From IMG/VR virus record IMGVR_UViG_3300045988_165521: a stretch of DNA of 64,000 bases, one strand, 5' to 3'. Shown in pieces: positions 1 through 64,000 of this stretch (the stretch's first letter is position 1; the number at the start of each line of letters is the position of its first letter). Both the position numbers and the translations under genes were made by a program. Source of the stretch: a virus. The notes under the pieces are model-generated. The model ran no database searches. It saw only the letters and a list, made by a program, of their open reading frames with translations, and was not told the DNA's origin.

Positions 1-46
1 AATTTGGGCCATAAAAATAAAAATAAGACTTATTTATTTTTTTACT

Positions 47-57
47 CCCCCCCCCCC
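47..57. repeat. C11 homopolymer tract in intergenic DNA
   Basis: 11 consecutive C in an AT-rich spacer. Comparable tracts are C8 at 4672-4679 and G9 at 29037-29045. Confidence 0.9.
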
Positions 58-81
58 GTGATATTTTGTGATATAAACTGT

Positions 82-231
82 TTAATCATCTTCTTTATAA
101 TATTTTCCACTAATTATAAAGGATACTAAACTCAGCAATGCATATAAAGGCACTGCTGAGTTTAGCGTACTTAAAAAGAATAATGCCATAAACATTAATC
201 CTAATATGTAGAATATTTTATATATTTTCAT
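82..231 (-). CDS. small hydrophobic protein (49 aa, below ORF-track cutoff)
   Basis: ATG at 231 overlaps the upstream stop (TAATG). Translation is MKIYKIFYILGLMFMALFFLSTLNSAVPLYALLSLVSFIISGKYYKEDD, ending in TAA. Confidence 0.35.
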   Translation of the reverse strand: MKIYKIFYILGLMFMALFFLSTLNSAVPLYALLSLVSFIISGKYYKEDD

Positions 232-422
232 TACTTATCTTTGAAATATTTATCATAAATATTTTTTGCATACCACCCACAAGCAGAACCTACTATAAAG
301 CTAGTTAAAGCTAGTAAAAGACTTCCAAAGCTCATAGCTGATACAATGCCACAACCTGCTAATACTAAAGCAATTACGATTGCAGCAATAATTAATTTTG
401 TTTTTCAAGTCATTGTTTTCAT
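231..422 (-). CDS. small membrane protein (63 aa) with one in-frame TGA read as Trp
   Basis: Translation is MKTMT[W]KTKLIIAAIVIALVLAGCGIVSAMSFGSLLLALTSFIVGSACGWYAKNIYDKYFKDK. The TGA is at 405-407, and the gene is tightly packed with its neighbours. Confidence 0.4.
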
Positions 423-423
423 A

Positions 424-672
424 TTATTTATATGTTAAGTTACTATAAGTTGCCCCATTTTCAGAAACAATATAGTTTTGTTGTCCTCTATATAATGGTA
501 ATACTCCATCTTTTCAGTAAATAAAGGCATAAGCTTCATCATAATTAGGATGATCTTTCATTTTATCTTCAAATTCTTCTGGAGAACGTTCTTTTGTAAT
601 TAAACTATAATAGTCTCCTAAATCGAAATTTATTTCACCTCCATTACTTGAAATTTTTCTTAATGCAAACAT
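424..672 (-). CDS. hypothetical protein (82 aa) with one in-frame TGA
   Basis: Translation runs MFALRKISSNGGEINFDLGDYY...AYAFIY[W]KDGVLPLYRGQQNYIVSENGATYSNLTYK. The TGA is at 514-516 and the stop TAA at 424-426. Confidence 0.45.
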
Positions 673-724
673 GTATTTATATATTTATGTATTTATCAGT
701 TTATTTTAAATATATTAGAAATAT

Positions 725-1021
725 TCAAGTATAAACGTCATCTAGAATATCAATTATAACATCACAAATTGTGACATCATCTATTTCTTGATATTCCTGT
801 TTTAATAGTTCCATAATTGAAACTACCTCTTTCATTGGATTTAATATAGAGTTTTCACTACCATTAGATCCATTATTTAAAACTGCATAATATACTTTTG
901 AATCTTTAATAAAAGTTACAGCTGCATTTTTATAAAAACCATAATCTTTTAATTCAATTTTTGGAGTATCTTTATCTTGCAGTTTTGTTATTACTTTATC
1001 ATATAATTTATTGTTTTCCAT
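725..1021 (-). CDS. hypothetical protein (98 aa)
   Basis: ORF-track ORF. Its ATG at 1019-1021 overlaps the stop of the upstream hydrolase gene. Confidence 0.6.
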   Translation of the reverse strand: MENNKLYDKVITKLQDKDTPKIELKDYGFYKNAAVTFIKDSKVYYAVLNNGSNGSENSILNPMKEVVSIMELLKQEYQEIDDVTICDVIIDILDDVYT

Positions 1022-3257
1022 ACCAGTACTTATTTATAGCTTCTCCTGCTCTTATTCTTTTATTTAGATTAGGCTTTCCTGCTCTAAGAAATAATGCTTC
1101 AAATGCTTTAGTAGCTCTAGTTAGATCTCCACTTTCTCAATCCTGCCAAGCTTGCTCTGTAGTATATCCTTTGTGCATAAAAATGCTTCTTTCTCAATCT
1201 TTTAATTTGTCTATGTCTTTTTCAGATGTATTAAGAGCTTTTTGTTTATCTTTTTCGGTGGCTCTATCTCAAGGAGTTTTAAGTATTTTATTTTTTTCAT
1301 TAAATAACTCAGAAACATATTGAACTTGTAGTGCAATAGAATCTTCTCTTCCATTTAATCATTTGTTATACAATTCTAGAGCTTTTGGTTCAAACATCAT
1401 TATACCCTTTGCTGGACCCTTTTTATTTTGTTTTAACCTAGTTCATCCTTGAGTTTCGGTATATGTATTTGCTAATACTGCATTTATTTGTGAGTCATTG
1501 CCTTTAAAGTTATCTGTAACTATTTTTGCTCATTCATAGTTTGAATTTCTTACCATTATTGGTTCATATCACGTTTTCCCAGAATTATATAATGTTTCTA
1601 TATCTCCTTTCTGCCTAGCAGTTTTATATTCATTATAAAAATCTAGTGCTTTAGTTGGATTAGTCATTAAACTATCTCTAAATTCTAATTTAGATAAATC
1701 GTTATTTGTATTTCATAAACTAACATCTTTTATTAGTTTATTAATTCTTTGATCTTTTATTACATTTGAATTACCAACTATACCCTCTGAATTTAAAGGA
1801 GGAAGTTCAATCGGCTTTGAAGGATTTTGATATTTAGGTATTTTTAATCCCAACTGAGCATATAATGTAGTATCTTTCTTTTTAGTAGGCGCTTGAGCTA
1901 CATTATTAAATAAATAAAGTAAGAAATCATCACTATATCTATTCAATAAATTATATGTATTCTCTTTATTATAATGTGGAGTAACTGTAGACTCTTCAGG
2001 TACAATTTTATATTCGGGATTAAATGGTTCTGATTGAATTATCTTTCCATCTTTATCAAATTGTGATACTGAGAAACTACCTTTACCTTCTGAATTTTTA
2101 AGTCTATTTGTAAGAGTATAATGATCTAAATGTTCCTTCTTAATATTTTGTATTTCTTCTTTAGTAAATTTATGATTAGGATCTGCATTAATACTATATC
2201 TTAACTGCATTAATCTAGCATAAATTTCTTGAGGATTATCTAAATATTCATCAGGAACGATTGTTTTATTATCATAGACAGTATCTCCAAAATTATCTTG
2301 ATACTTCTTAATTACTTTCTCTTGTGCATCAGGTAAACTACTATGAGTTCATTCATGAATTGCAGTACTAGTTGATCCATCTGTTAAAAATATTCTTCTA
2401 CCAAACGGATAATAAACTCCTGAAGCATTATCAGGGACTTTACTCGGATTTATCTTTGCTCTAGTAAGATCTAAATTTCTTTTAAGTGCATTAAATACTA
2501 AAGATTCAGTTACAGGGAGAGGAATTGGTAGAACTTGTTTAACATTTTGTTTTACTAAACCTTTACGTGATTTATATCAATCTTCAAGCCACTGTTTTCC
2601 TTCTTGAATTCCTCCTTGTTGAAATTTTAATACTCCTCCATGTTTAGCAGAAGCTATAACTTGATTTAAAATATTTGCATATCTTGGATCTGTAGCATAT
2701 CCTCCTCTATGAACTCTATTTGCAAATTCTTTTATATCTCCAGAGAATGCGTTATAACGTTTATTATTTAATAGATCAATTTTAAAGTTTGCATAATCTT
2801 CAAGTGATTTGAAATTTCTAAATTGATCATTTATATAAATATCCTTACCATTAATAACTTCTCTAGTTCGTTTAGTTGTTCCCTTTCCTTTAATACCTCC
2901 AAAATTATATGATCCTGCAGGTTTAGAACCTCAAGCTGATTCTAATCCGTCTTGTGCTACTAATGATTTAGCAAATGCAGGATTTAAACCTTTTGATTTT
3001 AATAATCTTTCATAAATAGGAAGCATTGTATCTTTGAAATCCTTTTTAGAATTGAATTTATGAACTGTAGTTTCTTGAACTATTGGTTCTGGATTTCTTA
3101 TCTCTTCTACTTGAGATTGTACTTCTGTCTCTGTATCATCTTCCAAAGGTTGAGAATATCTGGGTTTATATACAGGTATTTCAAGATTTGGAATTTGAAT
3201 ATTAATATCTCCTAAAGCACTATCTCGTATGAATGGTCTGTATGTGATATCGTTCAT
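1008..3257 (-). CDS. multi-domain peptidoglycan hydrolase-like protein (about 749 aa), translated with TGA=Trp
   Basis: One 750-codon frame is interrupted only by TGA (about ten; no TAA or TAG). Track fragments 2931..3257 and 1713..2210 are in the same frame. LVAQDGLESA[W]GSKPAGSYNFGGIKGKG resembles a glucosaminidase/FlgJ-type motif, and AIHE[W]TH is an HExxH motif. Confidence 0.8.
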
Positions 3258-3298
3258 AATAATTGTTTTATATTATTTTGCAAATATATACATTATTT

Positions 3299-3658
3299 TT
3301 ATAAATCACAAATTACAGCACCTATTTCTGGATCTAATTTACAACGATTTGAATTCTCTAATTCAGAAATTCTAGATGTTAAATTATCTACTTTATTTTC
3401 TAATTCAGAAACTTTAGATAATAAATAACTTGTTACGCTTTCTAAAGCTGCGATTCTTTGTTCTAATTCATTTTTTATATTAGTTGCTGTAGTACCTACT
3501 GAGTTTGCCATAGCACTCGCTACCCCTATAGTACTTACCATACCTATATATGGATTAGGTGTTGTATTAATTATACTTCCAGGAAATGAAATAGTACCCG
3601 ACAAATCTGCTGTAGTCTTATCTGTTATAGTCATATTTGTTGTATCCATATTATGCAA
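3299..3658 (-). CDS. hypothetical coiled-coil protein (119 aa)
   Basis: ORF-track ORF. The C-terminal half has heptad-like repeats (ELEQRIAALESVTSYLLSKVSELENKVDNLTSRISELE). The start overlaps the upstream stop. Confidence 0.6.
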   Translation of the reverse strand: MHNMDTTNMTITDKTTADLSGTISFPGSIINTTPNPYIGMVSTIGVASAMANSVGTTATNIKNELEQRIAALESVTSYLLSKVSELENKVDNLTSRISELENSNRCKLDPEIGAVICDL

Positions 3659-4394
3659 AATTAAAATCAGAATTAGTATTTAATCTACTTAAAAGTTTTT
3701 CATTTTCTTGTTTTAATTTCATAATTTCCTTACGTAGATTTTTAATATCTTCTGAATGTTTTTCAATCTGTTCTGAATGTTGATCTACTTTTTGATTTAC
3801 AAATAAGATTGCTTGACATACTAAAGATAAATCAATAAGTTTAGCAGATTTACGTAATCCTGATATTTTATCTAAAGCAGATGTTCTACTTGTAATTAAA
3901 ATACCTTTATCTTCTAATTGTCTAAATACTCTAGTTAATACTTTAGTACTTATGTCCATTTTTGCTGCAAGTTCTTTATTAGTTTTAGTTGTAATAGCAA
4001 ATTGTCCATCATTTGTACTAGTGTATTGTTGCATTGCTAATAGAACTCCTTTTTCTTCAGGAGTAGTATTCTCAGCATCCATAAACTCGTAAGTAAATCT
4101 TTCAAAATATCTTCCCGATTTTTGAATCTCATAAATATTACTCCTACCTTTTTTCTTTTCTAGAATTTTAATTTCACCTGCTGCATTTAGTTTTTTAATA
4201 CTACTTTGCACTGTATTAATAGATACTCTTGCTAATTCTGCAAGAGTTCTTAGTGAAACAAAAGTTTGGAATGTATCTTTATCCATATTTTTTCTCATAT
4301 AACCATAAATGAGATAATCAGTAGGATTCATTTTAATTTCTTTTGCAACCCCCAAATCATGAGGGACTTGAATGTGTTGTACTTTATTATCCAT
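3651..4394 (-). CDS. winged-helix DNA-binding protein, candidate replication initiator or regulator
   Basis: Two HTH-like segments (LRTLAELARVSINTVQSSIKKLNAAGEI and NKELAAKMDISTKVLTRVFRQLEDKGIL) plus a C-terminal coiled coil. The gene abuts the iteron-like repeats at 4512-4601. Confidence 0.65.
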   Translation of the reverse strand: MDNKVQHIQVPHDLGVAKEIKMNPTDYLIYGYMRKNMDKDTFQTFVSLRTLAELARVSINTVQSSIKKLNAAGEIKILEKKKGRSNIYEIQKSGRYFERFTYEFMDAENTTPEEKGVLLAMQQYTSTNDGQFAITTKTNKELAAKMDISTKVLTRVFRQLEDKGILITSRTSALDKISGLRKSAKLIDLSLVCQAILFVNQKVDQHSEQIEKHSEDIKNLRKEIMKLKQENEKLLSRLNTNSDFNFA

Positions 4395-4899
4395 AAATTA
4401 ATATTTTTAATATTACAAAGATATAACATTTATTTAATATTACCAAATATTTATACCAATATTTATTTAAAGTGTATAAGAATTTGATATAGTACATTCA
4501 ATTTAAAAATAGCCCTGGGAGATACACTAAGGTGTCGTTTTTGATACACCTATTTTAAAAAAGTGCCCTGGGAGATACACTTATATGCCCTGGGAGATAC
4601 CTATCTATATATGTTCTCGCTTCGCGGAGGCGCTCGAACAGATCTATATACCTGTTGGGTTGTTTAAACAACCCCCCCCATTGAGTTTAGAAAAAGAGAT
4701 TTGTGTATGGATATCATGTATACATACGAATATTGTATATATTGTATACACATATGGATACTCTATTAAAACTCCCCCTGGGGGTTTCAGATGGAAAATC
4801 GAAATTTTTTCGAGTAAAATATTTCTGACAAAAGTTCTATTTTTAGAAACCAAAGCATCTGAACTGTCTATATGTTAAACTTTTTCATCTAATACCATT
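4395..4899. promoter_or_regulatory. divergent intergenic control region, origin-like
   Basis: It lies between the minus-strand and plus-strand gene blocks. It contains 3 direct repeats, a CCCCCTGGGGG near-palindrome (4774-4784), a C8 tract and AT-rich TGTATAC palindromes. Confidence 0.4.
4512..4601 (+). repeat. three direct repeats GCCCTGGGAGATAC (iteron-like)
   Basis: Copies are at 4512-4527, 4565-4580 and 4587-4601. GATACAC recurs at 4542-4549. Confidence 0.85.
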
Positions 4900-5352
4900 A
4901 TGAAAAACATCGCACTTATCAAATCGATCGTCGCTACTTCCATTTCGTCGGCAAACCCTGCTGAGCTCACTGAGCACATAGCAGCTCTCATTCAGGCTCA
5001 TCCTGAAGAGACTCGAGAGAACGCGCTTGCCATCCTCACTGGCACTGCAGAACTCACGGTTCGTCCTGTAGACCAGGTTGAACTGACCTGCAACAGCAGC
5101 AACTACACCAACCTCTCGTTCATGGGCGAGCCTACCGTAAATCTGCTCGAAGGAACGGTTTGTTGCTCTATCAACTACACACGAACCGAAACTCGCTGGT
5201 ACAAGACCGAGGAAGACGCCAATGCTCGAAGGAACGGCAGCTACAACCATGACGACTATGTCATCGCGCGCGAGAAAGCGTATGAAGACTCTACGAGTGT
5301 AACATTCGACATCCGCGAGTGGAACACTGGCAAGGTCGTGTGGAAACGCTAA
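4900..5352 (+). CDS. hypothetical protein (150 aa), GC-richer codon usage
   Basis: ORF-track ORF with an ATG start, followed by a strong hairpin plus T-run. G+C is visibly higher than in the flanks. Confidence 0.7.
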   Translation: MKNIALIKSIVATSISSANPAELTEHIAALIQAHPEETRENALAILTGTAELTVRPVDQVELTCNSSNYTNLSFMGEPTVNLLEGTVCCSINYTRTETRWYKTEEDANARRNGSYNHDDYVIAREKAYEDSTSVTFDIREWNTGKVVWKR

Positions 5353-5360
5353 CCACCTCA

Positions 5361-5397
5361 ATCTATCTCGGAGAAATCCGAGATAGATTTTTTTTTC
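5361..5397 (+). terminator. rho-independent terminator
   Basis: Hairpin ATCTATCTCGGA-gaaa-TCCGAGATAGAT followed by T9. Confidence 0.85.
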
Positions 5398-5469
5398 TTT
5401 TTACCAAAATATCTGAATATTATTTAGATAGCAATAGTGCTTCTCGGAAACTCATCAAACTATCAAACC

Positions 5470-5670
5470 ATGGTACAGACTGTTTTTCACAACCTGCTCA
5501 TCGAAGCAGAATCTATGTCGGATGTTCACAATTGTGGCACTGCTCGACCTCGTTACACTTATCAGGAGCCGCTCAAGCTGCAGAACGTCGACAAGGTCAC
5601 GGAAGAAGACCGTGCACTCATGGATGTTGCTCGCGATATGTGGGCAGGTGTAATCAAGAAAGGGCTTTGA
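5470..5670 (+). CDS. hypothetical protein (66 aa from the ATG; the track start 5437 is GTG)
   Basis: ORF-track ORF 5437..5670. The first ATG is at 5470. The stop is a TGA lying in the loop of the terminator hairpin. Confidence 0.55.
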   Translation: MVQTVFHNLLIEAESMSDVHNCGTARPRYTYQEPLKLQNVDKVTEEDRALMDVARDMWAGVIKKGL

Positions 5671-5681
5671 GCCCTTTCTTT
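5656..5681 (+). terminator. terminator-like hairpin
   Basis: Hairpin AAGAAAGGGC-tttga-GCCCTTTCTT. The loop contains the TGA stop of the preceding ORF. Confidence 0.6.
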
Positions 5682-5694
5682 AATAGCTTTTGCT

Positions 5695-5865
5695 ATGGAT
5701 GACAGAACCCAACGTGTTGCAGATGAAATAGCTTCTATTGAAGCTATTTCTCACAACACTGTAAAAGCTTTATCGACTGTTACTACTCCGCTCAATGTAA
5801 TTGTTGAGATGTACATTGCAGGACTCGAAGCTAAGCTACAAGCACTTCGAGCACTGGTCAAATAA
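5695..5865 (+). CDS. small hypothetical protein (56 aa)
   Basis: Translation is MDDRTQRVADEIASIEAISHNTVKALSTVTTPLNVIVEMYIAGLEAKLQALRALVK. It is in the same frame as the preceding ORF. Confidence 0.4.
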   Translation: MDDRTQRVADEIASIEAISHNTVKALSTVTTPLNVIVEMYIAGLEAKLQALRALVK

Positions 5866-5926
5866 CAAAAGCTACTGAAAGGTAGCGAATCACTAACTAA
5901 TCATTCATCTTTAACTCATCACGTTT

Positions 5927-6460
5927 ATGAAACAATTAAAAGGCGCCAAGAGGGCCGAAATGCTGCAGGATGCAGTCAACAGGGGATTCGATGACGTAAC
6001 TGTCGAGATCTTGAAGTCGAAGACTATTTTTACCCAGAACTTGCTGTTGAAGGGTGATACGGTCGAGTTTGAGGACTTCGATATCCAGCTCATCAAGCAG
6101 GGGAAGGAATTTAAGACCGTCAACAAAGACGGTGAGGAGATTACCGTTCGGGGTCTCATGATCCTTTGCTGCATCAACGGAGTGTGGCGCTGGTTCCCGC
6201 TCAGCACGTTTCAGCGCGGTTGTCAGATCGCACCTGAAGGTCGCACGGACTACATGGAGGCCATTCGCGAGAAACACGACCTCAATCTGCGCATACTCAC
6301 CTGCGGTGATGCGTTGGAGGTCGCCCAACTCCTCGCAGGCAAGCGGCTCAAAGTCACGGAGAACCAGTCCTTTAAGTTCCAGCGGTTCAACAAGGACCGT
6401 GAGAAGCTGGAGGGAGAGTTTGACCTCAAACCAGTCTCGTTATTCGAGGAACTGGCATAA
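5927..6460 (+). CDS. hypothetical protein (177 aa), GC-richer
   Basis: ORF-track ORF with an ATG start and its own downstream terminator. Confidence 0.7.
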   Translation: MKQLKGAKRAEMLQDAVNRGFDDVTVEILKSKTIFTQNLLLKGDTVEFEDFDIQLIKQGKEFKTVNKDGEEITVRGLMILCCINGVWRWFPLSTFQRGCQIAPEGRTDYMEAIREKHDLNLRILTCGDALEVAQLLAGKRLKVTENQSFKFQRFNKDREKLEGEFDLKPVSLFEELA

Positions 6461-6465
6461 TAACT

Positions 6466-6502
6466 GGAGAGTGGGGAGCAATCCCTGCTCTCCTTCTTTT
6501 TT
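6466..6502 (+). terminator. rho-independent terminator
   Basis: Stem GGAGAG...CTCTCC enclosing GGGGA-gcaa-TCCCT, followed by a T-run. Confidence 0.75.
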
Positions 6503-6619
6503 CCATCAACCAAAGCCACCAACAGATACCAAAGCTCCCGACAAGTTCGTAGTACATCACAAGTATAAAATAAACGTGATTGTAGTACATAGAAGTTTAA
6601 TTTAATTTATTTATAAAAC

Positions 6620-7093
6620 ATGAAAATTTCTGAAGTAAAAAATCTGCCGAAGATTGCAGCTCCTGGTGGGCGTGTAGTAGCAGAAGTGTCTCCCGAATTC
6701 CTGAAGGAAAAGGGTATAGGTATAGTAACCTACGGTATCGCACCGAATGAAGTTGTCGAATTTCCTGACACGGAAGCTGATATTCAGCTTTTCACTCGTA
6801 CTGTTCGTCCGAACAGTGATGCAGTTGAAACACTGCTCGTAGTGAAACGAAACGGTCAGGACGGCTATTTCTCGGTCGCAGCACTTCGTCGCATGGACTA
6901 TCAGGGCAACTTCGTCGGTCCTGTATGTAAGGATCTGCAGAAGGCAGAGAATGACTACGATCGTGTAGTCAAGACGTGTGGCAAGAAGCTGACGTGCAAG
7001 GAGATGACGAAGATCAAGGTTCGTAAGTTCAACAACGGTGTCGCAACCGATGAACTGACCGAGCGCGAAGTACCCGTTCTCGAGTATGCGTAA
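6620..7093 (+). CDS. hypothetical protein (157 aa), GC-richer
   Basis: ORF-track ORF with an ATG start and a long hairpin downstream. Confidence 0.7.
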   Translation: MKISEVKNLPKIAAPGGRVVAEVSPEFLKEKGIGIVTYGIAPNEVVEFPDTEADIQLFTRTVRPNSDAVETLLVVKRNGQDGYFSVAALRRMDYQGNFVGPVCKDLQKAENDYDRVVKTCGKKLTCKEMTKIKVRKFNNGVATDELTEREVPVLEYA

Positions 7094-7103
7094 CGGTCAA
7101 ATT

Positions 7104-7141
7104 ACAGTTAAGGGGTCGTGAGTACGGCCTCTTAACTGTTT
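7104..7141 (+). terminator. terminator-like long hairpin
   Basis: ACAGTTAAGGGG...CCTCTTAACTGT. The trailing T-run is weak. Confidence 0.5.
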
Positions 7142-7263
7142 AGAAACTAATATGGGTAGAATATATGTAGCTAATGCAGATAGCTGATATAGTAATCCAG
7201 AAAGTTTCTGAGTCCTTGAAAAAGGACGGTATGACATGTGGTACATTGTACGATGTGTCCATT

Positions 7264-7293
7264 GTCTATAAGTCTTTGATCGGACTTATAGGC
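7264..7293 (+). repeat. conserved-loop hairpin, copy A
   Basis: Stem CTATAAGTC/GACTTATAG around loop TTTGATCG. Confidence 0.8.
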
Positions 7294-7331
7294 CCTAGTG
7301 ATGATTTGATGAGTTTAGATGATTAGTGACC

Positions 7332-7368
7332 GTGGGAAGAGAAGTGATGAGCTCTTCCCACATTTTTA
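7332..7368 (+). terminator. rho-independent terminator
   Basis: Hairpin GTGGGAAGAG-aagtgatga-CTCTTCCCAC followed by ATTTTT. Confidence 0.75.
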
Positions 7369-7377
7369 TTAAAGATT

Positions 7378-7524
7378 ATGGATGCAATTAAAGTAATACT
7401 CGGTATAATCTTTGGCTTGATTATGCTTGGATGGATTGCTACAGTAATAGTCATGGCTTGTGGTCCTTGGGCAGCTGTAGTAATTGCCGCGATCGCTTTA
7501 ACTATATATCTTAACCGAGATTAA
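7378..7524 (+). CDS. small membrane protein (48 aa, below cutoff)
   Basis: Translation is MDAIKVILGIIFGLIMLGWIATVIVMACGPWAAVVIAAIALTIYLNRD. Confidence 0.4.
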   Translation: MDAIKVILGIIFGLIMLGWIATVIVMACGPWAAVVIAAIALTIYLNRD

Positions 7525-8180
7525 CTGCGATTGCATAGTAATAATAGTTCTTTGACATATTGACATGACAAAATGACAGAAACACCTGACAAAATGTCAT
7601 GTTGTGACTGAAGTAGAGGGTGAAGTGATCGGTGTAAGTCGTTGATTATCACACTGTTATTCATCCTCTACTCTTTTTAAAACTGTCAATTTGTCAGACC
7701 AACTTCCTTCATGTAAAATATCTATTATTCTCACATTCAGAAAGTTACTCCTCAATAATAATAATTTCAATTACTATTTTGAAGTTTAAACAATCGCTTT
7801 TGGTAATATTAGTTATTTTATAATTTGACAATTCAAAGTTTCAAACTTTAAACATACATAAACTCGAAATCCTGCTGATGATTACCAGAAACTAATGTCT
7901 GGATTTACTATGATTAGTTTACCTAATGTAAGTAGGGTTTAAACGAGTATAAATAAGACCCGAAATTGGCTTTTCACACTCGTCGAATAGTGTAAGGGAG
8001 CGAAGTACAGTAGGTCGACAAGTAATGTATATATTCCTTAACTGACTGTCACAAAGGAAGTGAGTACATTATGAGTTATATTATTGCTCAAGACGGTAGT
8101 AATAATTATTTAATGAATTGTGGAAGCGATATCTTTTCCAAATCACAATGGAACTTGGAGTTTCAAACATTAATCTATAT
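7525..8180 (+). ncRNA. ORF-free block A, candidate structured RNA or regulatory region
   Basis: No ORF of at least 60 aa in any frame. It contains a long hairpin (AGTAGAGGGTGAA...TTCATCCTCTACT plus T-run) and ends at a tRNA-like gene. Confidence 0.3.
7553..7696 (+). promoter_or_regulatory. cluster of TGACA/TGTCA pentamers, operator-like
   Basis: TGACA occurs at 7553, 7561, 7566, 7574 and 7587. The palindrome TGACAaaaTGTCA is at 7587-7599, and TGTCA recurs at 7684 and 7692. Confidence 0.45.
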
Positions 8181-8267
8181 CGCGGAGTGTATTGCGCATG
8201 GTAACTGGATAACCAGCCTGGGCCACGCATAACCCAGGAGATTCAGGTTCGAATCCTGACTCCGCAA
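8181..8267 (+). tRNA. tRNA-like gene with initiator-type hallmarks, an expanded D region and a 10-nt anticodon loop
   Basis: Acceptor CGCGGAG/CTCCGCA has a C1xA72 mismatch. The T arm is TCAGG-TTCGAAT-CCTGA. Stem CTGGG/CCCAG (three G-C pairs) encloses CCACGCATAA, which contains CAT. It is about 12 nt longer than a class I tRNA. Confidence 0.5.
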
Positions 8268-8355
8268 CTAATTTTCTTCATTATGGCATTTTTTATCTCT
8301 TTTAATTGCTCTTGTAATTATTATAGTATGAAAACGTAAGGAATAAATATTGGAT

Positions 8356-8440
8356 GCCGAGATGGCGAAATGGCAGCCGCAGGGGACTTAAAATCCCCTG
8401 GTCAGTAATGGCCGTACGGGTTCGACTCCCGTTCTCGGTA
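8356..8440 (+). tRNA. tRNA-Leu(TAA), class II
   Basis: Acceptor GCCGAGA/TCTCGGT (G1-U72). Anticodon arm is GGGGA-CTTAAAA-TCCCC, with a long variable arm and T arm ACGGG-TTCGACT-CCCGT. Confidence 0.9.
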
Positions 8441-8642
8441 CAAAAAATCCTATGAGTTCTGCAGAGCTTACATAGGTCGCATATGTGCCTCATCAGCCTT
8501 ATGTATGAGATAATAAGAGTGATTCTCAAACTTGATTAGGAAAATAGTTTTTTCTAGTTAGTGATTCTAAGTTATCCAGTGTACAATGAGATTATATGAA
8601 TCTTTTTAATAAAAGTCTAACAAAATTTTAATTTTAAATAAT

Positions 8643-8918
8643 ATGCTCTGTAAGAATAATATTTTTAAGCTTTTTGTTCAAGAATTTATTTTATTCTTGC
8701 ATACCAAAGACTCTGAAGAATTTTGTAAAAGACTTTGTAAAAAGCATAATTTCAAAAAAGAAGAATTTGAGGAATATTTTAAAATAGTCCAAGAAAAATT
8801 CAATGAAATACCTAGTGATCAAGAAATTGCATCTCAAGAATGCAAACAGTCTCAAATAAAAAATCAAGTTATTGAAACACTTGAAAAAGTTATTTTAGAC
8901 ATTAAAACTCTTAAATAA
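8643..8918 (+). CDS. hypothetical acidic protein (91 aa)
   Basis: ORF-track ORF with an ATG start. Confidence 0.55.
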   Translation: MLCKNNIFKLFVQEFILFLHTKDSEEFCKRLCKKHNFKKEEFEEYFKIVQEKFNEIPSDQEIASQECKQSQIKNQVIETLEKVILDIKTLK

Positions 8919-8948
8919 AGTTTAACAATATCTAAAATTGTAATTATG
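8918..8948 (+). promoter_or_regulatory. 31-nt conserved upstream cassette, copy 1
   Basis: AAGTTTAACAATATCTAAAATTGTAATTATG is identical to 11226-11256 and ends in the start codon of the downstream gene. Confidence 0.8.
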
Positions 8949-9194
8949 TTCATTTCTAAGAAAACTATGCGAAAGAAAGATTTCGCATGTCTCAAAGCAG
9001 AGAAGCCGAACTATAAGGCTTTTCGCGCACCGAAAGAAAATGCGAGACACAAGTTTCAGACGCTTTTCAAAACTCCTCGTGGCTGGTTTCTCAGCATGAT
9101 GCAAGACAAAAAGCGTGTGATCGGCGAAATCTCTGTTCCTGCAGCTCAGGAATGGCTCGACGAGTGTCATTTCAAATACGAAACTGGCTGGTAA
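8946..9194 (+). CDS. hypothetical basic protein (82 aa), GC-richer
   Basis: ORF-track ORF preceded by the conserved 31-nt cassette. Confidence 0.6.
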   Translation: MFISKKTMRKKDFACLKAEKPNYKAFRAPKENARHKFQTLFKTPRGWFLSMMQDKKRVIGEISVPAAQEWLDECHFKYETGW

Positions 9195-9230
9195 GCCACC
9201 TCCTTTCTTTGTAGTTAATGAATTCATAGC

Positions 9231-10368
9231 GAGAACCTTTGGGGCTATCTTGCCGTGACTGAACCATTAACAACGAGCAACCCTGGCACAACTCGTAAAC
9301 GCCAGGAACAGTCTATCTACACATAAGGTCTAAGGACTAATTTGTGAATATAAATCCTCCTCCCCAAGTTGAATTTTATTCCGAATTGGATAGTTAATAG
9401 AGATGTCTGCGTGAGCAGGATTGGTAGTACCCTCTATTGTTAAAACTGTTTCTTTTTGACATTTTTTATCTAAATATATAAATCTAGATTATGAAATTCG
9501 CAGTAGGCTAGCTTTAATGCTTAAAAGTTCTTAGTTTAATTTTATTTCCTCTGATTTAATTCGAGTGAACAAATTGCAGAAGTAACTCACCTGCACTAAC
9601 AAGCTAGAATATGAAAGCAAGAGACGGTCCGAATATGTAGGATTTATTTTTTATTCATAATAATTTATTTGGAGAAATTAAACATAAAAATGCCTAAGAA
9701 ATTAGGTGTGTTGAATAGGAAGGCACTTGTCCTATTGCACGCAAGTTAATTACGGTTATTTCTAATATATGCTAGCAACATTGATGTAATCCAATTAATA
9801 TTGCCTATATAAGAGATGCGGAAGACTGTTAAGTGTCGAACTACCAAGCGGTTTAACAGGGATAGAGACTCTATGGTAACATAGAGAATTTGCTGGATAG
9901 CGTGGATTCACATACGTAAATGTGGAGCAAAGGAAAATGGCAGAATTACCAAACTTCTTTTCAATAGGGACGAAATTTATCTATAGACAATAACCAGTTA
10001 GCTCGTAATGTCTGCCTTTCAGATTAGCTAGTCTAGAAAGTTGAGTGAGTTATATAGACAAGAAAAGAAGAAAACCCTCGAGTTAGAGGTCATATAAGAA
10101 TTATTATCTTACCTAGCTAGTAAGATTGATCTGTAATGTTGACTGTAGTACGACAGATGATCGTAATCTTATATGTTGATTAACCGTAACAGTAGTAATT
10201 GTAATTCTTTATTATTAAAGTTTTTACATGCTGGAGAGAAGGCAGAACTCTCTTTGGAATCTGTCGTTTAGGTATAGCTTCTTTGATCGGAAGCTATACC
10301 ACTAAAATGTCTGTAATTGCACTTTTTCATTTTAAAGAGAGTTTCCGATCTCTATAAAAATCGGATTC
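9231..10368 (+). ncRNA. ORF-free block B (about 1.1 kb), candidate large structured RNA
   Basis: All six frames are closed by TAA, TAG and TGA. G+C is intermediate. It contains hairpin copy B near its 3' end and is followed directly by tRNA-Glu. Confidence 0.35.
10271..10300 (+). repeat. conserved-loop hairpin, copy B
   Basis: Stem GGTATAGCTTC/GAAGCTATACC around loop TTTGATCG. Confidence 0.85.
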
Positions 10369-10443
10369 GCTCGGTTCGTCTAGTTGGCCTAGGACGCAAG
10401 ATTTTCATTCTTGAAATCACGGGTTCGAATCCCGTACCGAGTA
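10369..10443 (+). tRNA. tRNA-Glu(TTC)
   Basis: Acceptor GCTCGGT/ACCGAGT (G1-U72). D arm is GTC-TAGTTGGCCTAG-GAC, anticodon arm CAAGA-TTTTCAT-TCTTG, T arm ACGGG-TTCGAAT-CCCGT. Confidence 0.9.
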
Positions 10444-10478
10444 CATAAAATTGAAATCTAAAATTGACTAAAAGAGTA

Positions 10479-11006
10479 ATGGAAGTATATTTTGAAGGCA
10501 CTATAGGTATCCGAAAATGGTTGCGAATTCGAAAGAATCGCATCTCTACACTTGAAGAACTTACTAAGTTAGTAATCAAACACGAACCTCGTGAATTAAC
10601 TATTCACATCAATTCACTTGGAGGAAGTACATATCAAGCTTTAGCTATTTACTTCTATCTTCTTTCTCTTAGCATTCCAGTTACTACTTTTTGTCATGGT
10701 CAAGTGGCTTCTGCAGCAACTATTATTGCTCAAGCAGGAAAAAAGAGATATATGGATAAAGATGCAGAAATCCTTATTCATACTCCTCGGATTAATACAA
10801 GTAATGCAATTACTTTCAGACTTTTAGGTATTATTAAAGAAGATCTTGCATTTTCTAATAAAATACTTAAAACTATATTCAAAAGAAAGTCAGCTTTAAC
10901 TGAAAAACAAGTTGAAAGAGTCATGCACTTACAAAATGAAGAAGGCGTATGGTTGAACTACGAAACTGCACTTCAGTTTAAGTTAGTTGATGAACTTGAA
11001 GAATAA
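10479..11006 (+). CDS. ClpP-family (S14) serine protease-like protein
   Basis: Motifs INSLGGS, VASAATII (Ser) and ILIHTP (His) are in ClpP order. The track start 10464 is TTG; the first ATG is at 10479. Confidence 0.75.
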   Translation: MEVYFEGTIGIRKWLRIRKNRISTLEELTKLVIKHEPRELTIHINSLGGSTYQALAIYFYLLSLSIPVTTFCHGQVASAATIIAQAGKKRYMDKDAEILIHTPRINTSNAITFRLLGIIKEDLAFSNKILKTIFKRKSALTEKQVERVMHLQNEEGVWLNYETALQFKLVDELEE

Positions 11007-11030
11007 TATGTATTTTCCATAGTTAGTAGC

Positions 11031-11083
11031 TGGATCTTAGTGAGAGTGAGCTACCTCTCTGAGCTTAACTAAGATCCATTTTT
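11031..11083 (+). terminator. rho-independent terminator
   Basis: Stem TGGATCTTAG...CTAAGATCCA followed by TTTTT. Confidence 0.7.
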
Positions 11084-11225
11084 AGAAACCCCTGTTTGCA
11101 TTTGATTATATAACACACCTAGTTCCATATAACTTTTCAGTTGGCATTAGTTAGATGAAAACTACGATTTTAATCCAGCGAGCGATAGTGTGGTTGCCAT
11201 GACCTGGAGATTTTTAAAATCCTTT

Positions 11226-11256
11226 AAGTTTAACAATATCTAAAATTGTAATTATG
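11226..11256 (+). promoter_or_regulatory. 31-nt conserved upstream cassette, copy 2
   Basis: Identical to 8918-8948 and ends in the ATG of the ParB-like gene. Confidence 0.8.
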
Positions 11257-11982
11257 TCTAAAGATCTTTTTTCGAGTCGTACTCCCTTTGAGAAGTGTTA
11301 TCTCGTAGAAAACGTAAAACATCTTTCGTTCATTCCAGGGAATCGTACTCTGAGAACAGCTCATGTAAATCGAATCTTCAAAGCTTTTCTCGATGGAGAG
11401 TGGATGCCGCCTATCTATGTTTCTGCAGACGGTGAAGTTCTCGATGGTCAGAATCGTCTCGCAGCATTTCGTATGCTGAAAGAGAAGTATCCGCAGAACA
11501 AAACTGCAATTCGAGTGATTATTATCAACTCGGATGCATCTCCTCTGAATCTCGCAATCAAGTTCAATGCAGGACATGCAAACTGGGTAATCACTGACTA
11601 CATGAAAGCTTATCTGGAAAAAGGTCTTCATGGCTATCAGCAGCTCCAGGATTTCACGAAAGCTTTCCCTGAGTTCGAATTCAAGGCAGCTATTCAACTG
11701 ATCAAGGGTTCGCACTCTTCGAGAAAGTTCAATAACGGTCTCTTAGAGATCTCTAACGAAGAGTACATGGAAGCATGTAAGAAAGCTGCTGCTCTCATTC
11801 AGATCGCAGAAAAGTTGAACAATAAGATCGTCCTTCGACGAGACATTGTTCTCGCTTTCTATCATGTCTGGAACAAGATTCCTAATATTCAAACGTATCT
11901 CAAACGTATCGGTAATCTTCAGGTTCCGAGCGTTGAGAATCGTAAGGAGTGGGAACTTGCATATAGTGCTCTGTTGCGATAA
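11254..11982 (+). CDS. ParB/sulfiredoxin-fold nuclease-like protein (DGQxR motif)
   Basis: IPGNRTLRTAHVNRIFKAFLDGEWMPPIYVSADGEVLDGQNRLAAF matches the ParB N-terminal / DGQHR-type pattern. Codon usage is GC-richer. Confidence 0.7.
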   Translation: MSKDLFSSRTPFEKCYLVENVKHLSFIPGNRTLRTAHVNRIFKAFLDGEWMPPIYVSADGEVLDGQNRLAAFRMLKEKYPQNKTAIRVIIINSDASPLNLAIKFNAGHANWVITDYMKAYLEKGLHGYQQLQDFTKAFPEFEFKAAIQLIKGSHSSRKFNNGLLEISNEEYMEACKKAAALIQIAEKLNNKIVLRRDIVLAFYHVWNKIPNIQTYLKRIGNLQVPSVENRKEWELAYSALLR

Positions 11983-12138
11983 TTTCTGGTTTTTATTTGT
12001 TAATCGGCACGTTAATAGAGTTTACTCTATGCCTACTACCACTCGAAGGTGTGATTAACAAGGGTCGCCTAGCGTCCTTGTATGAACGTAGGTCGGTGAT
12101 GGTCACTATCTCAGCCTCGCCATAACAACTTTAAGAAA

Positions 12139-12507
12139 ATGAATAATTTAGGTAAAGCTATAGGATTAATTCTCTTCATGGGAATTATTCTGACTTCCTG
12201 TTTATTACTTGTTTCTAAACCTAAAGATCAAGTAGTAACTATTACAGAGTTTCCTCAGGATGGAGTAAAAGTATCTAAAGTAGCTCCTATTTCTGAGTTC
12301 GAACGTAATCAGATTACAATATCTGTAATGCATGAACTTGATTCACTCGATAATATTTATCGAGTAGAAGCAGGTATGCAAAAGATTCCTGCTGAAGTAT
12401 TCGATAACTACTGTATTGAAGTAATGAATCACTACAAAGGTCAGATTCGAAGTATCTTTTATGATCCTTTAGAAAATCCTCGTATAAAAATCAGATGGGT
12501 TAATTAA
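12139..12507 (+). CDS. membrane-anchored hypothetical protein (122 aa)
   Basis: ORF-track ORF with an N-terminal TM segment (LILFMGIILTSCLLLV). Confidence 0.6.
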   Translation: MNNLGKAIGLILFMGIILTSCLLLVSKPKDQVVTITEFPQDGVKVSKVAPISEFERNQITISVMHELDSLDNIYRVEAGMQKIPAEVFDNYCIEVMNHYKGQIRSIFYDPLENPRIKIRWVN

Positions 12508-12509
12508 CT

Positions 12510-12698
12510 ATGATTATTTCTTGTATTACAACAGCTTCTAATAAAGCTGTACTCATTAAAGGAATTCCTTTTCGTATTGTTCAAATTAAAGGCTTTGTTG
12601 TAAATACAGAGACAAATCAAGTTCTTCACATTTGCATTAACAGATTGTATGATTTGTTAATGACTTGTTGTTTATACGAAAAAGTCTTTACAGAATAA
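12510..12698 (+). CDS. hypothetical protein (62 aa)
   Basis: ORF-track ORF with an ATG 3 nt after the upstream stop. Confidence 0.35.
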   Translation: MIISCITTASNKAVLIKGIPFRIVQIKGFVVNTETNQVLHICINRLYDLLMTCCLYEKVFTE

Positions 12699-12742
12699 TG
12701 TAGGAAGTTGTATCTATAATTAATAATAAATAAATTAACAGT

Positions 12743-12937
12743 ATGAAGGGTGGAAAACCTGGACTGAATGTCCGTCGCAAAGGTGCTCTTGCTCGCCTGG
12801 AAGTTACGTATGAAGCTTTCAAAAAAGCAGGTGAAGACAAAAGGAATTTGATTACGGGAAAAACTATTCCCTACGATCAAGAAATCGCACGCATGGAGCG
12901 TGAGATTGCAACACTCAAATCTCGAATCTATAACTAA
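12743..12937 (+). CDS. hypothetical basic protein (64 aa), GC-richer
   Basis: ORF-track ORF. TTAACAGTATG lies upstream, as at 17570. Confidence 0.55.
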   Translation: MKGGKPGLNVRRKGALARLEVTYEAFKKAGEDKRNLITGKTIPYDQEIARMEREIATLKSRIYN

Positions 12938-12951
12938 AACAAAGAAAGAAG

Positions 12952-13155
12952 ATGTCAACGATTGGACAGGTAAGACGCATGCTTCGTATTCAGGCACTCG
13001 AAGCTGCAAAACGTGAGGATTATCGAACACGTACTCGTGTTCAGAAAATCTATATCAAGGATAAGATTACGAGGAATATCACTATAAAGGAGATTACTCA
13101 TTTTCCTAAGAAGGAAGAGACTCCTGCAGAGGTAGAAACTCAGGTAACTGAATAA
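12952..13155 (+). CDS. hypothetical protein (67 aa)
   Basis: ORF-track ORF. Confidence 0.5.
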   Translation: MSTIGQVRRMLRIQALEAAKREDYRTRTRVQKIYIKDKITRNITIKEITHFPKKEETPAEVETQVTE

Positions 13156-13417
13156 AATTACGTATACTTTCAGGCTTCAGTAAAAGATTTGGTGAATTTA
13201 GATGATTCCACTGCTGTACAGAATTTTTCTGTTAGGATAACATAAGGCAGCATAATTGATTCTAATACTTGCATCCTTGAGAGTTCGAACTGTATCAATG
13301 ACCAAATAAGAGATACAGATTTTTAATAAAATATAGGCTGCAACCTATTTGGGACGCTAACGGATATTATTATGATGTTGTTGCAGTAAAACATATAGTA
13401 AGAAGGTTAGTGAAAAG

Positions 13418-13487
13418 ATGTGAATAGCTCAGTTGGTAGAGCGGCAGGTTGTGCTGAGGGTCGCAGGTTCGAGTCCTGTTTCACATC
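13418..13487 (+). tRNA. tRNA-like gene with a truncated anticodon arm (14 nt instead of 17)
   Basis: The acceptor (ATGTGAA/TTCACAT), D arm (GCTC-AGTTGGTA-GAGC) and T arm (GCAGG-TTCGAGT-CCTGT) are all regular. Only GCAGGTTGTGCTGA lies between position 26 and the variable loop. Confidence 0.45.
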
Positions 13488-13507
13488 CAAAATTAAAAAT
13501 TAAAATT

Positions 13508-13723
13508 ATGTTTTGGTTTATATATAAAATAACTCTCGTAGTTATTGTAATGATAATAATTGCAGTATACTTTAAAGATCGAGAACTTTTCAAGTCGCAA
13601 ATTTTTAACTTATTTACGACAGGAGAATTTATTATCTTATTGACTCCCATTATCAATACACTTCTTATTATTTATGGTGTATATAGAGCCATTCAAATTA
13701 CAACTAAAAATGGTAGGAAGTAA
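13508..13723 (+). CDS. membrane protein (71 aa)
   Basis: Track ORF 13433..13723 begins inside the tRNA-like gene. The first ATG after it is at 13508 (MFWFIYKITLVVIVMIIIAVYF...). Confidence 0.5.
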   Translation: MFWFIYKITLVVIVMIIIAVYFKDRELFKSQIFNLFTTGEFIILLTPIINTLLIIYGVYRAIQITTKNGRK

Positions 13724-13877
13724 ATATTGTGTAGAATATTATTTTTATAACGAGGATAATTTACCAGTTCAAAGTTTTGCTTTTGTTATTGCAACTTCTG
13801 ATGAGGAAGCAATACAAAAAGCACAAAATTATTCTACAAGTAAAATAACAATTATATCTTGTACTAAATACGCTTAG
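13710..13877 (+). CDS. hypothetical protein (55 aa)
   Basis: Track ORF 13674..13877. An ATG at 13710 gives a short overlap with the upstream gene. Confidence 0.45.
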   Translation: MVGSKYCVEYYFYNEDNLPVQSFAFVIATSDEEAIQKAQNYSTSKITIISCTKYA

Positions 13878-13966
13878 GCATGGAAGATATTGAGACGAAT
13901 GATATTGGGCAATCTTTAGTAGATGAATTTGTCGATGATAATGCTATTGAAGCTCAAGAAAAATAG

Positions 13967-15453
13967 CCTACGGACTTAAGAGGGTTAACACAAACCTAAA
14001 CTATTATGGATAAACCCATAATTCAATTATAATAAGCCTATAATGAATTTGAGGGGAGTTAAGGCAATTCTGAACAATTAAAACCAGCCGTATCCTAACT
14101 TCAACATGGTCTGTCAGTTTAGTGTTGAAGGAATAAGTTCTGTAATTATTTAGGGTGAACCATTTGAAGAAGTTGTAATTCTTCTACGATGACTTGTGTC
14201 GTATAATAAAAGAACAAGATCTATGTACAGTTGCATGGATTACTCCGTGAGATTCGGAGAGTTAAACTGCAGGTCAATAGAAGTGGTTAATCTATTGATG
14301 AGTCCTTTGTCTACTAAGGGAGTCCACTCGTTATAAGTTTAGAGGGAAGGAGTAGAATAACTTGAGTCGAGGCCATGAGTATTTAGTTAGCATGAGTTAT
14401 ATTATCCCAGATTAACAAATGTGTAAATACAAAAGGTACAGCAAGGATATCTCTAATTGAATAACTTTACTTCTAAATTCTGTAGTTTAGGTTTAGAGAT
14501 CTTTTAATAGGGAAAGCCAGCTTATTATAACGAAATTAATACCACTGCAAGGGCATGCGTTACAGAGTGGTATTTTTAATAGAATGTGTTAAATATTATA
14601 TAACTGATAACAATGGGAGTAGATGCTTAGTTCTACAAAAATCTCTATCTGATAAGCTTATGATCCTGCCAGTGATTAAGTAAAACAGAGATGCCTTGGC
14701 AGAGGCTGCAACGGCTAGCAGATCATAAGAGATCCTAGTATCGGGCGGAGGGAAGTTGCATACGTAAGTACCTCTAATTTTTTAAATCCTTCTGATCAAG
14801 CCTATGAGTAGATGAAGGTGCATAGTGACAGTAGGCTGCTTGATCTATGTTTAAGGTGGTTGACTAAGAGACGAATGCAGTAAAAGACTGGCCCGAGAAG
14901 GTCAGTAGAGTAGGGGCGGAGCCTACCGTAGTCACAATGAAAAACGAAAAGATTAAGTTGTCGCAAGGAAACTTACACTTAGTAGTTTATAAGAGCAAAC
15001 AGACGTCAAGCAATGTACAGATTAAATGATGTTTGGGAAAATAGAAACTATTAGTAGCTGTAACTACGAATGTTTGATGTAGCAGTCAATTGCATATGAG
15101 AGGTCATATGATTGATAGCCAAATGAATATCTGCTCTTATTGATAAACATGCCTGTACAAGTAATATCGAAGGTTGCACACGGATGATACGAAGGTTAAA
15201 GAGCTGGTGCAATAAGCTCATAATTAGAATTTATCTAGCTGGAATGTTTATCACTTTTTACCTATAACACTTTGATCGGTGTTATAGGTCCTAGAAAATA
15301 ATAGAGATAGGTGGCAAAGTCTGAAGATTCGAAAGAATATATGGCAACAGTACCTAGCTGTAGGGTTGTAACCATTGTGAGGTCACATTTTAGATGATCC
15401 AAACGTACAGTCTATCTCTTTTATTTTTTTAAGAAAATAATTATGGTAAAAAT
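13967..15453 (+). ncRNA. ORF-free block C (about 1.5 kb), candidate large structured RNA(s)
   Basis: It is the largest ORF-free stretch, with stops of all three kinds in all frames. It has many local and long-range complementarities (for example AGAGATAG at about 15304 with CTATCTCT at about 15411, then a T-run). It contains hairpin copy C. Confidence 0.35.
15260..15289 (+). repeat. conserved-loop hairpin, copy C
   Basis: Stem ACCTATAACAC/GTGTTATAGGT around loop TTTGATCG. Confidence 0.85.
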
Positions 15454-15696
15454 ATGAAAAAGTTACTCATTGTACTCGCATTATGTGTATTTGCAGTATC
15501 TTGTTGTGAAGTAGACCACAACAATTCTCAGAAAAAAGAACCAGAAAAGATTACTGCAACTTCCTTTAAAGTTTATACACAAAGAGGAAGTCTTGTTTGT
15601 GAATACTATGAATTCATATATCATGGGCATAAGTATATTACAAACTATGGAGAAAAATTTTTACTTCATTCTCCTGAGTGTTCTTGTCAGTATTAG
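15454..15696 (+). CDS. putative lipoprotein (80 aa), paralog of 39418..39636
   Basis: Signal peptide with lipobox-like VFAVSC. The C-terminal region (GH.Y...H.P.C.C) is shared with 39418..39636. Confidence 0.6.
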   Translation: MKKLLIVLALCVFAVSCCEVDHNNSQKKEPEKITATSFKVYTQRGSLVCEYYEFIYHGHKYITNYGEKFLLHSPECSCQY

Positions 15697-15699
15697 TTT

Positions 15700-15999
15700 A
15701 TGGAAAATAAAAGTTTACGAGCTCTTGCAATATTTATTATAATAGGTTTTGTCTTTATAGTAAATTTTGCTTTTTTTGGAGTTCAAGGTAGAATTACTGA
15801 AGACTGGACAGATAAGTTTACAAAAGAGATTAACTATCTTGAATATAAGGTAGATTCTTTAGAAAAGGTAGTTAATAGTAATCTTACACATCGTCGTGAT
15901 ACATTAATCATTGATGTACGCCCTCAAACAATCAAAATTTATCAACCTAATGGAAATAGTATTAATAATAATTCTAGTATTGCTAGTACTCCAAGATGA
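15700..15999 (+). CDS. membrane-anchored hypothetical protein (99 aa)
   Basis: ORF-track ORF ending in TGA. Under TGA=Trp it would run to the TAG at 16021-16023. Confidence 0.55.
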   Translation: MENKSLRALAIFIIIGFVFIVNFAFFGVQGRITEDWTDKFTKEINYLEYKVDSLEKVVNSNLTHRRDTLIIDVRPQTIKIYQPNGNSINNNSSIASTPR

Positions 16000-16009
16000 C
16001 GATTAAACT

Positions 16010-16165
16010 ATGTGGTTCTTTAGATTTGCAATTATTCTCTTAGAATTTTTATTTATTTTTTATTATACTGCAGTTGTTTTTCAACTGTTAGATGTATGGA
16101 AAATAACTAATCGTAAGATAACATGGAAGGCTATTATACCTTTCTATTACTTTATTAAGAGGTAG
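16010..16165 (+). CDS. small membrane protein (51 aa, below cutoff)
   Basis: Translation is MWFFRFAIILLEFLFIFYYTAVVFQLLDVWKITNRKITWKAIIPFYYFIKR. Confidence 0.35.
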   Translation: MWFFRFAIILLEFLFIFYYTAVVFQLLDVWKITNRKITWKAIIPFYYFIKR

Positions 16166-16270
16166 AAAATATATGGCGCCTCTATTTATAATTCTTGTAA
16201 TCTGTTTATTGATATTATTAATAGATTGCTTTAAAAACAAAAGAAAACATTAATCACTTTATAAAATCAT

Positions 16271-17449
16271 ATGAATTTAAAAAAGATTATTGCTGTCTTC
16301 GTGGCAGTGTTCGCAGTTTTCTGCGTTGTGTTTCTCGGTAAGATTGGAGAGGATGTGAAGAACGAAACTATTGTGGTCAACCAGTACCCCCTTACGGGTA
16401 ACATGGAGTATTGGACGACGCCTGGCTTCCACTGGCAGTGGTGGGGTAAGACGACGGTCTATTACAAGACTCAGCAGCTCTGGTTCGGATCTGACAACGA
16501 TGCTGGTCAACAGATGGGAAGTCCTATTCCCGTGATCTTTAATGATGCGTCGGATGGTATGGTGTATGGTTCACTTCGAGTTAAACTCCCTACTGATCCT
16601 AAGTATCTAGCACGTATTCAGACGGATTATAACGGTATGGATAGGCTTATTAATGACCTCGTTCGGCCTACTGTTACCAAGGTTATTTATGCGTCTGGTC
16701 CTCTGATGTCTGCATTTGAATCTTATGCTGAAAAGAAGAACGACCTTATTGAGTATATCACTGACCAGCTCAATAATGGTGTATACAAAACTTCTGTAAA
16801 GCGAGTTGAGATTCTGGATGCAATTTCAGGAGATAAAAAGCTGGTTAATATTGCAACTCTTATCCCTGATTCTCTCTCTGCTGGTGGATACAAACGTAGT
16901 GAATCTTCGCCGTTTGCCTACTATGGTTTAGAGATCGGTCAGGTAGCAGTTTCTAAAATTGACTATTCTGAAACAGTTAAGAAGCAGATTGCTCAGCAAC
17001 AGAAAGCAAACATGGATATCCAGACTGCAAAGGCGCAAGCCGCTGCTGCTCAACAGGATGCAATTAAGGCAGAGGAGCTTGGTAAAGCTGCTGCTATGAC
17101 TGCAAAGTGGGAGCAGGAAAAAGTAAAAGCAGTCGAGGTAACTAAGGCTCAACAGGCTTATGAAGTAGCATCACTTGCTGCTAAAGAAGCTATGGAAAAT
17201 GCAAAGAAAGTGAAGGCTGAAGGTGATGCAGAAGCATTCCGTCAGGCAGCATTAGTACGTGCAGGTCTTAGTCCTAAGGAAAAGGCAGAGATTGAGATGC
17301 AAACGAAGATTGGTGTAGCTGAAGCTTTATCGAAGCTGGAACTTCCTAAAATTGTTATGGCTGGTGGAAACACTAGTAATGGCAATGCTGCCATGGATGC
17401 GATGGGACTTAAGATGGTATCGGATCTTGTAGATAAGATGTCGAATTAA
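16271..17449 (+). CDS. SPFH/Band 7 (prohibitin/HflK-like) domain protein
   Basis: An N-terminal TM is followed by an SPFH-like core and an Ala/Gln/Lys-rich coiled coil (QQQKANMDIQTAKAQAAAAQQDAIKAEELGKAAA). Codon usage is GC-richer. Confidence 0.8.
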   Translation: MNLKKIIAVFVAVFAVFCVVFLGKIGEDVKNETIVVNQYPLTGNMEYWTTPGFHWQWWGKTTVYYKTQQLWFGSDNDAGQQMGSPIPVIFNDASDGMVYGSLRVKLPTDPKYLARIQTDYNGMDRLINDLVRPTVTKVIYASGPLMSAFESYAEKKNDLIEYITDQLNNGVYKTSVKRVEILDAISGDKKLVNIATLIPDSLSAGGYKRSESSPFAYYGLEIGQVAVSKIDYSETVKKQIAQQQKANMDIQTAKAQAAAAQQDAIKAEELGKAAAMTAKWEQEKVKAVEVTKAQQAYEVASLAAKEAMENAKKVKAEGDAEAFRQAALVRAGLSPKEKAEIEMQTKIGVAEALSKLELPKIVMAGGNTSNGNAAMDAMGLKMVSDLVDKMSN

Positions 17450-17493
17450 GTTCTTTAAGGCTAGGGAGGAGCCTACGGCAATCCTCCCAACAA

Positions 17494-17564
17494 ACAGAAG
17501 TAGTTCAATGGTAGAACGTAACACTGATAAGGTTAAAATAGGGGTTCGATTCCTCTCTTCTGTT
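17494..17564 (+). tRNA. tRNA-Ile(GAT)
   Basis: Acceptor ACAGAAG/CTTCTGT. D arm is GTTC-AATGGTA-GAAC, the anticodon loop is CTGATAA, T arm is AGGGG-TTCGATT-CCTCT. Confidence 0.85.
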
Positions 17565-17580
17565 CTAATTTAACAGTATA

Positions 17581-17796
17581 ATGTTTAAGAATATGTTAAA
17601 GTTTAGAGGTAAACAACTTGCAAGTGGTGCAGTTGTAAATGAAAGGATGTACTATTATGTTCTTGATGCACTTGATAGTAATAAAGACATAACTCTTACT
17701 TCTATTCTTGGAGTTGAAGTGAGTCGGTGTAACGATTTAACTAAAGAACAGTTAGAACAAGTTTTTGATTACTTAGTTGAAAAGGAATTAGAATAA
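17581..17796 (+). CDS. hypothetical protein (71 aa)
   Basis: ORF-track ORF. Confidence 0.5.
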   Translation: MFKNMLKFRGKQLASGAVVNERMYYYVLDALDSNKDITLTSILGVEVSRCNDLTKEQLEQVFDYLVEKELE

Positions 17797-17825
17797 AAAT
17801 ATCATTCATTAAATAAAAAGAAACG

Positions 17826-17990
17826 ATGGCAAAAATGAACATGAAGGCTATTACGATGGCTTTCAAAGAAGTTCTTCTCGATGAGGAGGGAAATCCTGTA
17901 AAGGATAATGAAGGTAAACCTGTTTATGTACGTGTGTTCCGAAAGGTTCGCCACAATGCAGCATACTTTCCCCGCACTTATCGCCGTTAG
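17826..17990 (+). CDS. small basic protein (54 aa, below cutoff), GC-richer
   Basis: Translation is MAKMNMKAITMAFKEVLLDEEGNPVKDNEGKPVYVRVFRKVRHNAAYFPRTYRR. Confidence 0.45.
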   Translation: MAKMNMKAITMAFKEVLLDEEGNPVKDNEGKPVYVRVFRKVRHNAAYFPRTYRR

Positions 17991-18540
17991 GCAGAAAATC
18001 CTACCTGCTTCACCAAAGGTGTAGTCCCTGTAATAGAACGTTACAGTTTTCTCTATTAAATATATGGAAAAACCATATATAAGAGAAGGAACCCATACTA
18101 AAACTATGAAGTTCTAAAAGGACGATAAACATTGCCTACATCTCTTTGATCGGAGGTGTAGGCTCTATTTTTTACCTATTTTCAAACGAATTCGTTAGGA
18201 GAAAGCAGAGCCTCTAATGCTTACGCAATAAGTATTATGCAGAAAACGCGACTAAAACTTGATTCCACAAGTGTTGAATTTTGTTGATTAAACGATACCA
18301 GATAGAGTGGCTCATACCCACAAACCTGAATTAAACTACATGATCGTAAAGTGTAGATTCTCCTGTAGGCATACAGGCTGTTATTGTTTACCCATTGGAA
18401 GGCGTGGGAATAGGTAGAGTTAAGGAGGAAGGTTAGTCTACTGGTGTATAGTAGTATAGAGAACATGGCCCAGTACTAGGCTGAATAATAGCCCATGTTA
18501 GCACACCTTAACTTTTTAATTATTAAATTTCTATTAAGTT
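17991..18540 (+). ncRNA. ORF-free block D, candidate structured RNA
   Basis: There is no sense ORF (the 18221..18466 minus ORF looks spurious). It contains hairpin copy D followed by a T-run. Confidence 0.3.
18134..18163 (+). repeat. conserved-loop hairpin, copy D
   Basis: Stem GCCTACATCTC/GAGGTGTAGGC (one G-U pair) around loop TTTGATCG, then TCTATTTTTT. Confidence 0.85.
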
Positions 18541-18761
18541 ATGGAAGAAGATTTTGATGGAAATCAAATATTAGGAGTAGGACTATTAATAGTAGCTGCA
18601 CTTGCAGCAATAATTCTAGCTCTAATGTAATCACATAAGTACTAAGCGAAAGCCGAGCGATGAGGGTTCATCTTCCTAATACGCGTTAAAGCTCCCGAGA
18701 GGTATCAGAACTGAGAATCAGAGTATGTTAAGTCTCAAAACGAAGAACAGTACTTATTTTA

Positions 18762-18835
18762 GGGCCCTTAGCTCAATTGGTTAGAGCAACTGACTCATAA
18801 TCAGTAGGTTATCAGTTCAAGTCTGGTAGGGCCCA
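18762..18835 (+). tRNA. tRNA with CAT anticodon, most similar to tRNA-Ile2 (lysidine type); Met not excluded
   Basis: GGGCCCTTAGCTCAATTGGTTAGAGC...CTCATAA...AGGGCCCA closely parallels E. coli ileX (GGCCCCUUAGCUCAGUGGUUAGAGC...). Confidence 0.9.
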
Positions 18836-19170
18836 CTATATTAAAGTTATCTGAGGTAGAAGGAAAGTACCGCTCTGTACTGAACACGGACAGGTAGAAG
18901 GTGGAAGTGAATTCCTTAAATCTCTTAGGTGTTCAGCTGAGGTTTAAGAAGGTTCATGTGTAAGATAACTTTAATTTAAACTAGCTCGCCGTCTCACCTT
19001 TCATTGGAAAGATAGTGTACCGTATATTTAGTTCTAGTACATGAAGGAGACATACTTCGAGGATAATCTGGAGGTCGCGAACGAAAGATGAAAGTAAGAT
19101 GTTAGATAGGGCCTGGTAATACAGGGGAACTGAGAGCGAGACTCAGGATGGACACAAAATTTTTAGTAAA
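18836..19170 (+). ncRNA. ORF-free block E with long-range inverted repeats
   Basis: TTAAAGTTATCT (about 18841) pairs with AGATAACTTTAA (about 18966). No ORF is present. Confidence 0.3.
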
Positions 19171-19470
19171 ATGATAACAAAAGAAGATATAATTCACTGG
19201 TTTGAAGCTCTCAAAAATAAATGTGATAAAGTAACAACAGGCAATTGTTCTCATGAAGTTAATTCGATTCGTTTCTTAGCATCTAATTGGGCGGATAAAA
19301 TGAAGAAAGAGCAAGGAGAAACTATGTTTTATCATAATTTCATTGGTATATCTGAAGTTTGTGTTAAGATAACTTCTGGAAATCTTGCTCATCATATAGC
19401 AACGATTAAAAGAATGTGTACTCGAAATATAGAGTTCATTGAAAAGTATGGAATAGAAGAAATAAGTTAA
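19171..19470 (+). CDS. hypothetical protein (99 aa)
   Basis: ORF-track ORF. Confidence 0.55.
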   Translation: MITKEDIIHWFEALKNKCDKVTTGNCSHEVNSIRFLASNWADKMKKEQGETMFYHNFIGISEVCVKITSGNLAHHIATIKRMCTRNIEFIEKYGIEEIS

Positions 19471-19472
19471 GT

Positions 19473-20165
19473 ATGAGTAGTTATTATCAAAAAATCAATA
19501 CTCTCTATAAAAGAGATATGACAAAACCTAAGAAACCGATAATTCTTGGAGAATATTCGGAATCTGAGTTTGAAGTTCTTAAAGATCTTAAATGGGAAGC
19601 TACTGAAAAGATTGATGGAACTAATATGTCTTGTTGTTTTCATCCAGGTCTAAGAATGATTGAAATTCGAGGCAAAACTGAAAATGCAAGCATTCCCACT
19701 CACTTACATAAGCGAATGGAGGAATTGTTTCAGTTTGATCTCTTATATAAAGCTTTCGGAGTACAAACAGAAATAGGAGAAACTGTTTATCCTGAAAAAG
19801 TAGAAATCTTTGGAGAAGGGTATGGCCTAAAGATTCAAAAAGGTGGAAACTATATTAAAGATCATTGTGATTTCATTTTGTTTGATATAAGAATTCTTAC
19901 ATCTACAGGTGAATCTCTTTGGTTAACTCGAGAAGCATGTGAAGATATTGCTAAAAAGCTTAATCTTAAAATTGTTCCTTTAGTAGGTTATATGACTATT
20001 AAAGAAGCTGAGGATTTTGTAAAAGCAGGTTTCAAGTCTTTAATTGCAGAAAATAAAGACTATATTGCTGAGGGTCTTGTACTTAAAGCACCTTGTGGTC
20101 TATTAAATCGCAGAGGTAAGAGAATTATTACAAAGATTAAGTATTGCGATTATAAAGATCTTTAA
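19473..20165 (+). CDS. ATP-dependent RNA ligase-like nucleotidyltransferase
   Basis: Motif I is EKIDGTN (KxDG). Downstream motifs FGEGYG and ILFDI follow in ligase order. It is a small (230 aa) Rnl-type protein. Confidence 0.75.
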   Translation: MSSYYQKINTLYKRDMTKPKKPIILGEYSESEFEVLKDLKWEATEKIDGTNMSCCFHPGLRMIEIRGKTENASIPTHLHKRMEELFQFDLLYKAFGVQTEIGETVYPEKVEIFGEGYGLKIQKGGNYIKDHCDFILFDIRILTSTGESLWLTREACEDIAKKLNLKIVPLVGYMTIKEAEDFVKAGFKSLIAENKDYIAEGLVLKAPCGLLNRRGKRIITKIKYCDYKDL

Positions 20166-20166
20166 T

Positions 20167-20343
20167 ATGAGAGCCCTCAACATTTTAGTACTATTAGCAA
20201 TTGTATTGCTACTCTTTCTTTTAATAATTGTTTTAATAGGATATATAATGTTTAAAGCGTCTATTTGGTTAGGTGTTGGATATATTATGATTCTTATTGC
20301 AATTATTATATATCTTTTATACAAACAAATAGAAAAATACTAA
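20167..20343 (+). CDS. small two-TM membrane protein (58 aa, below cutoff)
   Basis: Translation is MRALNILVLLAIVLLLFLLIIVLIGYIMFKASIWLGVGYIMILIAIIIYLLYKQIEKY. Confidence 0.4.
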   Translation: MRALNILVLLAIVLLLFLLIIVLIGYIMFKASIWLGVGYIMILIAIIIYLLYKQIEKY

Positions 20344-20347
20344 ACAT

Positions 20348-21214
20348 ATGACTGAAAAGAATAAAGTCTTTTTTGCAGCAGATGGTATTACTGCTACTTC
20401 TGCAAATCATCTCTGCAACATAGGTAAAGAATATGTTGCATCTGCTCACAGTCGTCTTGATAACATTCGATTTATCACTACAACTGTAGAAACATTAAGT
20501 GCAGACAACCGCATTACTCTCTCGCAAGGATTAAATTCTGCAGAAGTACTTTCTTTAAAAGAAGAGATCAGAAAAATTGCTGAAATCAATGCATTTATTG
20601 CATATATGCGAGAGGCAATTAAAGCAAAAGATGCTGAGCATCGTGCTGTAAAAGAGCTTTCTTTTAAGGATTGGTGCGAGCAGGAAAGTATTACTCTTCC
20701 TGAATATCCCGCTAGTCCTAAGTATCCTTCTTTTGAAGATATCTTAGGAGAGTTAGATATCAAGGAGCGTAATCGTTATTACACTCTTGGGGCAGAAGCT
20801 GCTATCATTGGTAAGCAGATTCATCCTCGTGGTGCTATTCATGAAGCACGTGAAAAGCTGTTTGATGCAATATCAAATCCTGCGTTAGTAGAAGATGATA
20901 AAGTTTATCGTCATGTTGCATCAGTAAAACAGGAAGAAGTTGAAGAACTTTACTTTGAGCTGCAAAAGCAACATCGTGCTGTTGAAGCAAGTCTCAATGC
21001 CATTAAAGGTTCTATTGATCAACGTGTTGCAGAAGAAACTGCAAAACTTGATACAGAAACTGCAGTTAAATTCAAGCAATATTCAAATGAAATAGAGCTT
21101 TTGAATAAGCAGTTTACAACCTGGAAAAATGAGGAAATAAGTAAAATTGGTAAACTTCGGATTATAATTCCGAATGAACTGAAAGATACTTATGATTTCT
21201 TAAGTTCTCTCTAA
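20348..21214 (+). CDS. hypothetical protein (288 aa), GC-richer
   Basis: ORF-track ORF with an ATG start. Confidence 0.7.
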   Translation: MTEKNKVFFAADGITATSANHLCNIGKEYVASAHSRLDNIRFITTTVETLSADNRITLSQGLNSAEVLSLKEEIRKIAEINAFIAYMREAIKAKDAEHRAVKELSFKDWCEQESITLPEYPASPKYPSFEDILGELDIKERNRYYTLGAEAAIIGKQIHPRGAIHEAREKLFDAISNPALVEDDKVYRHVASVKQEEVEELYFELQKQHRAVEASLNAIKGSIDQRVAEETAKLDTETAVKFKQYSNEIELLNKQFTTWKNEEISKIGKLRIIIPNELKDTYDFLSSL

Positions 21215-21964
21215 TAGGTAGATAGATGCTATACTGTATTTTCATCAGTATACTCTATCTTTTACATAGGACTAAATCCTACAAGATATATTGTGTGTTA
21301 TACGCGTGTTGCGGATAATACAAATATAGACAAACACTTGCTCTAGTAAAGCACATGTATGCTAAGCATTATTAGTATTGTACAAACTTGTGAAATACTT
21401 CAAATATAAATATAATTGACTTTGTTTTTAGCTTTGAGAAGTATTTCGTCATGGTCATTGTTTTTACTTTTGCCTCTGTTAGGATTTAGTCCTATGACTA
21501 TTTCTTTATATACCTGCTGACTCCTGCGGTATAGAAAATGGGTAGTTTTCCTTCGACTATATGTAAGGGTATGTAACTCAGTGATACTTAAGACTGAGGG
21601 AGTTAAAACTAATCTTAAAAGTTTGGTAGATTGGCTATTAGATCCCCACAAGAAATAGCCCTCCGCGATGTTCAGGCAACTTCACGCGTATCTGAAGTAT
21701 CCCTATCGTCTTTCCTAGGACATTAAACAAGGATCTTGAGCCTATCGAGAATACGGGGCAATTCGGTCGGTTTTTTCATGTTAGGTTCCGCAGAAATAAA
21801 GAACATGCTATGTAGTTTCCATCGTGAAATAATAGCCGCGGTTAGTGTTTTCACACTAATCTCCGTTATAATTAGAGTAGGGATACTCTAGACTACAAGC
21901 TTGGAGTTCCACAAGTTTAAAAAAGAATCCTACTAGGGAGGTGATGGTTAATTTCTCCCTGCTC
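21215..21964 (+). ncRNA. ORF-free block F upstream of the tmRNA
   Basis: No credible ORF (the minus-strand ORFs 21400..21651 and 21856..22044 lack support). G+C is intermediate. Confidence 0.25.
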
Positions 21965-22342
21965 GGGGCTGCTAGGTATTTGATCCTAATGTCAAGTAAT
22001 ATCAATCGTGTCGAGTTTGATTCATACTCGTAAAACAGATTCAAACAATAAACGCAAATAACATTTTTTCGCGCATTATCAACAAGGTTGAGACGGCGCT
22101 GTTTGGCGACATTGAAGGAGTAGCTTTAATAGCTGCGTAAATCAATGGGAGGTTCGTCACTCTTAAACTGGCGAGAACAACACTTCCTTTCAAGGTTTGG
22201 CTTCGTTCCTTAAAAATGAGCTGGTGGATGGGTCACCTTCGGGTACCCCTATTGGGTAGTTCCAATTAAAACAAAACTAACACACGTAATAAGTTGATAT
22301 TAGGAGAATTAGGAGACACGCGTTCGATTCGCGTCAGCTCCA
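21965..22342 (+). ncRNA. ssrA: tmRNA (transfer-messenger RNA)
   Basis: 5' GGGGCTG pairs with 3' CAGCTCC, including G3-U70, and is followed by A73. The T arm is ACGCG-TTCGATT-CGCGT. The ends resemble E. coli GGGGCUGAUUCUGGAUUCGAC and ...CCAGCUCCACCA. An internal frame ...GDIEGVALIAA-TAA (stop at 22138-22140) looks like a tag. Length is 378 nt. Confidence 0.85.
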
Positions 22343-22350
22343 CTATTTAA

Positions 22351-22382
22351 TACTCAGCTACTTAGGTGGCTGAGTATTTTTT
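22351..22382 (+). terminator. rho-independent terminator after the tmRNA
   Basis: Hairpin TACTCAGC-tacttaggtg-GCTGAGTA followed by T6. Confidence 0.8.
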
Positions 22383-22395
22383 AAAATTGAAATTT

Positions 22396-22668
22396 ATGAG
22401 TAGTAAATTAAAGATATTTCAATATCATAACGTACATCTATACAATCTAAAACAATATAGAATAGCTTTAGAAGTTGGAGTATATAATTCTATGGAAGGT
22501 TTTCTAAGTGTATTAGGAAGTAATCAACGTTTAGCTTGGGAATTTAAAAAATGGTTACCTATACATAAAGAAGATTTTATTCCATATTCTATGAATTATC
22601 GATATGGGCATGTAATAGTATATAGTGATATGTGTATACAAATAGTTTATAGAATATGGGTAAGATAG
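22396..22668 (+). CDS. YRI-tail family small protein (tandem copy 1)
   Basis: The track ORF starts at a GTG inside the terminator; the ATG is at 22396. It ends ...QIVYRIWVR. Its last codons contain the ATG of the next copy. Confidence 0.6.
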   Translation: MSSKLKIFQYHNVHLYNLKQYRIALEVGVYNSMEGFLSVLGSNQRLAWEFKKWLPIHKEDFIPYSMNYRYGHVIVYSDMCIQIVYRIWVR

Positions 22669-22925
22669 TTCAAATTATAGATTCTTTCTATGCTGAACGA
22701 TTGTCATTTAGAATTTGTGAGGTCGTAGGAACTTACAATAATCCTTTTGCACCTCCAAGTAGACTTATAGTTGGAAGTAATAAATTTTTGTCTTGGGAAT
22801 TTGATGAGTGGCTTCCAGAAGTTAAGGATTTTGTTAACCTAGAGAAAAAATCATTAAGATATGGAAGAGTACTTGTTGTAGGGGATGAATATGAGATTAC
22901 AAAATATCGTATATGGATAAAATAG
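22656..22925 (+). CDS. YRI-tail family small protein (tandem copy 2)
   Basis: Starts MGKIVQI and ends ...ITKYRIWIK. It shares L[AS]WEF..WLP with copy 1. Confidence 0.65.
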   Translation: MGKIVQIIDSFYAERLSFRICEVVGTYNNPFAPPSRLIVGSNKFLSWEFDEWLPEVKDFVNLEKKSLRYGRVLVVGDEYEITKYRIWIK

Positions 22926-23182
22926 TACAGATTAAATATGCCCGTGGATTACGGTATGCAAAAAACAAGATATGCTTGATATTAGGTATAGATGAAGGTG
23001 GAACTGTTATTTTGGCTCGAAGTTCTAGTTTAAGTTGGAAGATTCCTAAGGATCTAATATCTCATCTTGTTAAATGTAATTTTACTTCTAAAGAATCTAA
23101 AAAATTAAATCTTATTTGTGGAAGATATATAGAACCTAAGGATATTACTTGTTATGTAAAATACCGTATATGGATAAGTTAA
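22913..23182 (+). CDS. YRI-tail family small protein (tandem copy 3)
   Basis: Starts MDKIVQI and ends ...YVKYRIWIS. Confidence 0.65.
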   Translation: MDKIVQIKYARGLRYAKNKICLILGIDEGGTVILARSSSLSWKIPKDLISHLVKCNFTSKESKKLNLICGRYIEPKDITCYVKYRIWIS

Positions 23183-23292
23183 CTTCTTATGACATTTGTA
23201 CAAAATACGGATGTCTTTCTCGGATATTTACTTTAATTACATATTTTATTATGTTATTTGTAGTAATTTTATTACTTAATATTATATTATAA
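23170..23292 (+). CDS. small membrane peptide (40 aa)
   Basis: Its ATG is embedded in the RIW codons of copy 3, the same overlap geometry as the tandem copies. Translation is MDKLTSYDICTKYGCLSRIFTLITYFIMLFVVILLLNIIL. Confidence 0.3.
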   Translation: MDKLTSYDICTKYGCLSRIFTLITYFIMLFVVILLLNIIL

Positions 23293-23399
23293 TGAAAACT
23301 TCTGATTATACTATATATTCTATAGTAGCTTATTTATACTATTTCTCCAAGTCTTTGTTTTAAGATTGGATTACTTTTAAGTATTATTAAGAAATTATA

Positions 23400-23765
23400 A
23401 TGTTAAGAAAACTTAGCATAATTTTCATTAGATTAGCTCCTGTACTTCTTGCAATTAAAATTTTAGTATTGCTACTAGCTGAATATTTTGTAGTTAGTTC
23501 TTTGTTGATTGGGTTGGTCAGTTCAATTACTGATCTTTTAATTGCAATTGGATTACTTATACTCTCACTAACATTTAAGTTTTGTATCTATCATAGACTG
23601 ATAATATATTATGTCTTTGTAAGTTACATCAGTTATATTGTTAGTATATTATTTGGATTTTCATTAACAAATATAATATTCGTATCTTTATTTCTATGTC
23701 TAACTATTATTATTATATTTTTAGTAGTTTATACATATTTGAGATATGGAGATAGAAAACAATGA
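23400..23765 (+). CDS. multi-pass membrane protein (121 aa)
   Basis: ORF-track ORF, hydrophobic throughout. Its TGA stop is followed immediately by TAA and overlaps the next ATG. Confidence 0.6.
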   Translation: MLRKLSIIFIRLAPVLLAIKILVLLLAEYFVVSSLLIGLVSSITDLLIAIGLLILSLTFKFCIYHRLIIYYVFVSYISYIVSILFGFSLTNIIFVSLFLCLTIIIIFLVVYTYLRYGDRKQ

Positions 23766-24676
23766 TAAATTGGAAATGTAATTCTTGCGATGGAATTTAC
23801 GAGTCATTAGATATTCGATTCACTAAGGCTTGTGATAATAATTGTTCTTTCTGCATTGAAAAATTTGGAATCAAGTCATTAGGAAAAACAGATGTAGCTG
23901 CCTTAGCTAAATCTGTTTTTGATAGTGATTTTAAAAATATACTTATAGTAGGTGGAGAACCTTTATTAGACTTACAGAAACTCTATCAATTTGTACATTT
24001 AGTTCGTTCATACACTAAAGTAAAGAAAATTTATGTTACAACTTCTTTACCCATAAGTATAGATATAAATCTTGATACTAAAAATCTATTAATAGATATT
24101 ATAAAGTTAATTGATGGATTAAATGTATCACTTCAACATTATGATTCCAGAATCAATAATGTAGTATTACACGCTTCTTCAAAACATGATAGACTTGAAA
24201 CTTTATTTATGTTAACGCACATAAATCCTGAAATTCGGAATAAAATTCGCGTTAATCTTAATTTAGTTCAAGGATATATTGATAATAAAATAGAAGTTCT
24301 TAAAGCAATAAGATTATTATCAAATGTATATCATGTTAAAACAATCAAGCTAAACGAATTACAAAATAGTGATAAGTATGTATCTTTTGAAAATATATTC
24401 CTAGATTGTGAGTTATCATCTCCTTATGCTCATGGCTGTCAAACAGATATTACACATTATTTTGATTCTTTAAGTTTAATGCACGATATACAAATTCTCC
24501 TTAAAAGAAGTTGTTTTCTTGTTGAACCCTCTAAAACAGCTACTTTTTCTGATTTAGTTAAAGTAGTTGGTAAACGAATTAAGAATGAAAAACATAAGTT
24601 TGGAGTTCTATATGAGAATGGAAAATTAGAAAGTCATTGGTTAACAAATGAAGAAATTAATAACAAAACTCGCTAG
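23762..24676 (+). CDS. radical SAM domain protein
   Basis: CDNNCSFC is a CX3CX2C cluster motif, and GGEPLL lies downstream. Confidence 0.8.
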   Translation: MINWKCNSCDGIYESLDIRFTKACDNNCSFCIEKFGIKSLGKTDVAALAKSVFDSDFKNILIVGGEPLLDLQKLYQFVHLVRSYTKVKKIYVTTSLPISIDINLDTKNLLIDIIKLIDGLNVSLQHYDSRINNVVLHASSKHDRLETLFMLTHINPEIRNKIRVNLNLVQGYIDNKIEVLKAIRLLSNVYHVKTIKLNELQNSDKYVSFENIFLDCELSSPYAHGCQTDITHYFDSLSLMHDIQILLKRSCFLVEPSKTATFSDLVKVVGKRIKNEKHKFGVLYENGKLESHWLTNEEINNKTR

Positions 24677-24738
24677 AGCAATCTCTCGGAGTAGAGGCTG
24701 TCATGAAATCGAGACAGGTTGTCACTAAGTAACAATAT

Positions 24739-24810
24739 ACTCTCGTTGTTCAAGGCATAGGACGCAAAACTACGGATTTTGTAATAGAGGTTGGATTCCT
24801 CTCGAGAGTG
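24739..24810 (+). tRNA. tRNA-Arg(ACG)
   Basis: Acceptor ACTCTCG/CGAGAGT. Anticodon arm is CAAAA-CTACGGA-TTTTG. The T loop TTGGATT is unusual. Confidence 0.85.
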
Positions 24811-24833
24811 CAGACGTTTAATTTTTACACACT

Positions 24834-25025
24834 ATGCATTATAAACTTGTAATTTTCGAAAATCACACTAAATCTACTAGCTTAGACATCACTCCTGAAC
24901 AAGCTAGACAAATCTTAGGAGTAACAGACTATACTCCTGAACAGTATGAAATACTGGCAGAAATAACCAATCGTCCTGCATCCTACTTTATGGATGATTT
25001 AGTCGATTATTATGTAGACTTCTAA
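24834..25025 (+). CDS. hypothetical protein (63 aa)
   Basis: ORF-track ORF. Confidence 0.5.
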   Translation: MHYKLVIFENHTKSTSLDITPEQARQILGVTDYTPEQYEILAEITNRPASYFMDDLVDYYVDF

Positions 25026-25032
25026 TAAAAAT

Positions 25033-25317
25033 ATGGATCTTAAAGAACATATTGTAGGAGAAGTTGAAGGATATCCTGTAATCTACATTGAAGAAAAAGA
25101 TACAATTTTCTGTAAGAACACTGCTGTAAAATATTCTTTATTAAAAAGATTATATGATAGTCCTTTCTCAAGAGAAAAAATTGAGGAAAAATCTCTTACT
25201 ATAACAAAAGAAGAACATTTTGTTACATTTGGTTGTTTAACTACAACTAAAGAATATTGTCAAACTGTAATAAAAAATATAAATAAAATTAAAAATGGGA
25301 AATCCTGTAGGAGTTAA
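25033..25317 (+). CDS. hypothetical protein (94 aa)
   Basis: ORF-track ORF. Confidence 0.55.
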   Translation: MDLKEHIVGEVEGYPVIYIEEKDTIFCKNTAVKYSLLKRLYDSPFSREKIEEKSLTITKEEHFVTFGCLTTTKEYCQTVIKNINKIKNGKSCRS

Positions 25318-26704
25318 AAGCGTAATGCGAAGTACTGTTTCTAAGTATGAGCAGGAGCAAAAAGAGAAATTTATTCAGGTAATGTCTGATCCTCGTATGC
25401 GTTATTCGGACGCTTTAAATTTTGTTGAAAACGAGATTAAGCAGTCGAAGCGTATGGGTACATTCAATCATAAGATCTTGTGTTTTATGAATGATGGAGT
25501 TTATCAGCTGAATCGTGCAATCCAGGAAGTTTTTGGAATTGTATCAGCAGCTAAAAACGATAACCCTTCAGGAGGTGATGATACTGTTAATACTATTGAA
25601 GTTATCCTTGCTGATGGACGTCGTGTTAAAGTTCCGTATGGAGATATTGAACTTGCGGATTTAGGAGAAGGAAGTGTTATTTCTATCTCTTATAATGGTA
25701 ATGATCACCATCTCTATATCAAGGGTAAGTGTCAGTTCAGGTTTACTACTCTGATGGACGACATTATCGATCGGACAAAAGAACTTCTTGCAACTGATTC
25801 TATTTATAAGAGTCAGGCATTAGAGATCTCTGATCTCAACAATCCTCTTGTCATGGATCTGTCAAATATTGACCGTGAAATGATGGTTCTTTCTGAAGAT
25901 ACAGCTCTCGGATTACGTCCTCTTAAATCTCGTATCAAGTATCCTGAGAAGTGTACTGAACGAGGAATTCCTCTGAAGTATGGTGCACTGTTTGAAGGTC
26001 CTTATGGAACTGGCAAAACTCTGCTTGCTTTTAAGCTTATTCAGGAAGCTATTCAGAATAATTGGGTAAGTGTATATCTGAAAGATCCTACATTACTTGC
26101 TGAGACTATTCGTCTTTGTAAAGTAATCGACGGAACTGGGCATGGAGTTGTTATCTTTGTTGAGGATATCGATCAGGTAACTCGTGGTAAACGAGATGCT
26201 GCTATGCAGGATATTCTTAATACTCTTGATGGTGGTGATACTAAGGGTATGAATGTAATTACTCTGTTTACTACTAATCATCTTGAGCTTATTGAGCCGA
26301 CTTTTCTGCGTGGTAAGCGTATTGGCAAAGTTATCTCTTTAGGTGCTTTAGATGAAGCTACTGCTAAAGAGTTCATTGAGCGTTCTTTTGTAGGAGATTA
26401 TACTCTTCAGGGAGATTTCTCTGCAGTATGTAAGCAGATCCGAGATTCGAACATTGCTCCTGCATTCATGGCTGAGATTGTAGAATCTGTAAAGAGTGAT
26501 ATGATCTTTATGGATGATACTAAGGTTGTATTACCTCAGTATATTAAAGTAGCAGTTGAATCTTATCTGCGTCAAGTAGGTCTTGCTCAGAAGAAAGATA
26601 TGACTGAAACTCCTGAAGTTAAATTTGCTGAATCAATTCGCGAAATTACTGGTATTGATCGCGTTGAGAAGAAAGTAGATGAACTTATTGAAATGCAAGA
26701 CTAA
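25295..26704 (+). CDS. AAA+ ATPase
   Basis: Walker A is GPYGTGKT and Walker B is VVIFVEDID. Codon usage is GC-richer. Confidence 0.85.
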   Translation: MGNPVGVKSVMRSTVSKYEQEQKEKFIQVMSDPRMRYSDALNFVENEIKQSKRMGTFNHKILCFMNDGVYQLNRAIQEVFGIVSAAKNDNPSGGDDTVNTIEVILADGRRVKVPYGDIELADLGEGSVISISYNGNDHHLYIKGKCQFRFTTLMDDIIDRTKELLATDSIYKSQALEISDLNNPLVMDLSNIDREMMVLSEDTALGLRPLKSRIKYPEKCTERGIPLKYGALFEGPYGTGKTLLAFKLIQEAIQNNWVSVYLKDPTLLAETIRLCKVIDGTGHGVVIFVEDIDQVTRGKRDAAMQDILNTLDGGDTKGMNVITLFTTNHLELIEPTFLRGKRIGKVISLGALDEATAKEFIERSFVGDYTLQGDFSAVCKQIRDSNIAPAFMAEIVESVKSDMIFMDDTKVVLPQYIKVAVESYLRQVGLAQKKDMTETPEVKFAESIREITGIDRVEKKVDELIEMQD

Positions 26705-26711
26705 GTGCTAT

Positions 26712-26729
26712 GGAGAGCATATGCTCTCC
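26712..26729 (+). terminator. perfect palindromic hairpin, terminator-like
   Basis: GGAGAGCATATGCTCTCC lies directly after the AAA+ gene. There is no strong T-run. Confidence 0.45.
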
Positions 26730-26825
26730 TATGACACCTTTATTCTACCTTCACGTGGTGGTGTTGTAAGTAGATAGATATCGAAACCAAAGAATAAATA
26801 AAATGTAAATTATTTTAAAACAACT

Positions 26826-27404
26826 ATGATAGTACAGTATTTTGACGTAATTCACTGTAAAACTCAGGAACAGGTAACGGCAGTAATTAACAAACTTCAT
26901 TCTGAACAAGGACTTACTTGGATGCACGATGATGAAAATCCTCTTATCGAAAACCCTGCAGATTTTGAAATAGAACAGAAGTTCTTTAAAAATATTAATG
27001 AAGAAGAAAAGGAGGAGTTTTATATTGTAACAGTGAAATTTCCTGAATTAGATAAGTGTATTGTTCACATATCTCGAAAGGAACATAATACAAAAACAAT
27101 GCGAGCTGCTCTTGCAGAAACTGATGAAGAAGAAAGTTCTGCAGAAACTGTTTTCTATGAAGCTGAAGAATTTCTTGGGAGTTTTATAGGAAGCGATCTC
27201 TTTGGAGTATTTTCTATAGACTACGAAGTCTATGATACTGAAGATAATCATATCTGTAGTATTAAGAACAAAAAGGAACTTTCTGAAATTTATAACAAAG
27301 CTATAGAAGAAGGAACTACATTTGTTGTCTACGTGGGTAGTGAAAAAGTAGAAATCAATTCTGAGCATAATATTGATTATTATGATGAAAAAATTGCATT
27401 CTAA
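26826..27404 (+). CDS. hypothetical acidic protein (192 aa)
   Basis: ORF-track ORF. Confidence 0.6.
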   Translation: MIVQYFDVIHCKTQEQVTAVINKLHSEQGLTWMHDDENPLIENPADFEIEQKFFKNINEEEKEEFYIVTVKFPELDKCIVHISRKEHNTKTMRAALAETDEEESSAETVFYEAEEFLGSFIGSDLFGVFSIDYEVYDTEDNHICSIKNKKELSEIYNKAIEEGTTFVVYVGSEKVEINSEHNIDYYDEKIAF

Positions 27405-27678
27405 TCGAGAATTCTGAGATCAATTAAAGGAAAATGATAAAGTATTAGTAAAATCTAAAGACTGGTATGATAAAAACGCTGTTGAGGAAAATGTTCCTAT
27501 AGGTCCTAAATTTGTTTCAGCAATGACTGAAGACTGTAATAAATTCTTAACAGTTTCTGGTGTTATAGGTTGGTATGGCAGAGAAGACTTGCACTTTGAA
27601 ATTAAACATAACTGGTATAGATACTCAAGTCTTTTTGTTCATAAGCTAATTATTCGTAACTATAGAATTTTATTGTAA
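27382..27678 (+). CDS. YRI-tail family member (98 aa), needs TGA=Trp at 27415-27417
   Basis: Translation runs MMKKLHSNREF[W]DQLKENDKVLVKSKDWYDK...HKLIIRNYRILL. No ATG is available downstream of the TGA. It is a paralog of 28311..28578. Confidence 0.45.
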
Positions 27679-27766
27679 TAATTTTTTAAAAATAAGTGTA
27701 TAAATATTTGGATATATTAACTTTTGTCCTTATATTTGTACACTTTTCTGATGAAATCAGACTGAT

Positions 27767-27839
27767 TGCCCTGTCGTTTAATAGGCTAAGACGTTGCCCT
27801 TTGGAGGCAAAGTTCCAGGATCGTACCCTGGTGGGGCAA
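27767..27839 (+). tRNA. tRNA-Gln(TTG)
   Basis: Acceptor TGCCCTG/TGGGGCA with U1-A72. Anticodon arm is TTGCC-CTTTGGA-GGCAA, T arm is CCAGG-ATCGTAC-CCTGG. Confidence 0.85.
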
Positions 27840-27854
27840 CTAAATTTTAAATAT

Positions 27855-28298
27855 ATGAAAGAGTGGTGGTATAAAATTAGGAACTTCTTTAGAAATCTCT
27901 ATATTTATAGAAAAATATTATCAGCAGATTATCAATTTGATTATGGGTATCTTCTTGATTTAGAAAAGTTTAAGTTACAGTTAATGCTTAAATCTTTTAA
28001 AGATGAATCTCATACAGATCACACTAACGATATTCGTTGGATATCTATATGTATTAAACTTATTGATATTATTCAAGAAGAAGATTCTGCTTTAGAAGTT
28101 GTTGAAATGGAAATGAGTAAACCTCAATTCAAACTTGTTAAATATGTAAATATTAATAATGCATTTCGGTTCGGAATTGAATATCTTGATCGATATGATG
28201 GACTTCAAGTATATCGAAGAGAATTATTAAGGCAACAAAAGGCTCTTTACTTATATAATAAAATTAGATATAACTATATGTTAGAATGGTGGGATTAA
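27855..28298 (+). CDS. hypothetical protein (147 aa)
   Basis: Track ORF 27696..28298 starts at a GTG upstream of tRNA-Gln and runs through it. The first ATG after the tRNA is at 27855 (MKEWWYKIRNFF...). Confidence 0.6.
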   Translation: MKEWWYKIRNFFRNLYIYRKILSADYQFDYGYLLDLEKFKLQLMLKSFKDESHTDHTNDIRWISICIKLIDIIQEEDSALEVVEMEMSKPQFKLVKYVNINNAFRFGIEYLDRYDGLQVYRRELLRQQKALYLYNKIRYNYMLEWWD

Positions 28299-28310
28299 TA
28301 AATAAGATAT

Positions 28311-28578
28311 ATGATAATACGCTCAGAATATTTTCATAAACATGGACTAAAAATTAGAGATAAAATAGTAATTGCAAGTAAGGAGGTCTTAAAAGATAAT
28401 AAAACTGTACACCCCCTTTGTAGTTAACGAAATGCTAAAATATGCGGATCAAATTCATACTTTAAAGTATGAACCCAAGGATGTAGTTTATCTTGCAAAT
28501 ACTCAAAACTGGGTATGGGGTCCAACCTTTTTCAGAAATTTAATTATTCGCAATTATAGACTTCTATTAGAAAATTAA
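28311..28578 (+). pseudogene. YRI-tail family paralog disrupted by a frameshift at a C5 run
   Basis: The frame from ATG 28311 (MIIRSEYFHKHGLKIRDKIVIASKEVLKDNKTVH) stops soon after C5 (28412-28416). The +1 frame continues PFVVNEMLKYADQ...FRNLIIRNYRLLLEN and aligns to 27382..27678. Confidence 0.45.
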
Positions 28579-28599
28579 TTATTCAAGATTTTTTAATGT

Positions 28600-28776
28600 T
28601 TGATTAAAAAGATTTATTTTCTTAGTGAGAAGAAATATATACAAATATGTAAGGAAGGGAATAGTTGTTTCTCTGAGAAGCAATTGCCTTGTTGTTTTCA
28701 ATATAGTTCAGATTGTTCTTTTTATCCTTGTCCAAGTAGAGTATATATACGTATTAAATATAGAATAACTTTATAA
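28600..28776 (+). CDS. Cys-rich YRI-tail family member without an ATG start (possible TTG start)
   Basis: Open frame ...KKYIQICKEGNSCFSEKQLPCCFQYSSDCSFYPCPSRVYIRIKYRITL ends 5 nt before tRNA-Asp. Confidence 0.3.
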   Translation: MIKKIYFLSEKKYIQICKEGNSCFSEKQLPCCFQYSSDCSFYPCPSRVYIRIKYRITL

Positions 28777-28781
28777 ATAAT

Positions 28782-28853
28782 GGTCTTATAGGGTAGTGGT
28801 TATCCTTCCAGCTTGTCACGCTGGAGACACGAGTTCGATTCTCGTTAAGACCG
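28782..28853 (+). tRNA. tRNA-Asp(GTC)
   Basis: Acceptor GGTCTTA/TAAGACC. Anticodon arm is CCAGC-TTGTCAC-GCTGG, T arm is ACGAG-TTCGATT-CTCGT. Confidence 0.9.
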
Positions 28854-28956
28854 CGAAGTTCTTAATTATTAGCTGCAAATATACCCTATTTGGGAGAGCT
28901 TGTTATTCGTGTGTAAAGACGTTTGCTGTAAGCACGATTAAGAACTTTATTTTAAT

Positions 28957-29028
28957 GGCCCCTTAGTTTATTTGGAAAAATGTCAGTTTTGTAACCTGAG
29001 GAGAACGGATCGTAACCGTTAGGGGCCT
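28957..29028 (+). tRNA. tRNA-Thr(TGT)
   Basis: Acceptor GGCCCCT/AGGGGCC. The anticodon loop is TTTGTAA, T arm is AACGG-ATCGTAA-CCGTT. Confidence 0.85.
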
Positions 29029-29036
29029 CTATTATT

Positions 29037-29045
29037 GGGGGGGGG
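29037..29045. repeat. G9 homopolymer tract
   Basis: Nine consecutive G lie 9 nt after tRNA-Thr. Confidence 0.9.
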
Positions 29046-29090
29046 TATGTAAATACTCTCTCACAATATTAACTTTTAAAATTATTAAAC

Positions 29091-29324
29091 ATGTTTAATT
29101 CAAAAGGTACAACATCTACAGATCTGTCGAAGAAAGTAGACAATGTTTTAAATGCTTTTAAAACAGCAATTGATGGACTTAATGCAGTTAATACTCAGGC
29201 AAAAGAAGGTATTGCTGCTAAAGAAGAGGAAATTAAAGCTGCTCAAACTGAGAAAGAAGCACTTGAGACAATCTGCAAAAAGAACGAAAGTGTTCTTGCA
29301 AAATTAACTGCTATCCTTGAATAA
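29091..29324 (+). CDS. hypothetical coiled-coil protein (77 aa)
   Basis: ORF-track ORF. Confidence 0.5.
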   Translation: MFNSKGTTSTDLSKKVDNVLNAFKTAIDGLNAVNTQAKEGIAAKEEEIKAAQTEKEALETICKKNESVLAKLTAILE

Positions 29325-29426
29325 AGGATAGTTTTCGAGTATGGGGTGTGGAAGTAGCACGAGAAATTTGGGATTTCTAGGGGATTGAGCGTTACAATCA
29401 TACTCGACTAATAATTAATTATATTT

Positions 29427-29687
29427 ATGGAATCTTTTATTGATAACCCTAATCTATTCTGTATTCAATTTATTGATGGTTATATAATTCAAACAACTCC
29501 TGCAGATAGTAAGTCTTGTGCAGATCCTGATCAATTTGGTAATTATTGCATATGTCGATCTCGAGGAGATAACTCAGCAAAAATAGGGTGTTGTTTTACT
29601 TGTGAGAATCATTCAGAGTATAGTGATTATACAATACAAGCTCAAGTTAAATACAGAATCTATGTAAATAGTAAAATGGAGAGTTAG
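29427..29687 (+). CDS. Cys-rich YRI-tail family protein
   Basis: Contains ...CADPDQFGNYCICRSRGDNSAKIGCCFTCENH...QVKYRIYVNSKMES. Its 3' end overlaps tRNA-Val by 10 nt. Confidence 0.6.
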   Translation: MESFIDNPNLFCIQFIDGYIIQTTPADSKSCADPDQFGNYCICRSRGDNSAKIGCCFTCENHSEYSDYTIQAQVKYRIYVNSKMES

Positions 29688-29751
29688 CCAAGTGGTTCAC
29701 GGCACCTGACTTACATTCAGGAGATCGGGAGTTCGACTCTCTCACTCTCTA
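29678..29751 (+). tRNA. tRNA-Val(TAC)
   Basis: Acceptor GGAGAGT/ACTCTCT (G1-U72). Anticodon arm is CCTGA-CTTACAT-TCAGG, T arm is GGGAG-TTCGACT-CTCTC. Confidence 0.85.
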
Positions 29752-29772
29752 CTAATAATTAATGTATATAAG

Positions 29773-30867
29773 ATGATAACATTAGATCATGTAAATAAAA
29801 ATTCTGGAAACTTTCTTCCAACACTTTGGTTAGTAGATAAATATAAACAATATCCAAATTGTGTATCAGTAATCTGTAACCTTGAACAAAAGAAGTTAAA
29901 TGAAAATAAGTTCTTAAAGAAGTTTAAAGAAAAGTTTACTAACTTTTGTATATGGGAAGATAATGTAATTGGAGTCAAACCTGAAGTTTCTGAAGAGGTA
30001 CTTGAAGAATTGGATCGTCCATTTTATGTAAGTCAACCTACTGCCTTACAATTTAGTGGAATTTGTGAAGAGTATAGATGCGCTTTGAATTATTATTCTT
30101 CTAGAATGTTAATTTATTTTTGTGATAAAGCTCTTATAGGTAACTTTATAGAGGATATTAAATCTTTATTTGAAGAATGTTCAGAAAAAGTAGTTTCTAC
30201 AACAAAAGTTAACTTAATTACTTTTGATGGTCAGGATTATGGTTTAACTGAATGTAAGATTAGAGATGTTAATGTTGACCTTGATAAACACTATAATGAT
30301 GATTTCAAACCTGTTTATAAAGATATTTCTGACTTCTTAAATAGTCCAAAATCTGGTTTAGTTATTCTTCATGGAACTCAAGGTACTGGTAAAACCTATA
30401 TGATTCGTCACTTAGTTAATAATTTTGATAAGCAATTTATTATTATTAATAACTCTATGATGAATAGCTTATCTGATCCTGTATTCTTAAACTTTATTCT
30501 TGATCATAAGAATTCAGTAATTATTCTTGAGGATTGTGAACAGCTTCTTAAAGATCGTTCTGAAAATGTATTTACAAATGGTATTAGTAATATTCTTAAT
30601 ATGACTGATGGTATTTATTCAGATATTTTAAATATTAAGTTTATTGCTACATTTAATAGTCCTGATACAAGTATTGATAAAGCATTGATGCGAAAGGGTC
30701 GACTTGCTGCAAAATACAAGTTTGATGAACTCTCTTTAGAGAAGACTAATAGAATACTTAAGGAATTAGGTAAACCTGAGGCAAGTAAAGGTATGACTCT
30801 TGCAGATATCTATAATCTTGATGTTCAGTCTTATGAACATAAGACTAGACGTAAAATTGGATTCTAA
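29773..30867 (+). CDS. AAA+ ATPase
   Basis: Walker A is HGTQGTGKT and Walker B is VIILEDCEQ. Confidence 0.85.
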   Translation: MITLDHVNKNSGNFLPTLWLVDKYKQYPNCVSVICNLEQKKLNENKFLKKFKEKFTNFCIWEDNVIGVKPEVSEEVLEELDRPFYVSQPTALQFSGICEEYRCALNYYSSRMLIYFCDKALIGNFIEDIKSLFEECSEKVVSTTKVNLITFDGQDYGLTECKIRDVNVDLDKHYNDDFKPVYKDISDFLNSPKSGLVILHGTQGTGKTYMIRHLVNNFDKQFIIINNSMMNSLSDPVFLNFILDHKNSVIILEDCEQLLKDRSENVFTNGISNILNMTDGIYSDILNIKFIATFNSPDTSIDKALMRKGRLAAKYKFDELSLEKTNRILKELGKPEASKGMTLADIYNLDVQSYEHKTRRKIGF

Positions 30868-31067
30868 TGATGTTTTGGATATTTATTTATTGGTTACTTT
30901 GTGCGTTTATTGTTATTGGAACAGATGATGGAGAACCATGGACTGTTGGAGATAAATGGTACATAGTATTTGCAGGATTTTATGTTCCTATAATAATTGG
31001 CCTATTTATAGGTAGTTACATTAAAGAAACTGGATTTTTTGATAAAAAACATCCATGGGAACATTAA
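30867..31067 (+). CDS. small membrane protein (66 aa)
   Basis: ORF-track ORF with a TAATG overlap with the upstream gene. Confidence 0.55.
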   Translation: MMFWIFIYWLLCAFIVIGTDDGEPWTVGDKWYIVFAGFYVPIIIGLFIGSYIKETGFFDKKHPWEH

Positions 31068-31074
31068 TCTATAT

Positions 31075-31149
31075 GTTGTCCGTAGCTTAGTTGATTAAAG
31101 CGCAAGTTTGTGGCACTTGAGATCGGGAGTTTGAATCTCCTCGGACACC
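31075..31149 (+). tRNA. tRNA-His(GTG) with encoded G-1
   Basis: G-1 (31075) lies opposite C73. Anticodon arm is CAAGT-TTGTGGC-ACTTG, T arm is GGGAG-TTTGAAT-CTCCT. Confidence 0.85.
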
Positions 31150-31328
31150 TAAAAGTATTCTTTAAACATACGAATCTGGACAAATGGTTAGACCTTATCT
31201 TATAAACCCCAAACTATAAGAATTAAGAAGTATTTCTCTCGAAATTAGGTAGATCCAGCTTCCTAGAGAGATAGAAGAATACTTACGATATAGTAGATTA
31301 GTTAAAATAATAATAACTTCTACTAAAT

Positions 31329-31402
31329 ACCTACATGGCGCAATTGGTTAGCGTACTTCTCTGATAAGGAAGCGGTTGAAGGTTCAAGTCCTTCTGTAGG
31401 TA
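31329..31402 (+). tRNA. tRNA-Ile(GAT), second copy
   Basis: Acceptor ACCTACA/TGTAGGT. Anticodon arm is CTTCT-CTGATAA-GGAAG, T arm is GAAGG-TTCAAGT-CCTTC. Confidence 0.9.
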
Positions 31403-31417
31403 CTAAAAGAGAAAATT

Positions 31418-31678
31418 ATGAAAGAATATAAGATTTGGAAATTTATACCAGGAAAATATTTACAAACAGTAACTGTTAGTCTTGAAGAGGAATATCCTTG
31501 TAAACAAAAAAGATGTGGATATTCTTGTTTAGGAGATAAAACAGAACATGTATGTTTTGTTAAAGCAAATCTCTCTTTTGAAGAACGTGAAAATTTAAAA
31601 TGTACAGCTTCAGGGAACAAAGAACATAAAAACTTTATACATATTAGACTTTTACATAGAATTTTTATAGATGAATAA
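31418..31678 (+). CDS. Cys-rich YRI-tail family protein (variant tail HRIFIDE)
   Basis: ORF-track ORF lying between tRNA-Ile and tRNA-Lys. Confidence 0.55.
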   Translation: MKEYKIWKFIPGKYLQTVTVSLEEEYPCKQKRCGYSCLGDKTEHVCFVKANLSFEERENLKCTASGNKEHKNFIHIRLLHRIFIDE

Positions 31679-31706
31679 TTATAAAGAGGAGTGTAATCCT
31701 TAGGCA

Positions 31707-31779
31707 GAGCTTATAATATAATCGGTTAGTATCCTACACTTTTAATGTAGTTGTCAGGGTTCGAGTCCCTGTAGGCTCA
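31707..31779 (+). tRNA. tRNA-Lys(TTT)
   Basis: Acceptor GAGCTTA/TAGGCTC. Anticodon arm is CTACA-CTTTTAA-TGTAG, T arm is CAGGG-TTCGAGT-CCCTG. Confidence 0.85.
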
Positions 31780-31804
31780 CACAATTTTTAAGTCAGAATT
31801 ACAA

Positions 31805-31999
31805 ATGATAAAACGTTTTGAAAATAAGTATATACAATCTATAAGAAGAGGTTATTTATGTCATATTACCCCTAATAAAAAATGTTATGGATTTGAATAT
31901 CATCATAATTCAAATGGATGTGAGATTTTTAATGAGAAATTTGGAGGATGTAGTAACAGACGTTATAATATGATTAAATATAGGATCTATGCAGATTAA
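31805..31999 (+). CDS. Cys-rich YRI-tail family protein
   Basis: Ends ...MIKYRIYAD. The ATG of the next member is embedded in its tail codons. Confidence 0.55.
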   Translation: MIKRFENKYIQSIRRGYLCHITPNKKCYGFEYHHNSNGCEIFNEKFGGCSNRRYNMIKYRIYAD

Positions 32000-32195
32000 A
32001 TATTTTCCTGAAATAAAGTGTTGTATACAAGCAGTTAGATCTCTAAAACAAAACCATTGTAGTAATAATCAATGCTATAAGTCAACCAATTATTGTATTT
32101 TGTTTTTACCTGCTTTCAATAAAAGTTGTCTTAAATATTATTTTTGGAGAGTTTCTTATCGTGTATTCTTAGAAGCTTCTTATGATAGAATATAA
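31989..32195 (+). CDS. YRI-tail family protein (tail SYRVFLE)
   Basis: ORF-track ORF that ends 8 nt before tRNA-Asn. Confidence 0.45.
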   Translation: MQIKYFPEIKCCIQAVRSLKQNHCSNNQCYKSTNYCILFLPAFNKSCLKYYFWRVSYRVFLEASYDRI

Positions 32196-32203
32196 AATAT
32201 AAT

Positions 32204-32276
32204 TGGAATGTGGCTGAGTGGTTGAAGCACCAAACTGTTAATTTGGGTTACGTGGGTTCGAGCCCCACCGTTCCAG
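32204..32276 (+). tRNA. tRNA-Asn(GTT)
   Basis: Acceptor TGGAATG/CGTTCCA. Anticodon arm is CCAAA-CTGTTAA-TTTGG, T arm is GTGGG-TTCGAGC-CCCAC. Confidence 0.9.
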
Positions 32277-32290
32277 CTAATATTAAACTT

Positions 32291-32551
32291 ATGCAACAGA
32301 TAAATACTTATGCAGAACTTAGAAAACTTAAACTAAATAAGTTATTCAAACATCCAACTTATAATATATATCAAGTTATTAAAAATAGAAATGCAGGATT
32401 TTGTCAGGGTGGATCTAGTAATATTAACCAGTGTGGTTTTATGTATCGTACTAGTTTTAATAAGCCATTTTGTTATAGAGCATGTGTACAAGGAAAACAA
32501 TATTTCTGGTATATAAAAATCAAATATAGAATTATACTAGATGATAAATAA
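32291..32551 (+). CDS. Cys-rich YRI-tail family protein
   Basis: Track ORF 32210 starts at a GTG inside tRNA-Asn; the ATG is at 32291. It ends ...WYIKIKYRIILDDK. Confidence 0.6.
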   Translation: MQQINTYAELRKLKLNKLFKHPTYNIYQVIKNRNAGFCQGGSSNINQCGFMYRTSFNKPFCYRACVQGKQYFWYIKIKYRIILDDK

Positions 32552-32588
32552 TTTGCTACAAATTTATTAACTTTTTGTGTTAAAATAC

Positions 32589-32679
32589 GGAGGATTGAGC
32601 CAAGTTGGACTAATGGCAGCACTCTTGAAAAGTGTAGGTCGCTTAAAACGGCGTGGGGGTTCGAGTCCCTCATCCTCCG
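32589..32679 (+). tRNA. tRNA-Ser(TGA), class II
   Basis: Acceptor GGAGGAT/ATCCTCC. Anticodon arm is GCACT-CTTGAAA-AGTGT, with a long variable arm. Confidence 0.9.
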
Positions 32680-32689
32680 CAATAAATAT

Positions 32690-32935
32690 ATGAAAACAGT
32701 AGAAGATCTTACAGAACTTAACAAAATCAAGTTAAATCAACTATTTAAATATATAAATAACTATATATTCCAGGCTATTCGAAGTAAAAAACATTTCTAT
32801 TGTTTTGATAATAAGAAGAATATTGGATGTAATTTATATAAGATTGGTCGTAGATGTAGCTTAGTTTGTATAAAATCTAAAGAAGAAAATTTCTGGTATA
32901 TAAGAATCATATATAGAATTAGACTAGATGAGTAG
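32690..32935 (+). CDS. Cys-rich YRI-tail family protein
   Basis: Ends ...WYIRIIYRIRLDE and shares KLNQLFK with 32291..32551. Confidence 0.6.
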   Translation: MKTVEDLTELNKIKLNQLFKYINNYIFQAIRSKKHFYCFDNKKNIGCNLYKIGRRCSLVCIKSKEENFWYIRIIYRIRLDE

Positions 32936-33161
32936 AGATATTGTATTAAAATATTGGAAAATAATTAGATATAAAACTTTAATTATTCAATGTGTACCTG
33001 AAGGAACACCTATAAAAAGATTTTGTTATGAATCTTCTGTTGGAAAGCCATGTGCTTTTACAGGAAAGGCTTGTAGTGATTTTAAATGTATAGATAGAGT
33101 AGATGGTCTTCGAGTTAGGTATATTAAAATAGATCATAGAGTTTATGTCAGCAAAACATAG
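32928..33161 (+). CDS. Cys-rich YRI-tail family protein (tail DHRVYV)
   Basis: Its start is embedded in the tail codons of the previous member. It shares RVRYIKID with the next member. Confidence 0.55.
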   Translation: MSRDIVLKYWKIIRYKTLIIQCVPEGTPIKRFCYESSVGKPCAFTGKACSDFKCIDRVDGLRVRYIKIDHRVYVSKT

Positions 33162-33405
33162 AGTTTCTCAAATAATTCTATTATTTGGTTATAGATATCG
33201 ATTACATCAGGTTATTCTAGGTATACAAGGAGAATCATCGTGTTATATGAGTGTTATTAAAGGTAAATCTTGTATATTTCGTGAGTATAATAGAATAAAT
33301 GGTAAGACATGTTGTGTCGATATTGCATGTACTCCTTTAGAACGAAAAGATGATATTAGAGTACGTTATATTAAATTAGACTATCGAATTTATTTGTTTA
33401 AATAA
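33145..33405 (+). CDS. Cys-rich YRI-tail family protein
   Basis: Ends ...RVRYIKLDYRIYLFK. Its stop is immediately followed by tRNA-Trp. Confidence 0.55.
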   Translation: MSAKHRVSQIILLFGYRYRLHQVILGIQGESSCYMSVIKGKSCIFREYNRINGKTCCVDIACTPLERKDDIRVRYIKLDYRIYLFK

Positions 33406-33477
33406 GCACTCTTGATGTAACTGGTAACATGACAGTCTCCAAAACTGTTCTTTGGGGTTCGAATCCTTAAGAGTGTG
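33406..33477 (+). tRNA. tRNA-Trp(CCA)
   Basis: Acceptor GCACTCT/AGAGTGC. Anticodon arm is ACAGT-CTCCAAA-ACTGT, T arm is TGGGG-TTCGAAT-CCTTA. Confidence 0.85.
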
Positions 33478-33491
33478 CTTATATATAATTA

Positions 33492-33563
33492 GGGCTGTTA
33501 GTATAGTGGCTATTACATCTGGTTTGCAACCAGAAAACAGGGTTTCGATTACCCTACGGTCCA
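33492..33563 (+). tRNA. tRNA-Ala(TGC)
   Basis: Acceptor GGGCTGT/ACGGTCC with the G3-U70 identity pair. Anticodon arm is TCTGG-TTTGCAA-CCAGA. Confidence 0.9.
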
Positions 33564-33705
33564 CAATCTTCTGTAGATTAGGATTCTATACAGAAAGAGT
33601 ACTGTAATCTGTTAAGAGCTTATAAATCAGACGTTAAAGAAAAAAGTTTTCGGGGCTGAAGAGCCCTGCTATGAATCTAATCCTAGTAGAAATACTAGGA
33701 TTTTT

Positions 33706-33778
33706 GGAACTGCGGTGTGCTAGGTGCGCTCGCTGGACTGAAAATCCAGAGGTAAATGTTCGACTCATTTCAGTTCCG
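33706..33778 (+). tRNA. tRNA-Phe(GAA)
   Basis: Acceptor GGAACTG/CAGTTCC. Anticodon arm is CTGGA-CTGAAAA-TCCAG, T arm is AAATG-TTCGACT-CATTT. D-stem pairing is imperfect. Confidence 0.8.
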
Positions 33779-33867
33779 CACTATCGTCTTCCTTATTAAG
33801 TTTGGTAACACGTGCACTGCCTGTAAATCTTAATAATAGATATGCTTAGTACTTGTTTTTATTAATG

Positions 33868-33939
33868 GATGTATTAGCTCAGTGGTAGAGCTCTGGCAAG
33901 GAGTGCCAGAAGTCATAGGTTCGAATCCTATATGCATCC
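33868..33939 (+). tRNA. tRNA-like gene with non-canonical anticodon loop AAGGAGT (no U33)
   Basis: The acceptor (GATGTAT/ATGCATC), D arm (GCTC-AGTGGTA-GAGC) and T arm (ATAGG-TTCGAAT-CCTAT) are regular. Anticodon stem CTGGC/GCCAG encloses AAGGAGT, which can also fold as a 7-bp stem with loop AGGAG. Confidence 0.5.
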
Positions 33940-34235
33940 CTTAAATCAAAAAATTATGATTATACCTCCAAATTTTTTAGTTAAAACTATTCCACTATAT
34001 AGTGAAGGAGATGTATCTACTCCACATGTAGTAATAAATTATCTTACAAGAAGTCTATTTTTATTCTTTTAAAATTTCCTCCGAATTGGAAATTGATAAA
34101 AGTTAAAGAAATAAAAGATAGAATTTTTATTAAAAATCTTGATTATAAGATGACTATGGGTCTTATGGAAGCAAAACGAATTGTAGATGAATTAACTATA
34201 GAATATGATATGAATAATATCTATAGAATACGATT

Positions 34236-34307
34236 GGTAGAATAGCCAAGTTGATAAGGCAGTGGTCTGCAACACCACGATCGCAGGTTTGAGTCCTGCT
34301 TCTACCT
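34236..34307 (+). tRNA. tRNA-Cys(GCA)
   Basis: Acceptor GGTAGAA/TTCTACC. Anticodon arm is GTGGT-CTGCAAC-ACCAC, T arm is GCAGG-TTTGAGT-CCTGC. Confidence 0.9.
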
Positions 34308-34310
34308 CTA

Positions 34311-34383
34311 AGCGAGTTGGAGAAGATGGTTACCTCGAGAGTTTCATAAGCTCTAGACCTCGGTTCAAATCCGAGACTCGCTA
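34311..34383 (+). tRNA. tRNA-Met(CAT), elongator-like
   Basis: Acceptor AGCGAGT/ACTCGCT. Anticodon arm is AGAGT-TTCATAA-GCTCT, T arm is CTCGG-TTCAAAT-CCGAG. Confidence 0.85.
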
Positions 34384-34400
34384 CACAAAATTTTAAAGTT

Positions 34401-34718
34401 ATGAGAAATATATTTAACGTACTTATATGGAATTTTAATACACAAACAATAGAAGAATATAATGTTATTCCATATTTTGTAAGAGAATGGAAAGAAGAAA
34501 AAGATAAATCTAAATTTAAGTCTTTTGATGATATTAAAGAATTTGTTAGAAGTAAATCTTTATATCAATTCTGGTCTCGATGTGAATATGAAATGATTGT
34601 TAAAGGATGGCCTGTAACTAAAAGAGAAATTAAATTAGATGTACATGAACAAATCATGATGAATCTTGATTTAGTTACACAAGTTTTTATAAATACTATT
34701 GGATGGAAAGTAAAGTAA
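34401..34718 (+). CDS. hypothetical protein (105 aa)
   Basis: ORF-track ORF. Confidence 0.55.
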   Translation: MRNIFNVLIWNFNTQTIEEYNVIPYFVREWKEEKDKSKFKSFDDIKEFVRSKSLYQFWSRCEYEMIVKGWPVTKREIKLDVHEQIMMNLDLVTQVFINTIGWKVK

Positions 34719-34867
34719 AGAATATTTTGTTACTTTTAGAACAAAATGGATGATCTGATCTTATCGATAGTCGATGGGAACAACAGGTTAGAGAGGAAAT
34801 ATTAACAGCTTATCCTGATATTGATATAGATACTTTAGATAAGGTATTAGAAATTGTATTAATTTAA
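34703..34867 (+). CDS. small ORF (54 aa) readable only with TGA=Trp
   Basis: Translation is MESKVKNILLLLEQNG[W]SDLIDSRWEQQVREEILTAYPDIDIDTLDKVLEIVLI. It fills an otherwise empty gap. Confidence 0.35.
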
Positions 34868-34879
34868 TTAGGATTACAA

Positions 34880-35155
34880 GTGAAAATAATTGTAAGTCCA
34901 GTTGACTATAATCACGATGAAACTGCAATTATATTTTACTGTAGAGCAAAAGATCGTGAGGATTATATGCGAGTATATGGTATTTTTGATACAGAACAAT
35001 TTGAAATTATTGAATCAAGAATTACTGATATAACTATTTTTAGAAAAATGGTTGAAAAACTTAACGATTTTGGATTTGAAAATGAAAAATATAAAGAAAA
35101 TAATCCTAATTTTGATATTAATATTGTTAAGCTCATGTGCAACAACAAAGTTTAA
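34880..35155 (+). CDS. hypothetical protein (91 aa), GTG start
   Basis: ORF-track ORF. Confidence 0.45.
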   Translation: MKIIVSPVDYNHDETAIIFYCRAKDREDYMRVYGIFDTEQFEIIESRITDITIFRKMVEKLNDFGFENEKYKENNPNFDINIVKLMCNNKV

Positions 35156-35221
35156 CTTAATGGTTGGTCCTACAGGTGAGGAACAGAAAACATATATAGA
35201 AAATATAAAACAGTATAAATA

Positions 35222-35470
35222 ATGATAATTATTATTTTCATTTTATTTTATTTACTTCCTATATTTTTAATTCATATCGTTGGATTATATTTTTGGAAGA
35301 AGCGCACTGATTGTGGGAAAACAATAGGAGATATGTATGAATATTATGATGCAGCTGATGGAAATCCTTTAGTAATTTTTACTTGGGTTCCTCTCGCTAA
35401 TATTTTTATATTATTAGCAGGACTTATTATATTTTTTATAAATTTAATGAGTAATATAAAAATTCGATAG
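35222..35470 (+). CDS. two-TM membrane protein, paralog of the next gene
   Basis: ORF-track ORF. It shares its layout and the I[GE].(M/I)(Y/F)EY(Y/W) motif with 35472..35735. Confidence 0.55.
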   Translation: MIIIIFILFYLLPIFLIHIVGLYFWKKRTDCGKTIGDMYEYYDAADGNPLVIFTWVPLANIFILLAGLIIFFINLMSNIKIR

Positions 35471-35471
35471 G

Positions 35472-35735
35472 ATGTATACTTTTTTTGTTATTATTTTATG
35501 TTATATTATTCCTGTATTTATTAATGCTTTTCTTTTTGTTTTTGCTTATAAAGTAAGTCATAAAGAAAAGATTGCTATTGGAAAAATATTTGAATATTGG
35601 AATGATAAGTTTAGGGATAGTGATGGTGATAGTAGTCTTTGTCTATTTCTTTTTATTCCTGGAATGAATATACTATTTATACTCTATACCTTTTTCTTAT
35701 CATTGTATAACATATTTAAAAATATAGAAGTCTAA
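35472..35735 (+). CDS. two-TM membrane protein, paralog of the previous gene
   Basis: ORF-track ORF. Confidence 0.55.
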   Translation: MYTFFVIILCYIIPVFINAFLFVFAYKVSHKEKIAIGKIFEYWNDKFRDSDGDSSLCLFLFIPGMNILFILYTFFLSLYNIFKNIEV

Positions 35736-36115
35736 TGTTTACTTTTATTACAGGTCTAATTGCAGTTTTGGTATGTGGAGCTCTTATAGGATATGAACGA
35801 CAATTTAAATCTAAAATAATTGGAATTAGAACCTGTATATTAATTATGTTAGGTTCTTTTGTTTTTACATATATCTCAATTAAAATAGGTGGAGATCCGT
35901 CTAGAGTTGCTGCACAAATTGCTTCTGGTGTTGGTTTTATTGGCGCAGGTATAATATTTAAGAATGGAATTGATGATATTCGGCATTTAACTACAGCTGT
36001 ATTAGTTTGGGTATTAGCGGCTTTAGGTAGTTTAATTTCTCTTGGATATTTATTTGAATCGTTAATGATAACTGGAATAATCTATATAATCCTTAAAATA
36101 AAAATACTAAAATGA
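35735..36115 (+). CDS. MgtC/SapB-family membrane protein
   Basis: CGALIGYERQFKSKIIGIRTCILIMLGS...IASGVGFIGAGIIFK matches the MgtC N-terminal domain pattern. Its TGA stop overlaps the next ATG. Confidence 0.7.
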   Translation: MFTFITGLIAVLVCGALIGYERQFKSKIIGIRTCILIMLGSFVFTYISIKIGGDPSRVAAQIASGVGFIGAGIIFKNGIDDIRHLTTAVLVWVLAALGSLISLGYLFESLMITGIIYIILKIKILK

Positions 36116-36369
36116 ACAAAATTGAAAAGCTGTACAGGTCTATGTATGAAAATGAATTACGTAAACTAAGAAAATGTGCAGAATCTGTTCAAAAACCTTC
36201 TCAATATGTTGTATTTAAAGCATGGAGTAAGGAAGTAATGGCTTACTTGTTTTTTAAAATAGATCGTTTAGATTATACTTGGGAATGGGAATATAAGGAT
36301 AAAATTGCAATGTTTATTCAGGATTGTCAAGAAATTGCTTTGCGAAAAGTAAAACTTAGTTCTAAATGA
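36112..36369 (+). CDS. hypothetical protein (85 aa)
   Basis: ORF-track ORF with a TGA stop in an ATGA overlap. It has a paralog immediately downstream. Confidence 0.55.
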   Translation: MNKIEKLYRSMYENELRKLRKCAESVQKPSQYVVFKAWSKEVMAYLFFKIDRLDYTWEWEYKDKIAMFIQDCQEIALRKVKLSSK

Positions 36370-36613
36370 CAGAAGAAAGAAAACTTTGGTTATCAATATG
36401 TAATAATGATTTAAAGAAATTAGAAGCTTGTGCTGAATCTATTCAAACTGAAATTCAAAGAAATGTGTTTTGAATTGGAGCGAAAAGGTAAAGTGGAATA
36501 TTATCTTTAAATTAGATAAAGCTACTCGTTGGGGGCATAGTCCTCATAGAAGAGAAATTTCTTATATTATTTCTGTATATCAACAAAGAGTTAGAGAAAT
36601 GATGCTAGAATAA
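36366..36613 (+). pseudogene. frameshifted paralog of 36112..36369 (break at a T4 run)
   Basis: The ATG frame gives MTEERKLWLSICNNDLKKLEACAESIQTEIQRNVF and then TGA. The -1 frame continues LNWSEKVKWNIIFKLDKATRWGHSPHRREISYIISVYQQRVREMMLE, which aligns with the paralog. One extra T at 36468-36471 would restore a single ORF. Confidence 0.5.
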
Positions 36614-36626
36614 ATATTAATGGTTT

Positions 36627-36698
36627 GCGTCGTTGGTGTTAGTGATAGCATATTAGACTTCCAATCTAAAGGGGAGAGTTTGAATCTCTTACGACGCT
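36627..36698 (+). tRNA. tRNA-Gly(TCC)
   Basis: Acceptor GCGTCGT/ACGACGC. Anticodon arm is TTAGA-CTTCCAA-TCTAA, T arm is GAGAG-TTTGAAT-CTCTT. Confidence 0.9.
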
Positions 36699-36720
36699 CT
36701 AAAGTGAATAATGAATATTG

Positions 36721-37449
36721 ATGAAAACTATTAAAGAACTTTCAGATAGACAAATTAAACTTGCGTGAATTAGTAGTAAAAGTTTATATGAAATTTGTAA
36801 AAAATTAGAAATTCACGATAATACTTATAATAGAAAATATTTAAGAGTTTGAGGAGTTAAGGAAGGACTAAAAATTCCTGTTTTTACACGATTTACTAAA
36901 ACAGATTATATAAAAAATCCTAAATTGTGTAAAAAATGTAAAAAACCTATTCCTTGAAATCAAAGAGAAAATAACTTCTGTTCTCACTCTTGTGCAACTA
37001 GTTATACAAATATAAAAAGAGGTGCTATAACTAGTGGTAAATATGTCAAAAATGCAACTAGTAAATGCTTAAATTGTGGAAAGGAAATTTTTGCAAGAAA
37101 TAAATATTGTAGTATTATTTGTCAAGTTGAATTTAAATATAAGGAGTATATTCAAAGGTGGAAAGACGGGAAAGAAACAGGAATGTCTGGTACAGATGGT
37201 CTTTCAAATCATATAAGAAAATATTTATTAGATAAGACTAATTATACTTGTGAAATTCCAGGGTGTGGATGCAATTTTATTAATCCTTATACTGGATTAT
37301 CTATTTTGCAAATTCATCATATAGATGGAGATGCAACTAATAATAAAGAGCAAAATCTTCAGGTTTTATGTCCTAATCATCATGCTATGACAGAACATTT
37401 TGGCTCCAGAAATAAAAATAGTACTAGAAAGTATCGTTATAAAAAGTAA
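36721..37449 (+). mobile_element. HNH homing-endonuclease-like gene, copy 1 (242 aa, three in-frame TGA)
   Basis: A 243-codon frame is broken only by TGA. It contains the HNH motif LQIHHIDGDATNNKEQNLQVLCPNHH, Cys4 zinc-ribbon pairs and an N-terminal HTH-like region. It starts 22 nt after tRNA-Gly. Confidence 0.8.
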
Positions 37450-37476
37450 TTACCCACTCTAATAAATTTTAAAAAC

Positions 37477-38346
37477 ATGAAATCCTTATCTAAAATTTTT
37501 AATGCAATATATTTGTGTATAAGATTTCCATTCTTATATCCAAGAAATAGATTTTCAGATAAACATACAGTTTATATAAGATGGATGTCTAATTTAGTAT
37601 ACAAATACTATAGTAAGTCTTATTATGATATCAGTTTAGCTTATAAGTTTTATAAAGATCCTCAAGAATGTACTACTATTACAAAGCAAGTAATCTTCAA
37701 GGATAAATACAATTTTAAAGCAAGGCTTATACGTAATAATACTATTTTAAGATTTTATAGTGATATATTGAAAGAACCTTATGATTTTAATATACAAAAG
37801 TATGTGGGTGATAATTTTAAGATTTCAGGAATTACTGTAAGTAAATCAACCTTCAATAATATACCTGTTTTATATTATCATATACATAAAAAGGAAGTTA
37901 CTAATACTAATTATGGATTTAGTTATAAGAAGTTAGAATTTGTAGCTGATACCAAAAGTGTCAAGATCTATACTATTCTAAACTATATTTACGAAAATAT
38001 AATTCCTAAAATTTGTTTTATTCCAACTTATACAGAACTTAATAGTATGCCAATTGGTTGGAGAAAAGCATTTGGCATTCAAATGTGTAAAGAAATAAAA
38101 CAAGCTCTTAAAAAGCATAATTATTTATATAATTATAGAATTATGCAGATTAAAGAGAAGTACGGTTCTCTTCGTTGGTATGATGCAGGAGCTCCAGAAG
38201 AAATACAGACTATAATTAATAAGTATGAAGATATTTCTTATCATACATGTATAAGTTGTGGAAAACCTGCTAAATATTTAAGTACAGGGTGGATATGTCC
38301 TTATTGTGAAAAATGTGCTCCAAGGGGCAGTAAGTTAATGAAATAA
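37477..38346 (+). CDS. hypothetical protein with a C-terminal zinc ribbon (289 aa)
   Basis: ORF-track ORF containing CISCGKPAKYLSTGWICPYCEKC. Confidence 0.65.
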   Translation: MKSLSKIFNAIYLCIRFPFLYPRNRFSDKHTVYIRWMSNLVYKYYSKSYYDISLAYKFYKDPQECTTITKQVIFKDKYNFKARLIRNNTILRFYSDILKEPYDFNIQKYVGDNFKISGITVSKSTFNNIPVLYYHIHKKEVTNTNYGFSYKKLEFVADTKSVKIYTILNYIYENIIPKICFIPTYTELNSMPIGWRKAFGIQMCKEIKQALKKHNYLYNYRIMQIKEKYGSLRWYDAGAPEEIQTIINKYEDISYHTCISCGKPAKYLSTGWICPYCEKCAPRGSKLMK

Positions 38347-38678
38347 TGACTTTTAAAGAATTTTGTAAAGAACTATTAGAGGAGTATGGATATATAATAT
38401 TTCAATATGATAGTGTTATTTCTTTTACTCAAACTTTTCCTGATACAACTTGTGGATTAGGTGGAATAGGAGGACAAGCATTTACTGATGCTCAAATATT
38501 TATATTTGTTGATCAAAGTAATAGAAATGCTATTGTAATTGGTCCTGCATGGAGTTATTACATAGAAGGTATTACTGAAAAATTTTCAGTAGATTGTTGT
38601 AACCATCATATGGCTGGAATTAATAATATTGCAAGAATTAAAAAATATGGTGACATTAAAGAAATTAAAAGAGCTTAA
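38346..38678 (+). CDS. hypothetical protein (110 aa)
   Basis: ORF-track ORF with a TAATG overlap. Confidence 0.55.
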   Translation: MTFKEFCKELLEEYGYIIFQYDSVISFTQTFPDTTCGLGGIGGQAFTDAQIFIFVDQSNRNAIVIGPAWSYYIEGITEKFSVDCCNHHMAGINNIARIKKYGDIKEIKRA

Positions 38679-39051
38679 GCAGATTAAGCGAGATAATAAG
38701 GTAATTTATAATTTGTTAAATACTATCATTGGAGAGTGTGAACAGATTAGTAAAGATCCTTCTTGTAGTCAGGTTATGGATGTTATACAGAAAATGTATA
38801 AAGATAATAAACAGACTATTAGTGAATGTTCGGTGGATAGAGTTGATCAACTTAATACCCTAAACGAAGAAAATGCTTTCCTTGAGAGTTATTTACCTCA
38901 ACCTCTTACTAAGGAGGAATTAACTGCACTTATTGGTTCACAATTAACTGCAGGTAACAATATGTCAAAAATTATGAAATATCTTTCAGAAGAATATAAA
39001 GGAAGATATGATGGCAAAGTTGCAGTAGAAATTATTAAATCCTTACAATAA
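38629..39051 (+). CDS. GatB/YqeY-domain-like protein
   Basis: YLPQPLTKEELTALIGSQLTAGNNMSKIMKYLSEEYKGRYDGKVAVEIIKSL follows the YqeY C-terminal pattern. An alternative start is at 38647. Confidence 0.6.
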   Translation: MQELKNMVTLKKLKELKQIKRDNKVIYNLLNTIIGECEQISKDPSCSQVMDVIQKMYKDNKQTISECSVDRVDQLNTLNEENAFLESYLPQPLTKEELTALIGSQLTAGNNMSKIMKYLSEEYKGRYDGKVAVEIIKSLQ

Positions 39052-39413
39052 TGTTAATTGTATTTATTATAATATTCATAGCTTTATATGAACTAATAAC
39101 AGTTATGTATTATGAAAGTCTTAAGATAAGACTTGTCAAAGTAGGCGCTTTTATAGATCATCTTAATACTTTTGGTTCTACAGAAGATAAACAAATTTTC
39201 TATAAGTTTTTAAAAGAAGTTAATACAGAATCTATTAGATGCAATGCTAAACTTGATATAACTATAGAAAATGCAAGTAAACCTGAACTTTGGTACAGAT
39301 ATCCTTCAAATCCTAATACCTTTAAAGAGTGTTTCAAACTTTTTAATTTATGTTTTTATCGAAATGTAGTTAAAGATTCAGTTGATAAAATAATTAACTG
39401 GTTTAAGAAATAA
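39051..39413 (+). CDS. membrane-anchored hypothetical protein (120 aa)
   Basis: ORF-track ORF. Confidence 0.55.
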   Translation: MLIVFIIIFIALYELITVMYYESLKIRLVKVGAFIDHLNTFGSTEDKQIFYKFLKEVNTESIRCNAKLDITIENASKPELWYRYPSNPNTFKECFKLFNLCFYRNVVKDSVDKIINWFKK

Positions 39414-39417
39414 AAAT

Positions 39418-39636
39418 ATGAAATTTTTACTTTGTCTAATTTGTTTAATTACAGTTAGTTGTAATGCTGTAATTGATCCTAAGTCAGAAACTATAAGATC
39501 TGAAGATGGATACTATATTGGTACTGCACATAAATTTAAGTTTGAAGGACATGATTATATTAGTTTTACTAAAGGTCATGGTGTAGCAGTTGTTCATAAT
39601 CCTAAATGTCATTGTAATCTAAATGAAGACTATTAA
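39418..39636 (+). CDS. putative lipoprotein, paralog of 15454..15696
   Basis: Signal peptide with LITVSC and a shared C-terminal Cys/His pattern. Confidence 0.6.
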   Translation: MKFLLCLICLITVSCNAVIDPKSETIRSEDGYYIGTAHKFKFEGHDYISFTKGHGVAVVHNPKCHCNLNEDY

Positions 39637-39811
39637 AACATATTGCCCAGAATGTGACAAAGAAACAGTTCATATAATTTGGACGGAGGATGCATATGGA
39701 GCTTCTGGTGTAGCTAGAATCTTTTCAACTTTACTTTCTGTTGGAATGTCAAACTTAGCTTGTACTACATACAGTAAGTGTATTAGTTGTGGAAATACTA
39801 AAGAATTATAA
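39623..39811 (+). CDS. zinc-ribbon small protein (62 aa)
   Basis: Contains CPECDK...CISCGN. Confidence 0.5.
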   Translation: MKTIKTYCPECDKETVHIIWTEDAYGASGVARIFSTLLSVGMSNLACTTYSKCISCGNTKEL

Positions 39812-39812
39812 A

Positions 39813-40076
39813 ATGATTAATGACCAAATTAAAAAGTTAGCTAATAAAAAGATTCCATTATATAATAACTCTTCTAGTTTATATGATATTTTGGATTGGC
39901 TGCGGGAGAAAAAATTCCTACATGTAGAGATACAATGGTATCCTCATGGTTGGATGTTTGTTATTTATAAAATTGATTCTCAAGAGGATGAACCATATGA
40001 TACTTTCTCTGAAGTATATACTAGTTATCTAAATTGTTTAGAAGCTGGAATTATAAGAGCATTAAATATTATATAA
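39813..40076 (+). CDS. hypothetical protein, paralog pair member 1
   Basis: The track start 39789 is GTG; the ATG is at 39813. LYDILDWLREKKFLHVEIQWYPHGW parallels the next gene. Confidence 0.55.
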   Translation: MINDQIKKLANKKIPLYNNSSSLYDILDWLREKKFLHVEIQWYPHGWMFVIYKIDSQEDEPYDTFSEVYTSYLNCLEAGIIRALNII

Positions 40077-40078
40077 TT

Positions 40079-40294
40079 ATGAAAAATACAGGTTTACATG
40101 ATATTCTGGATGAACTAAGAGATAAAGAGTCTTTACATGTAGAAATCGGATGGCATCCTAATGGATATGCATACTCTATTTATAGAATTAATAGGCGAGA
40201 TACAGAGCCGTGTTATGCTTCTTCTGAAAGATACCATAATTATCGGGAATGCTTAGGAGCGGCAATTGTAAAAGCAATGAACTTGGCGGATTAA
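40079..40294 (+). CDS. hypothetical protein, paralog pair member 2
   Basis: ATG at 40079. Contains LHDILDELRDKESLHVEIGWHPNGY. Confidence 0.55.
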   Translation: MKNTGLHDILDELRDKESLHVEIGWHPNGYAYSIYRINRRDTEPCYASSERYHNYRECLGAAIVKAMNLAD

Positions 40295-40299
40295 TAAAA

Positions 40300-40719
40300 A
40301 TGAAAACATTACTTTGGGTGGACGATGCTCGTAATCCTCTTGAGAATGATTGGTTAAATTTTAGTCCTATCGGTCGAAACTGTTTTGTAATATGGGCGCA
40401 AACTTATCAAGAAGCAATACAATTTCTTGAAAAAGACTGGCCTGATGCAATTTGTCTTGATCACGATTTAGGAGAAGAAGAAAGCGGTTATGATATAGCT
40501 AAATATATTGTAAATCGTTGTATTGATGAGGGAAAGAAACTTCCATTATTTGCAAGTCAATCTGCAAATCCTGTAGGTAGAGAGAATATCTTAAGATTGT
40601 TTAAAAATTATCAAAAACAGGAATTATTAGAACATGTTCAAGAAGCAGTTCAATATAAACATGATTGGTTAAATGCTGTTGAAAATGGTACAGAAATTCC
40701 CAAAAAGAGACGAATGTAG
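40300..40719 (+). CDS. receiver (REC)-like fold protein
   Basis: MKTLLWVDDARNP...ICLDHDLGEEESGYDIAKYIV has the acidic-pocket spacing of receiver-type domains. The ATG is at 40300. Confidence 0.5.
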   Translation: MKTLLWVDDARNPLENDWLNFSPIGRNCFVIWAQTYQEAIQFLEKDWPDAICLDHDLGEEESGYDIAKYIVNRCIDEGKKLPLFASQSANPVGRENILRLFKNYQKQELLEHVQEAVQYKHDWLNAVENGTEIPKKRRM

Positions 40720-41032
40720 AATTCTTTATCATATAACCTTAAAAGAAAATTTAGATAGTATTTTAGATAAAGGACTTATTCCAGATATTGGTTCTCAGTG
40801 TACTCATTGTAAAAATGATAATCCAACTGAGAAGTTAGTTTATATGACTGATTTAGAAGGAATTGCTAAATGGAAGAAAGCGTTATATGGTAATAGTAAT
40901 TCTTGTGTAATTCTTGAAGTTAATACTCTTAATCTTGAAATAATCTATCGCAGAAAGTTTGTTGAAGGAACTGAATATGCATGTAAAGAAACTATTTTAC
41001 CTGACAGATTAAAGATTATAACTCTTAAATGA
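40673..41032 (+). CDS. hypothetical protein (119 aa)
   Basis: ORF-track ORF. Its TGA stop is in an ATGA overlap with the next gene. Confidence 0.5.
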   Translation: MLLKMVQKFPKRDECRILYHITLKENLDSILDKGLIPDIGSQCTHCKNDNPTEKLVYMTDLEGIAKWKKALYGNSNSCVILEVNTLNLEIIYRRKFVEGTEYACKETILPDRLKIITLK

Positions 41033-41217
41033 AAAATTTTATTCAACATGTTGTTTATAGTCATAGAGAGGGATTACGTTGGTACTTTAAATCAACAGAG
41101 CGTAAAGGTACATTTGTAATTTCTTTATATCCTTGGGATATTAGACTTTTAAAATATGGACTTTATTTACTAATTCCACCTCTTAAAGAGACTCATATTA
41201 AAGGCAACTGGAATTAA
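41029..41217 (+). CDS. hypothetical protein (62 aa)
   Basis: ORF-track ORF. Confidence 0.45.
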   Translation: MKNFIQHVVYSHREGLRWYFKSTERKGTFVISLYPWDIRLLKYGLYLLIPPLKETHIKGNWN

Positions 41218-41226
41218 AAAAGGTAT

Positions 41227-41309
41227 GCCCACGCAGCAGAGTTGGAGATCTGCACGAAACTGTAAATTTCGCGTCTCAGACTAATGAGGTTCGAATCCTC
41301 ACGGGGGCA
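41227..41309 (+). tRNA. tRNA-Tyr(GTA), class II
   Basis: Acceptor GCCCACG/CGGGGGC. Anticodon arm is CGAAA-CTGTAAA-TTTCG, with a 13-nt variable arm and T arm TGAGG-TTCGAAT-CCTCA. Confidence 0.9.
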
Positions 41310-41332
41310 CAAAATAATAAAAATTGCAAATA

Positions 41333-41854
41333 ATGAAAAATTTTCAAGTAACTTCAAAAGAAGATAATCAAAAATACTGGATTTCGAGGTCTTGTGCAGT
41401 TGCTATGTTTCTATTTTCTAGAGATAAATTTGGAAACTTATGTATTTTAGCAAATAAACGTGGTACTGGAACTCCTGATTTTCAAGGATATTGGAATTGT
41501 CCTTGTGGTTATATAGACTTTGATGAAACTGGAGAAGATGCCGTTTGCAGAGAAATTATGGAAGAAACAGGATATGTAATTACTCCTGAAGTTCCTAAAT
41601 TTGTAGAGGTTGAAACAAGTCCAAAGGCTAATAAGCAAAATATTACTCTTAGATATACTGCTTTAGTACCTTATAAATTACTTTCTCAAGTTAAACCTAT
41701 TGGAGGCGAAGATAATGAAGTTGAAGAGGTTAAATGGATTGATATAAGAAAATTAAACAACTATAAATGGGCATTTAATCACAACAAAATAATTGAAAGA
41801 ATTATACTTTTAAAACAATATATACAAAATGACAGACATAAACACTTTAGCTAA
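41333..41854 (+). CDS. NUDIX hydrolase
   Basis: The Nudix box is GYIDFDETGEDAVCREIMEETGY. The track start 41324 is TTG; the ATG is at 41333. Confidence 0.85.
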   Translation: MKNFQVTSKEDNQKYWISRSCAVAMFLFSRDKFGNLCILANKRGTGTPDFQGYWNCPCGYIDFDETGEDAVCREIMEETGYVITPEVPKFVEVETSPKANKQNITLRYTALVPYKLLSQVKPIGGEDNEVEEVKWIDIRKLNNYKWAFNHNKIIERIILLKQYIQNDRHKHFS

Positions 41855-42386
41855 AAGTGGTTGGTATGAAACTAATCACGATAAGTATAAGTATGTTTAC
41901 TTAGAGCTTGATTATAGTAAAAAAATTAACAAGTTTGTATTTTCAGGCTGTTTAAGCCCTCAAGGGTTAGCTTATTTTCCACTTCCTAATCAAATTTATA
42001 GAGAACCAGATAGTGGAAATATGTTTTGTATCCCTTTTACATTATTTTCGCTTGTAAAATTTTGTGACGGGACTTTACTTCCACTAGTTTTAACTGAAGA
42101 CTTAGTAAAAAGGTACGCAGATCCTGAAAATATTGTTCTAACTTCTTTATGTATTAATATCTCTCGTTATGCAAGTAGTTTAGACTTTAGTACTATTCAT
42201 CTTACTCGAGATACTCCTTTAAGAAATCTCTTGAGTGAAGAGGCATTAAGAGTTGTTACTGGTAGTATGTTTGATTATTTTATGATAAGTGTATTAGAAC
42301 ATAAGAAGGAGTTTGATGAGCTTAACACTTCTCATTCAAATATAGAGTCTTTCATTAAGGTAATCTTAAAAATAATAGACTTATAA
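41829..42386 (+). CDS. hypothetical protein (185 aa)
   Basis: ORF-track ORF. Confidence 0.6.
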   Translation: MTDINTLAKSGWYETNHDKYKYVYLELDYSKKINKFVFSGCLSPQGLAYFPLPNQIYREPDSGNMFCIPFTLFSLVKFCDGTLLPLVLTEDLVKRYADPENIVLTSLCINISRYASSLDFSTIHLTRDTPLRNLLSEEALRVVTGSMFDYFMISVLEHKKEFDELNTSHSNIESFIKVILKIIDL

Positions 42387-42387
42387 A

Positions 42388-42705
42388 ATGTTTACTTTTA
42401 TTATTCTTTATTTTTTAAACTTAGTTCTAGATTATCCATTGCAAGGAACATTTCTTGCAGAATATAAATGTAAAAATAATTATATTTTATTTGTTCATTG
42501 TGCTATTTGGGCATTAGGTATTTATATTGCTTTATATTTTCTAGGGCTAGCTACAGTTTGGAAACTTGTAATGTTATTAGTTGGACATTATCTTATTGAC
42601 TACTGGAAATGTAGAGGCTTATATAAGAAATATATGAAAGACTTTACCGCTTATTATATTGATCAAAGTCTTCATATTGTTCAGGTTCTACTTTGTTTAA
42701 TATAA
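42388..42705 (+). CDS. membrane protein (105 aa)
   Basis: ORF-track ORF with three hydrophobic segments. Confidence 0.55.
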   Translation: MFTFIILYFLNLVLDYPLQGTFLAEYKCKNNYILFVHCAIWALGIYIALYFLGLATVWKLVMLLVGHYLIDYWKCRGLYKKYMKDFTAYYIDQSLHIVQVLLCLI

Positions 42706-42732
42706 AACAAGTTCTATAAAAACTTGTTTTTT

Positions 42733-42821
42733 GGAGAGTTGGGGGAGTTGGCTTAACCCATCGTCCTGCTAAGACGACGTACCTCAAAAGGGTGCCACTA
42801 GTTCGAATCTAGTACTCTCCG
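42733..42821 (+). tRNA. tRNA-Ser(GCT), class II
   Basis: Acceptor GGAGAGT/ACTCTCC. Anticodon arm is TCGTC-CTGCTAA-GACGA, with a long variable arm. Confidence 0.9.
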
Positions 42822-42836
42822 CAAATTTAAAATAAC

Positions 42837-43103
42837 ATGAGTAAACTAATAATTAATAAACATCAAATTTGTTATATACCAGAATACAATTTATATTTAC
42901 AGAGAGTAGGAGTAGATAATACAAGCGTTCGTCATACTTGTGAACGTATATGTTCGATTTATCAGATCTGTAGGTATGGTTATTGTCGTAATAAGACTAT
43001 AGACCCACATTATGGTAATCATGGTTGCGCAGATAACGGAGAGCAAGACGCTTATAAAATTATTTGTTATAGAATATACTTAGAACCTATAGAATGGAAA
43101 TAG
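42837..43103 (+). CDS. Cys-rich YRI-tail family protein
   Basis: Ends ...AYKIICYRIYLEPIEWK and starts 16 nt after tRNA-Ser. Confidence 0.6.
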   Translation: MSKLIINKHQICYIPEYNLYLQRVGVDNTSVRHTCERICSIYQICRYGYCRNKTIDPHYGNHGCADNGEQDAYKIICYRIYLEPIEWK

Positions 43104-43852
43104 CAAATTTAAAGGTATATAATGATAATATGCGAAAATCACTTTTAGATAAAGCATATTTTCTATCTTTTGTAGATTCGGATACGTTCATTGATTTTGG
43201 ATGTGCTGATGGATCTTTATTAAAATATATTCATGAGATGTTTCCTGATAAGAAACTAATTGGATATGATATATCTCCTGAAATGCTTCAAGTTGCAGAA
43301 AAGAATCTTGAAGGATGTAATGTTTCTTTATATAATAATTTTGAAAACGTTATATCCTTAAAGTTAGATAATGCTACTTTAATACTTTCTTCTGTTATTC
43401 ATGAAGTTTATAGTTACGGTGATAATCAAAGTGTAAATGAATTTTGGAGACAAGTTTTTAATGAAAACTTTAGATATATTGCTATTCGAGATTTAACTCC
43501 TCGAAAATCAATTGATAGAATGTCTGATATTAATGATGTTTCTAGAGTTTTACATAATGCTAATCCCACACATTTAGCTGAGTTTCAATCTATTTGGGGA
43601 AATATTAGTAACAATAAAAATCTAGTTCATTTCCTTATGAAATATAAATGGGTTGAAAATTGGGCTAGAGAAGTTAGAGAAAATTATTTTCCAATAACTA
43701 TCGAAGAGTTTTTATCAAAAGTTCCTAATAACTATGTTATTGATTATTTTTACGAATTTATTATGCCTCAAACTCAGCAAGGAATTCTTAAAGATTTTAA
43801 TATCCTATTAAAGGATACAACACACTTCAAATGCATTTTAAGAAAAATATAA
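43094..43852 (+). CDS. SAM-dependent methyltransferase
   Basis: Motif I is FIDFGCADGS, followed by a class I methyltransferase-like layout. Confidence 0.7.
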   Translation: MEIANLKVYNDNMRKSLLDKAYFLSFVDSDTFIDFGCADGSLLKYIHEMFPDKKLIGYDISPEMLQVAEKNLEGCNVSLYNNFENVISLKLDNATLILSSVIHEVYSYGDNQSVNEFWRQVFNENFRYIAIRDLTPRKSIDRMSDINDVSRVLHNANPTHLAEFQSIWGNISNNKNLVHFLMKYKWVENWAREVRENYFPITIEEFLSKVPNNYVIDYFYEFIMPQTQQGILKDFNILLKDTTHFKCILRKI

Positions 43853-43853
43853 T

Positions 43854-44144
43854 ATGAAAGTAGTACAAGTAAATGTGGATTACACTGAAGAAGTTAATTC
43901 TTCGAATAAGAATTGGTTAAATTCTGATTCTAGGCATTGTGATATCTTAGTTAGAAGTGATGATGCAGAAACTATTAAGTATAGTGGAACTTTATCTCAA
44001 TCACAAGTAGAACATATCGTGTTTCTAATTCAAGATAATTATTCTGGAAAAGATATTAAAGATCAAATTATCGAATATGAAGTTCAAAATCTATCTCCTA
44101 CAGTAACTTCTCAGATTGGAGATCCTGAATTTTTAGAAGAATAA
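43854..44144 (+). CDS. hypothetical protein (96 aa)
   Basis: ORF-track ORF. Confidence 0.55.
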   Translation: MKVVQVNVDYTEEVNSSNKNWLNSDSRHCDILVRSDDAETIKYSGTLSQSQVEHIVFLIQDNYSGKDIKDQIIEYEVQNLSPTVTSQIGDPEFLEE

Positions 44145-44166
44145 TAGAGAGATTTACTCTCTATTT

Positions 44167-44254
44167 GCCCTCGTGATGGAACTGGCAGACATGCCGCTCT
44201 TAGAAAGCGGTCTGAAGTAATAGTAGGGTGCAGGTTCAAATCCTGTCGAGGGCA
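44167..44254 (+). tRNA. tRNA-Leu(TAG), class II
   Basis: Acceptor GCCCTCG/CGAGGGC. Anticodon arm is CCGCT-CTTAGAA-AGCGG, with a long variable arm. Confidence 0.9.
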
Positions 44255-44298
44255 CTCTAATAGCTTCCTATCTTGGAGGCATTTTCTATTTTATAGAT

Positions 44299-45042
44299 AT
44301 GTTTAAGTTTATTAAAAAGATGTTTAACAATAGAAATATTCTAACTAAAAACTTATATAAAGTAAAGTTAGATAAATATGATGAAGCTCTGATTATTATT
44401 TGTAAAGCTTTAGGAGTAAACTTACTAAAAGCAAATTTCTTCCATATAGATTCTTATACAAAAGTAATGAAATCATATGGCTCTTTGATAACTATTATTG
44501 ATTTTGATAATGCTATTGATTTAATTTTTGGTAATTTAAGTTCTAAAAGAAATCATGACGAAATTGTTTTACAATACATGATTAAGGTTATGCAGCTTCC
44601 TTCTAGTGTTATTGATAATGATAGATTTTATCGTAGTATTCATAGGACCTTTAATAAGATTTCTGTGTATTATTCTAAAGAAGATAAATTTACATGGTTT
44701 CAAGAATATTGTCAAAAATTTATAAAACCTGAATGGTCTAATTCTTTTTGCTTTTACTATAAATCTGCAGAATTTTATGTAACTTTTTATCAAGGATATT
44801 TTAAATATAAACGTAAACAGGAAGACTATCGAAGAAAAAGTAGAGAGAATTATCAATCTCAAAAACAACCTAATATAAATGAGTATTATAGAATACTTGG
44901 AATTAATATTACTAAAGATAAGGCTATTATCAAAACTGCTTATCGTAAGTTGTGTTTTCAGTATCATCCTGATAAAGGAGGCTCTAAGGAAAAGTTTATT
45001 GAAATTAATCAAGCATATGAATATTTAATTACACATGTCTAA
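44299..45042 (+). CDS. J-domain (DnaJ-like) protein
   Basis: C-terminal YYRILGINITKDKAIIKTAYRKLCFQYHPDKGGSKEKFIEINQAYEYL contains the HPD motif. Confidence 0.8.
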   Translation: MFKFIKKMFNNRNILTKNLYKVKLDKYDEALIIICKALGVNLLKANFFHIDSYTKVMKSYGSLITIIDFDNAIDLIFGNLSSKRNHDEIVLQYMIKVMQLPSSVIDNDRFYRSIHRTFNKISVYYSKEDKFTWFQEYCQKFIKPEWSNSFCFYYKSAEFYVTFYQGYFKYKRKQEDYRRKSRENYQSQKQPNINEYYRILGINITKDKAIIKTAYRKLCFQYHPDKGGSKEKFIEINQAYEYLITHV

Positions 45043-45295
45043 AATGTATAAATTAATGAGTCTTAAAGGCTATAACGGGCCTGAAGATGTAATAAAACTT
45101 CAAGAATGGTTAGCTATAGAAAAACAAATATTTATTGAGACAAGAGTGTGTTGGAATAAAGAAGGAACTTTCCCTATTGGATATAGTGCAAGAGCTTGGA
45201 TGCCTCCGTATATATTATATACAGTAGCTCCAACAGAATTAACTATTGAAGAAGCAGTTATGGCAATTCTAGCAAGAATTTATGATTATATTTAA
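45035..45295 (+). CDS. hypothetical protein (86 aa)
   Basis: ORF-track ORF. Confidence 0.55.
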   Translation: MSKMYKLMSLKGYNGPEDVIKLQEWLAIEKQIFIETRVCWNKEGTFPIGYSARAWMPPYILYTVAPTELTIEEAVMAILARIYDYI

Positions 45296-45303
45296 ATAAT
45301 CTT

Positions 45304-45347
45304 GCTCCCGTAGTTCAAGGGATAGAAATTAATTTTTGATTCGAACT
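45304..45347 (+). pseudogene. tRNA 5' fragment (acceptor 5' strand plus D arm only)
   Basis: GCTCCCG-TA-GTTC-AAGGGATA-GAA... is present, but I found no matching 3' strand CGGGAGC or T arm downstream. It is followed by a promoter-like box and an HNH gene. Confidence 0.35.
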
Positions 45348-45370
45348 TTGTATTTTTAATAAAATTTTTG

Positions 45371-45378
45371 TATCTTTG
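45371..45378 (+). promoter_or_regulatory. Bacteroidota-type -7 box candidate (TAnnTTTG)
   Basis: TATCTTTG lies 28 nt upstream of the HNH copy 2 ATG. The 16-mer context AAATTTGTATCTTTG recurs at about 60586-60600. Confidence 0.35.
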
Positions 45379-45405
45379 TGTACGAAAATTTTAAATATAA
45401 AATAT

Positions 45406-46017
45406 ATGATAAGTTGAAAATTAGAAAAAGAAAATTTAATTAAGTTCCTTATTGATGAAAAATTAAGTTTTGAAGAAGTAGGTCGTAAGTATAAATGTAG
45501 TGGTAGCAATATTAGAAAAGTAGCACAACGTTTAAATATAATTGTTCCTTCTAGAAGAGCAGTAAATCCATGCGAAACTTTTAGAAGAGGAACTGCTAAA
45601 AAAGGTATCTGTAAGAACTGTGGAAAAGAATTTATATTATATTTATCTCATAGCGGAATTTATTGTAGTAGTAAATGTCAACAAGAGTACCAATCTAAGA
45701 AAAGATATGAATTAATTCTTAATGGAGATCCTTCTATTATGAGAGCTAATTATAACCCTAGATCATCTAAGAAGTATATATTAGAGGAACAGAATAATAA
45801 ATGTGCCATTTGTGGGATGGAACCCAGTTGAAATGGGAAAGAGTTAGTTTTTATTTTAGATCATATTGACGGTCATGCTTCTAATAATAAAAGAGATAAT
45901 TTAAGATGTATATGTCCTAATTGCGATTCTCAGTTGGATACTTACAAATCTAAAAATAAAAACGGAGACAGATATTATTATAGATACTATAAAAGTAGGA
46001 GTGACCAGAATGGATAA
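45406..46017 (+). mobile_element. HNH homing-endonuclease-like gene, copy 2 (203 aa, two in-frame TGA)
   Basis: Contains MIS[W]KLEKENLIKF...CAICGMEPS[W]NGKELVFILDHIDGHASNNKRDNLRCICPNC. Its last 23 nt overlap the downstream tRNA. Confidence 0.75.
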
Positions 46018-46081
46018 TGGACCAGACTTCTAATCTGGCGAGCTGCAATGCTCATTGCGGGTTCGACTCCCGCCTCCTATA
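45995..46081 (+). tRNA. class II (long variable arm) tRNA with anticodon TCT
   Basis: Acceptor GTAGGAG/CTCCTAT (G1-U72). It has a Ser-like 3-bp D stem, anticodon arm CCAGA-CTTCTAA-TCTGG, an 18-nt variable arm with stem GAGC/GCTC, and T arm GCGGG-TTCGACT-CCCGC. Confidence 0.75.
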
Positions 46082-46097
46082 CTAAATAAATATAACT

Positions 46098-46370
46098 ATG
46101 ATATTATATAAAGTTCAGAAATACTTTCCTACAGATTTTTCACAAAATTTTATAGAATGTAATATTTGTTCTATAGACAATTTTGAAAGAGAAAGTATAA
46201 AACATGCTATTCGCGATGGTCTTAAACCACATATTTGTTCAGGCATGTGTAGAGAATGTAATAATTTTATAGGTTTGATTGGAGTAGATCTTGAAAAACG
46301 AACAGGAACTGTAATATGTTCTCATAAAAATTATTACAGACTTGAATTTGATGAAAACGAAGGTGCATAA
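46098..46370 (+). CDS. Cys-rich small protein with a YRI-like tail (YYRLEFDENEGA)
   Basis: ORF-track ORF that starts 17 nt after the TCT tRNA. Confidence 0.55.
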   Translation: MILYKVQKYFPTDFSQNFIECNICSIDNFERESIKHAIRDGLKPHICSGMCRECNNFIGLIGVDLEKRTGTVICSHKNYYRLEFDENEGA

Positions 46371-46380
46371 ATTATTATAT

Positions 46381-47238
46381 ATGAAATTATACGATTCAAC
46401 TGAAAACACATTTCATTGGGAAAAATTAGATTTAATCCCTGAAATAGAAAAACTAAAACGAATACCTCAAAATGAAATATGGCACAAAGAGGGTAATGCT
46501 TTTGTACATACTTGTATGGTTGTACAAAGTGCATTAGATCATATTTCAAATGAAACTATTGATTATTTAGCATCACCTGAAATTAGAGAAATTTTAGTAT
46601 ATGCTGCTTTATTGCATGATGTTGGCAAAGCTTTTACAACAAAGAAAGGAGAAGATGGCCTATATCATGCAAGTAACCATGCAATTAAAAGTGCAGAAAT
46701 TGCAAAAGATTTATTAGTTAAGTTAGAAGTAGATAAACATTTACATACAGCAATTATTTCATTAGTTCGCTGGCATATGCAGCCTATGTATATTCTTGAA
46801 CAGACAAATCCTGAAAAAGCTATACTAAAACTAGCTAATAATCTTAATGAAGTAAATGTAGAACTTTTAATTCTACTAAAACAATGTGATTGTGAAGGTT
46901 CAATCTACGATAAGGATGATCATCGAGACGAAATACTCCAAAAGGTAAGAGAGATTTATTATGATAAAATTACTTACAAACGTGGAGAAACCGTTAAAAT
47001 TACTAAGTTATCAGATAATGATACTTGTAGTTATGTTCCAGGACATCATCCTAATGGAATTAATACTGGATATGAAAAAATAGGTAGGCTAATTGAACCT
47101 ATTACAAAAGGACATAGAGTATATCTAGGACTTGGATTCTCTACATCTCCTGTTGTAGAAATTGTTAGCAAAAATTGTTTTAAAACAAGAAATTCTGTAT
47201 ATGAAATTACAGAAGTTTGTAAAACTACAGAAAAATAA
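46381..47238 (+). CDS. HD-domain phosphohydrolase (resembles the HD domain of CCA-adding enzymes)
   Basis: Contains IPQNEIWHKEGNAFVHTCMV...AALLHDVGK. The track start 46342 overlaps the previous gene; an ATG is at 46381. Confidence 0.7.
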   Translation: MKLYDSTENTFHWEKLDLIPEIEKLKRIPQNEIWHKEGNAFVHTCMVVQSALDHISNETIDYLASPEIREILVYAALLHDVGKAFTTKKGEDGLYHASNHAIKSAEIAKDLLVKLEVDKHLHTAIISLVRWHMQPMYILEQTNPEKAILKLANNLNEVNVELLILLKQCDCEGSIYDKDDHRDEILQKVREIYYDKITYKRGETVKITKLSDNDTCSYVPGHHPNGINTGYEKIGRLIEPITKGHRVYLGLGFSTSPVVEIVSKNCFKTRNSVYEITEVCKTTEK

Positions 47239-47249
47239 AATTTAATATA

Positions 47250-48029
47250 ATGCGTTATTTATTAGTAAAAACCGAAAACATGCCTATTTTGGCTCTGGCT
47301 CTTGGAAGTCTAGATTACAAAGCTGGAAACTCACCTATTTTTCCTATTGCATTTGGAGAATTCTCAATTTTAATTGATAAGGAGGATAAAACATTCTTCT
47401 ATGTTAAAGGTCGAAAAGAAATTGATAAATTTGTTGAAGATCATGCTAAAATCTATACAACTAATGATTTATCACATGCTCTTGAATTTCTTAAGGAAGA
47501 CGAAGATGAGGAAACCGATAAGTCTGAAGAAGATAAAGAGGAGATCGATCTTAAAACTATTTTTGAACATCCTTTAATGCAGGTTTTTAGTCGGCATATT
47601 CCTAAAGAGATTTTGGCTAAGTGTATTATGGAAGCTAAAGAAGAACGAGAACAGGAAGAAGAAAACGCTGCAGAGGAAAAATCTGAAGATAAAGAGTCTA
47701 ACTTCCATAAAGAGTTGGTACCTGGACGAATCGTTCAGTTTGAAAATGCAGGTATGATTCGGTATGGAATTGTACTTAGTAATGGTACAGTAATGCACTT
47801 TTCAGGAAGTAATTTAGCTGCTTCAGGATATATTAATAATATTACTGAAGATCGTCCTTATAGAGTTGTACGTATTCTTAAGCCTACAAGTAAATATTAC
47901 AATCTAAAGGATGTAAGTAATATGGAAGTAGCTTGGGAACGTAAAGTTCGCAAACCTAAAGTTACTAAAACAATAACCGAGATTGAAAAGGAATTAGGGC
48001 TTGCTCCTGGTTCGTTAGTCATTGAATAA
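47250..48029 (+). CDS. hypothetical protein with an acidic central region (259 aa)
   Basis: ORF-track ORF. Confidence 0.65.
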   Translation: MRYLLVKTENMPILALALGSLDYKAGNSPIFPIAFGEFSILIDKEDKTFFYVKGRKEIDKFVEDHAKIYTTNDLSHALEFLKEDEDEETDKSEEDKEEIDLKTIFEHPLMQVFSRHIPKEILAKCIMEAKEEREQEEENAAEEKSEDKESNFHKELVPGRIVQFENAGMIRYGIVLSNGTVMHFSGSNLAASGYINNITEDRPYRVVRILKPTSKYYNLKDVSNMEVAWERKVRKPKVTKTITEIEKELGLAPGSLVIE

Positions 48030-48056
48030 GAGGGATTAATTCCCTCTTTTTGTTTT
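48029..48056 (+). terminator. rho-independent terminator
   Basis: Hairpin AGAGGGA-ttaat-TCCCTCT followed by a T-run. Confidence 0.7.
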
Positions 48057-48063
48057 TATAAGT

Positions 48064-48201
48064 ATGGGTAAGTTTATTCGGGATTATCAAGTTGGTAAGA
48101 CATTTAGTAAAGAAGAGGAAACTTTTAAGCCTAATCGTAAAAAGGTAAAAAAGTTTAAAGACCCTGAAAAACGTGAAAAGAAACAATCTAAAAAAGATTA
48201 A
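48064..48201 (+). CDS. small Lys-rich protein (45 aa, below cutoff)
   Basis: Translation is MGKFIRDYQVGKTFSKEEETFKPNRKKVKKFKDPEKREKKQSKKD. Confidence 0.35.
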   Translation: MGKFIRDYQVGKTFSKEEETFKPNRKKVKKFKDPEKREKKQSKKD

Positions 48202-48204
48202 AAG

Positions 48205-49245
48205 ATGACATATGGATTGAACGATATTTGTTTAGTACCTGCTAGGATTAGTGATATTGAACATCGTGAACAATGTAATCCATATAATGCTGATAATATG
48301 CTCCCGTTGTTTACTGCTCCTATGAGTTCAGTAATTAACGAGAGCAATTATCAGGTATTTATGGATAATAAAATAAATACTATAATTCCTCGTTCAGTAG
48401 ATTTATCTACTAGATATGAGTTAATGTCAAAAACTTTTGTGGCCTTAAGTTTATCTGAATTTGAAACATTTGCAGGTCTAGAATTAGGTGAAATTAAGGA
48501 GGAAGAAATATTTTATATATGCGTAGATATTGCTAATGGTCATATGCGTAAGCTTATTGATCTTTGTAAATCTGTAAAACAGAAATATGGAGGTCATGTT
48601 ATACTAATGGCAGGCAATATTGCAAATCCTGATACTTATATAGATTATGCCTTAGCTGGTATTGATTTTGTACGTGTTGGAATTGGTGGTGGATCAGTAT
48701 GTACTACTTCTGCAAATGGAGGAGTTCATTATGCTATGGCTTCTTTAATTAAAGAGGTTGTAGATCGTAAGTGGGAGATAGAAAAAGCAATTAAAGATGC
48801 AGAAGCTATGCGTATTTCCCATAAATATGAGTCTTTGCCATTTATTGTAGCTGATGGAGGATTTGATAATTATGATAAGATTATTAAAGCGTTAGCATTA
48901 GGTGCAGATTATGTAATGGTAGGCAAAATCTTTGCTCAAGCAGAAGAAGCTTGTGGTAAAGTAATAGAACATTGGGTACGAGGAGAGTATATTGCTCGAG
49001 ACCGAGTTTATTATGGGATGTCTACTAAAAAAGCTCAAGTAGAAACTGGAAGTCAAAAATTAAAAACAGCAGAAGGAATAGAAGTTACAGTACCTATTTT
49101 GTATCCTTTAAGTGGATGGTGTGAGAATTTTGTTCATTATCTTCGATCAATGATGAGTTATACAAACTCTTTTACACTTAGTGATTTTAAAAATACAGAA
49201 TATCGTATTGTTAGTCCTTCTGAATATTTATCATATTATAAGTAA
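48205..49245 (+). CDS. guaC: GMP reductase / IMP dehydrogenase-family enzyme
   Basis: 346 aa. Contains ICVDIANGH, VGIGGGSVCTT (catalytic Cys loop) and VADGG...GADYVMVG. The size and motif order match GuaC. Confidence 0.8.
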   Translation: MTYGLNDICLVPARISDIEHREQCNPYNADNMLPLFTAPMSSVINESNYQVFMDNKINTIIPRSVDLSTRYELMSKTFVALSLSEFETFAGLELGEIKEEEIFYICVDIANGHMRKLIDLCKSVKQKYGGHVILMAGNIANPDTYIDYALAGIDFVRVGIGGGSVCTTSANGGVHYAMASLIKEVVDRKWEIEKAIKDAEAMRISHKYESLPFIVADGGFDNYDKIIKALALGADYVMVGKIFAQAEEACGKVIEHWVRGEYIARDRVYYGMSTKKAQVETGSQKLKTAEGIEVTVPILYPLSGWCENFVHYLRSMMSYTNSFTLSDFKNTEYRIVSPSEYLSYYK

Positions 49246-50420
49246 TGGCAGAGATAATTTATTGTAAATTAACTGAAACTAGATCTCGAAGAACTTGGCA
49301 AATATTGCCTAAGCAGTATTTTCCTGACAAAACTCCTGTTTATGAATTAGCTGTATCTATTTCTCAGTATACAATTGATAGGGTACAACATCCTTTTGAT
49401 TGTATAGTTGGATTATATGCTAAACAGCTAAATTTTGCATCAACACAAAAGTATTATTCTTATTCTGGAGACGTATATTCAATAGCGGATAATCCTGAGG
49501 CAGATTCTGGATATCAAAAATACCTTAAAAATAGGGATAAGACTCCTGAAGAAATAGAAGAGGAAGAAGCTAAATTAAAGTCAAAAGTTTTATATCAAAT
49601 TAAAAATAATCCTGATATAGTTCCTATGTCTATTGATAAAGATGGTTTCTATATTAAGGATGAAACTTTTTATCTACTTACTCGAAATATTTATAAACGT
49701 GTAAATACAATGCTAACTGGTCCTACTGGATCTGGTAAAACACAAGTAGTAGAATTAATTTGTAAGCAATTAGGACTTCCTTGTACTATTTATGATATGG
49801 GTGCCATGCATGATCCTATATCAGACTTACTTGGTGTTCATCGTCTCGAAGAGGGGAAGTCTATCTTCGACTATGCTAAATTTACTCAAGATGTTCAAAA
49901 ACCTGGAGTTATTGTTTTAGATGAGCTGTCGCGTGCGCCTGCTACCTGCCTCAATATACTTTTTCCTGCTCTTGACCATCGTAGGACTTTGCCTGTAGAA
50001 ATTGCAGGTTCTAAGGATATTCGTGAAATTCCTATTCATCCTGAAGTATGCTTTATATCAACTTGTAATATTGGTATTGAATATACTGGTACCTCAACTC
50101 TTGATAAAGCATTAAAGAATCGTTTCTTCCCAATTGAATTTACATATCTTCCTGCAGACATTGAAGCTCGAGTTCTCATGAAGAGATGTGATATTGAGAA
50201 ACAGGATGCTGATATGATTACTTCTATTGCTGCTAAACTTCGTAGGATGGCAGAAAATGCAGAGGCTGCAACTACAGTATCAACTCGAGAAACTTTAATG
50301 ATTGCAGAATTAATTCATGATGGATGGTCAACATTAGATGCATTAAATTATGTATTAATTCCACTATGTGATAGTAAAGAGTCTCGAGAATTAGTACGAA
50401 AATTGTTAATGAGTAAATAA
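49245..50420 (+). CDS. AAA (MoxR/CobS-like, AAA_5-type) ATPase
   Basis: Walker A is TGPTGSGKT and Walker B is VIVLDELSRA. It is adjacent to a vWA partner gene. Confidence 0.8.
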   Translation: MAEIIYCKLTETRSRRTWQILPKQYFPDKTPVYELAVSISQYTIDRVQHPFDCIVGLYAKQLNFASTQKYYSYSGDVYSIADNPEADSGYQKYLKNRDKTPEEIEEEEAKLKSKVLYQIKNNPDIVPMSIDKDGFYIKDETFYLLTRNIYKRVNTMLTGPTGSGKTQVVELICKQLGLPCTIYDMGAMHDPISDLLGVHRLEEGKSIFDYAKFTQDVQKPGVIVLDELSRAPATCLNILFPALDHRRTLPVEIAGSKDIREIPIHPEVCFISTCNIGIEYTGTSTLDKALKNRFFPIEFTYLPADIEARVLMKRCDIEKQDADMITSIAAKLRRMAENAEAATTVSTRETLMIAELIHDGWSTLDALNYVLIPLCDSKESRELVRKLLMSK

Positions 50421-50421
50421 T

Positions 50422-52368
50422 ATGTCATTTACTGACTGGTTTGGGCGTAAAGGTAAGAATTATACATCTACTTATAAAGGATCTACTCGTTTAGGGTGGG
50501 ATACTAAAGTAAGTGGATCGTATTCTTCTTTCTTTGCACCTGATTTAAACAAAAGAAAGCTTTTAAGAGATTCCTATCGTCACGCATGTGATATTAGGGA
50601 TATTATGGATATTCCAAGAAATATTCGAATACAGTTAAATGTAGACACAGAAACTTCATGTACAGATGGAAAAACAGTTATTGTTTCTACTAAAGTATAT
50701 GATGATAATAAAATCGATAATAATGTTAAATTAGATGTATTCTTAGGTACAACTATTCATGAATTTTCTCACATATTATATACAGATATGGCAGAAATTC
50801 GTAAAAATAGACCTAATAAGTTCCTTTTTAATCTGTTCAATACTATTGAAGATGAACGAATTGAATACAATACTACACAAAATTATCCTGGGTATGCTAA
50901 TTTTATTGGGCAAGCAAAATATTATTATTTTGATTTGTTATATAAAAAAGCTGAAAAACAGGATGATTTAATGGATGTATTACAAAACATTTTATATATT
51001 GTAAGATATCCTGCAAGAGTAGATACTAAGGTTATTTATCGACATCAGGTTTTGTTTGATAAAATTAAGAAAGTTCTTTGTGACTTTGGAAATAATTCTA
51101 AAGAAGCTTATGATAAAGCAGAAAAAATTTATAAGCTATTACTAGATTACTTTAAGTTCCCACCTCCTCCGCCTGAAGAACAACAAGAAGGAGATGAAGA
51201 ACAAGATCAATCTGATTCTAGTGAAGGACAGTCTGATTCAGGTGAAGGCCAAGAAGGATCAGACGGAAGTTCTGACCCTCAAAATTCTAAACAGTCTTCT
51301 CAAAAACAAGATTCTAAAGATAATGAAGGATCAGATAAGAATAGTAAAACACAAAGTTCTCCCAAAAGTGGTTCTGATGAGGGATCTGCGGGCAAAAAGA
51401 AACAAGAACCTATTAAAGCATATACTCAAGAAGAAATAAAACAGGCAGCTGAGAAATTAGCTGAACAAATGCGACGTTTAATTACTTCTAATACTTCTTT
51501 AAATAGTAATGAAATTAAAGATGAGTGGGATTCTAAAGAAATTGCTGATGAGTGTAAGCAAATAAAAGATGATGTTTTTATTGTAAAACAAGAAGATTAC
51601 GAAAGACGTTATAAAGCGGATTTTGATACAGTAAAACAACATATTAATGGTTTAGTTAATACTTTTAGCAAATTCTTTGTTGAACAGGAATATCGTTTAA
51701 CAGGAATGCGAAGAGGTGTGCTAGATACTAATAAATTAGCTGAAGCTTATCAAGCAGTAGAAACTGTCTATTCAAATAAGTTTAAACGTACTACTCCTGG
51801 TTTAGATGTTTGTGTATTGATTGATGAGAGTGGCTCTATGAGCGGAACTAATATCGCATCTGCAAGAAAATGTGCAATATTACTTAATGAGGTATTTTTA
51901 CGTTTAAAGCAATGTGACTTTTATGTTTATGGTCATACTGCAGATAATCGACATATGGGAGAAGTTACTATTAATGTATATCGTGATCACTGGAATAGGA
52001 ACCGTTATGCTTTAGGTAAAGTTGAAAGTTATTCTAATAACAAAGACTCTGTTGCTATTGAAGAGACATATAAAATGGTTAGAAAGCAAACTTCGAAACC
52101 ACTTTTAATGTTTGTAATTTCTGATGGAGCACCTAATGCATATGGTTTAAGAGGACAACCTGCTGTAGAGGAAGTTAAAAAGGTAGTAAATAGAATTGAA
52201 TCAAATGGAGATACTCTAGTTTGTCAAATTGCTATTGAAAGCCACTTCCGACCTCAGGATATGTTTAATCATTATGTTGTCATGACAGATATGAATACTT
52301 TTCCAAGTGACTTATCTGGATACGTTATGAATACGTTAATATCTAAACTTAAAAGAGTAGATGTTTAA
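50422..52368 (+). CDS. vWA-domain (CobT-like) protein with an HExxH motif and an acidic/Ser-rich linker
   Basis: The MIDAS motif is VCVLIDESGSMSG and the HExxH motif is TIHEFSHILY. There is a low-complexity PPPPPEEQQEGDEEQDQSDSSEG... linker. Confidence 0.8.
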   Translation: MSFTDWFGRKGKNYTSTYKGSTRLGWDTKVSGSYSSFFAPDLNKRKLLRDSYRHACDIRDIMDIPRNIRIQLNVDTETSCTDGKTVIVSTKVYDDNKIDNNVKLDVFLGTTIHEFSHILYTDMAEIRKNRPNKFLFNLFNTIEDERIEYNTTQNYPGYANFIGQAKYYYFDLLYKKAEKQDDLMDVLQNILYIVRYPARVDTKVIYRHQVLFDKIKKVLCDFGNNSKEAYDKAEKIYKLLLDYFKFPPPPPEEQQEGDEEQDQSDSSEGQSDSGEGQEGSDGSSDPQNSKQSSQKQDSKDNEGSDKNSKTQSSPKSGSDEGSAGKKKQEPIKAYTQEEIKQAAEKLAEQMRRLITSNTSLNSNEIKDEWDSKEIADECKQIKDDVFIVKQEDYERRYKADFDTVKQHINGLVNTFSKFFVEQEYRLTGMRRGVLDTNKLAEAYQAVETVYSNKFKRTTPGLDVCVLIDESGSMSGTNIASARKCAILLNEVFLRLKQCDFYVYGHTADNRHMGEVTINVYRDHWNRNRYALGKVESYSNNKDSVAIEETYKMVRKQTSKPLLMFVISDGAPNAYGLRGQPAVEEVKKVVNRIESNGDTLVCQIAIESHFRPQDMFNHYVVMTDMNTFPSDLSGYVMNTLISKLKRVDV

Positions 52369-52424
52369 TTTGTATATTTTCAGATTTTTTACTACCTTTG
52401 CTGTATAACTAAAGGTAGTAAAAT

Positions 52425-52862
52425 GCGAGCTTAGTGTAATGGTAGCACAGCGGTCTTCGAATTGGAGCACGCTTGGCGTGAAAATTGTGGCAAATTCGGT
52501 AAAAGCGAAATAAGATGATAAAAATCATGCGAATCAGCTTTCTAAGAAAGTCTAAGGTCCCGAAATATGGATAGCTGATAATACCGAGCTAAATTAGAGT
52601 AAAATACAGTAGAGAACATAGGCTGTCTATGCCGTGTAAAATAGGCGGAGTGCTTAGTAGGTCGAAAATTAAAGCCGTACACTTCTCTATGTATCCTACT
52701 TTACTCTATAAATGTGTAGAGACTAAATGCCACACTTGTATATCAAGCTGATATAGTCCAGACCACAAACAGTAAAACTGGTAGTGAAAACTATAGTGGT
52801 AAGCAAAACCGTATTGTAGGGCTCCAAACCCTACGGTCTCTGTTCGAATCGGAGAGCTCGTG
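52425..52862 (+). tRNA. intron-containing tRNA with anticodon TCA (TGA decoder, Trp-like) plus an extra CCA-looped arm
   Basis: The exons 52425-52457 and 52804-52862 give acceptor GCGAGCT/AGCTCGT (G1-U72), G73 and D arm GTGT-AATGGTA-GCAC. The anticodon arm is GCGGT-CTT|CAAA-ACCGT, the variable region is ATT-GTAGGG-CTCCAAA-CCCTAC-GGT, and the T arm is CTCTG-TTCGAAT-CGGAG. Confidence 0.8.
52458..52803 (+). ncRNA. group I intron (ORF-less, IC3-like) in the anticodon loop
   Basis: P1 pairs CTTC (52455-58) with GGAG (52464-67), with U52457-G52465 at the 5' splice site. The core strings TAGAGACTA (52717-25) and GATATAGTCC (52750-59) can form P7. A terminal G is at 52803. Confidence 0.75.
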
Positions 52863-52876
52863 CTAATAAGTTGATT

Positions 52877-53446
52877 ATGAGTAAGTTAAAGGAACAAATT
52901 CTTATTTTAAGAAGTGATAATAAAAGTTATAATGAAATTGCTAAGATACTTGGATGTAGCAAAAGTATTGTTGGATATTATTGTAATGATATAACTAATA
53001 GTAAACAACGAAAATCTACTTCATTATGACGTAATACACTTAAGGGGAGAATTAAATCTAGACTATGTACTTTTTGTGCTAGAATCTCTCATGGAGGTAG
53101 AAGAATCTCTAATAGAACATGACGTAAACGTTTAAGGAGATATATTGAACATTTTCAAAATAGAGGAACGAAGAGTTTAAATAAAATTAAGACTTTAGAT
53201 ATTATTAATAAATTTGGTACAAAAACAAAGTGCTATTTAACAGGTACTCCTATAGATTTAGAAAAAGATAATTATTGTTTTGATCATATAGTTCCTGTTT
53301 CTAAAGGTGGAACAAATGATTTGTCAAATTTAGGTATTACAATTCCTATTGCTAATTATTCTAAATCTGATTTAACAGTAGAAGAATATTTAGAATTATG
53401 TAAGAAAGTACTTGAACATTATGGTTATACCGTTAATAAGATATAA
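52877..53446 (+). mobile_element. HNH homing-endonuclease-like gene, copy 3 (189 aa, two in-frame TGA)
   Basis: Contains MSKLKEQILILRSDNKSYNEIAKILGC...STSL[W]RNT...NRT[W]RKR...CFDHIVPVSKGGTNDLSNLGITIPIANYSK. It starts 15 nt after the intron-containing tRNA. Confidence 0.75.
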
Positions 53447-53448
53447 CA

Positions 53449-53613
53449 ATGCAACATAGTCCTTATAAGATAAAGTATGAGCAATATTTTGTAATGTATT
53501 CTGATAGATTAAAAAGAAGGTATTATCAAGGAAAGCCTTGGGCAGAAGCAGGCTCTTATACAGTTTGAAATCTTCATTATATTAATAAAACTTATCGAAT
53601 TGTTATACAATAG
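53449..53613 (+). CDS. small YRI-tail protein (54 aa) with one in-frame TGA
   Basis: Translation is MQHSPYKIKYEQYFVMYSDRLKRRYYQGKPWAEAGSYTV[W]NLHYINKTYRIVIQ, followed by a terminator. Confidence 0.4.
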
Positions 53614-53645
53614 GCATCTAGAGTAATCTAGGTGCCTTTATTTTT
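53612..53645 (+). terminator. rho-independent terminator
   Basis: Hairpin AGGCATCTAG-agtaat-CTAGGTGCCT followed by TTTATTTTT. Confidence 0.75.
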
Positions 53646-53745
53646 AAAACGAAGAATATTATGGTAATTGGAGTATTAATTTTAGGAACATTAGTTGCTT
53701 TGGATAGTTTGGCAATTATAGAATATTTTATAGATAAAAAGTAAA

Positions 53746-54351
53746 ATGAAATCAATTTTAATAAAAATTGGGATATTAGCTGTTTTAGGTTTAACAATAT
53801 TTTTCATGGGACAAAGAATTCATGATTTAAATATTGCATTAGATAATTCAGTTAATAACGAAAAGGCTTATGCTGCAGAAAATTCTGGTTTAAAAGAAAG
53901 TAATCGAGTATTTAAATTAACTATTGAACAATTAGATTATTATAATGATTCACTTATGTTAGCTATGAAAAAAATAGCTAATGATAATGGTATTAAAGAT
54001 AAAAAAATTAAGTCTTTACAGTATCAATTAGAACATTATTCTAAAAGAGATACTTTAATTCTTAGAGATACTGTATTTAAAGATCCTAATTTTGTTCTTG
54101 ATACATGTATTATTGATCGTTGGAATAAGAGCTGTTTACACTTACAATATCCTGGTACAATTGCTCTAAGTAATGAGTATGAAAATGAAAAGTTTATTAC
54201 TTTAAGTTCTCATCGAGAACCTATTAAACCTCGTAAATGGTTTTTACCTAGATGGTTTACTAAGAAACAAACTGTAGTAGAGGTTTTAGTAGTTGATGAA
54301 AACCCTTATGTTAAAACAAAACAACAAAGATTTGTTGAAATTATAGACTAA
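53746..54351 (+). CDS. membrane-anchored hypothetical protein (201 aa)
   Basis: ORF-track ORF with an N-terminal TM followed by a coiled-coil-like segment. Confidence 0.6.
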   Translation: MKSILIKIGILAVLGLTIFFMGQRIHDLNIALDNSVNNEKAYAAENSGLKESNRVFKLTIEQLDYYNDSLMLAMKKIANDNGIKDKKIKSLQYQLEHYSKRDTLILRDTVFKDPNFVLDTCIIDRWNKSCLHLQYPGTIALSNEYENEKFITLSSHREPIKPRKWFLPRWFTKKQTVVEVLVVDENPYVKTKQQRFVEIID

Positions 54352-54352
54352 T

Positions 54353-54661
54353 ATGAAAGCTGCACTTCCAAGAGATGTTTCTTTAAATATATTATTTGTA
54401 ATAGATATCTGTAAATTAACTTTAGAAGAAAAAGGTAAACTCCAGGAAGATTTATTTGGAGTAGGAGCTTATTGGAGTAATAGTCAGAGAGTTATTATTG
54501 AAGAGGGCACGGATAATTCAGTTGGATATTATTTTATATATCCTAATCGAAGAATAACTTATTTACAAAAAGATCATAATATTTTTGATTTTACCTTTGA
54601 TCGTATTGTAGATAAAGATACTGCGCTAAATCTTTTAAGATATAGAATTTTTCTAAAGTAA
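54353..54661 (+). CDS. YRI-tail family protein (tail LLRYRIFLK)
   Basis: ORF-track ORF. Confidence 0.55.
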   Translation: MKAALPRDVSLNILFVIDICKLTLEEKGKLQEDLFGVGAYWSNSQRVIIEEGTDNSVGYYFIYPNRRITYLQKDHNIFDFTFDRIVDKDTALNLLRYRIFLK

Positions 54662-54825
54662 TGAAAAAGAAAGCTATTGCATTAATAGATTATATTGATG
54701 ATGATGGAATGATTGCATTTCAAGTTAATCAAAGAGTTAATATAATTGAATTTACAGATAATTGTCTAGTTAAAACTAAGTATGGTTATATAAAAATCTC
54801 TAAAGAATATTTAAAAATATTATAA
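54661..54825 (+). CDS. small hypothetical protein (54 aa, below cutoff)
   Basis: Translation is MKKKAIALIDYIDDDGMIAFQVNQRVNIIEFTDNCLVKTKYGYIKISKEYLKIL, with a TAATG overlap. Confidence 0.4.
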   Translation: MKKKAIALIDYIDDDGMIAFQVNQRVNIIEFTDNCLVKTKYGYIKISKEYLKIL

Positions 54826-54826
54826 A

Positions 54827-55114
54827 ATGTCTGAAAAATCTCTTTCAATTAAAATTCGAAGAGCTAGAAAAGAGCTAAGAATAATGCAAGGTGAAGCTAC
54901 TAATATTTATTCTTATCTTACTGTAATAAAGAATATTGATAAAAATAATCATATGGCTCGCAATATATATGTAAGTTTAATAGCTGACAATTTAGAGCAA
55001 TACTCAGTTAAAAGTATTACTGAACTAGAAAAACTTATTCGAAAACAGAAAAGTAAAATACGTAAATATGATCAAAGAATATGCAAATTACGGTCAACAC
55101 AAAATATGAAATAG
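54827..55114 (+). CDS. hypothetical protein (95 aa)
   Basis: ORF-track ORF. Confidence 0.5.
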   Translation: MSEKSLSIKIRRARKELRIMQGEATNIYSYLTVIKNIDKNNHMARNIYVSLIADNLEQYSVKSITELEKLIRKQKSKIRKYDQRICKLRSTQNMK

Positions 55115-55341
55115 GACAGCAGGTATATCTTTGTAAAACAAAGTTAAAATTTAAAGATGGAGATTTTGTAAACGCAAGTGTACCTAATTTGAATCCTTTT
55201 ACTGTAACTTCTATTCGGATTCATCAACATCCTAATTCTCAGAGTATTTATTATCGCTTAGATGGCTTACAAAAATCTATTCGAGAAGATCAGATTTTTG
55301 AATCTATTGAAGCAGCTAAAAAATTTTGTCATGAGCAATAG
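55081..55341 (+). CDS. hypothetical protein (86 aa)
   Basis: ORF-track ORF. Confidence 0.5.
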   Translation: MQITVNTKYEIGQQVYLCKTKLKFKDGDFVNASVPNLNPFTVTSIRIHQHPNSQSIYYRLDGLQKSIREDQIFESIEAAKKFCHEQ

Positions 55342-55840
55342 TTTTAATCATCAATCTTTTTTAAAAGCAGGAGCTGAAAAAGAACAAGAATTTGCTAATT
55401 TATTAGTTCTTAGGAATGGTGGGGTCATTTCACATTCTGATAGAAGTACAGATATTAAAGATCATATAGATCTTTTCTGAACTAAAGACAATAAAACATT
55501 TTCTTTTGATGTTAAGGGCTTAAAAAAGAGTAATTGATCAGATATTAATACCGATAGTAGTATTCATTGGATTGAAATTAGTAATGTAAGAGGAAATCCA
55601 GGCTGGTTATACGGAAAAGCAGATTATATTGCTTTTGAGACAGATAAAGAATGGCTTTTAGTAAAAAGACGTAAGTTAATTGATTTAATCAATTCGAAAG
55701 TAACAGATACTGCAGTTAAAAATACTAAAGAATTATATACTTACTATCAAAGATATGGTAAAAAAGATATAATTGTTAAGGTTTTAACTAAAGATTTAGC
55801 TGAAATAGCTTCAAAAACTATTAGTAAATGAGAAAATTAA
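55331..55840 (+). CDS. PD-(D/E)xK nuclease-like protein, translated with TGA=Trp
   Basis: The frame from ATG 55331 is broken only by TGA. DHIDLF[W]...SFDVKGLKKSN[W] gives a D...(D/E)xK pattern. The final TGA (55829-31) overlaps the mgsA ATG, so the end is either 55831 or 55840. Confidence 0.5.
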
Positions 55841-56313
55841 ATATAGCATTAGTTGCACACGATGCTAGAAAACAAGAATTAGTAGACTGGGTTAAGTTCA
55901 ATAAACAAGTTTTATTTCCACATCATTTAATAGCTACTGGAACTACCGCAAAGTTACTAAGTGAGATTAATATTGATGAGATCAGTCCAGACTGGCCAGG
56001 TAAAGGAGATTATTATAATACTTATTTAGCTGTAACTCCTGTTCTTTCAGGACCACTTGGAGGAGATCAAATGATAGGAGCTATGATTGCTCAAGGACAA
56101 ATTGATGTATTAATTTTCTTTTGTGATAATCTTATTACTCAAGGGCATCAAACTGATATATCTGCATTAACTCGTTTAGCATCATTATACAATATTGCTT
56201 TTGCAACAAATAGAACTACTGCGGACATGATTCTTACATCCTCATTATTTGGAAATGAAGATTATGTTCCTATTAAACAAGATTTTAGTTCTTATTTAAA
56301 TAGAAAATTATAG
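55828..56313 (+). CDS. mgsA: methylglyoxal synthase
   Basis: IALVAHDARKQELVDWV...IATGTTAKLL...LSGPLGGDQMIGAMIAQGQIDVLIFFCD...ALTRLASLYNIAFATNRTTADMIL aligns motif by motif with E. coli MgsA. Confidence 0.85.
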   Translation: MRKLNIALVAHDARKQELVDWVKFNKQVLFPHHLIATGTTAKLLSEINIDEISPDWPGKGDYYNTYLAVTPVLSGPLGGDQMIGAMIAQGQIDVLIFFCDNLITQGHQTDISALTRLASLYNIAFATNRTTADMILTSSLFGNEDYVPIKQDFSSYLNRKL

Positions 56314-56334
56314 ATAATTTAAAAATAAGAAGAT

Positions 56335-56733
56335 ATGAGTAAAGTAGTTAAATTTTATTACACTAGACCTCTTTCCTTTCTTGAAGTAGCAATTGTGCCA
56401 ATTCGAGAAACTGTAGCAGTACCTCAGCAAAAAACTCGTATGAGTGAGCGATATACAATTGCTGCAATATACGATGAGGAAGCTAAAACTATTAAGTTTG
56501 GTCTTGCAACATGTGTTCCTGCCGATCCTTTTGTTAAAAAGATTGGTCGAGAAATTGCTGAAAAGAGAGCAGAAACTGAACCTTTCTTTGAAGTAAAAGA
56601 TTTTGATGGAACTTTTGCAGATTTTAGGCGTTTGGTTATAGAGGTTGGTACTAATAAAGAAGAGGAATTACTTTATCGGAAGTATAACCGTTATATGCAG
56701 GCTGCTGATGAAAATCCTAGATCTAGCATTTAA
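56335..56733 (+). CDS. hypothetical protein (132 aa)
   Basis: ORF-track ORF followed by the hairpin AAAGGG-aaggtaa-CCCTTT. Confidence 0.6.
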   Translation: MSKVVKFYYTRPLSFLEVAIVPIRETVAVPQQKTRMSERYTIAAIYDEEAKTIKFGLATCVPADPFVKKIGREIAEKRAETEPFFEVKDFDGTFADFRRLVIEVGTNKEEELLYRKYNRYMQAADENPRSSI

Positions 56734-56870
56734 AGGGAAGGTAACCCTTTCTTTGGAAAAAGAACAAGACTTCTTAAAAGATTTCGAAGACTTACTAGCT
56801 AAATACGATGCCTATTTTGATGGCACAATTAGGTCTTATGAATTTGACGATTGTGAAATTATAGAAGAAA

Positions 56871-57212
56871 TTGAAGAAGTGAGAAGTTAATATTCCAATT
56901 TTTGATAAAGATATTTTAGTTATTCAGGATGAAGATATAAGTAAGATCACATCTTATTTAGAAGATATGTATTCTGTGCATCTTGAGTACCAATCTAATC
57001 TAACAGATGGTATTACTTGTATACTACCTAACGGATTAATTGTTATTGGATTAACCAATAACGATCCATATATTGCTTTACATGAATGTACTCATGCTGT
57101 ATTTGCTTTAAAAGAGATAATAGGATGATCAGATAACGATGAAGAAGTATTTTGTTATACTTTAGAATGAGTCTATAAGCATGTAACAAAGTATATAAAT
57201 TCTCATGATTAG
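56871..57212 (+). CDS. HExxH-motif protein, TGA=Trp; start uncertain
   Basis: The frame contains ...PYIALHECTHAVFALKEIIG[W]SDNDEEVFCYTLE[W]VYKHVTKYINSHD. There is no ATG before 56963 (TTG at 56871). Its end overlaps the rnhA start. Confidence 0.4.
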
Positions 57213-57645
57213 AGTATATACAGATGGTAGTTATAAACCAACATTAAATCAAGGTGGATATTCTTCAGTTATAACTGAAGATGGAAAAGTAATTAAAATT
57301 CTTTATCAAGGTTTTAAAAATACTACTAATAATAGACAAGAACTAAAAGGAGTTTTAGAAGCCTTAAAGTATTTTAAAACTCCTCAAGTTCTTGAAATTT
57401 ATTCTGATTCAAGCTATGTAGTTAGTAGTATAAATAATGGCCATGTGGCTAGATGAATCGAAGAAAAAGACGATTCAAAGAAAAATATGGATTTATGAAC
57501 TGAAATCTACAAGTTAATTCAGTTTCATAAAGTTACATTTGTCTGAGTAAAAGGACATAATAACAATGAATTTAATGAACTTGCAGATTTATATGCACAA
57601 CATGCTGCAGAATGTTTAGAATTAACAGAAGATGAAAAGTTTTAA
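57205..57645 (+). CDS. rnhA: ribonuclease HI, three in-frame TGA codons at conserved Trp positions
   Basis: Translation runs MIRVYTDGS...TTNNRQELKGVLEAL...IYSDSSYVV...HVAR[W]IEE...NMDL[W]TEI...VTFV[W]VKGHNNNEFNELADLYA. The bracketed TGAs align with the Q-W-I, D-L-W and W-V-K-G-H Trp residues of E. coli RNase HI. Confidence 0.9.
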
Positions 57646-57991
57646 ATTAAGAAAAATTGGAAATCATTGGTATCCTTGTATTGATCATGAACTTGGAGAT
57701 CCTATTAATCTTACTGAAAAAGTTGACCGATATTTAAATATATTAGATCTCTCTAAATCAGGAGAAATTACAGTAGAACTAGAAGAATTAGGAATTTTAT
57801 TTGGAGGTATAAATATTATCTATTTTAACGAAGAGGATATTGTTCGATATTTGACTACTGATGATAATTTTGATATTCGTTTTGTTGTAAACGAACATGA
57901 GTTTCTTATATCTTCTGATGTTTATTGGTTATTGGAAAATCAATTTAATTTTAATTTTCATAAGACTAGTTATAAAATTCATATTTATTAG
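57632..57991 (+). CDS. hypothetical protein (119 aa)
   Basis: ORF-track ORF. Confidence 0.55.
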   Translation: MKSFKLRKIGNHWYPCIDHELGDPINLTEKVDRYLNILDLSKSGEITVELEELGILFGGINIIYFNEEDIVRYLTTDDNFDIRFVVNEHEFLISSDVYWLLENQFNFNFHKTSYKIHIY

Positions 57992-58030
57992 AGATAGCAG
58001 AAATGCTTTGTATTTTTAACCATTATAATT

Positions 58031-58606
58031 ATGGTAGTTAAAGAAACTGCAAAAGATCCTACTGGACCTAAAGATATTAGTAGGAGAGAATGTACATTAA
58101 GTAAAGAAATTCAAGAGTTATTACTTCGACAGCTTAAACATGAATTACAAAATCATAATATATACATGAATTTTGCTAATTATTTTGGAGTTCGTGGATT
58201 TGTAGTTCTCGAAGAGTATTTTAAATTAAGAGCCGATGAAGAATATTTGCATCATAGTTGGATTCGTAAGTATTTAAATGAAAATGATGCAGAATATATT
58301 TATCCTACTATTGATCAATTTGATAAAAAGATAGTGGATATGGTTGATCCATTCAAGATGACTGTTGATCTTGAAATTGAAACTACTCAAATGATCTATG
58401 AAATAGTTGATCAAGCTGCTGCTGAATGTGATTGGGCAACGTTTAACTGGCTTAATGGTCATGATCCTGTAACAGGTATGCTTGTAAATGAGCAAGTTGA
58501 GGAAGAATCTATTAGTCGTACAGCTTTAGATATTGCAGAATCAGAAGGTTCTTGGCTTCGGAAAGAGAAGTCTATTATGAACGCTTATAAAGGCGATACT
58601 GATTAA
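58031..58606 (+). CDS. ferritin-like protein
   Basis: LKHELQNHNIYMNFANYF...LRADEEYLHHSWIRKYL...DLEIETTQMIYEIVDQA follows the spacing of ferritin-like di-iron ligands (E, ExxH, E). Confidence 0.6.
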   Translation: MVVKETAKDPTGPKDISRRECTLSKEIQELLLRQLKHELQNHNIYMNFANYFGVRGFVVLEEYFKLRADEEYLHHSWIRKYLNENDAEYIYPTIDQFDKKIVDMVDPFKMTVDLEIETTQMIYEIVDQAAAECDWATFNWLNGHDPVTGMLVNEQVEEESISRTALDIAESEGSWLRKEKSIMNAYKGDTD

Positions 58607-58617
58607 TAGTTAAATCT

Positions 58618-59418
58618 ATGTTAATTCAACTTCCAGATACAATTAAAGACTTATACTTTGTTGGCGATGTTCATGCTGGATGAAATATAGTTACTTATTA
58701 TATTCGACAATACAAAATTAAGGACTCTGTTTTTATTTTTTGTGGAGATGTTGGTATTGGATTTGAAAGTCTAATGCATTATGCTAATTGTGTAGTTCCT
58801 CAACTTCATAAGACATTAAAGAAATTTAATGACATATTTATTTGGGTTAGAGGTAATCATGATGATCCATCCTATTTTGAACAAAGGCTAATTGATACTA
58901 AATACGTAAAATGTGTTTCAGATTATGATATTATTAATGTTTGTAATTTAAACGTTTTATGTATAGGTGGAGGTATTAGTATTGATAGACAGTTTCGTAT
59001 GCAAAATGATAGTGTTAGTATAGTTAGATATATGAAATATCATAATTGTGACTATCAAACTGCAGAACTGAGTTGTCTTAAATCATATTGGCCTGATGAG
59101 CCAGTAATATATCGTCCAAAAGTAGAAGAACACATTGATATTATTTGTAGTCATTCCGCTCCTTCTTTTTGTTATCCAAATGATAAAGGAGGAATTGTAA
59201 AAGACTTTGCAGCATACGATTCTGAGTTATTAAATGATATTGACAATGAGCGAGCTGTATTAGATCGAGTATATGAGGATTATAAGAATGAAGTAACACA
59301 TTGGTATTATGGTCATTTTCATAAAAACCAAATGCAGACTATTAATAATACAATGTTTAAACTTTTAAATATTGGCGAAATTGTTCGACACTACTCAGAC
59401 AATAACAATACATTGTAA
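58618..59418 (+). CDS. calcineurin-like metallophosphoesterase, one in-frame TGA
   Basis: Contains LYFVGDVHAG[W]N, FCGDVGIG and VRGNHDD in the canonical order. The track only found 58774..59418. Confidence 0.8.
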
Positions 59419-59710
59419 GATAGTTGCTATTGAAGATGGTCAGTATACAGCTATTGTAGTAGAAGATCTGAATCGAATAGAAACAGATGATCTTAAATAT
59501 GTTACTGTTGTTAAATGTCCAAACTGAGATATTTCTACTTTTGAAATTGGAGATATAGGTTATCTTCAATTTCAATATGTAGAAGGAGGAAAGACACAAT
59601 GATACAACAAAGATTCAAAAGATTTTGAAATTTATAAATATACAAATAATTATTTTATAAGTTTTATTAAAGAAAAAGATATATGTAATCAAAAAGAATT
59701 TAATTTTTAA
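59372..59710 (+). CDS. hypothetical protein, TGA=Trp, non-ATG start likely
   Basis: The open frame ...KIVAIEDGQYTAIVVEDLNRIETDDLKYVTVVKCPN[W]DISTFEIGDIGYLQFQYVEGGKTQ[W]YNKDSKDFEIYKYTNNYFISFIKEKD... has no in-frame ATG. TTG codons are at 59372 and 59381. Confidence 0.35.
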
Positions 59711-59712
59711 AT

Positions 59713-60555
59713 ATGCGTAAAGAGACAGAATTTGGCGAGAAGTTACGTAGCGTGTTAGAATCAATTGATTCCTTAACATGGAGAGACAAAAGTGGGAATG
59801 ATGTTAAACTTGTTGATGCATCTGTAGAGGACTTACGTAAATGATATAAGCACTGTTATGAGATGTTACATAACGTTAGTCCTTGGAATCCTGGTAAGTT
59901 TATAGTTAGAGAAAACATTCATCGAACTTGAGATTCATGTAATACGGAACTATTTGTTAGATACATTCTTCATGAATGCGAAACAGATATCAAAACTAAG
60001 AAAGATATCTTAGATTATATTAATAAACAAAGAGCAGCATCTGAAAAAGATATACTAAATGATTCAATAGCAAGTATATTTAATGGTGTTCCTCCTATTT
60101 TTGAAAAAGTAACAGTAAATCGTCTTATGGATGCTTGTTTTGATAAACTTGACGTTCTTAATAAGAAAATGATTACTGATAAATTCATTTTAGCACAAGG
60201 AATTTGGCTAACGGACGAGGAAAAAATTGAGCTAACTGAAGTTGGCAAAGACGGCAAAGCAAGAAATAGAATGGAAGTTATTAAGGAACGATTGTGTTTA
60301 AATCCTGATATCAAATTAAGAGTTAGTCCTACAGGGTTATCTTTTACAGAATTTAGATCTTTAGTTCAACTTAGCTCTTTACCAAAAATTTCTTCTTTAA
60401 CTACAATTGCACTGAAAACACTAAGAGATAAGATCTTATTACTTTTAGATAACGATCTCGATTATCATATAAATAAATGAAGTACATTAATGTCTAATAT
60501 TCAACGAGTTGCGGATGCTCGAAATATTGAAATTAATCCTCCTGCAGGAAATTAA
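59713..60555 (+). CDS. hypothetical protein (280 aa), TGA=Trp
   Basis: The frame from ATG 59713 is in phase with track ORF 60127..60480. It is interrupted only by TGA (59842, 59929 and 60478) and ends with the TAA at 60553-55. Confidence 0.6.
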
Positions 60556-60600
60556 TTAGTACTAAAAATTTTATTTTTTAAATAAAAATTTGTATCTTTG

Positions 60601-61824
60601 ATGAACAGAACGGAACGTCAAAAGCTTGCTATTAGACGTTGATTAGATAGTAATGGGATAGGCACAATTGTTGCTGCAACTGGATTTGGTAAGACCTATA
60701 TGACTTGCATGTTGATAAAGGCACTATATAATAAAAATCCTAGACTATCTGTATTAATTGGAGTTCCTACAGAGGTTCTAAAAGAACAATGACTTAGAGA
60801 GTTGGCTAAAAACCAACTCTTTTCTGTCTGTAAGGTAGAGATATTTAACACTATTGTTAAAAATCAGTATACAGTTGATTTATTTGTAATTGATGAAATT
60901 CATTGCGCATGTAGTGAAAATAACATCAATATGTTTAAAGCTGTAAAATATCGTTATTTTTTAGGATTAACTGCTACATTTGAGAGATTAGACGGAAAAG
61001 AAGACCGATTATCTGAGTTTACTTATGTTTGTGATCGTATAAATATAAAGGAAGCAGTTGATAATAATTGATTATCTGATTATAGAAATTATAAAGTTTT
61101 AATTGATGTAGACTTATCTCTATATCATGAATGAAATCAGAAATTTCAAAATCTATTTTCTATATTTAATTTTGAATTTAATACAGTAATGAATTGTATT
61201 AGTCGTCCTGGTTTTGCAAGTAAATATGCAAAGAAAACAGGATGAAGTGAATCTCAAGTTAAAGGATTTGCAGCAGCTTGAATGAGAATGTTAAGAAAAC
61301 GTAAGTCTTTTGTAATGTCTCATCCTAAGAAATTTGAAATAGCAGATAAGATATTAGATGCAAGAAGTAATAAAAAAGCAATTACTTTTTCAGCTACTAT
61401 TAAAGATGCAGAATATTTTAAGAAACGAGGATATGTTTTACATAGTAAACAGAAAAAGAAGGAAAATAATACCATTATAGAAAGTTTTAACCAACAAACT
61501 ATAGGTGTATTAAGTACTTCAAAATCTTGCGACGCAGGTGTAGATATAAAAGGGTTAAGTGTTGGAATTATATTAAGTGGAGATAGTTCAAAGACAAGGA
61601 CTACGCAGAGGATTGGAAGAATTTGTCGATTCGAACAAGGTAAACTCGCAGAAATGTTTACACTAGTTATTAAGGGAACTATAGAAGAAACCTGATATAA
61701 TAACTCTAATTCAAACCAACAGTATATAACTATTGATGAATCACAATTAGATATAGTGTTAAGTGGAAAGGAGATTTCTACTAGACCAAAAAAAGGCATA
61801 ATAGATATAGAACATAGATTTTAA
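60601..61824 (+). CDS. superfamily 2 (DEAD/DEAH-type) helicase, TGA=Trp
   Basis: Motif I is AATGFGKT, motif II VIDEIH, motif III GLTAT and motif VI TQRIGRICR. The 407-aa frame is broken only by TGA codons. Confidence 0.85.
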
Positions 61825-61870
61825 TAAATAGATCTAACGTAGTACGTTTGTTTATTTTTTATCGTATTAT

Positions 61871-62476
61871 ATGGAGTTAGATACGATTCTTAATATTATG
61901 GCTAAATATAAACTAACAGCTGATGAGTTACTGTTAGTTTATTTAACGTTTATTGCTCAAACAGAAAATGGAGATCCTAAAATAAATAGGAACTATTTTC
62001 GAAGGTGATATGAAGGGGGCGGCAAAGAAAGATTACGAGAATTATTCAATTCACTAAAAGAGAAAGGAGTAATCAGGAAAAACTATAACCCAAGTACTTA
62101 TGATCCTGATGAAATTGAATTTAATCAGAATTTTATAAAACAATATTTTAAACTTTCTGGAGAGCTTGGCATGGAATTAGAGGATGCTTATCCAACTAAT
62201 TTATACTTTAATGGGAAAACAGTTAGTTTAAAAAATATTGCAAAGAAATTCTTAAATATGTCAGAATTCTACTTCTGATATTCCTCTACTATTGGACATA
62301 GTATTGAAAAGCATCGTGAAATATTAGAGATACTAGAATGAGCTAAATCTAAAGATCTTGTACAAGTTTCTATGATTGAATTTGTTTCCAGTCAAAAATG
62401 GAAAGAGTTTAAAGAAATGCGAGATAAAGGAATTAATGGCAAAGTTAGTACTGAACAACTTTACGATACTGCTTAA
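61871..62476 (+). CDS. hypothetical replication-module protein (201 aa), TGA=Trp
   Basis: The frame from ATG 61871 has three in-frame TGA and a TAATG overlap with the DnaB-like gene. Confidence 0.55.
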
Positions 62477-63600
62477 TGTCTATTGTAGATGAATTATATT
62501 CTGAAATTGACAATGGTAGAGAAGGTAGAAACTTAGGTTTAAAAACTGGATTGCCAAAGTTGGATTGATATACAGGCGGATTCCAAAAAGGAGTTTACAA
62601 ATTAATATTTGGACAAAGTGGTTCAGGTAAAAGTTCATATGTAATATATTCTGATTTATATCGTATATTACGAGATTATCCAGATAGAGATATTGTACAT
62701 GTATATTTTAGTCTGGAAATGAGTTCGAAAGTTTTACTTGCTAAATTGCTTAATCTATATATATATGATACTTATGGAATAGAAATTTCTTATATGACAC
62801 TAATGTCCGTTCGAGAAAAACTATCTGATAAATATTATAAGTATATTCAAGAGTCCAGAGTATGACTAAACTCAATCATACATAAGCTTATTATCTTTGA
62901 TAAACAGCTAAGTTCTAATACTTTCTATGGTAATATGAAAGAACTTCTAAAACAATGAGGTACTTTTCAAGATATTGATGAAGGTAGAAGAAATATTTAT
63001 ATTCCAAGTAATCCCGATAAAATAATAAATGTAATAATTGATCATGCTGGTTTATTAACTCCAGTTGATGGTAGAACTAAAAAACAGGAAATTGATCAAA
63101 CCTCGCAATACTGCGTTTATTTTAGAGAAAAGTGTGGAATATCTATTGACTTTATTATGCAAGAAAATAGAAACACAAGTGATGTAAATAGATTAAAAAT
63201 GGATCTTGCAGAGCCAACCCTTGATGATGTTAAGGATTCTGGTAATGCAGGTAATGACTGTAATATTTGTGTTGCAGTATATAATCCTATAAAACATCAA
63301 CGTAGTACTTATAGAGGATATACTATCATTAATAAAGAATATCCAGAAGAATCTTTAGGTTCTGCTATGCGTGGATTAATATTATTAAAACATCGATTTG
63401 GAGTTGCAAATAAAGTTTTTTGTACTGGCTTTCAAGGTAGTTTAGGACGATTTGAGGAACTTCCTGATCCAGGAAGTATTAATTATGAAGTATATCAATC
63501 TTGAAAAGATGAGAAGTTAGAAGATGAAATAACAAAAGATACAGCTGCAAAAGATGCAGAAGAAAAAGATAGCTTACAAAAACCAATATTCAAATTTTAA
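62476..63600 (+). CDS. DnaB-like (RecA-fold) replicative helicase domain protein, TGA=Trp
   Basis: Walker A is FGQSGSGKS; SLEM, IIDHAGL and LKHRFG follow in DnaB C-terminal order. The track only found 63157..63504. Confidence 0.8.
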
Positions 63601-63602
63601 AT

Positions 63603-63710
63603 ATGGCTATCACATTACCAACAAACAAAATTCCTGCAGAAACTCAGGACCCAAGAAATTTAATTATTTTCTCAAAACCAAAATACGGTGGCTTTCGCCG
63701 TGTATTATAG
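63603..63710 (+). CDS. 35-aa ORF resembling the N-terminus of a P-loop ATPase, truncated within the P-loop
   Basis: Translation is MAITLPTNKIPAETQDPRNLIIFSKPKYG then GFRRVL-stop. The break coincides with the hairpin ACGGTGGCTTTCGCCGT, and an endonuclease-like ORF follows. Confidence 0.35.
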   Translation: MAITLPTNKIPAETQDPRNLIIFSKPKYGGFRRVL

Positions 63711-63801
63711 TAATATAATACTTATGAATGGGCAAAAACGGTGAATTCTAAAAATTTGCCATATATTTACATTCTTAGTTGGAATTTCCAGAATCTTTAT
63801 G

Positions 63802-63809
63802 TAAATTTG
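63802..63809 (+). promoter_or_regulatory. Bacteroidota-type -7 box candidate (TAnnTTTG)
   Basis: TAAATTTG lies 31 nt upstream of the ATG at 63841. Confidence 0.35.
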
Positions 63810-63840
63810 CATTATTAATTTTTAAACTAAAATAATTATT

Positions 63841-64000
63841 ATGCAAATTAAAAGACAAAAATATTCGTATGAATTATTACAAGAGTGTTCAAATTATTTA
63901 AATACACACTCTCTTAAGGAAACAGCTATACACTATAACCTTAGTTATAAAACAATGATAAATGGGTTAATTAGGTTTGGATTTTATACTCCAACTAGAA
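63841..64000 (+). mobile_element. partial ORF resembling the N-terminal HTH region of the HNH endonuclease family (copy 4, truncated by the window end)
   Basis: MQIKRQKYSYELLQECSNYLNTHSLKETAIHYNLSYKTMINGLIRFGF parallels the N-termini of copies 1-3 (for example SYNEIAKILGCSKSIVGYY). Confidence 0.4.

Follow-up and report, generated by a model that had tools for sequence, protein, structure and literature searches.

In the mitochondrial tRNA-punctuation model, tRNAs located between genes serve as cleavage signals for RNase P and RNase Z, and natural non-tRNA substrates of RNase P include pre-4.5S RNA and the C4 RNA precursor of phages P1 and P7. Hairpins composed of an acceptor stem, a T stem and a T loop are substrates of cleavage by bacterial RNase P RNA; the contacts comprise N-1, the G+1/C+72 pair and the RCCA-RPR pairing, and swapping the loop alters both the rate and the fidelity of cleavage (PMC10465520). 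tRNA-like elements act as RNase P/Z processing signals in MALAT1/mascRNA (PMC8457004, PMC11693755) and in the t-elements of plant mitochondria (PMC11658184). The mascRNA and MEN-beta elements recruit RNase P, then RNase Z and the CCA-adding enzyme, and the flanking RNA ends are made by these tRNA enzymes (PMC8457004, PMC11693755).

Here we describe a family of cis-acting RNA elements, previously undescribed, to which four hairpins in a 64-kb window (the entire stretch of gut phage DNA analyzed) belong. The motif CTTTGATCGG occurs in the window four times, on the plus strand only, at 7274, 10281, 15270 and 18144. This is far beyond chance frequency: the mean in shuffled sequence is 0.04, and four copies were reached in 0 of 100 shuffles. 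Reading of the sequence bears out the positions and arms given in an earlier note on this DNA, all on the plus strand, although the stems described there as 11 bp are parts of a longer helix. RNAfold predicts a 12-bp helix in all four copies (-15 to -19.8 kcal/mol, z -5.1 to -6.3); the U and the G at the ends of the 8-nt loop form the 12th pair and leave UUGAUC as a loop of 6 nt.

Copy 1 (7264-7297, plus strand) consists of a 5' arm at 7264-7274 (GTCTATAAGTC), the loop TTTGATCG at 7275-7282, a 3' arm at 7283-7293 (GACTTATAGGC) and the tail CCTA at 7294-7297; its stem GTCTATAAGTC/GACTTATAGGC has 11 bp including one U.G, not 9 bp, and it scores 53.1 bits with the covariance model and folds at -15.0 kcal/mol (z -5.1). 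Upstream, the ORF at 6620-7093 is followed by a terminator-like hairpin and about 120 nt, and a second terminator-like hairpin (7332-7361) begins 35 nt past the copy. Copy 2 (10271-10304, plus strand; GGTATAGCTTC/TTTGATCG/GAAGCTATACC, tail ACTA; 46.6 bits, -18.4 kcal/mol) lies upstream of tRNA-Glu (10369-10444), which starts 64 nt downstream. Copy 3 (15260-15293, plus strand; ACCTATAACAC/TTTGATCG/GTGTTATAGGT, tail CCTA; 50.2 bits, -15.5 kcal/mol) is followed on its 3' side by a structured element of about 130 nt with a T-run (15303-15430) and then by the ORF at 15454-15696. Copy 4 (18134-18167, plus strand; GCCTACATCTC/TTTGATCG/GAGGTGTAGGC, tail TCTA and then TTTTTT; 52.1 bits, -19.8 kcal/mol) occupies the end of a block (17797-18172) that is conserved in relatives at about 70-76% identity, and homology between the relatives ends just past the tail and the T-run.

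In the window, the covariance model recovers only these four copies (46.6-53.1 bits, E 1e-13 to 1e-15); the next match scores 13.5 bits, and a true copy read in antisense 8.8 bits. All four copies are located inside stretches without any ORF of at least 60 aa, which remain ORF-free under every single stop-codon reassignment. The earlier placement of copies 2 and 3 close to the 3' ends of their blocks is correct. The further claim that the stems share almost no sequence is overstated. All four have G or A at position 1, UAUA or UACA as the core at pairs 4-7 and the conserved 3' tail N-C-T-A, and are therefore diverged paralogs. A search against Rfam 15 yielded nothing overlapping the hairpins at the gathering score, nothing overlapping them at E<=10 over 6500-19500, and nothing at E<=10 for copy 3 in the 101-nt stretch around it. 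A tRNA gene (RF00005) or a member of another Rfam 15 family was accordingly rejected, as there was no covariance-model match.

Beyond the window, more than 60 distinct versions of the element were found in related phages, crAss-like phages and Alistipes/Rikenellaceae contigs. In about 1 Mb of related phage DNA, 127 of the 137 occurrences of TTTGATCG carry a stem of exactly 11 bp. In an alignment of 62 members, 99.6% of the cells are paired and all 12 pairs have changed on both sides, with a covariation score of 0.998 compared with 0.223 for shuffles (0 of 500 equal it) and at most 0.19 for slid registers. The 12th pair was left free in every search; loop positions 1 and 8 form U.G in 46 members, A-U in 5, U-A in 5 and C-G in 3, with 3 others. 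In 17 of 31 distinct metagenome pattern matches, the six pairs left unconstrained all form, where chance would give 0.3%. The helix is perfect and bulge-free. The earlier expectation of a selected single-strand structure with a sequence-specific loop is thus upheld by overwhelming covariation, whereas two of the regularities noted in the window do not extend to the entire family. The closing C-G pair of the 11-bp stem, present in all four window copies, is found in 38 of the 62 members (G-C in 19, G-U in 3, U-A in 2), and the loop, invariant in the window, is replaced in other members by at least 10 variants without GATC, including UUUGGUCG, UUUGAUUG, AUUGGGUU, AUUGGUUU, AUUGAGUU and UUUGACCA. 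Across the variants, the conserved core of the loop is UUGR; the consensus cap is a hexaloop Y-U-G-R-N-Y, pairs 4-7 are usually U-A-U-A, and both are far more conserved than the remainder of the helix.

Because the non-Watson-Crick exceptions are G.U on the gene-sense strand in 27 cases and A.C in 3, the pairing points to an element that folds as RNA. In the two copies computed (1 and 4), the sense RNA also exceeds the antisense in stability by 4.6-5.1 kcal/mol. Of the RNA and single-stranded DNA alternatives left by the earlier note, RNA is favored by this asymmetry and by strict co-orientation with genes. We consider it highly probable that the hairpins represent a selected, cis-acting RNA structural element.

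The element resembles the end of a tRNA in its helix length and flanks. No search pattern imposed the flank and tail features (-1, G1 and +1 to +4). The 5' flank is A/U-rich. Among 38 members, position -1 is T in 23 and A in 15, and is neither G nor C; G1 is present in 32 (a G-C pair occupies position 1 in 54 of the larger set of 62); and the base after the helix, the equivalent of the discriminator, is variable (A 14, C 12, T 10, G 2). Past this base, the tail consists of C (37/38), U (31/38) and A (36/38); past +4, the family logo shows no preferred base. The tRNA genes of the window have C74 in 25 of 26 cases, with tails N-CTA in 10 and N-CAA in 6, against a CTA background of 1.6%; distinct tRNAs over all loci have C74 in 136 of 138, C75 in none, A76 in 88 and T at N-1 in 81. 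An N-C-W-A tail follows 70% of family-like hairpins and 3% of 1238 other hairpins of at least 10 bp. The only strongly shared tail feature is the C at +2; at position 75, tRNAs have A as often as U and the hairpins strongly prefer U. Overall, the element displays the 12-bp coaxial helix of a tRNA top half (7 acceptor plus 5 T-stem pairs), G1-C72, an unpaired discriminator, a 3' trailer like those of the tRNA genes and A/U at -1. It lacks the 7-nt T-loop (U54-U55-C56-R57-A58-N-N with G53-C61 closure), having an 8-nt loop with paired ends, and the variants AUUGGGUU and UUUGGUCG break positions U54/A58. The proposal of a tRNA top-half (minihelix) mimic gains support from the helix length, from G1-C after A/U and from the N-C-U-A tail found in phage tRNA genes, but the likeness to a T-loop is weak. 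The sequence TTTGA[A/G]T does occur in the T-loops of three local tRNAs, as had been noticed, and the UUUGA prefix is the sole resemblance of the hairpin loop to them; however, loop positions 1 and 8 pair, and AUUGGGUU does not fit.

The element is always intergenic, with no same-strand ORF overlap in 95 contexts, and every copy with identifiable neighbors is co-oriented with genes, including the one on the minus-strand arm of the crAss-like phage cr52_1. It is located at gene and RNA boundaries: between cistrons, ahead of tRNA-Glu or tmRNA, and in the RNA-rich, ORF-poor island of the phage. In the relative L027, only 7 nt separate tRNA-Glu from the end of a copy with the variant loop TTTGATTA and the related stem GTTATAGCTTC; crAss-like phages have a variant copy about 20-150 nt upstream of tmRNA; and a sigma factor gene is found 16-124 nt downstream of some copies. 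The neighbors also include fimbrillins, an HNH protein and ORFs without a family match. In host contigs, the element was seen only in fimbrillin-like (pilus) gene arrays, which consist of tandem paralogs and contain 2-3 copies each (1-3 per host locus), mostly 8-45 nt past a stop codon, with the next start 3 to 505 nt away. In the phage family of the window, all 44 pattern matches fall within an island of about 12 kb. The distribution is narrow and comprises gut Bacteroidales contigs, of the Alistipes/Rikenellaceae type, and their phages, including the crAss-like ones.

The element probably marks for the cell the points at which transcripts are cut or ended. The preferred candidate mechanism, to which we give somewhat less than an even chance, is processing by mimicry of a tRNA end. 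The element would be carried within longer transcripts, where its helix may imitate the 'top half' (acceptor and T arm) of a tRNA precursor, and its tail the 3' trailer. If so, host tRNA end-processing enzymes would act on it, through cleavage at G1 by RNase P, cleavage or trimming at the N-C-U-A tail by the 3'-end machinery, or both. As an outcome, polycistronic transcripts would be cut at fixed points, with a stable hairpin left on one of the new ends. We infer both the recognizing enzyme and the cleavage products in this scheme; the structure, its selection as RNA, its anatomy, distribution and placement at boundaries, and the agreement with the tails of local tRNA genes are shown by the analysis.

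Several observations run counter to processing, including the tail match with tRNA genes, which is strong only for C at +2. The hairpin carries a hexaloop with a covarying closing pair instead of a 7-nt T-loop; phage copies are confined to the island of about 12 kb, although tRNA genes reach 30 kb further; and its restriction to fimbrillin arrays in the host contigs would be unusual for a signal of general processing.

The sequence constraint on the UAUA core and on the near-invariant loop exceeds what RNase P or RNase Z is known to need, which suggests a dedicated binding partner. The element might thus be the operator of a dedicated RNA-binding protein or sequence-specific endoribonuclease of Rikenellaceae-type Bacteroidales that reads the hexaloop and the UAUA core; it would then function as a 3'-UTR stabilizer, a decay-entry site or a regulator of the downstream cistron, and its likeness to a tRNA end would be incidental. 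This explanation, which we regard as unlikely but worth serious consideration, would account for the excess conservation of Y-U-G-R-N-Y and UAUA over other helix positions, the narrow host range, the restriction to fimbrillin-like arrays, the limitation of phage copies to one island, and the position of the hairpin, which is tied to the stop codon upstream (8-45 nt) and not to the next start, 3 to 505 nt away. However, no lineage examined has a candidate gene next to the element, and the fixed 12-bp length, G1-C, A/U at -1 and the N-C-U-A tail are explained less economically than by tRNA-end mimicry. The two models are not mutually exclusive.

We consider it improbable that the element is a specialized terminator or attenuator, used to stop or reduce transcription behind each cistron or RNA gene. 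Like intrinsic (Rho-independent) terminators, it is a stable hairpin past genes, 8-45 nt beyond stop codons in the host arrays, and copy 4 and most of its orthologs are followed by a T-run, where homology between phages stops. Nevertheless, the T-run is missing in three of the four window copies and in nearly all host and crAss-like copies, and in copy 4 it starts 4 nt past the helix; the window copies, with the tails CCTAGTGA, ACTAAAAT, CCTAGAAA and TCTATTTTTT, do not combine a GC-rich stem with an immediate U-tract. In the classical terminators of the same phage, for example at 14553-14590 and 7332-7370, the stem is GC-rich and covarying and the Ts come right behind it. Moreover, loop sequence, helix length and the C-U-A tail are conserved in the element and unconserved in intrinsic terminators, and genes that need transcription lie directly downstream of several copies (tRNA-Glu at 7-64 nt, tmRNA, the sigma factor gene at 16-124 nt).

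Even less probable is a single-stranded DNA hairpin involved in recombination or replication, such as an attC-like boundary, an HUH/Y1-transposase or Xer-type site, or a lagging-strand priming signal near an origin. The gene-hairpin-gene-hairpin arrays of the hosts look like cassette arrays, hairpins lie at homology breakpoints between related phages, the DNA fold is still significantly stable, and the window copies are located 2-13 kb rightward of a GC-skew minimum and strand switch, in a region whose plus strand would be the lagging-strand template. Yet the pairing exceptions are almost all sense-strand G.U, a U.G in twelfth position is characteristic of RNA, tandem paralogs rather than unrelated cassettes make up the arrays, and co-orientation with transcription is constant, the minus-strand arm of cr52_1 included; in attC sites, the bottom strand is the one that folds, extrahelical bases and R/L boxes are present, and the loop is not conserved. 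No integrase or transposase gene was found among the neighbors examined.

Two ideas from the earlier note, kissing between loops through the GAUC palindrome and a methylation mark (here taken as Dam at GATC), are scarcely credible as general explanations and appear largely refuted by the variant loops: the dominant loop, that of all four window copies among others, contains GATC, but members of the same architecture have loops without it that conserve UUGR, and the G and C of GAUC adjoin or fall inside the 12th-pair region.

Several other classes of hairpins were compared with the element and rejected. REP/BIME elements are likewise intergenic hairpins past stop codons, able to stabilize upstream mRNA, but they have conserved stems, variable loops and hundreds of copies in both orientations, whereas the element has variable stems, a conserved loop, a single orientation and few copies per genome (four per 64 kb, all on the plus strand, in the window). 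N4-type hairpin promoters have a 5-7-bp stem and a 3-nt loop on the template strand, are used by the virion RNA polymerase and are phage-specific; the element has 12 bp on the sense (non-template) strand and occurs in chromosomal operons of bacteria as well. Integron attC sites are bottom-strand DNA folds of 57-141 nt with extrahelical bases and R/L core sites, and depend on IntI. The element resembles them as a structure-defined hairpin behind each array gene in one orientation, but shows none of these properties: its helix is free of bulges, the sense strand folds, and an integrase is absent among the neighbors examined.

Comparison with tRNA-like systems brings us back to processing by tRNA-end mimicry. 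The pATSer model substrate of RNase P (acceptor stem, T stem, T loop and RCCA) likewise stacks about 12 bp into one coaxial helix, has G+1/C+72 and either a pyrimidine or A/U at -1, and carries a 3' N-C... tail that can base-pair with the P15 loop in RNase P RNA; loop identity affects its cleavage (PMC10465520). The element differs from RNase P hairpin substrates in its C-U-A rather than C-C-A tail and its non-T-loop. The mascRNA and MEN-beta elements at the 3' ends of MALAT1 and NEAT1 are also tRNA-mimicking modules embedded in longer transcripts (PMC8457004, PMC11693755), and copies 2 and 3 in the window similarly lie at the 3' ends of non-coding blocks of about 1-1.4 kb. However, mascRNA is a eukaryotic cloverleaf-like fold of about 58 nt, for which recruitment of tRNA enzymes has been demonstrated, whereas the element is a bare 12-bp hairpin with a tail, found in bacteria and phages, for which such recruitment is proposed. 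The t-elements keep acceptor/T-arm features and recognizable T-loops, in contrast to the hexaloop and UAUA core peculiar to the bacterial and phage element; like it, they are tRNA-like structures between genes, serving as RNase P/Z cleavage signals where the element sits, co-oriented, at cistron boundaries (PMC11658184).

The window is phage-like: it has a G+C content of about 30%, carries 26 tRNA genes and one tmRNA gene, all on the plus strand, and encodes a Clp-type prohead protease, a ParB-like protein, an SPFH protein, an RNA ligase and a CobS/CobT-like pair. Megablast of the region found no close relative in INPHARED, and the nearest cultured phage, as judged by one protein, is Bacteroides phage BS162P1 (33% identity).

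Four copies of a hairpin with a 4-nt tail lie on the plus strand at 7264-7297, 10271-10304, 15260-15293 and 18134-18167 (copies 1 to 4). When the sequences were read, the inverted repeats reported in the earlier note were seen at all four sites; the stem of copy 1 is 11 bp rather than 9 when a U.G pair is counted (GTCTATAAGTC/GACTTATAGGC). The sequence CTTTGATCGG occurs four times in the window, on the plus strand only (7274, 10281, 15270 and 18144), against a mean of 0.04 in shuffled sequence, and a covariance model run over the 64 kb returned exactly these four copies at 46.6-53.1 bits, compared with 13.5 bits for the best non-member and 8.8 bits for the antisense of a true copy; random occurrence, which the earlier note had named as a possible refutation, does not account for these values. 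As RNA, the four copies fold at -15 to -19.8 kcal/mol (z -5.1 to -6.3). The antisense RNA of copies 1 and 4, the two tested, is 4.6-5.1 kcal/mol weaker than the sense RNA, and the sense-strand DNA hairpins of the four copies are likewise weaker than the RNA (-6.3 to -10.1 kcal/mol).

All four hairpins lie, as first described, within stretches without an ORF of at least 60 aa. Because no single reassignment of TAG, TGA or TAA opens long ORFs there, these blocks are truly non-coding, and structured RNA accounts for at least part of their length. A conserved non-coding RNA of about 450 nt is recognized on the plus strand at 14124-14590 by conservation, predicted fold and terminator: 14124-14585 is 82% identical in relatives (the adjoining SPFH gene there is about 76% identical at the DNA level), 15 of its 98 predicted pairs show compensatory change, and the RNA ends in a classical terminator, with a covarying GC stem and a T-run directly after it. 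No Rfam family matched this RNA. Structured elements with T-runs also lie on the plus strand directly 3' of copy 3, at 15303-15430 (long-range stem AGAGATAG/CTATCTCT, then TTTATTTTTTT), and 3' of copy 1, at 7332-7370 (GTGGGAAGAG...CTCTTCCCAC, then ATTTTTA); both may be small RNAs freed by processing at the hairpins. Searches of Pfam and PHROGs with the small ORFs adjoining the hairpins yielded nothing useful.

Other features of the window were recorded alongside. The stretch 4500-7000 has 44-52% G+C in surroundings of about 28%, with ORFs that overlap on both strands and match nothing in Pfam or PHROGs. The switch of gene strand at about 4.5 kb and the minimum of cumulative GC skew at about 5-5.5 kb both fall in this area, and a replication-initiator-like HTH protein is encoded nearby at 3651-4394 on the minus strand; the stretch may be an origin region or a large RNA. 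An exact 32-nt repeat, AAGTTTAACAATATCTAAAATTGTAATTATGT, is located at 8918-8949 and 11226-11257, with weaker copies at 8613 and 13488; each copy runs into the ATG of an ORF, and the repeat may be a promoter or 5'-UTR cassette.

Further copies were sought in related DNA. A scan of IMG/VR with a stem-restricted pattern gave at least 45 stretches on contigs of 40-175 kb, and a protein search with the SPFH gene gave 29 related loci (68-100% identity). In this approximately 1 Mb of DNA, the stem is exactly 11 bp long in 127 of the 137 occurrences of TTTGATCG, and compensated variants are numerous; no other loop sequence is nearly as frequent among hairpins with 8-nt loops. Full-stem copies were found on contigs of Alistipes, Rikenellaceae and Paludibacter MAGs in a scan of one genome per species; the genome-collection scan gave at least 54 matches, about chance level by our estimate, of which only the 10 full-stem ones were used. 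The metagenome scan yielded at least 113 loci, mostly from the human gut. Pooled, the exact-loop matches comprise at least 38 distinct stems; two of the scans imposed TATA and this loop, which inflates the frequencies of both. Copy numbers and taxonomic range from the collection scans are lower bounds, and hosts were assigned through MAG binning, in which some bins are clearly wrong (copies of this phage, for example, are labelled Clostridium). A scan by structure only (11 bp, 8-nt loop, N-C-N-A tail) recovered the variant loops TTTGGTCG (7), TTTGATTG (3) and ATTGGGTT (3), as well as ATTGGTTT, ATTGAGTT, ATTGATAC, TTTGACCA and others. Given these members, the conserved feature of the loop is W-U-U-G-R-N-N-N rather than GATC. 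The search that the earlier note had called for thus brought the family to more than 60 distinct sequences.

Among 38 representatives with the exact loop, 99.5% of cells pair, all 11 pairs show change on both sides, and the covariation score is 0.909, compared with 0.197 in shuffles. Extending the set to 62 members with variant loops and the helix to 12 pairs, the twelfth formed by loop positions 1 and 8, gives 99.6% pairing cells, change on both sides in 12 of 12 pairs and a score of 0.998, against 0.223 in shuffles (none of 500 as high) and at most 0.19 in slid registers; the compensation first noticed in four stems thus extends through the family. The twelfth pair, never a criterion in sequence selection, is U.G in 46 members, A-U in five, U-A in five, C-G in three and unpaired in three. 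As the alignment sets were selected for pairing, two further tests free of that bias were made. All six free pairs are formed in 17 of 31 distinct metagenome matches to a pattern in which nothing but the loop and TATA was fixed (chance, 0.3%), and, among cores with at least eight Watson-Crick pairs and with both strands counted symmetrically, the non-Watson-Crick pairs in the loop sense are 27 G.U and 3 A.C. Together, these results identify the sense strand as the one selected for folding, which, with the placement of the element, points to RNA.

The sequence logo was read at positions fixed by no search pattern. Both positions immediately 5' of the helix hold A or T, with one exception (position -1, 23 T and 15 A), the first base of the helix is G, partnered by C, in 32 of 38, and the base after the helix is variable (14 A, 12 C, 10 T, 2 G) and is followed by C (37/38), U (31/38) and A (36/38), with no preference further 3'. 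Pairs 4-7 are mostly U-A-U-A, which was partly imposed by two scans, yet is also seen in protein-retrieved loci; variants carry the compensated swaps UGUA/UACA or UAUG/CAUA. The loop-adjacent stem pair is C-G in 38 and G-C in 19 of the 62 members. In a host variant, GGGTATAGGTC/GCCCTATACCC, that recurs in numerous independent contigs (the host fimbrillin arrays L075, L076, L087, L142, L159, L166 and L186), a U.C mismatch takes the place of the second pair from the loop, which suggests a tolerated or functional irregularity.

The element did not match any known RNA family in Rfam 15, and searches of the literature for the loop sequence and the concept returned only PCR primers or unrelated work; we therefore regard it as a new structured-RNA family, a conclusion well supported by more than 60 distinct sequences and 12 of 12 covarying pairs.

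Across 95 distinct contexts, no same-strand ORF of at least 80 aa overlaps the element. On host contigs, tandem arrays of fimbrillin-like (Mfa-like) lipoprotein genes contain two or three copies at each locus; these lie on the coding strand without exception, in most cases 8-45 nt after a stop codon and 3-505 nt before the next start. In the crAss-like Suoliviridae, such as cr52_1, a copy directly follows the gp57 stop codon and precedes a sigma-factor gene, and a variant-loop copy lies about 90 nt upstream of the tmRNA. Permuted, two-piece tmRNAs were called by ARAGORN in several crAss-like relatives, where the acceptor piece starts about 20 nt after the tail of a variant hairpin. A tmRNA is present in both phage lineages (21965-22345, plus strand, in the window; 4633-4989 in the retrieved locus L197; 81171-81551 in NC_055888.1). 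Within the window, copy 2 lies 64 nt before tRNA-Glu; in a relative (L027), 7 nt separate tRNA-Glu from the end of a copy that has a variant loop and a related stem. Copy 4 closes a conserved block, 17797-18172, just after which homology between relatives stops. In whole contigs of this phage family, all 44 pattern matches fall within at most 21 kb around the SPFH gene, which confines the element to an RNA-rich island. The element is thus a cis-acting RNA hairpin under strong structural selection, located at the boundaries of cistrons and stable RNAs.

The hairpins fall at homology breakpoints between related phages (17797-18172 compared with L059-L073), with one side kept and the other replaced, and these look like junctions of mosaic modules. 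In cr52_1 (L242, NC_055888.1), gaps of 1-2 kb without an annotated gene (74202-76312 and 86492-87471) are comparable to the ORF-free blocks of the window.

The ends of the element resemble those of a tRNA precursor. Like the local precursors, it has 12 helical pairs (7 acceptor and 5 T-stem pairs in the tRNA), G1-C at the helix base, A or U at -1, and a free "discriminator" followed by C-W-A. The N-C-W-A tail is found in 70% of family-like hairpins and 3% of 1238 other hairpins of at least 10 bp in the same DNA. Among the tRNA genes of the window, C follows the discriminator in 25 of 26 and the next base is T or A, never C; tails are N-CTA in ten and N-CAA in six (CTA background, 1.6%). Over all fetched loci (L001-L243), 138 distinct tRNA genes have C74 in 136 and C75 in none, position 75 being A in 83, T in 50 and G in 5, with A76 in 88 and T before the acceptor stem in 81. 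The top-half mimic proposed in the earlier note is thus supported by helix length, G1-C, the -1 base and the tail, but not by T-loop geometry: three tRNAs in the window have TTTGA[A/G]T T-loops, whereas variants such as AUUGGGUU and the covariation of loop positions 1 and 8 speak against the loop being one.

The C-W-A tails of the tRNA genes (for example, 18762-18836 and 17494-17565) amount to a pseudo-CCA rule; C74 without C75 bears on tRNA 3'-end maturation in this system. Neither ARAGORN nor Rfam called the tRNA-like sequence at 8182-8265 (plus strand), in which a 7-bp acceptor stem (GCGGAGU/ACUCCGC) and a canonical T arm (CAGGTTCGAATCCTG) accompany two odd central arms. Candidate readings are an unusual tRNA, one with an intron or a degenerate one. 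For the tRNA at 13418-13488 (plus strand; Rfam, 48.8 bits), ARAGORN reads no normal anticodon ("???", "tg").

The element is common to Bacteroidales hosts and two unrelated phage lineages, a tRNA-rich family with genomes of 100-175 kb and the crAss-like Suoliviridae, and therefore its reader is likely to be host-encoded. The most economical mechanism would be that tRNA end-processing enzymes take it as a substrate. Bacterial RNase P cleaves acceptor/T-stem hairpins, contacting N-1, G+1/C+72, the discriminator and C74/C75 (RCCA-P15 pairing), and loop identity tunes its rate and fidelity by way of the contact that the T stem-loop makes with the specificity domain (PMC10465520); for a substrate lacking a D-loop partner, this would go some way towards explaining why the loop is conserved. 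The tail could be handled by the 3' machinery, either RNase Z or exonucleases stopped by the helix and C74, and then the CCA-adding enzyme. Long transcripts would thereby be punctuated: cistrons would be separated, the large phage non-coding RNAs, tRNA and tmRNA would be freed from precursors, and a protective helix would cap the products; once excised, the 12-bp minihelix could be a small RNA in its own right to which CCA is added. In host arrays the hairpin is tightly coupled to upstream stop codons, which suggests that it comes to lie at the 3' end of the upstream mRNA there; where it stands just ahead of tRNA-Glu and tmRNA, its location suggests that it marks off the 5' side of the RNA that follows. 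Our tentative reading, held at well short of even confidence, is that a minimal "tRNA-end" hairpin serves gut Bacteroidales, along with at least two unrelated lineages of phages that infect them, as a shared and dedicated RNA punctuation mark: a 34-nt top-half mimic that recruits RNase P and/or the tRNA 3'-end machinery and is the bacterial equivalent of mascRNA and t-elements.

A dedicated RNA-binding protein or nuclease would better account for the invariant hexaloop, the UAUA core and the narrow gene associations; such a reader is possible, if on balance improbable, and is compatible with the data without being exclusive of tRNA-end mimicry. That the element is a terminator is unlikely: most copies lack a T-run, the ordinary terminators of the genome are of a different design, and several copies lie directly upstream of genes. 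A role in single-stranded-DNA recombination or replication is very improbable: the G.U asymmetry speaks against it, attC-like features are lacking, and the element strictly follows the direction of transcription on both replichore-like arms. The methylation mark or kissing loop that the earlier note considered possible for GATC is hardly credible, being largely refuted by variant loops that keep W-U-U-G-R-N-N-N and not GATC.

Several other readings were tried and rejected. A T7-like promoter (TATAGG in the 3' arm) leaves the pairing of non-conserved positions and the host operons unexplained; the spacing and TA position of a Bacteroidetes sigma promoter (-33 TTTG/-7 TAnnTTTG) fit no copy among the sequences read; pairing of the loop with the 3' tail or flanks has neither complementarity nor covariation; and, by our reasoning, pairing of UGAUC with the 16S 3' end is possible only for the dominant loop and lost in variants.

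Whatever its mechanism, the element adds a structured-RNA family missing from Rfam 15. As a host-dependent signal common to all of them, it also ties crAss-like phages and a second tRNA-rich family, an uncultured one, to hosts of the Alistipes/Rikenellaceae type, and it offers a handle on the large non-coding blocks of these phages and on how permuted tmRNAs acquire their ends. In mitochondria, tRNAs between genes serve as RNA cleavage signals. If tRNA-end mimicry is indeed the processing signal, bacteria and phages would use the "tRNA punctuation" logic of mitochondria and MALAT1/mascRNA with a far smaller module, which could also provide a simple, transplantable RNA-cutting tag for Bacteroidales. 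By our inference, the element would punctuate long transcripts as mitochondrial tRNAs, plant t-elements and mascRNA do. While the RNA family itself is new, we regard the proposed working principle as already known elsewhere, tRNA-like processing signals having been described in MALAT1/mascRNA and plant t-elements (PMC8457004, PMC11693755, PMC11658184).

Follow-up and report, generated by a model that had tools for sequence, protein, structure and literature searches.

ORF-free blocks in a tRNA island of a large phage from the human gut as probable arrays of independent RNA modules

The six ORF-free blocks found between 7.1 and 22.3 kb of the window (the whole 64,000-nucleotide stretch of viral DNA that was analyzed) are probably arrays of RNA modules that are independent of one another and evolve separately, carried in a phage tRNA island. 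The island belongs to a large human-gut phage whose relatives have contigs of ~100-175 kb, and its host group is probably the Bacteroidota. A total of 27 tRNAs were identified with ARAGORN and the Rfam tRNA model, and about one third of the 7.1-22.3 kb region is non-protein-coding. The features discussed below are listed in Table 1.

Coding content of the blocks

A preliminary description had reported six ORF-free blocks, which proved to be real. Inside the blocks, the longest plus-strand ORFs encode only 30-56 amino acids (aa), and the minus strand has two longer ORFs of 81 and 83 aa. Plus-strand ORFs of ≥60 aa cover 45-61% of 8-24 kb versus 76-96% of 36-52 kb, and this ORF-poor pattern is also present in relatives of three lineages. 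The view of the blocks as non-coding DNA likewise held, with stops in all frames and with at least parts of it being functional structured RNA from the plus strand. However, the blocks do not generally alternate with genes of higher GC content: they have 32-40% GC (window mean, 31.6%), while the small genes flanking them mostly have 26-37% GC, the only richer ones being 6620-7093 and the SPFH gene.

It is highly improbable that the blocks instead encode unannotated small proteins or use an alternative genetic code. Recoding does occur in gut phages (PMC10879173), but TAA, TAG, and TGA are each frequent in every frame of every block. Because all three stops are dense in all six frames, stop-codon reassignment was ruled out as the cause of the ORF-free blocks. 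There was also no suppressor among the 27 tRNAs and no Pfam or PHROG signal in the two within-block ORFs scanned. The small-protein reading draws upon the block edges, which conceal small real or possible genes. The 28-aa ORF at 13880-13966, just 5' of block C, is coding and has a clear third-position bias (7/1/27 substitutions by codon position). Hydrophobic mini-ORFs are located at 7378-7524 and 18543-18632, the latter frame having in-frame stops in relatives, a count that may be affected by alignment ends. D2 may also hold an 81-aa minus-strand ORF (18221-18466), for which the codon-position bias is ambiguous (9/6/17). The minus-strand ORF 21400-21651 was rejected as a gene, since it lacks codon periodicity (12/11/13) and contains indels. 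Furthermore, the conservation of C1 and D1 tracks helices rather than codons.

Table 1. Coordinates of the RNA genes, modules, and hairpins in the tRNA island.
Feature	Position	Strand	Description
A0	7094-7366	+	strongly folded non-coding stretch 3' of gene 6620-7093
Hairpin motif copy 1	7264-7293	+	11-bp stem, loop UUUGAUCG
Block A proper	7525-8180	+	TGACA direct repeats 7553-7604, AT-rich stretch, module 7859-8027
tRNA-like element	8181-8268	+	non-canonical, adjoins block A
B1	9212-9490	+	conserved non-coding module, common to the L022/L026 lineage
B2	9821-10002	+	conserved non-coding module
Hairpin motif copy 2	10271-10300	+	68 nt upstream of tRNA-Glu
tRNA-Glu(UUC)	10369-10444	+	abuts block B; ARAGORN/Rfam
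C1	14124-14582	+	structured RNA gene, ~455 nt, pseudoknotted
C2a	14640-14783	+	small conserved RNA, ~140 nt, terminator-ended
C2b	14861-14934	+	decayed tRNA
Hairpin motif copy 3	15260-15289	+	block C
D1	17991-18176	+	structured RNA, ~185 nt, three-way junction
Hairpin motif copy 4	18134-18163	+	D1 terminal hairpin
D2	18177-18540	.	variable stretch
tRNA-Met(CAU)	18762-18836	+	between blocks D and E; ARAGORN/Rfam
Block E	18837-19170	+	first half variable, second half close-clade only
Gene terminator	21217-21264	+	intrinsic terminator of gene 20348-21214
F1	21265-21496	+	22-nt inverted-repeat arms 21265-21286/21475-21496
F2	21521-21964	+	445-nt insert between F1 and tmRNA
tmRNA	21965-22343	+	abuts block F; intron-free here; ARAGORN/Rfam

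Structured RNAs and other modules

From sequence comparison, C1 and D1 are both well-supported as plus-strand, self-terminated structured-RNA genes outside the described RNA families. The comparison set consisted of 150+ related loci from human-gut phages of ~100-175 kb, and no Rfam family matched any of the six blocks. C1 has a predicted fold of at least 15 helices. Two of these are long-range, and two are hairpins that cross as a pseudoknot or kissing loop. Its own intrinsic terminator is at 14538-14577. Based upon 3-4 lineages and upon structures derived from the same sequences, 96.8% of cells were paired across the 98 pairs of C1 (38-51% in slid controls) and 99.7% across those of D1 (36-56%), while double changes affecting both sides of a pair occurred in 20 pairs of C1 (1-6 in slid controls) and 15 of the 51 pairs of D1 (0-4). 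Among the changed cells of predicted pairs, 95% and 98%, respectively, were still canonical, as compared to 34-85% in coding controls. The RNAalifold count of compensatory pairs was unspecific, with the coding controls yielding 4-13 such pairs per 300 nt. Many G-U pairs are invariant in C1 and D1, which fixes their strand as plus. C1 is better kept than the neighboring protein gene, with 82-83% identity in a lineage that shows 76-77% identity in the DNA of the SPFH gene, and its local folding-energy z-scores are unremarkable. D1 starts directly 3' of a conserved 54-aa ORF (17826-17990) and is the more conserved of the two, being near-invariant while the ORF varies at synonymous-type sites. Its terminal hairpin is followed by a U-run, and at least 33 stretches of viral contigs carry D1. 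C1 is dispensable; 8 of 16 close relatives carry a ~65-nt short form in its place.

Other modules were conserved to differing extents. C2a ends in a hairpin plus T-run, has nhmmer matches in all three lineages, and contains a hairpin (GCCU-UGGCAG-AGGC) that covaries to GUCU/AGAC (alignment A6). B1 (nhmmer E=2e-17) has several hairpins with compensatory changes by eye (alignment A8), and B2 (E=3.5e-20) also occurs at other positions in L021, L015, and L012, and one of its hairpins, with a conserved ACGWAA loop, has a covarying stem (CACAT/ATGTG, CATAT/ATATG, CATGT/ACATG; alignment A9). In block F, the stem of the gene terminator covaries with the L022/L026 lineage (alignment A7), and the F1 arms, which enclose a T-rich conserved 188 nt, exhibit correlated changes in L022/L026, where F1 directly precedes the tmRNA. 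The structure statistics of A1, B1, B2, F1, and F2 were no better than those of coding controls, and the apparent covariation of block E was rejected as a misalignment artifact. The module at 7859-8027 in block A is partly conserved. A0 is present only in close relatives (≥97% identity). Its z-scores for local folding range from -4.6 to -6.8, and a terminator at 7333-7366 (GTGGGAAGAG...CTCTTCCCAC, then a T-run) marks its end.

A 30-nt hairpin recurs in the window, where it has four copies, and is also found in other phage contigs, with matches in 69 viral contig stretches. This family comprises 29 distinct hairpins with stems of 10 to 12 bp (exactly 11 bp in 23 of the 29). The stem covaries and contains a conserved CUAUA/UAUAG, the 8-nt loop is always UUUGAUCG, and about 75% have NCUA as their 3' flank. 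Every copy is on the plus strand, both the four in the window and those in the 12 oriented sources that were scanned. Like intrinsic terminators and 3'-UTR-derived sRNAs, the hairpin sits near module 3' ends, and D1 similarly follows a small ORF directly and has a hairpin with a U-run at its end. Unlike an intrinsic terminator, the hairpin combines its invariant loop with a fixed 11-bp stem and the NCUA flank, and 3 of the 4 window copies are not followed by a U-run; thus, it is more than a terminator. It might be a recognition element, or one that stabilizes 3' ends, used by an RNA-binding protein or nuclease of the phage or its host. Likeness between the blocks is limited to this ~40-nt hairpin motif.

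Junctions between blocks and RNA genes

It had been proposed that each block forms a single precursor together with the tRNA, tRNA-like gene, or tmRNA that lies 3' of it, from which RNase P or RNase Z would free a long non-coding RNA. The arrangement itself was largely as described: block B ends exactly at the 5' end of tRNA-Glu (10369), block F at that of the tmRNA (21965), and block D 221 nt 5' of tRNA-Met(CAT) at 18762, with everything on one strand. The exception is the supposed initiator-like tRNA after block A, as 8181-8268 is a non-canonical tRNA-like fold (z-score, -3.4) with a 7-bp acceptor stem, a T-arm (UCAGGUUCGAAUCCUGA), an extra hairpin, and a 10-nt loop where the anticodon loop is expected. 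It was called solely by ARAGORN with relaxed thresholds; default ARAGORN missed it, as did the Rfam tRNA model with a threshold as loose as E≤10. Neither the final ~90 nt of block B nor the final ~440 nt of block F contains a hairpin-plus-T-run. With no terminator before the respective RNA genes, it is possible that the former is co-transcribed with tRNA-Glu and freed by RNase P, and that F2 is a co-transcribed tmRNA leader with RNase P release. Nevertheless, the single-precursor model is unlikely as an explanation for the blocks. A tRNA processing handle is contradicted for blocks C and D, where C1, C2a, and D1 end in their own intrinsic terminators, each a covarying hairpin with a T-run after it, and the stretch before block A is similarly cut off at 7333-7366. 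C1 and D1 adjoin no tRNA 5' end in any lineage, and their tRNA linkage is not conserved: in relatives, C1 is ~450-600 nt downstream of a tRNA, and a protein gene lies 3' of D1. The stretch between hairpin 10271-10300 and tRNA-Glu varies even among close relatives. In addition, the blocks are not homologous to one another; they are mosaics of unrelated modules rather than a family of long non-coding RNAs.

There are precedents for the single-precursor model. In the phage T4 tRNA operon, the stable species 1 and 2 RNAs are co-transcribed with tRNAs and freed from the operon, and MALAT1-mascRNA is a tRNA-like processing handle of this type. Both resemble the mechanism first proposed here, in which a non-tRNA RNA would be freed by tRNA-processing enzymes, but the best-supported RNAs of this phage are self-terminated and located away from tRNAs, and co-transcription is putative. 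Theta and pistol ribozymes occupy the same niche, as they occur in tRNA regions of Bacteroidota-associated gut phages, often with a DRB0094-family RNA ligase (PMC10879173). The window likewise has a gene with an RNA_ligase domain at 19473-20165 (assigned at the level of the Pfam domain). Relatives of this phage carry both ribozymes, as well as group I introns, at equivalent positions of their islands, and in L022 a theta ribozyme abuts the 3' end of tRNA-Met (PMC10879173). Thus, this phage group does use RNA-based processing beside its tRNAs. However, none of these elements is present in the window, and the tRNA end at which theta ribozymes act is the 3' end rather than the 5' end.

Recombination and the place of the modules in phage biology

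Across related loci, each block splits into independent modules of 60-460 nt that are at differing positions, or absent, in different lineages. Comparison of relatives with 92-99% identity gave 36 homology break-points over 22 kb, and in close relatives 9 of the 36 are ≤15 nt from an RNA-gene or hairpin end, with 1.3 expected. This clustering at tRNA ends partly explains why the blocks abut tRNAs: recombination produces this abutment at least in part, which provides a non-functional reason for the arrangement. Five whole segments are swapped or absent in relatives (7965-8355, 9461-10369, 13993-14666, 18172-18425, and 18848-18990). The first (from ~7965/8016) is replaced in many close relatives and the fourth in several, while some have a second tRNA-Met gene instead of the fifth, the first half of block E. 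C2b is a decayed tRNA, judging from its homologous position in L022/L026 (8978-9050), to which the Rfam tRNA model gives 44.6/42.7 bits; the window copy is undetected by this model, but its fold retains acceptor-like, anticodon-arm-like, and T-arm-like stems.

These observations raise the possibility that the blocks are mostly neutral DNA, consisting of recombination scars, mobile-element remnants (introns, homing-endonuclease cassettes, dead tRNAs), and cassette spacers. No homologue of A0, the middle of block B, D2, or F2 could be detected beyond the close clade, the second half of block E is conserved among close relatives only, and several stretches limited to near-identical relatives may be neutral. 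As an account of the blocks as a whole, we consider neutrality doubtful. C1, C2a, D1, B1, and B2 are conserved across lineages with proteins ~74% identical, and C1 and D1 exceed adjacent coding DNA in conservation and show compensatory changes. Among close relatives, substitutions in all of the blocks affect 1.1-4.9% of sites versus 5-17% of third codon positions in most neighboring genes. Apart from these modules, decayed tRNAs and strain-variable filler make up other pieces of the blocks.

The closest analogues of the proposed RNA modules are GOLLD and ROOL. These large "ornate" non-coding RNAs, which have many helices and pseudoknots, are encoded by phages and prophages, typically within or beside tRNA islands, and are described as "often near tRNA islands" of phages (PMC12286853, PMC5737381). 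Like these accessory RNAs, which are present or absent among relatives, C1 combines this context with structural complexity and dispensability. It differs in matching neither Rfam model, even at E≤10 (1.5-kb query), in its smaller size (~455 nt versus about 580 nt and over 800 nt), and in being so far restricted to one group of human-gut phages. If the blocks are arrays of RNA modules, recombination would shuffle these as cassettes, often at tRNA-gene ends, and A1, the middle of block B, D2, E1, and F2 would be lineage-specific leaders, promoter regions, or remnants. C1 and D1 would act during infection as stable non-coding RNAs and share the niche that GOLLD and ROOL occupy in other phage tRNA islands, with a possible role in translation or tRNA-related host takeover.

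Coding status and surroundings of the ORF-free blocks

The preliminary description had taken six blocks of the window (A to F) to be non-coding, and this proved correct: no sizeable ORF lies within any of them, and stop codons of all kinds are found in all frames. Plus-strand ORFs of ≥60 aa cover 45-61% of the 8-24 kb region vs. 76-96% of the 36-52 kb region. Reassignment of a stop codon could be excluded because TAA, TAG, and TGA each recur in all six frames of every block, and no suppressor anticodon was found among the window tRNAs. Decayed protein genes were also rejected, as tblastn with every ORF of relatives returned trivial stop-to-stop matches only. Searches of the blocks against Rfam identified no family, whether the gathering threshold was applied or E≤10 was allowed, nor did a search with 13900-15460 as a small query. 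Neither tandem repeats nor ToxI-like arrays were found in the blocks, and a scan of sigma-70 promoters gave results no higher than those of shuffles. The blocks had been said to alternate with GC-richer genes, which is incorrect, as their GC content of 32-40% (window mean 31.6%) is equal to or above that of most small flanking genes. Other stretches devoid of plus-strand ORFs of ≥60 aa are located at 52369-53745, 61696-63156, 36370-37182, and 45296-46097; the first of these spans 1.4 kb and has no RNA gene called inside it.

All 27 tRNA genes of the window are on the plus strand, 26 of which were called by ARAGORN and one by Rfam alone, and the plus-strand tmRNA lacks an intron. The tRNA at 13418-13488 has an abnormal anticodon loop, for which ARAGORN gives a 2-nt “anticodon” and no amino acid identity (Rfam 48.8 bits), and it is kept in close relatives. 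The proposed juxtaposition of blocks and RNA genes was upheld for block B, which ends at tRNA-Glu, for block F, which ends at the tmRNA, and for block D, which ends 221 nt before tRNA-Met, but not for block A. Its neighbor (8181-8268) is called as a tRNA only by ARAGORN at an 80% threshold and not by default ARAGORN or Rfam. This element is predicted to adopt a non-canonical tRNA-like fold that has a 7-bp acceptor stem, a good T-arm, and an additional hairpin and in which a 10-nt loop replaces the anticodon loop; it is carried by only a few close relatives.

Megablast against INPHARED found no DNA-level match to the window, and the nearest protein-level relative is Bacteroides phage BS162P1 (33% identity). 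Using the SPFH-domain protein (16271-17449) as a query, we recovered 29 loci on IMG/VR contigs, the longest being ~175 kb, while further probes raised the number of related loci to >150. Among these, every metagenome contig with a named source originates from the human gut. The 29 loci comprise a close clade (92-100% DNA identity) together with divergent lineages, from which the L014 type and the L022/L026 type (~74% protein identity) were used for comparison. The ORF-poor pattern is also present in divergent relatives having tRNA islands; two more distant loci (L025 and L027) are densely coding.

Coordinates of the blocks, modules, and RNA features (window positions unless a relative is named)
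Feature	Coordinates	Strand	Remark
Block A	7525-8180		ORF-free
Block B	9231-10368		ORF-free
Block C	13967-15453		ORF-free
Block D	17991-18540		ORF-free
Block E	18836-19170		ORF-free
Block F	21215-21964		ORF-free
A0	7094-7366		upstream of block A
Conserved module	7859-8027		block A
Conserved module B1	9212-9490		block B
Conserved module B2	9821-10002		block B
Conserved module	13913-14577		alignment to divergent lineages
Conserved module	14648-14890		alignment to divergent lineages
Conserved module D1	17991-18176		block D
Conserved module	18224-18524		block D, patchy
Conserved module	21216-21520		block F
C1	14124-14582	+	
C2a	14640-14783		
C2b	14861-14934		
F1	21265-21496		
F2	21521-21964		
Hairpin copy 1	7264-7293	+	
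Hairpin copy 2	10271-10300	+	
Hairpin copy 3	15260-15289	+	
Hairpin copy 4	18134-18163	+	
Terminator of C1	14538-14577	+	intrinsic; hairpin then T-run, covarying stem
Terminator of C2a	~14745-14783	+	intrinsic; terminal hairpin then T-run, covarying stem
Terminator of D1	18134-18173	+	intrinsic; hairpin copy 4 then U-run, covarying stem
Terminator of upstream gene	21217-21264	+	start of block F; hairpin and U-run, covarying stem
C1 short form	L002 8262-8352		replaces window 13993-14666
tmRNA	21965-22343	+	
tRNA	36627-36698	+	Rfam 51.5 bits, not called by ARAGORN

Conserved modules within a mosaic

The blocks had been regarded as a family of long RNAs, a view that we had to abandon together with paralogy between the blocks, since a ~40-nt hairpin motif is the sole sequence they have in common. 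Compared with the divergent lineages, each block consists of short conserved modules separated by unalignable DNA. The positions of the modules vary between lineages, and two modules (C1 and D1) are also conserved in structure. Close relatives differ from one another at 1.1-4.9% of block sites and, in most neighboring genes, at 5-17% of third codon positions, which suggests some purifying selection on the blocks overall, albeit with a rate comparison that is confounded by mosaicism. Within 22 kb (window 6000-28000), we located 36 homology break-points among close relatives, 9 of which are ≤15 nt from the end of a tRNA, the tmRNA, or a hairpin (1.3 expected by chance). This enrichment indicates that tRNA genes act as cassette boundaries for recombination. 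Cassette recombination at tRNA genes by itself yields layouts in which a block abuts a tRNA, and an ORF-free block beside a tRNA therefore need not reflect co-processing. The radical-SAM gene (23762-24676; stretch 23769-24813) is present in some close relatives and missing from others.

Counts of compensatory pairs from RNAalifold were dropped as evidence for A1 (part of block A), B1, B2, block E, and F1, as coding controls score alike. Sliding-window folding-energy z-scores make both the tmRNA and C1 look ordinary, and the hairpin-containing stretches alone stand out. Upstream of block A, A0 combines strong folding, the first hairpin copy, and a terminator, while block A itself has an AT-rich part, TGACA repeats, and little deep conservation. 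The TGACA/TTGACA direct repeats cluster at 7553-7604, the start of the block, and are possibly an operator or promoter array. The two conserved modules of block B contain compensatory changes by eye, with statistics not above those of the coding controls. Half of block E is swapped for a tRNA-Met gene in some relatives, and its apparent covariation was rejected as an artefact of misalignment with that gene. In block F, the terminator of the upstream gene is followed by a conserved 22-nt inverted repeat around a T-rich 188 nt, which lies directly 5’ of the tmRNA in L022/L026; a 445-nt insert after the inverted repeat is found in close relatives only. Blocks C and D contain terminators, and another lies shortly before block A; none was found between the last part of block B and tRNA-Glu or between F2 and the tmRNA. 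On sequence grounds, it is possible that the end of block B is co-transcribed with tRNA-Glu and F2 with the tmRNA. ORFs 8946 and 11254 each have their ATG at the end of an exact 32-nt direct repeat (8918-8949 and 11226-11257), and ORF 8643 is preceded by a 72% copy (8613-8644). The repeat contains TAAAATTG, which resembles a Bacteroidota -7 box, and it is probably a shared promoter or 5’ leader.

The C1 and D1 RNAs

C1 is the best-conserved DNA of its neighborhood, with 82-83% identity in the L014 lineage vs. 76-77% for the SPFH gene. Its conservation is patchy, with invariant single-stranded stretches between variable stems, as in structured RNAs, and one variable hairpin is swapped for a shorter one in the L022 lineage. 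Our structural model has 15 helices, among them two of long range and a pair of crossing hairpins with loop-loop pairing, and its 98 pairs were evaluated in 23 distinct sequences against controls in which the pairing partners were slid. Paired cells amounted to 96.8% (38-51% in the slid controls), 20 pairs had changed on both sides (1-6 in the controls), and the covariation score was 0.215 (~0.06 in the controls). C1 was assigned to the plus strand because of its many invariant G-U pairs, and in every lineage it is located ≤640 nt from a tRNA. It has no match in Rfam, even with 1.5 kb (13900-15460) as the sole query, and none was found beyond three gut-phage lineages in the viral, metagenome, and genome collections probed. 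Five Flavobacteriaceae matches were dismissed as chance, as all fall within a protein gene. Resemblances to a T-box and to RNase P were likewise dropped, as they are not kept between lineages by eye (alignment A5), and a Bacteroidota-type -7 box upstream of C1 showed no conservation by eye. C1 is missing from 8 of 16 close relatives and must therefore be an accessory RNA. These relatives instead contain a ~65-nt short form, in which the first C1 hairpin, with its covarying stem and conserved GUCGUAA loop, is immediately followed by a T-run. Natural strains with either the long or short form allow the two to be compared.

The remainder of block C is heterogeneous. C2a, a small RNA with a covarying GCCU/AGGC hairpin, is conserved across the three lineages. 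C2b is a decayed tRNA: its homologues in L022 and L026 score 44.6 and 42.7 bits with the Rfam tRNA model, and the window copy is called as a tRNA by neither default ARAGORN nor Rfam (threshold 29 bits). The last part (14946-15453) is shared at ≥75% identity only and holds the third hairpin copy.

D1 lies directly 3’ of a conserved 54-aa ORF and is better conserved than this ORF. The D1 model has an outer stem, a three-way junction, and a terminal hairpin, and its 51 pairs were examined in 14 distinct sequences, in which 99.7% of cells were paired and 15 pairs were changed on both sides, compared with 0-4 in the slid controls. Homology between relatives stops at the 3’ end of D1, i.e., at its hairpin copy and U-run. 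No fewer than 33 viral contig stretches contain D1, a few of them on further contigs of ~105-170 kb missed by earlier searches. Sequence variants gave no support to a terminator/antiterminator switch (alignment A10). The ORF (17826-17990) encodes a basic, conserved protein without a Pfam or PHROG match and is always upstream of D1; the two may constitute a protein-RNA pair.

A recurring hairpin and comparison with known phage RNAs

Across the loci, the hairpin shared by the blocks exists in 29 distinct versions, 23 of which have an 11-bp stem, five a 12-bp stem, and one a 10-bp stem. Within the stem are CUAUA/UAUAG and four pairs that covary freely, the loop sequence is UUUGAUCG without exception, and the 3’ flank is NCUA in about three-quarters of the versions. 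A pattern scan matched 69 viral contig stretches, some on contigs absent from the other searches. Three of the four window copies are not followed by a U-run, and the motif is therefore more than a terminator. Presumably, it serves as a recognition element for a protein or nuclease or as a 3’-end element. In four positions (UU.GA), the UUUGAUCG loop is T-loop-like, and the palindrome GAUC lies within it. One might speculate that the hairpin is a mimic of the acceptor/T-arm minihelix of tRNA or that it forms a kissing loop through GAUC. A catalogue of 10,006 viral candidate structured RNAs has entries of 29-151 nt and could therefore include pieces such as the hairpin, but not the whole of C1 (PMC10690425).

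Among large phage RNAs, GOLLD and ROOL are described as “often near tRNA islands” (PMC12286853, PMC5737381). The covariance model of the conserved GOLLD 3’ domain did not match the window, either at the gathering threshold or with E≤10 allowed, even when 13900-15460 was searched alone, and the Rfam ROOL model had no match in the window either. [quoted passage not shown] C1 does resemble both in its context: it is encoded by a phage, and its surroundings are a tRNA island, with 27 tRNA genes and a tmRNA in the window. Assembly into homo-oligomeric nanocages is a further mark of GOLLD and ROOL. Theta ribozymes are minimal HDV-like ribozymes that process tRNA 3’ ends in Bacteroidota-associated gut phages, often accompanied by a DRB0094-family RNA ligase (PMC10879173). 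We scanned for the P1-P2-P3-L3-P1.1-P4-J4/2 motif of Kienbeck et al. with G1 at the tRNA 3’ end, which yielded no match in the window under strict or relaxed settings; the same strict scan detected one in L022 (17587-17650), directly 3’ of tRNA-Met. The window gene at 19473-20165 encodes a Pfam RNA_ligase domain, an assignment at the domain level. Rfam detected neither a pistol ribozyme (RF02679) nor a group I intron (RF00028) in the window. Among the relatives, pistol ribozymes are located upstream of tRNA-Glu in L022 (1161-1230) and L026 (1627-1696), and L022 6865-7059 is a sub-threshold group I intron match (44 bits; gathering score 50). A clear group I intron (18564-18791; Rfam, 75 bits) resides in the 3’ end of the L007 tmRNA and represents the ~755-nt insertion at window position 22330, which most close relatives carry.

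The preliminary description had viewed the blocks and their downstream tRNA or tmRNA as co-transcribed precursors, with the tRNA as a processing handle for long non-coding RNAs. This corresponds to the T4 type of stable RNA from a tRNA operon, in which one precursor includes the tRNA and RNase P or RNase Z makes the ends. The observation was largely right and its interpretation partly so: the DNA does not code for protein, and some of it is functional structured RNA within a tRNA island, but it does not amount to a family of long precursors tethered to tRNAs. The elements with the best support are free-standing RNA genes that end in terminators of their own. They occur together with a dead tRNA, a tRNA-like element, and filler that varies, and all of this is shuffled at tRNA boundaries. 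C1 and D1 are new classes among the RNAs of phage tRNA islands, with functions that we can only infer. We think it unlikely, if worth stating, that C1 is a new large ornate phage RNA class paralleling GOLLD and ROOL, with the UUUGAUCG hairpin as a shared processing or assembly handle. C1 would then be a self-assembling RNA or a ribozyme acting on tRNA or the translation machinery, and a whole set of phage non-coding RNAs would have their ends defined or linked by the hairpin. As an acceptor/T-arm minihelix mimic, the hairpin would be recognized by RNase P, by RNase Z, or by the CCA-adding enzyme; otherwise, it would be a loop-loop kissing module. If this is true, the processing handle idea would survive, the handle being the hairpin instead of the tRNA.

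Large RNAs of unknown function, such as GOLLD and ROOL, are already known from phage tRNA islands. To these, the locus adds at least two well-supported RNA classes without an Rfam family, one a 455-nt pseudoknotted RNA and the other a 185-nt three-way-junction RNA, as well as a recurring sequence-and-structure hairpin motif. The sources are abundant human gut phages, whose relatives bear pistol and theta ribozymes and intron-bearing tmRNAs, and these phages thus offer a compact natural system in which to study the roles of island RNAs in infection.

Follow-up and report, generated by a model that had tools for sequence, protein, structure and literature searches.

The region at 13967-15453 of this large zeta-type gut (crAss-like) phage is noncoding and consists of at least five separable plus-strand modules (A0/A, B1, B2, B3 and B4), each conserved in related gut phages. 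The modules have been retained as folds through compensatory changes, and they have been gained, lost or split by inserted protein genes independently of one another. Taken together with the roles suggested for them below, the explanation that we favour, with some reserve, is that the block is a cluster of separate structured noncoding RNA genes on the plus strand, rather than one RNA or coding sequence. The initial annotation had proposed a single large structured RNA here; the block is indeed RNA-structured and conserved, but as an array of modules. Its features are listed below by position in the window, which is the whole 64-kb stretch of DNA analysed.

8182-8267, second anticodon-less tRNA-like element in the window
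13418-13488, tRNA-like gene upstream of the block
13967-14128, plus strand, A0: loosely conserved 5' region ahead of A, with small hairpins
14129-14578, plus strand, element A: about 450 nt, 19 predicted helices, covariation
14538-14579, plus strand, 3' hairpin of A and T-run: intrinsic-terminator-like, with invariant internal CUGCAAGGGCAUGCGUUACAGAG
14538-14579 and 14747-14783, plus strand, internal terminator-like ends (hairpin and T-run)
14649-14784, plus strand, B1: about 135 nt, four hairpins, 21 distinct versions
14657-14680, plus strand, B1 hairpin H1: loop CUGCCA
14693-14706, plus strand, B1 hairpin H2: loop UUGGCAGA
14714-14739, plus strand, B1 hairpin H3: variable
14747-14751 (GGAGG) with 14771-14775 (CCUCU), plus strand, B1 hairpin H4: followed by T6 at 14778-14783
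14785-15055, plus strand, B2: contains a 73-nt tRNA-like cloverleaf
14785-14861, plus strand, 5' part of B2: a long hairpin, variable, that separates B1 from the tRNA-like element
14862-14934, plus strand, tRNA-like cloverleaf: 73 nt, no anticodon loop, hand alignment
14935-15055, plus strand, 3' domain of B2: two hairpins and an enclosing stem
14955-14974, plus strand, first hairpin of this domain: loop G(Y)CGCAAGGA, AUAGGU in relatives
15000-15035, plus strand, second hairpin of this domain
14980-14988 with 15045-15053, plus strand, enclosing stem of this domain
15055-15294, plus strand, B3: about 240 nt, hairpin at 15085-15116, long closing stem, probable pseudoknot
15260-15289, plus strand, conserved-loop hairpin at the end of B3: 12-bp stem, loop region cUUUGAUCgg
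15295-15431, plus strand, B4: closing stem, three small hairpins inside, T-run at 15420-15430
21965-22343, canonical tmRNA

Setting, coding capacity and modular make-up

The block lies in tRNA-rich surroundings: in the window 26 tRNAs and one tmRNA are interspersed among the ORFs, and genes nearby encode an RNA ligase, a cREC cyclic-phosphate-processing domain, and YqeY, NUDIX and HD proteins. The tRNA-like gene said to sit beside the block is near but not adjacent, lying about 480 nt upstream. Sigma-70-like promoter sites occur in the block at chance level, and the Bacteroides-type -7 motif TAnnTTTG does not occur in it.

The 1576 nt from 13878 to 15453 form the longest gap in the window without an ORF of ≥ 60 amino acids (listed ORFs within it are ≤ 56 amino acids), so the block is ORF-free as first described. 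Between 13967 and 15453 the longest stop-free frame has 61 codons in the standard code; reading TGA as sense lengthens it to 67 and reading TAG as sense to 87, and if TAA were the sole stop it would be 119. The longest frame of the shuffled sequence is 83 ± 19 codons. TAA, TAG and TGA are all present many times in each frame, and the frame lengths under reassignment confirm that recoding does not rescue the block. Split or unusual coding had also been named as a possible explanation of the region. However, no frame opens under TGA or TAG reassignment and element A lacks codon periodicity: its substitutions show no 3-periodicity (P = 0.27-0.80) and its indels are of 1-2 nt, in contrast to the neighbouring SPFH gene, where substitutions are 3-periodic (P = 1e-29). 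The lack of an ORF under stop reassignment, the lack of periodicity and the frame-breaking indels in A show that the block is noncoding. Nucleotide identity is 82% in A and 71% in the SPFH gene (74% for its protein), and by this comparison the block is better conserved than the neighbouring protein gene.

As had been noticed, G+C is higher in the block (0.36) than in its AT-rich flanks (0.27-0.29; window 0.316). The block is also richer in G than the flanks, and its bases are skewed (G 0.217, C 0.143).

The dense self-complementarity to which the initial annotation drew attention stands as covarying folds in relatives, but energies alone are weakly above chance (on the plus strand, element A has a z-score of -1.3 and the B part one of -1.7; the minus strand of the B part does better, at -3.7). 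Judged from the alignments, the convincing support for structure is comparative (covariation) rather than thermodynamic. Both conservation and covariation, proposed earlier as a check, are seen in related phage contigs. That the plus strand is the RNA strand is supported by invariant G-U pairs (many in A, which would read A-C on the opposite strand), by T-runs after hairpins and by a folding energy lower on the plus than on the minus strand.

Relatives divide the block in several ways. Three ORFs stand between A and B in L014, B is present and the body of A missing in L002-type phages, B1 stands by itself between two protein ORFs in L058 and L052, and B3 is present and B4 missing in L051. Several modules have their own hairpin and T-run ends; those read by eye at 14538-14579, 14747-14783 and 15412-15430 are conserved in relatives, and a simple consensus terminator scanner does not list these three as their stems or loops exceed its limits. 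Since relatives split the block and hairpin and T-run ends lie inside it, the reading as one 1.5-kb RNA is not supported. Apart from the conserved-loop hairpin, no module has a paralogue elsewhere in the window, and there are no direct-repeat families, tandem repeats or iterons in 13500-16000; the lack of direct or tandem repeats there speaks against an RNA anti-CRISPR (repeat mimics) and ToxI-like antitoxin repeats.

Structure and covariation of the modules

A0 is probably a leader or 5' domain of the A transcript. Shared motifs read by eye are GATAAACCC and GAG(G/T)GGGA(G/A)TTAA, and in place of the hairpin at 14089-14125 L014 has a different, compensating one (also read by eye). In L002-type phages an A0-like region and the first A hairpin are followed by a terminator ('mini-A'). 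The idea that A0 pairs with the tail of A and so closes an RNA of about 600 nt was rejected, since in four lineages shuffled controls give equal duplex energies.

Element A contains a long-range 7-bp helix (14266-14272 with 14480-14486) around a multi-way junction, and its invariant internal loops include CUCGUUAUAAGUUUAGAGGGAA and UUGAAUAACUUUACUU. Carriers of the modules are few (three main lineages, with two more for B1 and one more for B3), so the compensatory changes counted here and below represent few independent events. Alignment A3 comprises 20 distinct sequences from three lineages and 111 pairs; 96.7% of its cells are paired, and both partners have changed in 17 pairs, where slid controls give 1-3. 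The stem of the 3' hairpin covaries (ACCAC/GUGGU, ACUCC/GGAGU, ACUAC/GUAGU) and is followed by TTTTT in all lineages. A covariance model of A (R1) found no further copies in 29 sources, including the distant L025 and L027 and phages lacking A. Resemblances of A to RNase P and group I introns, seen by eye, were not borne out; the candidate P4-like pairing does not covary in L014.

Across lineages, MAFFT alignments of B1 and the tRNA-like element fell out of register with the structure, so their pairs were counted by hand and script, without covariance models, in hand-made alignments built around the proposed structure. B1 begins with CUGAUAA, a motif not enriched in the window, and the loops of H1 and H2 are complementary over 6-8 nt. 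The H1 stem occurs as four unrelated sequences (CTTA..ATC, ATGAAT, GATGG and ACACGATAGAT), all of which present CUGCCA; the H3 stem has five different sequences, and H2 changes from GCC/GGC to GUC/GAC. Looser B1 patterns in database scans gave extra matches that were all due to chance, inside coding sequence. The CUGCCA loop resembles the anticodon loop of tRNA-Gly GCC.

The 5' part of B2 varies in sequence and length among close relatives (the window, L007 and L012); L014 and L020 have a counterpart of it, L022 does not. As modelled by hand, the cloverleaf that follows has acceptor, D-like and T arms and an 'anticodon' arm that is a plain hairpin, so that it cannot decode. Its acceptor stem pairs GACUAAG with CGUAGUC (mismatch 6:67), its 'anticodon' arm is CUGGCC-CGAGAA-GGUCAG, with a loop of 6 nt in the window and 4, 5 or 9 nt in relatives, and its T arm is GUAGG-GGCGGAG-CCUAC. 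In relatives the T loop comes close to the canonical form (UGCGAAU or UUUGAAU); in the window's lineage it is degenerate (GGCGGAG), and no D stem is evident there either. Among six sequence types in the hand-made alignment, both partners have changed in 12 of the 18 stem pairs, and 95% of cells are paired. CCA is not encoded at the element, ARAGORN makes no call on it in the window or in relatives, and it matches neither the Rfam tRNA model (E < 5) nor the tmRNA model. The missing 7-nt anticodon loop and the lack of an ARAGORN or Rfam tRNA call rule out a functional tRNA.

The architecture of the 3' domain of B2 is common to L014 and L022 with different stems (UGUGCA/UGUACA versus UGUGUA/UGCACA, and UAUAUACC/GGUAUAUA versus CUAUACAU/AUGUAUAG), and in both the domain closes with a T-run directly before the next gene. 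L051 supports the Hd stem of this domain, and the enclosing stem not clearly.

The B3 pseudoknot would probably join the loop GGUGCAAU of the GAGCU...AGCUC hairpin to the upstream GUUGCAC, and both its helices covary. Changes on both sides affect 9 of 58 predicted pairs in alignment A9 (seven distinct sequences) and, in a separate count on alignment A4, 15 of 69 pairs, with 98% of cells paired. In L051 the terminal hairpin of B3 is followed by a T-run and then a gene. The conserved-loop hairpin at the end of B3, picked out in the initial annotation, is real: its loop motif TTTGATCGG occurs four times in the window, always on the plus strand, where 0.33 copies are expected. The other copies (about 7263-7292, 10270-10299 and 18133-18162) also fold as 12-bp hairpins, each of the four having a different stem, and all lie in ORF-free, tRNA-rich stretches.

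In the predicted fold, B4 is closed by AGAGAUAG (15303-15310) with CUAUCUCU (15412-15419). This is the long-range pairing originally quoted, which is present as AGAGATAG at 15303-15310 and CTATCTCT at 15412-15419, followed by TTTATTTTTTT at 15420-15430. B4 is near-invariant in nine sequences, so covariation speaks neither for nor against the fold. It is missing in L051 and in the L014 and L022 lineages and partly deleted in L094. B4 probably terminates the B2-B4 transcript.

Family searches and known RNAs

GOLLD and ROOL (RF01998, RF03087) are large multi-helix noncoding RNAs of phages and prophages, often found beside tRNA genes, and with about 450 nt and 19 helices element A is in ROOL's size and complexity class. 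In contrast to them, the block is an array of separable modules found in a few zeta-crAss-like lineages. The membership of these classes suggested in the initial annotation was not confirmed when the proposed cmscan comparison was made: with Rfam 15, the whole window gave no match in the block at gathering thresholds, and searches of 13700-15700, 14100-14600 and 14620-15440 at E ≤ 10 with lax filters found no described noncoding RNA family, the sole matches being to unrelated small families (E of about 7-9). GOLLD, ROOL, HEARO, OLE and raiA find no support, as none of their covariance models matches, and the same holds for RNase P RNA, tmRNA, 6S and SRP RNA in the block; the tmRNA model finds the phage's own tmRNA at 21965 as a control. 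Group I and group II introns likewise find no support (no match at E ≤ 10, no split gene flanking the block), and the same search mode detects Intron_gpI in the SPFH gene of L013 (44.9 bits, E = 8e-10).

No similarity to deposited phage genomes was found by blastn (about 65-70% sensitivity). When IMG/VR, JGI/ENA metagenomes and GTDB genomes were scanned with exact and degenerate patterns, the same phage lineages came back and nothing wider (the same three lineages for element A in the metagenome scan), the single GTDB match being a phage contig binned into a 'Clostridium' MAG. On the evidence of these searches, the modules are confined to a few human-gut zeta-crAss-like lineages. The zeta-group genome papers PMC7886860 and PMC12386605 do not describe the blocks, and no account of these RNAs was found in the literature on crAss-like/Crassvirales noncoding RNA, tRNA, introns and TROVE/Y RNA.

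Several known RNAs invite comparison with the tRNA-like element and its neighbours. In T4, species 1 and 2 (rnaC, rnaD) are small stable RNAs of the tRNA cluster that are co-transcribed with it and released by tRNA-processing nucleases, and tRNA 'punctuation' is the use of tRNA-shaped elements as cleavage signals. The block has no homology to species 1 and 2, its RNAs are larger and more numerous, and processing of them is only proposed. Like tmRNA, mascRNA and viral tRNA-like structures, the tRNA-like element keeps an acceptor/T-arm module and lacks a decoding anticodon loop; unlike tmRNA, it has no mRNA-like domain and no G3:U70 identity pair.

YrlA is a Y RNA of Ro60/Rsr with a non-decoding tRNA-like domain, which is permuted (T arm, acceptor-like hairpin, D arm) and has a 5' GNCGAAN0-1G motif; the M. 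smegmatis YrlA, whose acceptor stem is 7 bp long, is a substrate of RNase P cleavage and acquires CCA (PMC4201824). The phage element resembles it in having a tRNA-like domain that does not decode, and crAss001 carries a TROVE/Ro60 gene and a tRNA-like RNA just upstream of the orthologous SPFH gene. However, the arms of the phage element are in normal tRNA order and no TROVE gene is found in the window or the fetched loci: tblastn of crAss001 gp96 against these gave no match below E = 2, and Pfam scans of 40 window ORFs found no TROVE domain. The GNCGAAN0-1G motif has one match in the window lineage (GACGAAUG, 14871-14878), with about 0.7 estimated by chance in 1.5 kb, and is missing in L014 and L022. 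With no TROVE gene in the window or the fetched loci, unpermuted arms and a motif at chance level, the element does not fit the YrlA type of Y RNA.

Alternative readings and proposed roles

The modules might be cis-regulatory leaders (riboswitch- or attenuator-like, ending in terminators) that govern read-through into a downstream gene. In B1, three hairpins forming an aptamer-like part precede a terminator with a conserved 5' strand GACGGAGG, and the module lies directly upstream of a membrane-protein ORF in L058 and L052, and an ORF begins about 10-25 nt after the A terminator in L014 and L022. We consider this unlikely, though, as the downstream genes vary by lineage, A precedes B1 and B1 precedes more RNA in the window, no alternative antiterminator pairing was found, and A far exceeds known leaders in size.

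Decay offers a less probable account, in which the block is made up of decaying remnants that no longer function, whether tRNA pseudogenes, dead introns or the scars of mobile elements. It would accommodate the degenerate T loop in the window's lineage, the coming and going of modules between close relatives and the numerous group I introns of these phages (PMC7886860; the L013 intron is a further case). It fits poorly with stems kept paired across lineages by compensatory changes, with a sequence better conserved than the adjacent protein gene and with the lack of likeness to intron models in a search that finds a real intron.

We give little credence to one ornate RNA of the GOLLD/ROOL kind across the whole 1.5 kb. 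The modules are split apart in relatives (ORFs separating A from B, phages with B that lack the body of A, lone B1, B3 without B4), terminator-like ends lie inside the block and no Rfam family matches. Although inverted repeats connect A0 with the tail of A, such long-range repeats equal those of shuffles; the block is nevertheless contiguous and ORF-free here, among tRNA genes as at many GOLLD/ROOL loci, and read-through of the internal terminators is possible. The least probable readings of all are that the block acts at the level of DNA, as a replication origin, packaging site or recombination hot spot, or that it holds several protein genes that are tiny or recoded. Although the block is intergenic and AT-rich with hairpins and zeta crAss-like phages recode TGA or TAG in some genes (PMC12386605), it lacks repeats, iterons, opened frames and codon periodicity, cumulative GC skew climbs monotonically through the region, and strand-specific, G-U-dependent pairing points to RNA.

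If the block is a cluster of separate RNA genes, these would be transcribed rightward together with the interspersed tRNA and tmRNA genes of the early region. The tRNA-like element could be recognized by RNase P, a 3' end-processing nuclease and possibly a CCA-adding enzyme, and through this recognition would act as a 'punctuation' handle that frees neighbouring stable RNAs; alternatively or additionally, it may be a tRNA mimic or decoy. Once freed, A, B1 and B3 might serve as stable RNA or RNP parts in the takeover of host translation and RNA metabolism, or else in counter-defence. Presence/absence polymorphism among nearly identical phages suggests that the modules are accessory rather than essential.

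A more specific joint reading, which we put forward tentatively, is that A is a new ornate RNA class, the tRNA-likes are new phage mimics and B1 is a loop switch or capture device, together making an RNA-only accessory 'island'. Element A, which is 450 nt long and reaches about 610 nt if A0 is counted, may be catalytic or scaffold an RNP, the tRNA-like RNAs at 14862-14934 and 8182-8267 may be Y RNA analogues or decoys for tRNA-binding host factors, and the B1 loops CUGCCA and UGGCAG may form a kissing switch or capture an anticodon loop.

CrAss-like phages rank with the most abundant viruses in the human gut and, to our knowledge, almost nothing is known of their noncoding RNAs. The outcome here is a concrete set of RNA genes open to testing, for which boundaries, strand and models of secondary structure are given: a multi-junction RNA of about 450 nt, a compact four-hairpin RNA, a pseudoknotted RNA and tRNA-shaped RNAs that do not decode. 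All of them lie where genes for tRNA, tmRNA and RNA repair abound. Should they be expressed, they would add to the few large structured RNAs whose function is not known and provide a tractable phage case of tRNA mimicry or tRNA-punctuated RNA processing. For annotation, the lesson is that a long stretch that looks 'gene-free' in one of these phages probably consists of RNA genes and should not be taken for a gap.

A gene-free block in a tRNA-rich phage genome

The window spans 64 kb, is AT-rich (31.6% G+C) and carries 26 tRNA genes and one tmRNA, interspersed with mostly rightward ORFs. Its SPFH/band-7 protein (16271-17449) shows 47% identity to the counterpart in Bacteroides phage crAss001, and close relatives in IMG/VR are contigs of 100 to 175 kb. 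These features fit the 'zeta' crAss-like phages, which have genomes of 145 to 192 kb, approximately 25 tRNAs, approximately 30 to 33% G+C and many introns (PMC12386605, PMC7886860). Neighbouring genes encode ClpP, RNA ligase, a radical-SAM enzyme and AAA ATPases, together with a cREC cyclic-phosphate-processing receiver domain and YqeY, NUDIX, HD and methyltransferase proteins.

The tmRNA (21965-22343) has a predicted tag of unusual length, ANNIFSRIINKVETALFGDIEGVALIAA, and long but different tags occur in two relatives (L020 and L022). The tRNA called by ARAGORN at 13418-13488 (Rfam tRNA model, 48.8 bits) has an abnormal anticodon loop ('tg', isotype unknown) and overlaps the start of a 96-aa ORF call. 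That at 36627-36698 was found by Rfam and missed by ARAGORN. Neither tRNA-Gly nor tRNA-Pro is among the tRNAs called in the window.

The absence of ORFs reported in the initial annotation was confirmed, 13878-15453 being the longest such stretch in the window, and recoding does not rescue it since reassigning TGA or TAG opens no reading frame. The longest stop-free runs are of 61, 67 and 87 codons, where shuffled sequence gives 83 ± 19. G+C (0.36) is indeed higher than in the flanks, as is G (0.217, versus C 0.143). The long-range pairing singled out earlier is also present (15303-15310 with 15412-15419, then a T-run). As for dense self-complementarity, plus-strand folding energy is only mildly below that of shuffles (z = -1.3 for 14129-14578 and -1.7 for 14644-15432), so the single sequence is no proof of structure; the comparative data provide it. 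The minus strand of 14644-15432 gave z = -3.7 against its own shuffles, yet its absolute energy is higher than that of the plus strand. The following features were distinguished.

Structured elements of the block and related hairpins
13967-14128, plus strand: A0, the region 5' of A
14129-14578, plus strand: A, an RNA element of approximately 450 nt
14649-14784, plus strand: B1, compared in 21 distinct versions
14785-15055, plus strand: B2, a variable hairpin followed by a 73-nt tRNA-like cloverleaf (14862-14934)
15055-15294, plus strand: B3, 58 predicted pairs, 9 with both-side changes, in 7 distinct sequences
15295-15431, plus strand: B4, the stem plus T-run noticed in the initial annotation
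7263-7292, 10270-10299, 15260-15289 and 18133-18162, all plus strand: 12-bp conserved-loop hairpins with different, compensating stems

Element A and the separation of modules among relatives

Alignment of 20 distinct sequences of A from three lineages gave an RNAalifold consensus of 19 helices and 111 pairs, with standard pairs in 96.7% of cells. Changes on both sides were seen in 17 pairs, compared with 1 to 3 when the 3' partners were slid by 1 to 3 columns, and no shuffle reached the covariation score. A multi-way junction is enclosed by a 7-bp helix that pairs 14266-14272 with 14480-14486 at long range, and a number of internal loops do not vary. The 3' hairpin (14538-14574) has three covarying positions, and TTTTT comes after it in every lineage. 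That A lies on the plus strand follows from its many invariant G-U pairs and from the T-runs. Between-lineage substitutions in A show no three-base periodicity (p = 0.27 to 0.80) and indels are of 1 to 2 nt, while the adjacent SPFH gene has a strong third-position excess (p = 1e-29); at the DNA level A is more conserved (82%) than the SPFH gene (71%). A covariance model of the A core detected A in these three lineages only among 29 sources, and a metagenome scan returned the same three lineages only, all from human gut.

Twenty-nine related loci were fetched through the SPFH protein and others by DNA patterns, and blastn distinguished three kinds of relatives. Seven loci have the whole block at 99 to 100% identity. 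In eight close relatives (the L002 type), flanks are 96 to 99% identical and 14666-15453 is kept, with 13994-14665 exchanged for approximately 240 nt, a 'mini-A' in which an A0-like part and the first A hairpin lead directly into a hairpin plus T-run. A is present or absent among phages with 99%-identical flanks. In the more distant L014 type (SPFH 74% identical) and L022 type, 14124-14577 is retained with 82% and 70% of nucleotides identical, respectively, as is the start of the B part. Inserted between A and B are three small ORFs in L014 (8264-9034) and one ORF of approximately 200 aa in L022; the A-to-B1 distance, 356 nt in the window type and 515 nt in L021, reaches 918 to 1113 nt in L014-type and L022-type loci. 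In two loci (L058 and L052) B1 stands alone between two protein ORFs, and in L051 B4 is absent and the B3 terminal hairpin plus T-run is followed by a gene.

Since relatives split, lose or separate the modules, the 1.5-kb block is, by these sequence comparisons, a row of independent units, contiguous by happenstance in this phage. This speaks against a single 1.5-kb RNA. Of the proposed 'large structured RNA', structured RNA is present, one module reaching approximately 450 nt, but a single GOLLD- or ROOL-like molecule is unsupported. The modules are conserved, strand-specific, structure-constrained, noncoding and independently mobile, and several have terminator-like ends.

A small acidic ORF of 28 to 35 aa (...LVDEF(V/L)DDNAIEA...; window 13880-13966, L014 7503-7607, L022 7460-7552) is conserved directly ahead of A0/A in every lineage, also where the body of A is missing. 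A functional link between this ORF and the RNA region is possible.

Modules B1 to B4

All 21 versions of B1 share a 5' CUGAUAA motif. Hairpin H1 displays CUGCCA and is followed by the linker AAACAGRGA, the short H2 has UUGGCAGA in its loop, H3 is variable, and the conserved GACGGAGG/GGCGGAGG leads into H4 (GGAGG...CCUCU) and a T-run. Stems are formed by four unrelated sequences in H1 and five in H3, and the H2 stem changes from GCC/GGC to GUC/GAC. The H1 and H2 loops are mutually complementary over 6 to 8 nt, their invariance precluding a covariation test, and may either kiss or form an alternative long helix. The H1 loop looks like the anticodon loop of tRNA-Gly(GCC), though it ranges in size between 6 and 8 nt, and this is taken as a lead only.

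The B2 cloverleaf was aligned by hand around the structure for six sequence types, which biases the alignment in its favour; on it, 12 of 18 pairs in the acceptor, 'anticodon' and T stems have both-side changes and 95% of cells pair. Other lineages have a near-canonical T loop (UGCGAAU, UUUGAAU), that of the window is degenerate (GGCGGAG), and the D stem is 3 bp in L014 and L022. As the 'anticodon' loops are of 4, 5, 6 or 9 nt, the cloverleaf cannot decode, and neither ARAGORN nor the Rfam tRNA model reported it. Two hairpins and an enclosing stem lie 3' of it and recur with different stem sequences in L014 and L022, where the unit ends in a T-run just ahead of the next gene.

A second anticodon-less, tRNA-shaped element (8182-8267; window, L002 and L005 only) was likewise not called by ARAGORN or Rfam. 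Its acceptor stem is GCGGAGT/ACTCCGC and its T arm (TCAGG-TTCGAAT-CCTGA) is canonical; the 'anticodon' arm (CTGG-ATAA-CCAG) has a 4-nt loop, and there is an extra arm.

A second count for B3, on a slightly different model, gave both-side changes in 15 of 69 pairs. Two mutually exclusive helices each covary, which indicates a putative pseudoknot, the loop GGUGCAAU of the hairpin GAGCU...AGCUC pairing with upstream GUUGCAC. At its 3' end is a 12-bp hairpin with the loop cUUUGAUCgg. This conserved-loop hairpin, remarked on earlier, is real: the loop occurs four times in the window (0.33 expected), always in ORF-free, tRNA-rich stretches, and the family may be a protein-binding or processing signal.

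B4 is nearly invariant, and covariation is thus uninformative; it is missing from L051 and the distant lineages. In L094, a contig of an L002-type phage that was binned into an 'uncultured Clostridium sp.' MAG, 8 nt are deleted from the 5' strand of the stem closing B4. In metagenome contig L067 (approximately 12126 onward) the middle of B4 runs straight into the 3' portion of the SPFH gene, by either natural deletion or misassembly.

Two further regions of the window lack an Rfam match. The ORF-free 7085-7375 (291 nt) folds very stably (-112 kcal/mol), with one conserved-loop hairpin inside and a strong hairpin plus T-run at its end (approximately 7326-7372), and the noncoding 7861-8016 is 85 to 91% conserved in distant L014-type phages.

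Relation to known RNAs and possible roles

Membership of GOLLD or ROOL, suggested in the initial annotation, was not borne out, as Rfam 15 gave no family match at E ≤ 10 with the block searched whole and in parts. The same search mode found a group I intron (44.9 bits) that divides the SPFH gene of L013, so the negative result for introns in the block is meaningful. That match (E = 8e-10, just below the gathering score) lies in approximately 930 nt interrupting the gene (L013 10999-11927, also L023 and L026); the SPFH gene of the window is intact. By these searches the modules match none of the described RNA families.

Iterons, CRISPR-repeat mimics and ToxI-like arrays are argued against by the absence of direct or tandem repeats in the block. 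GC skew gave no sign of a replication origin, and inverted repeats between A0 and the A tail were no better than chance.

The modules would be stable RNAs, co-transcribed with the interspersed tRNA and tmRNA genes. Classically, RNase P recognises a 7-bp acceptor stem and a T arm within a cloverleaf. One tRNA-like Y RNA, YrlA of M. smegmatis, is cut by RNase P and has CCA added (PMC4201824). Given these features and this precedent, the simplest role for the tRNA-like element would be that of a processing handle, a tRNA mimic or both.

In crAss001 the SPFH orthologue is preceded, a few genes upstream, by a TROVE/Ro60 gene (gp96) and, between gp96 and gp95, by a gap of approximately 900 nt that carries no annotation (MH675552.1, 95964-96870; 3645-4551 of locus L093). 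Inside this gap are a tRNA-like RNA (Rfam tRNA, 46.6 bits) whose anticodon arm carries an 82-nt insert, another element like it, and a GTGTAT..AGAnTTACTTCAA motif present five times, and these elements are likely to be Y-RNA-like genes. The synteny with the window, an RNA region upstream of SPFH, is suggestive. However, B2 was not classed as a Y RNA because no TROVE gene was found in the window or the fetched loci and its arm order differs from that of YrlA.

The modules are limited to a few human-gut zeta-crAss-like lineages. Accessory host-takeover and counter-defence regions typically show presence/absence polymorphism and variable small-gene insertions. From the presence or absence of A and the variable small genes between modules, accessory host takeover or counter-defence may tentatively be put forward, with low confidence, as the most likely functional area.
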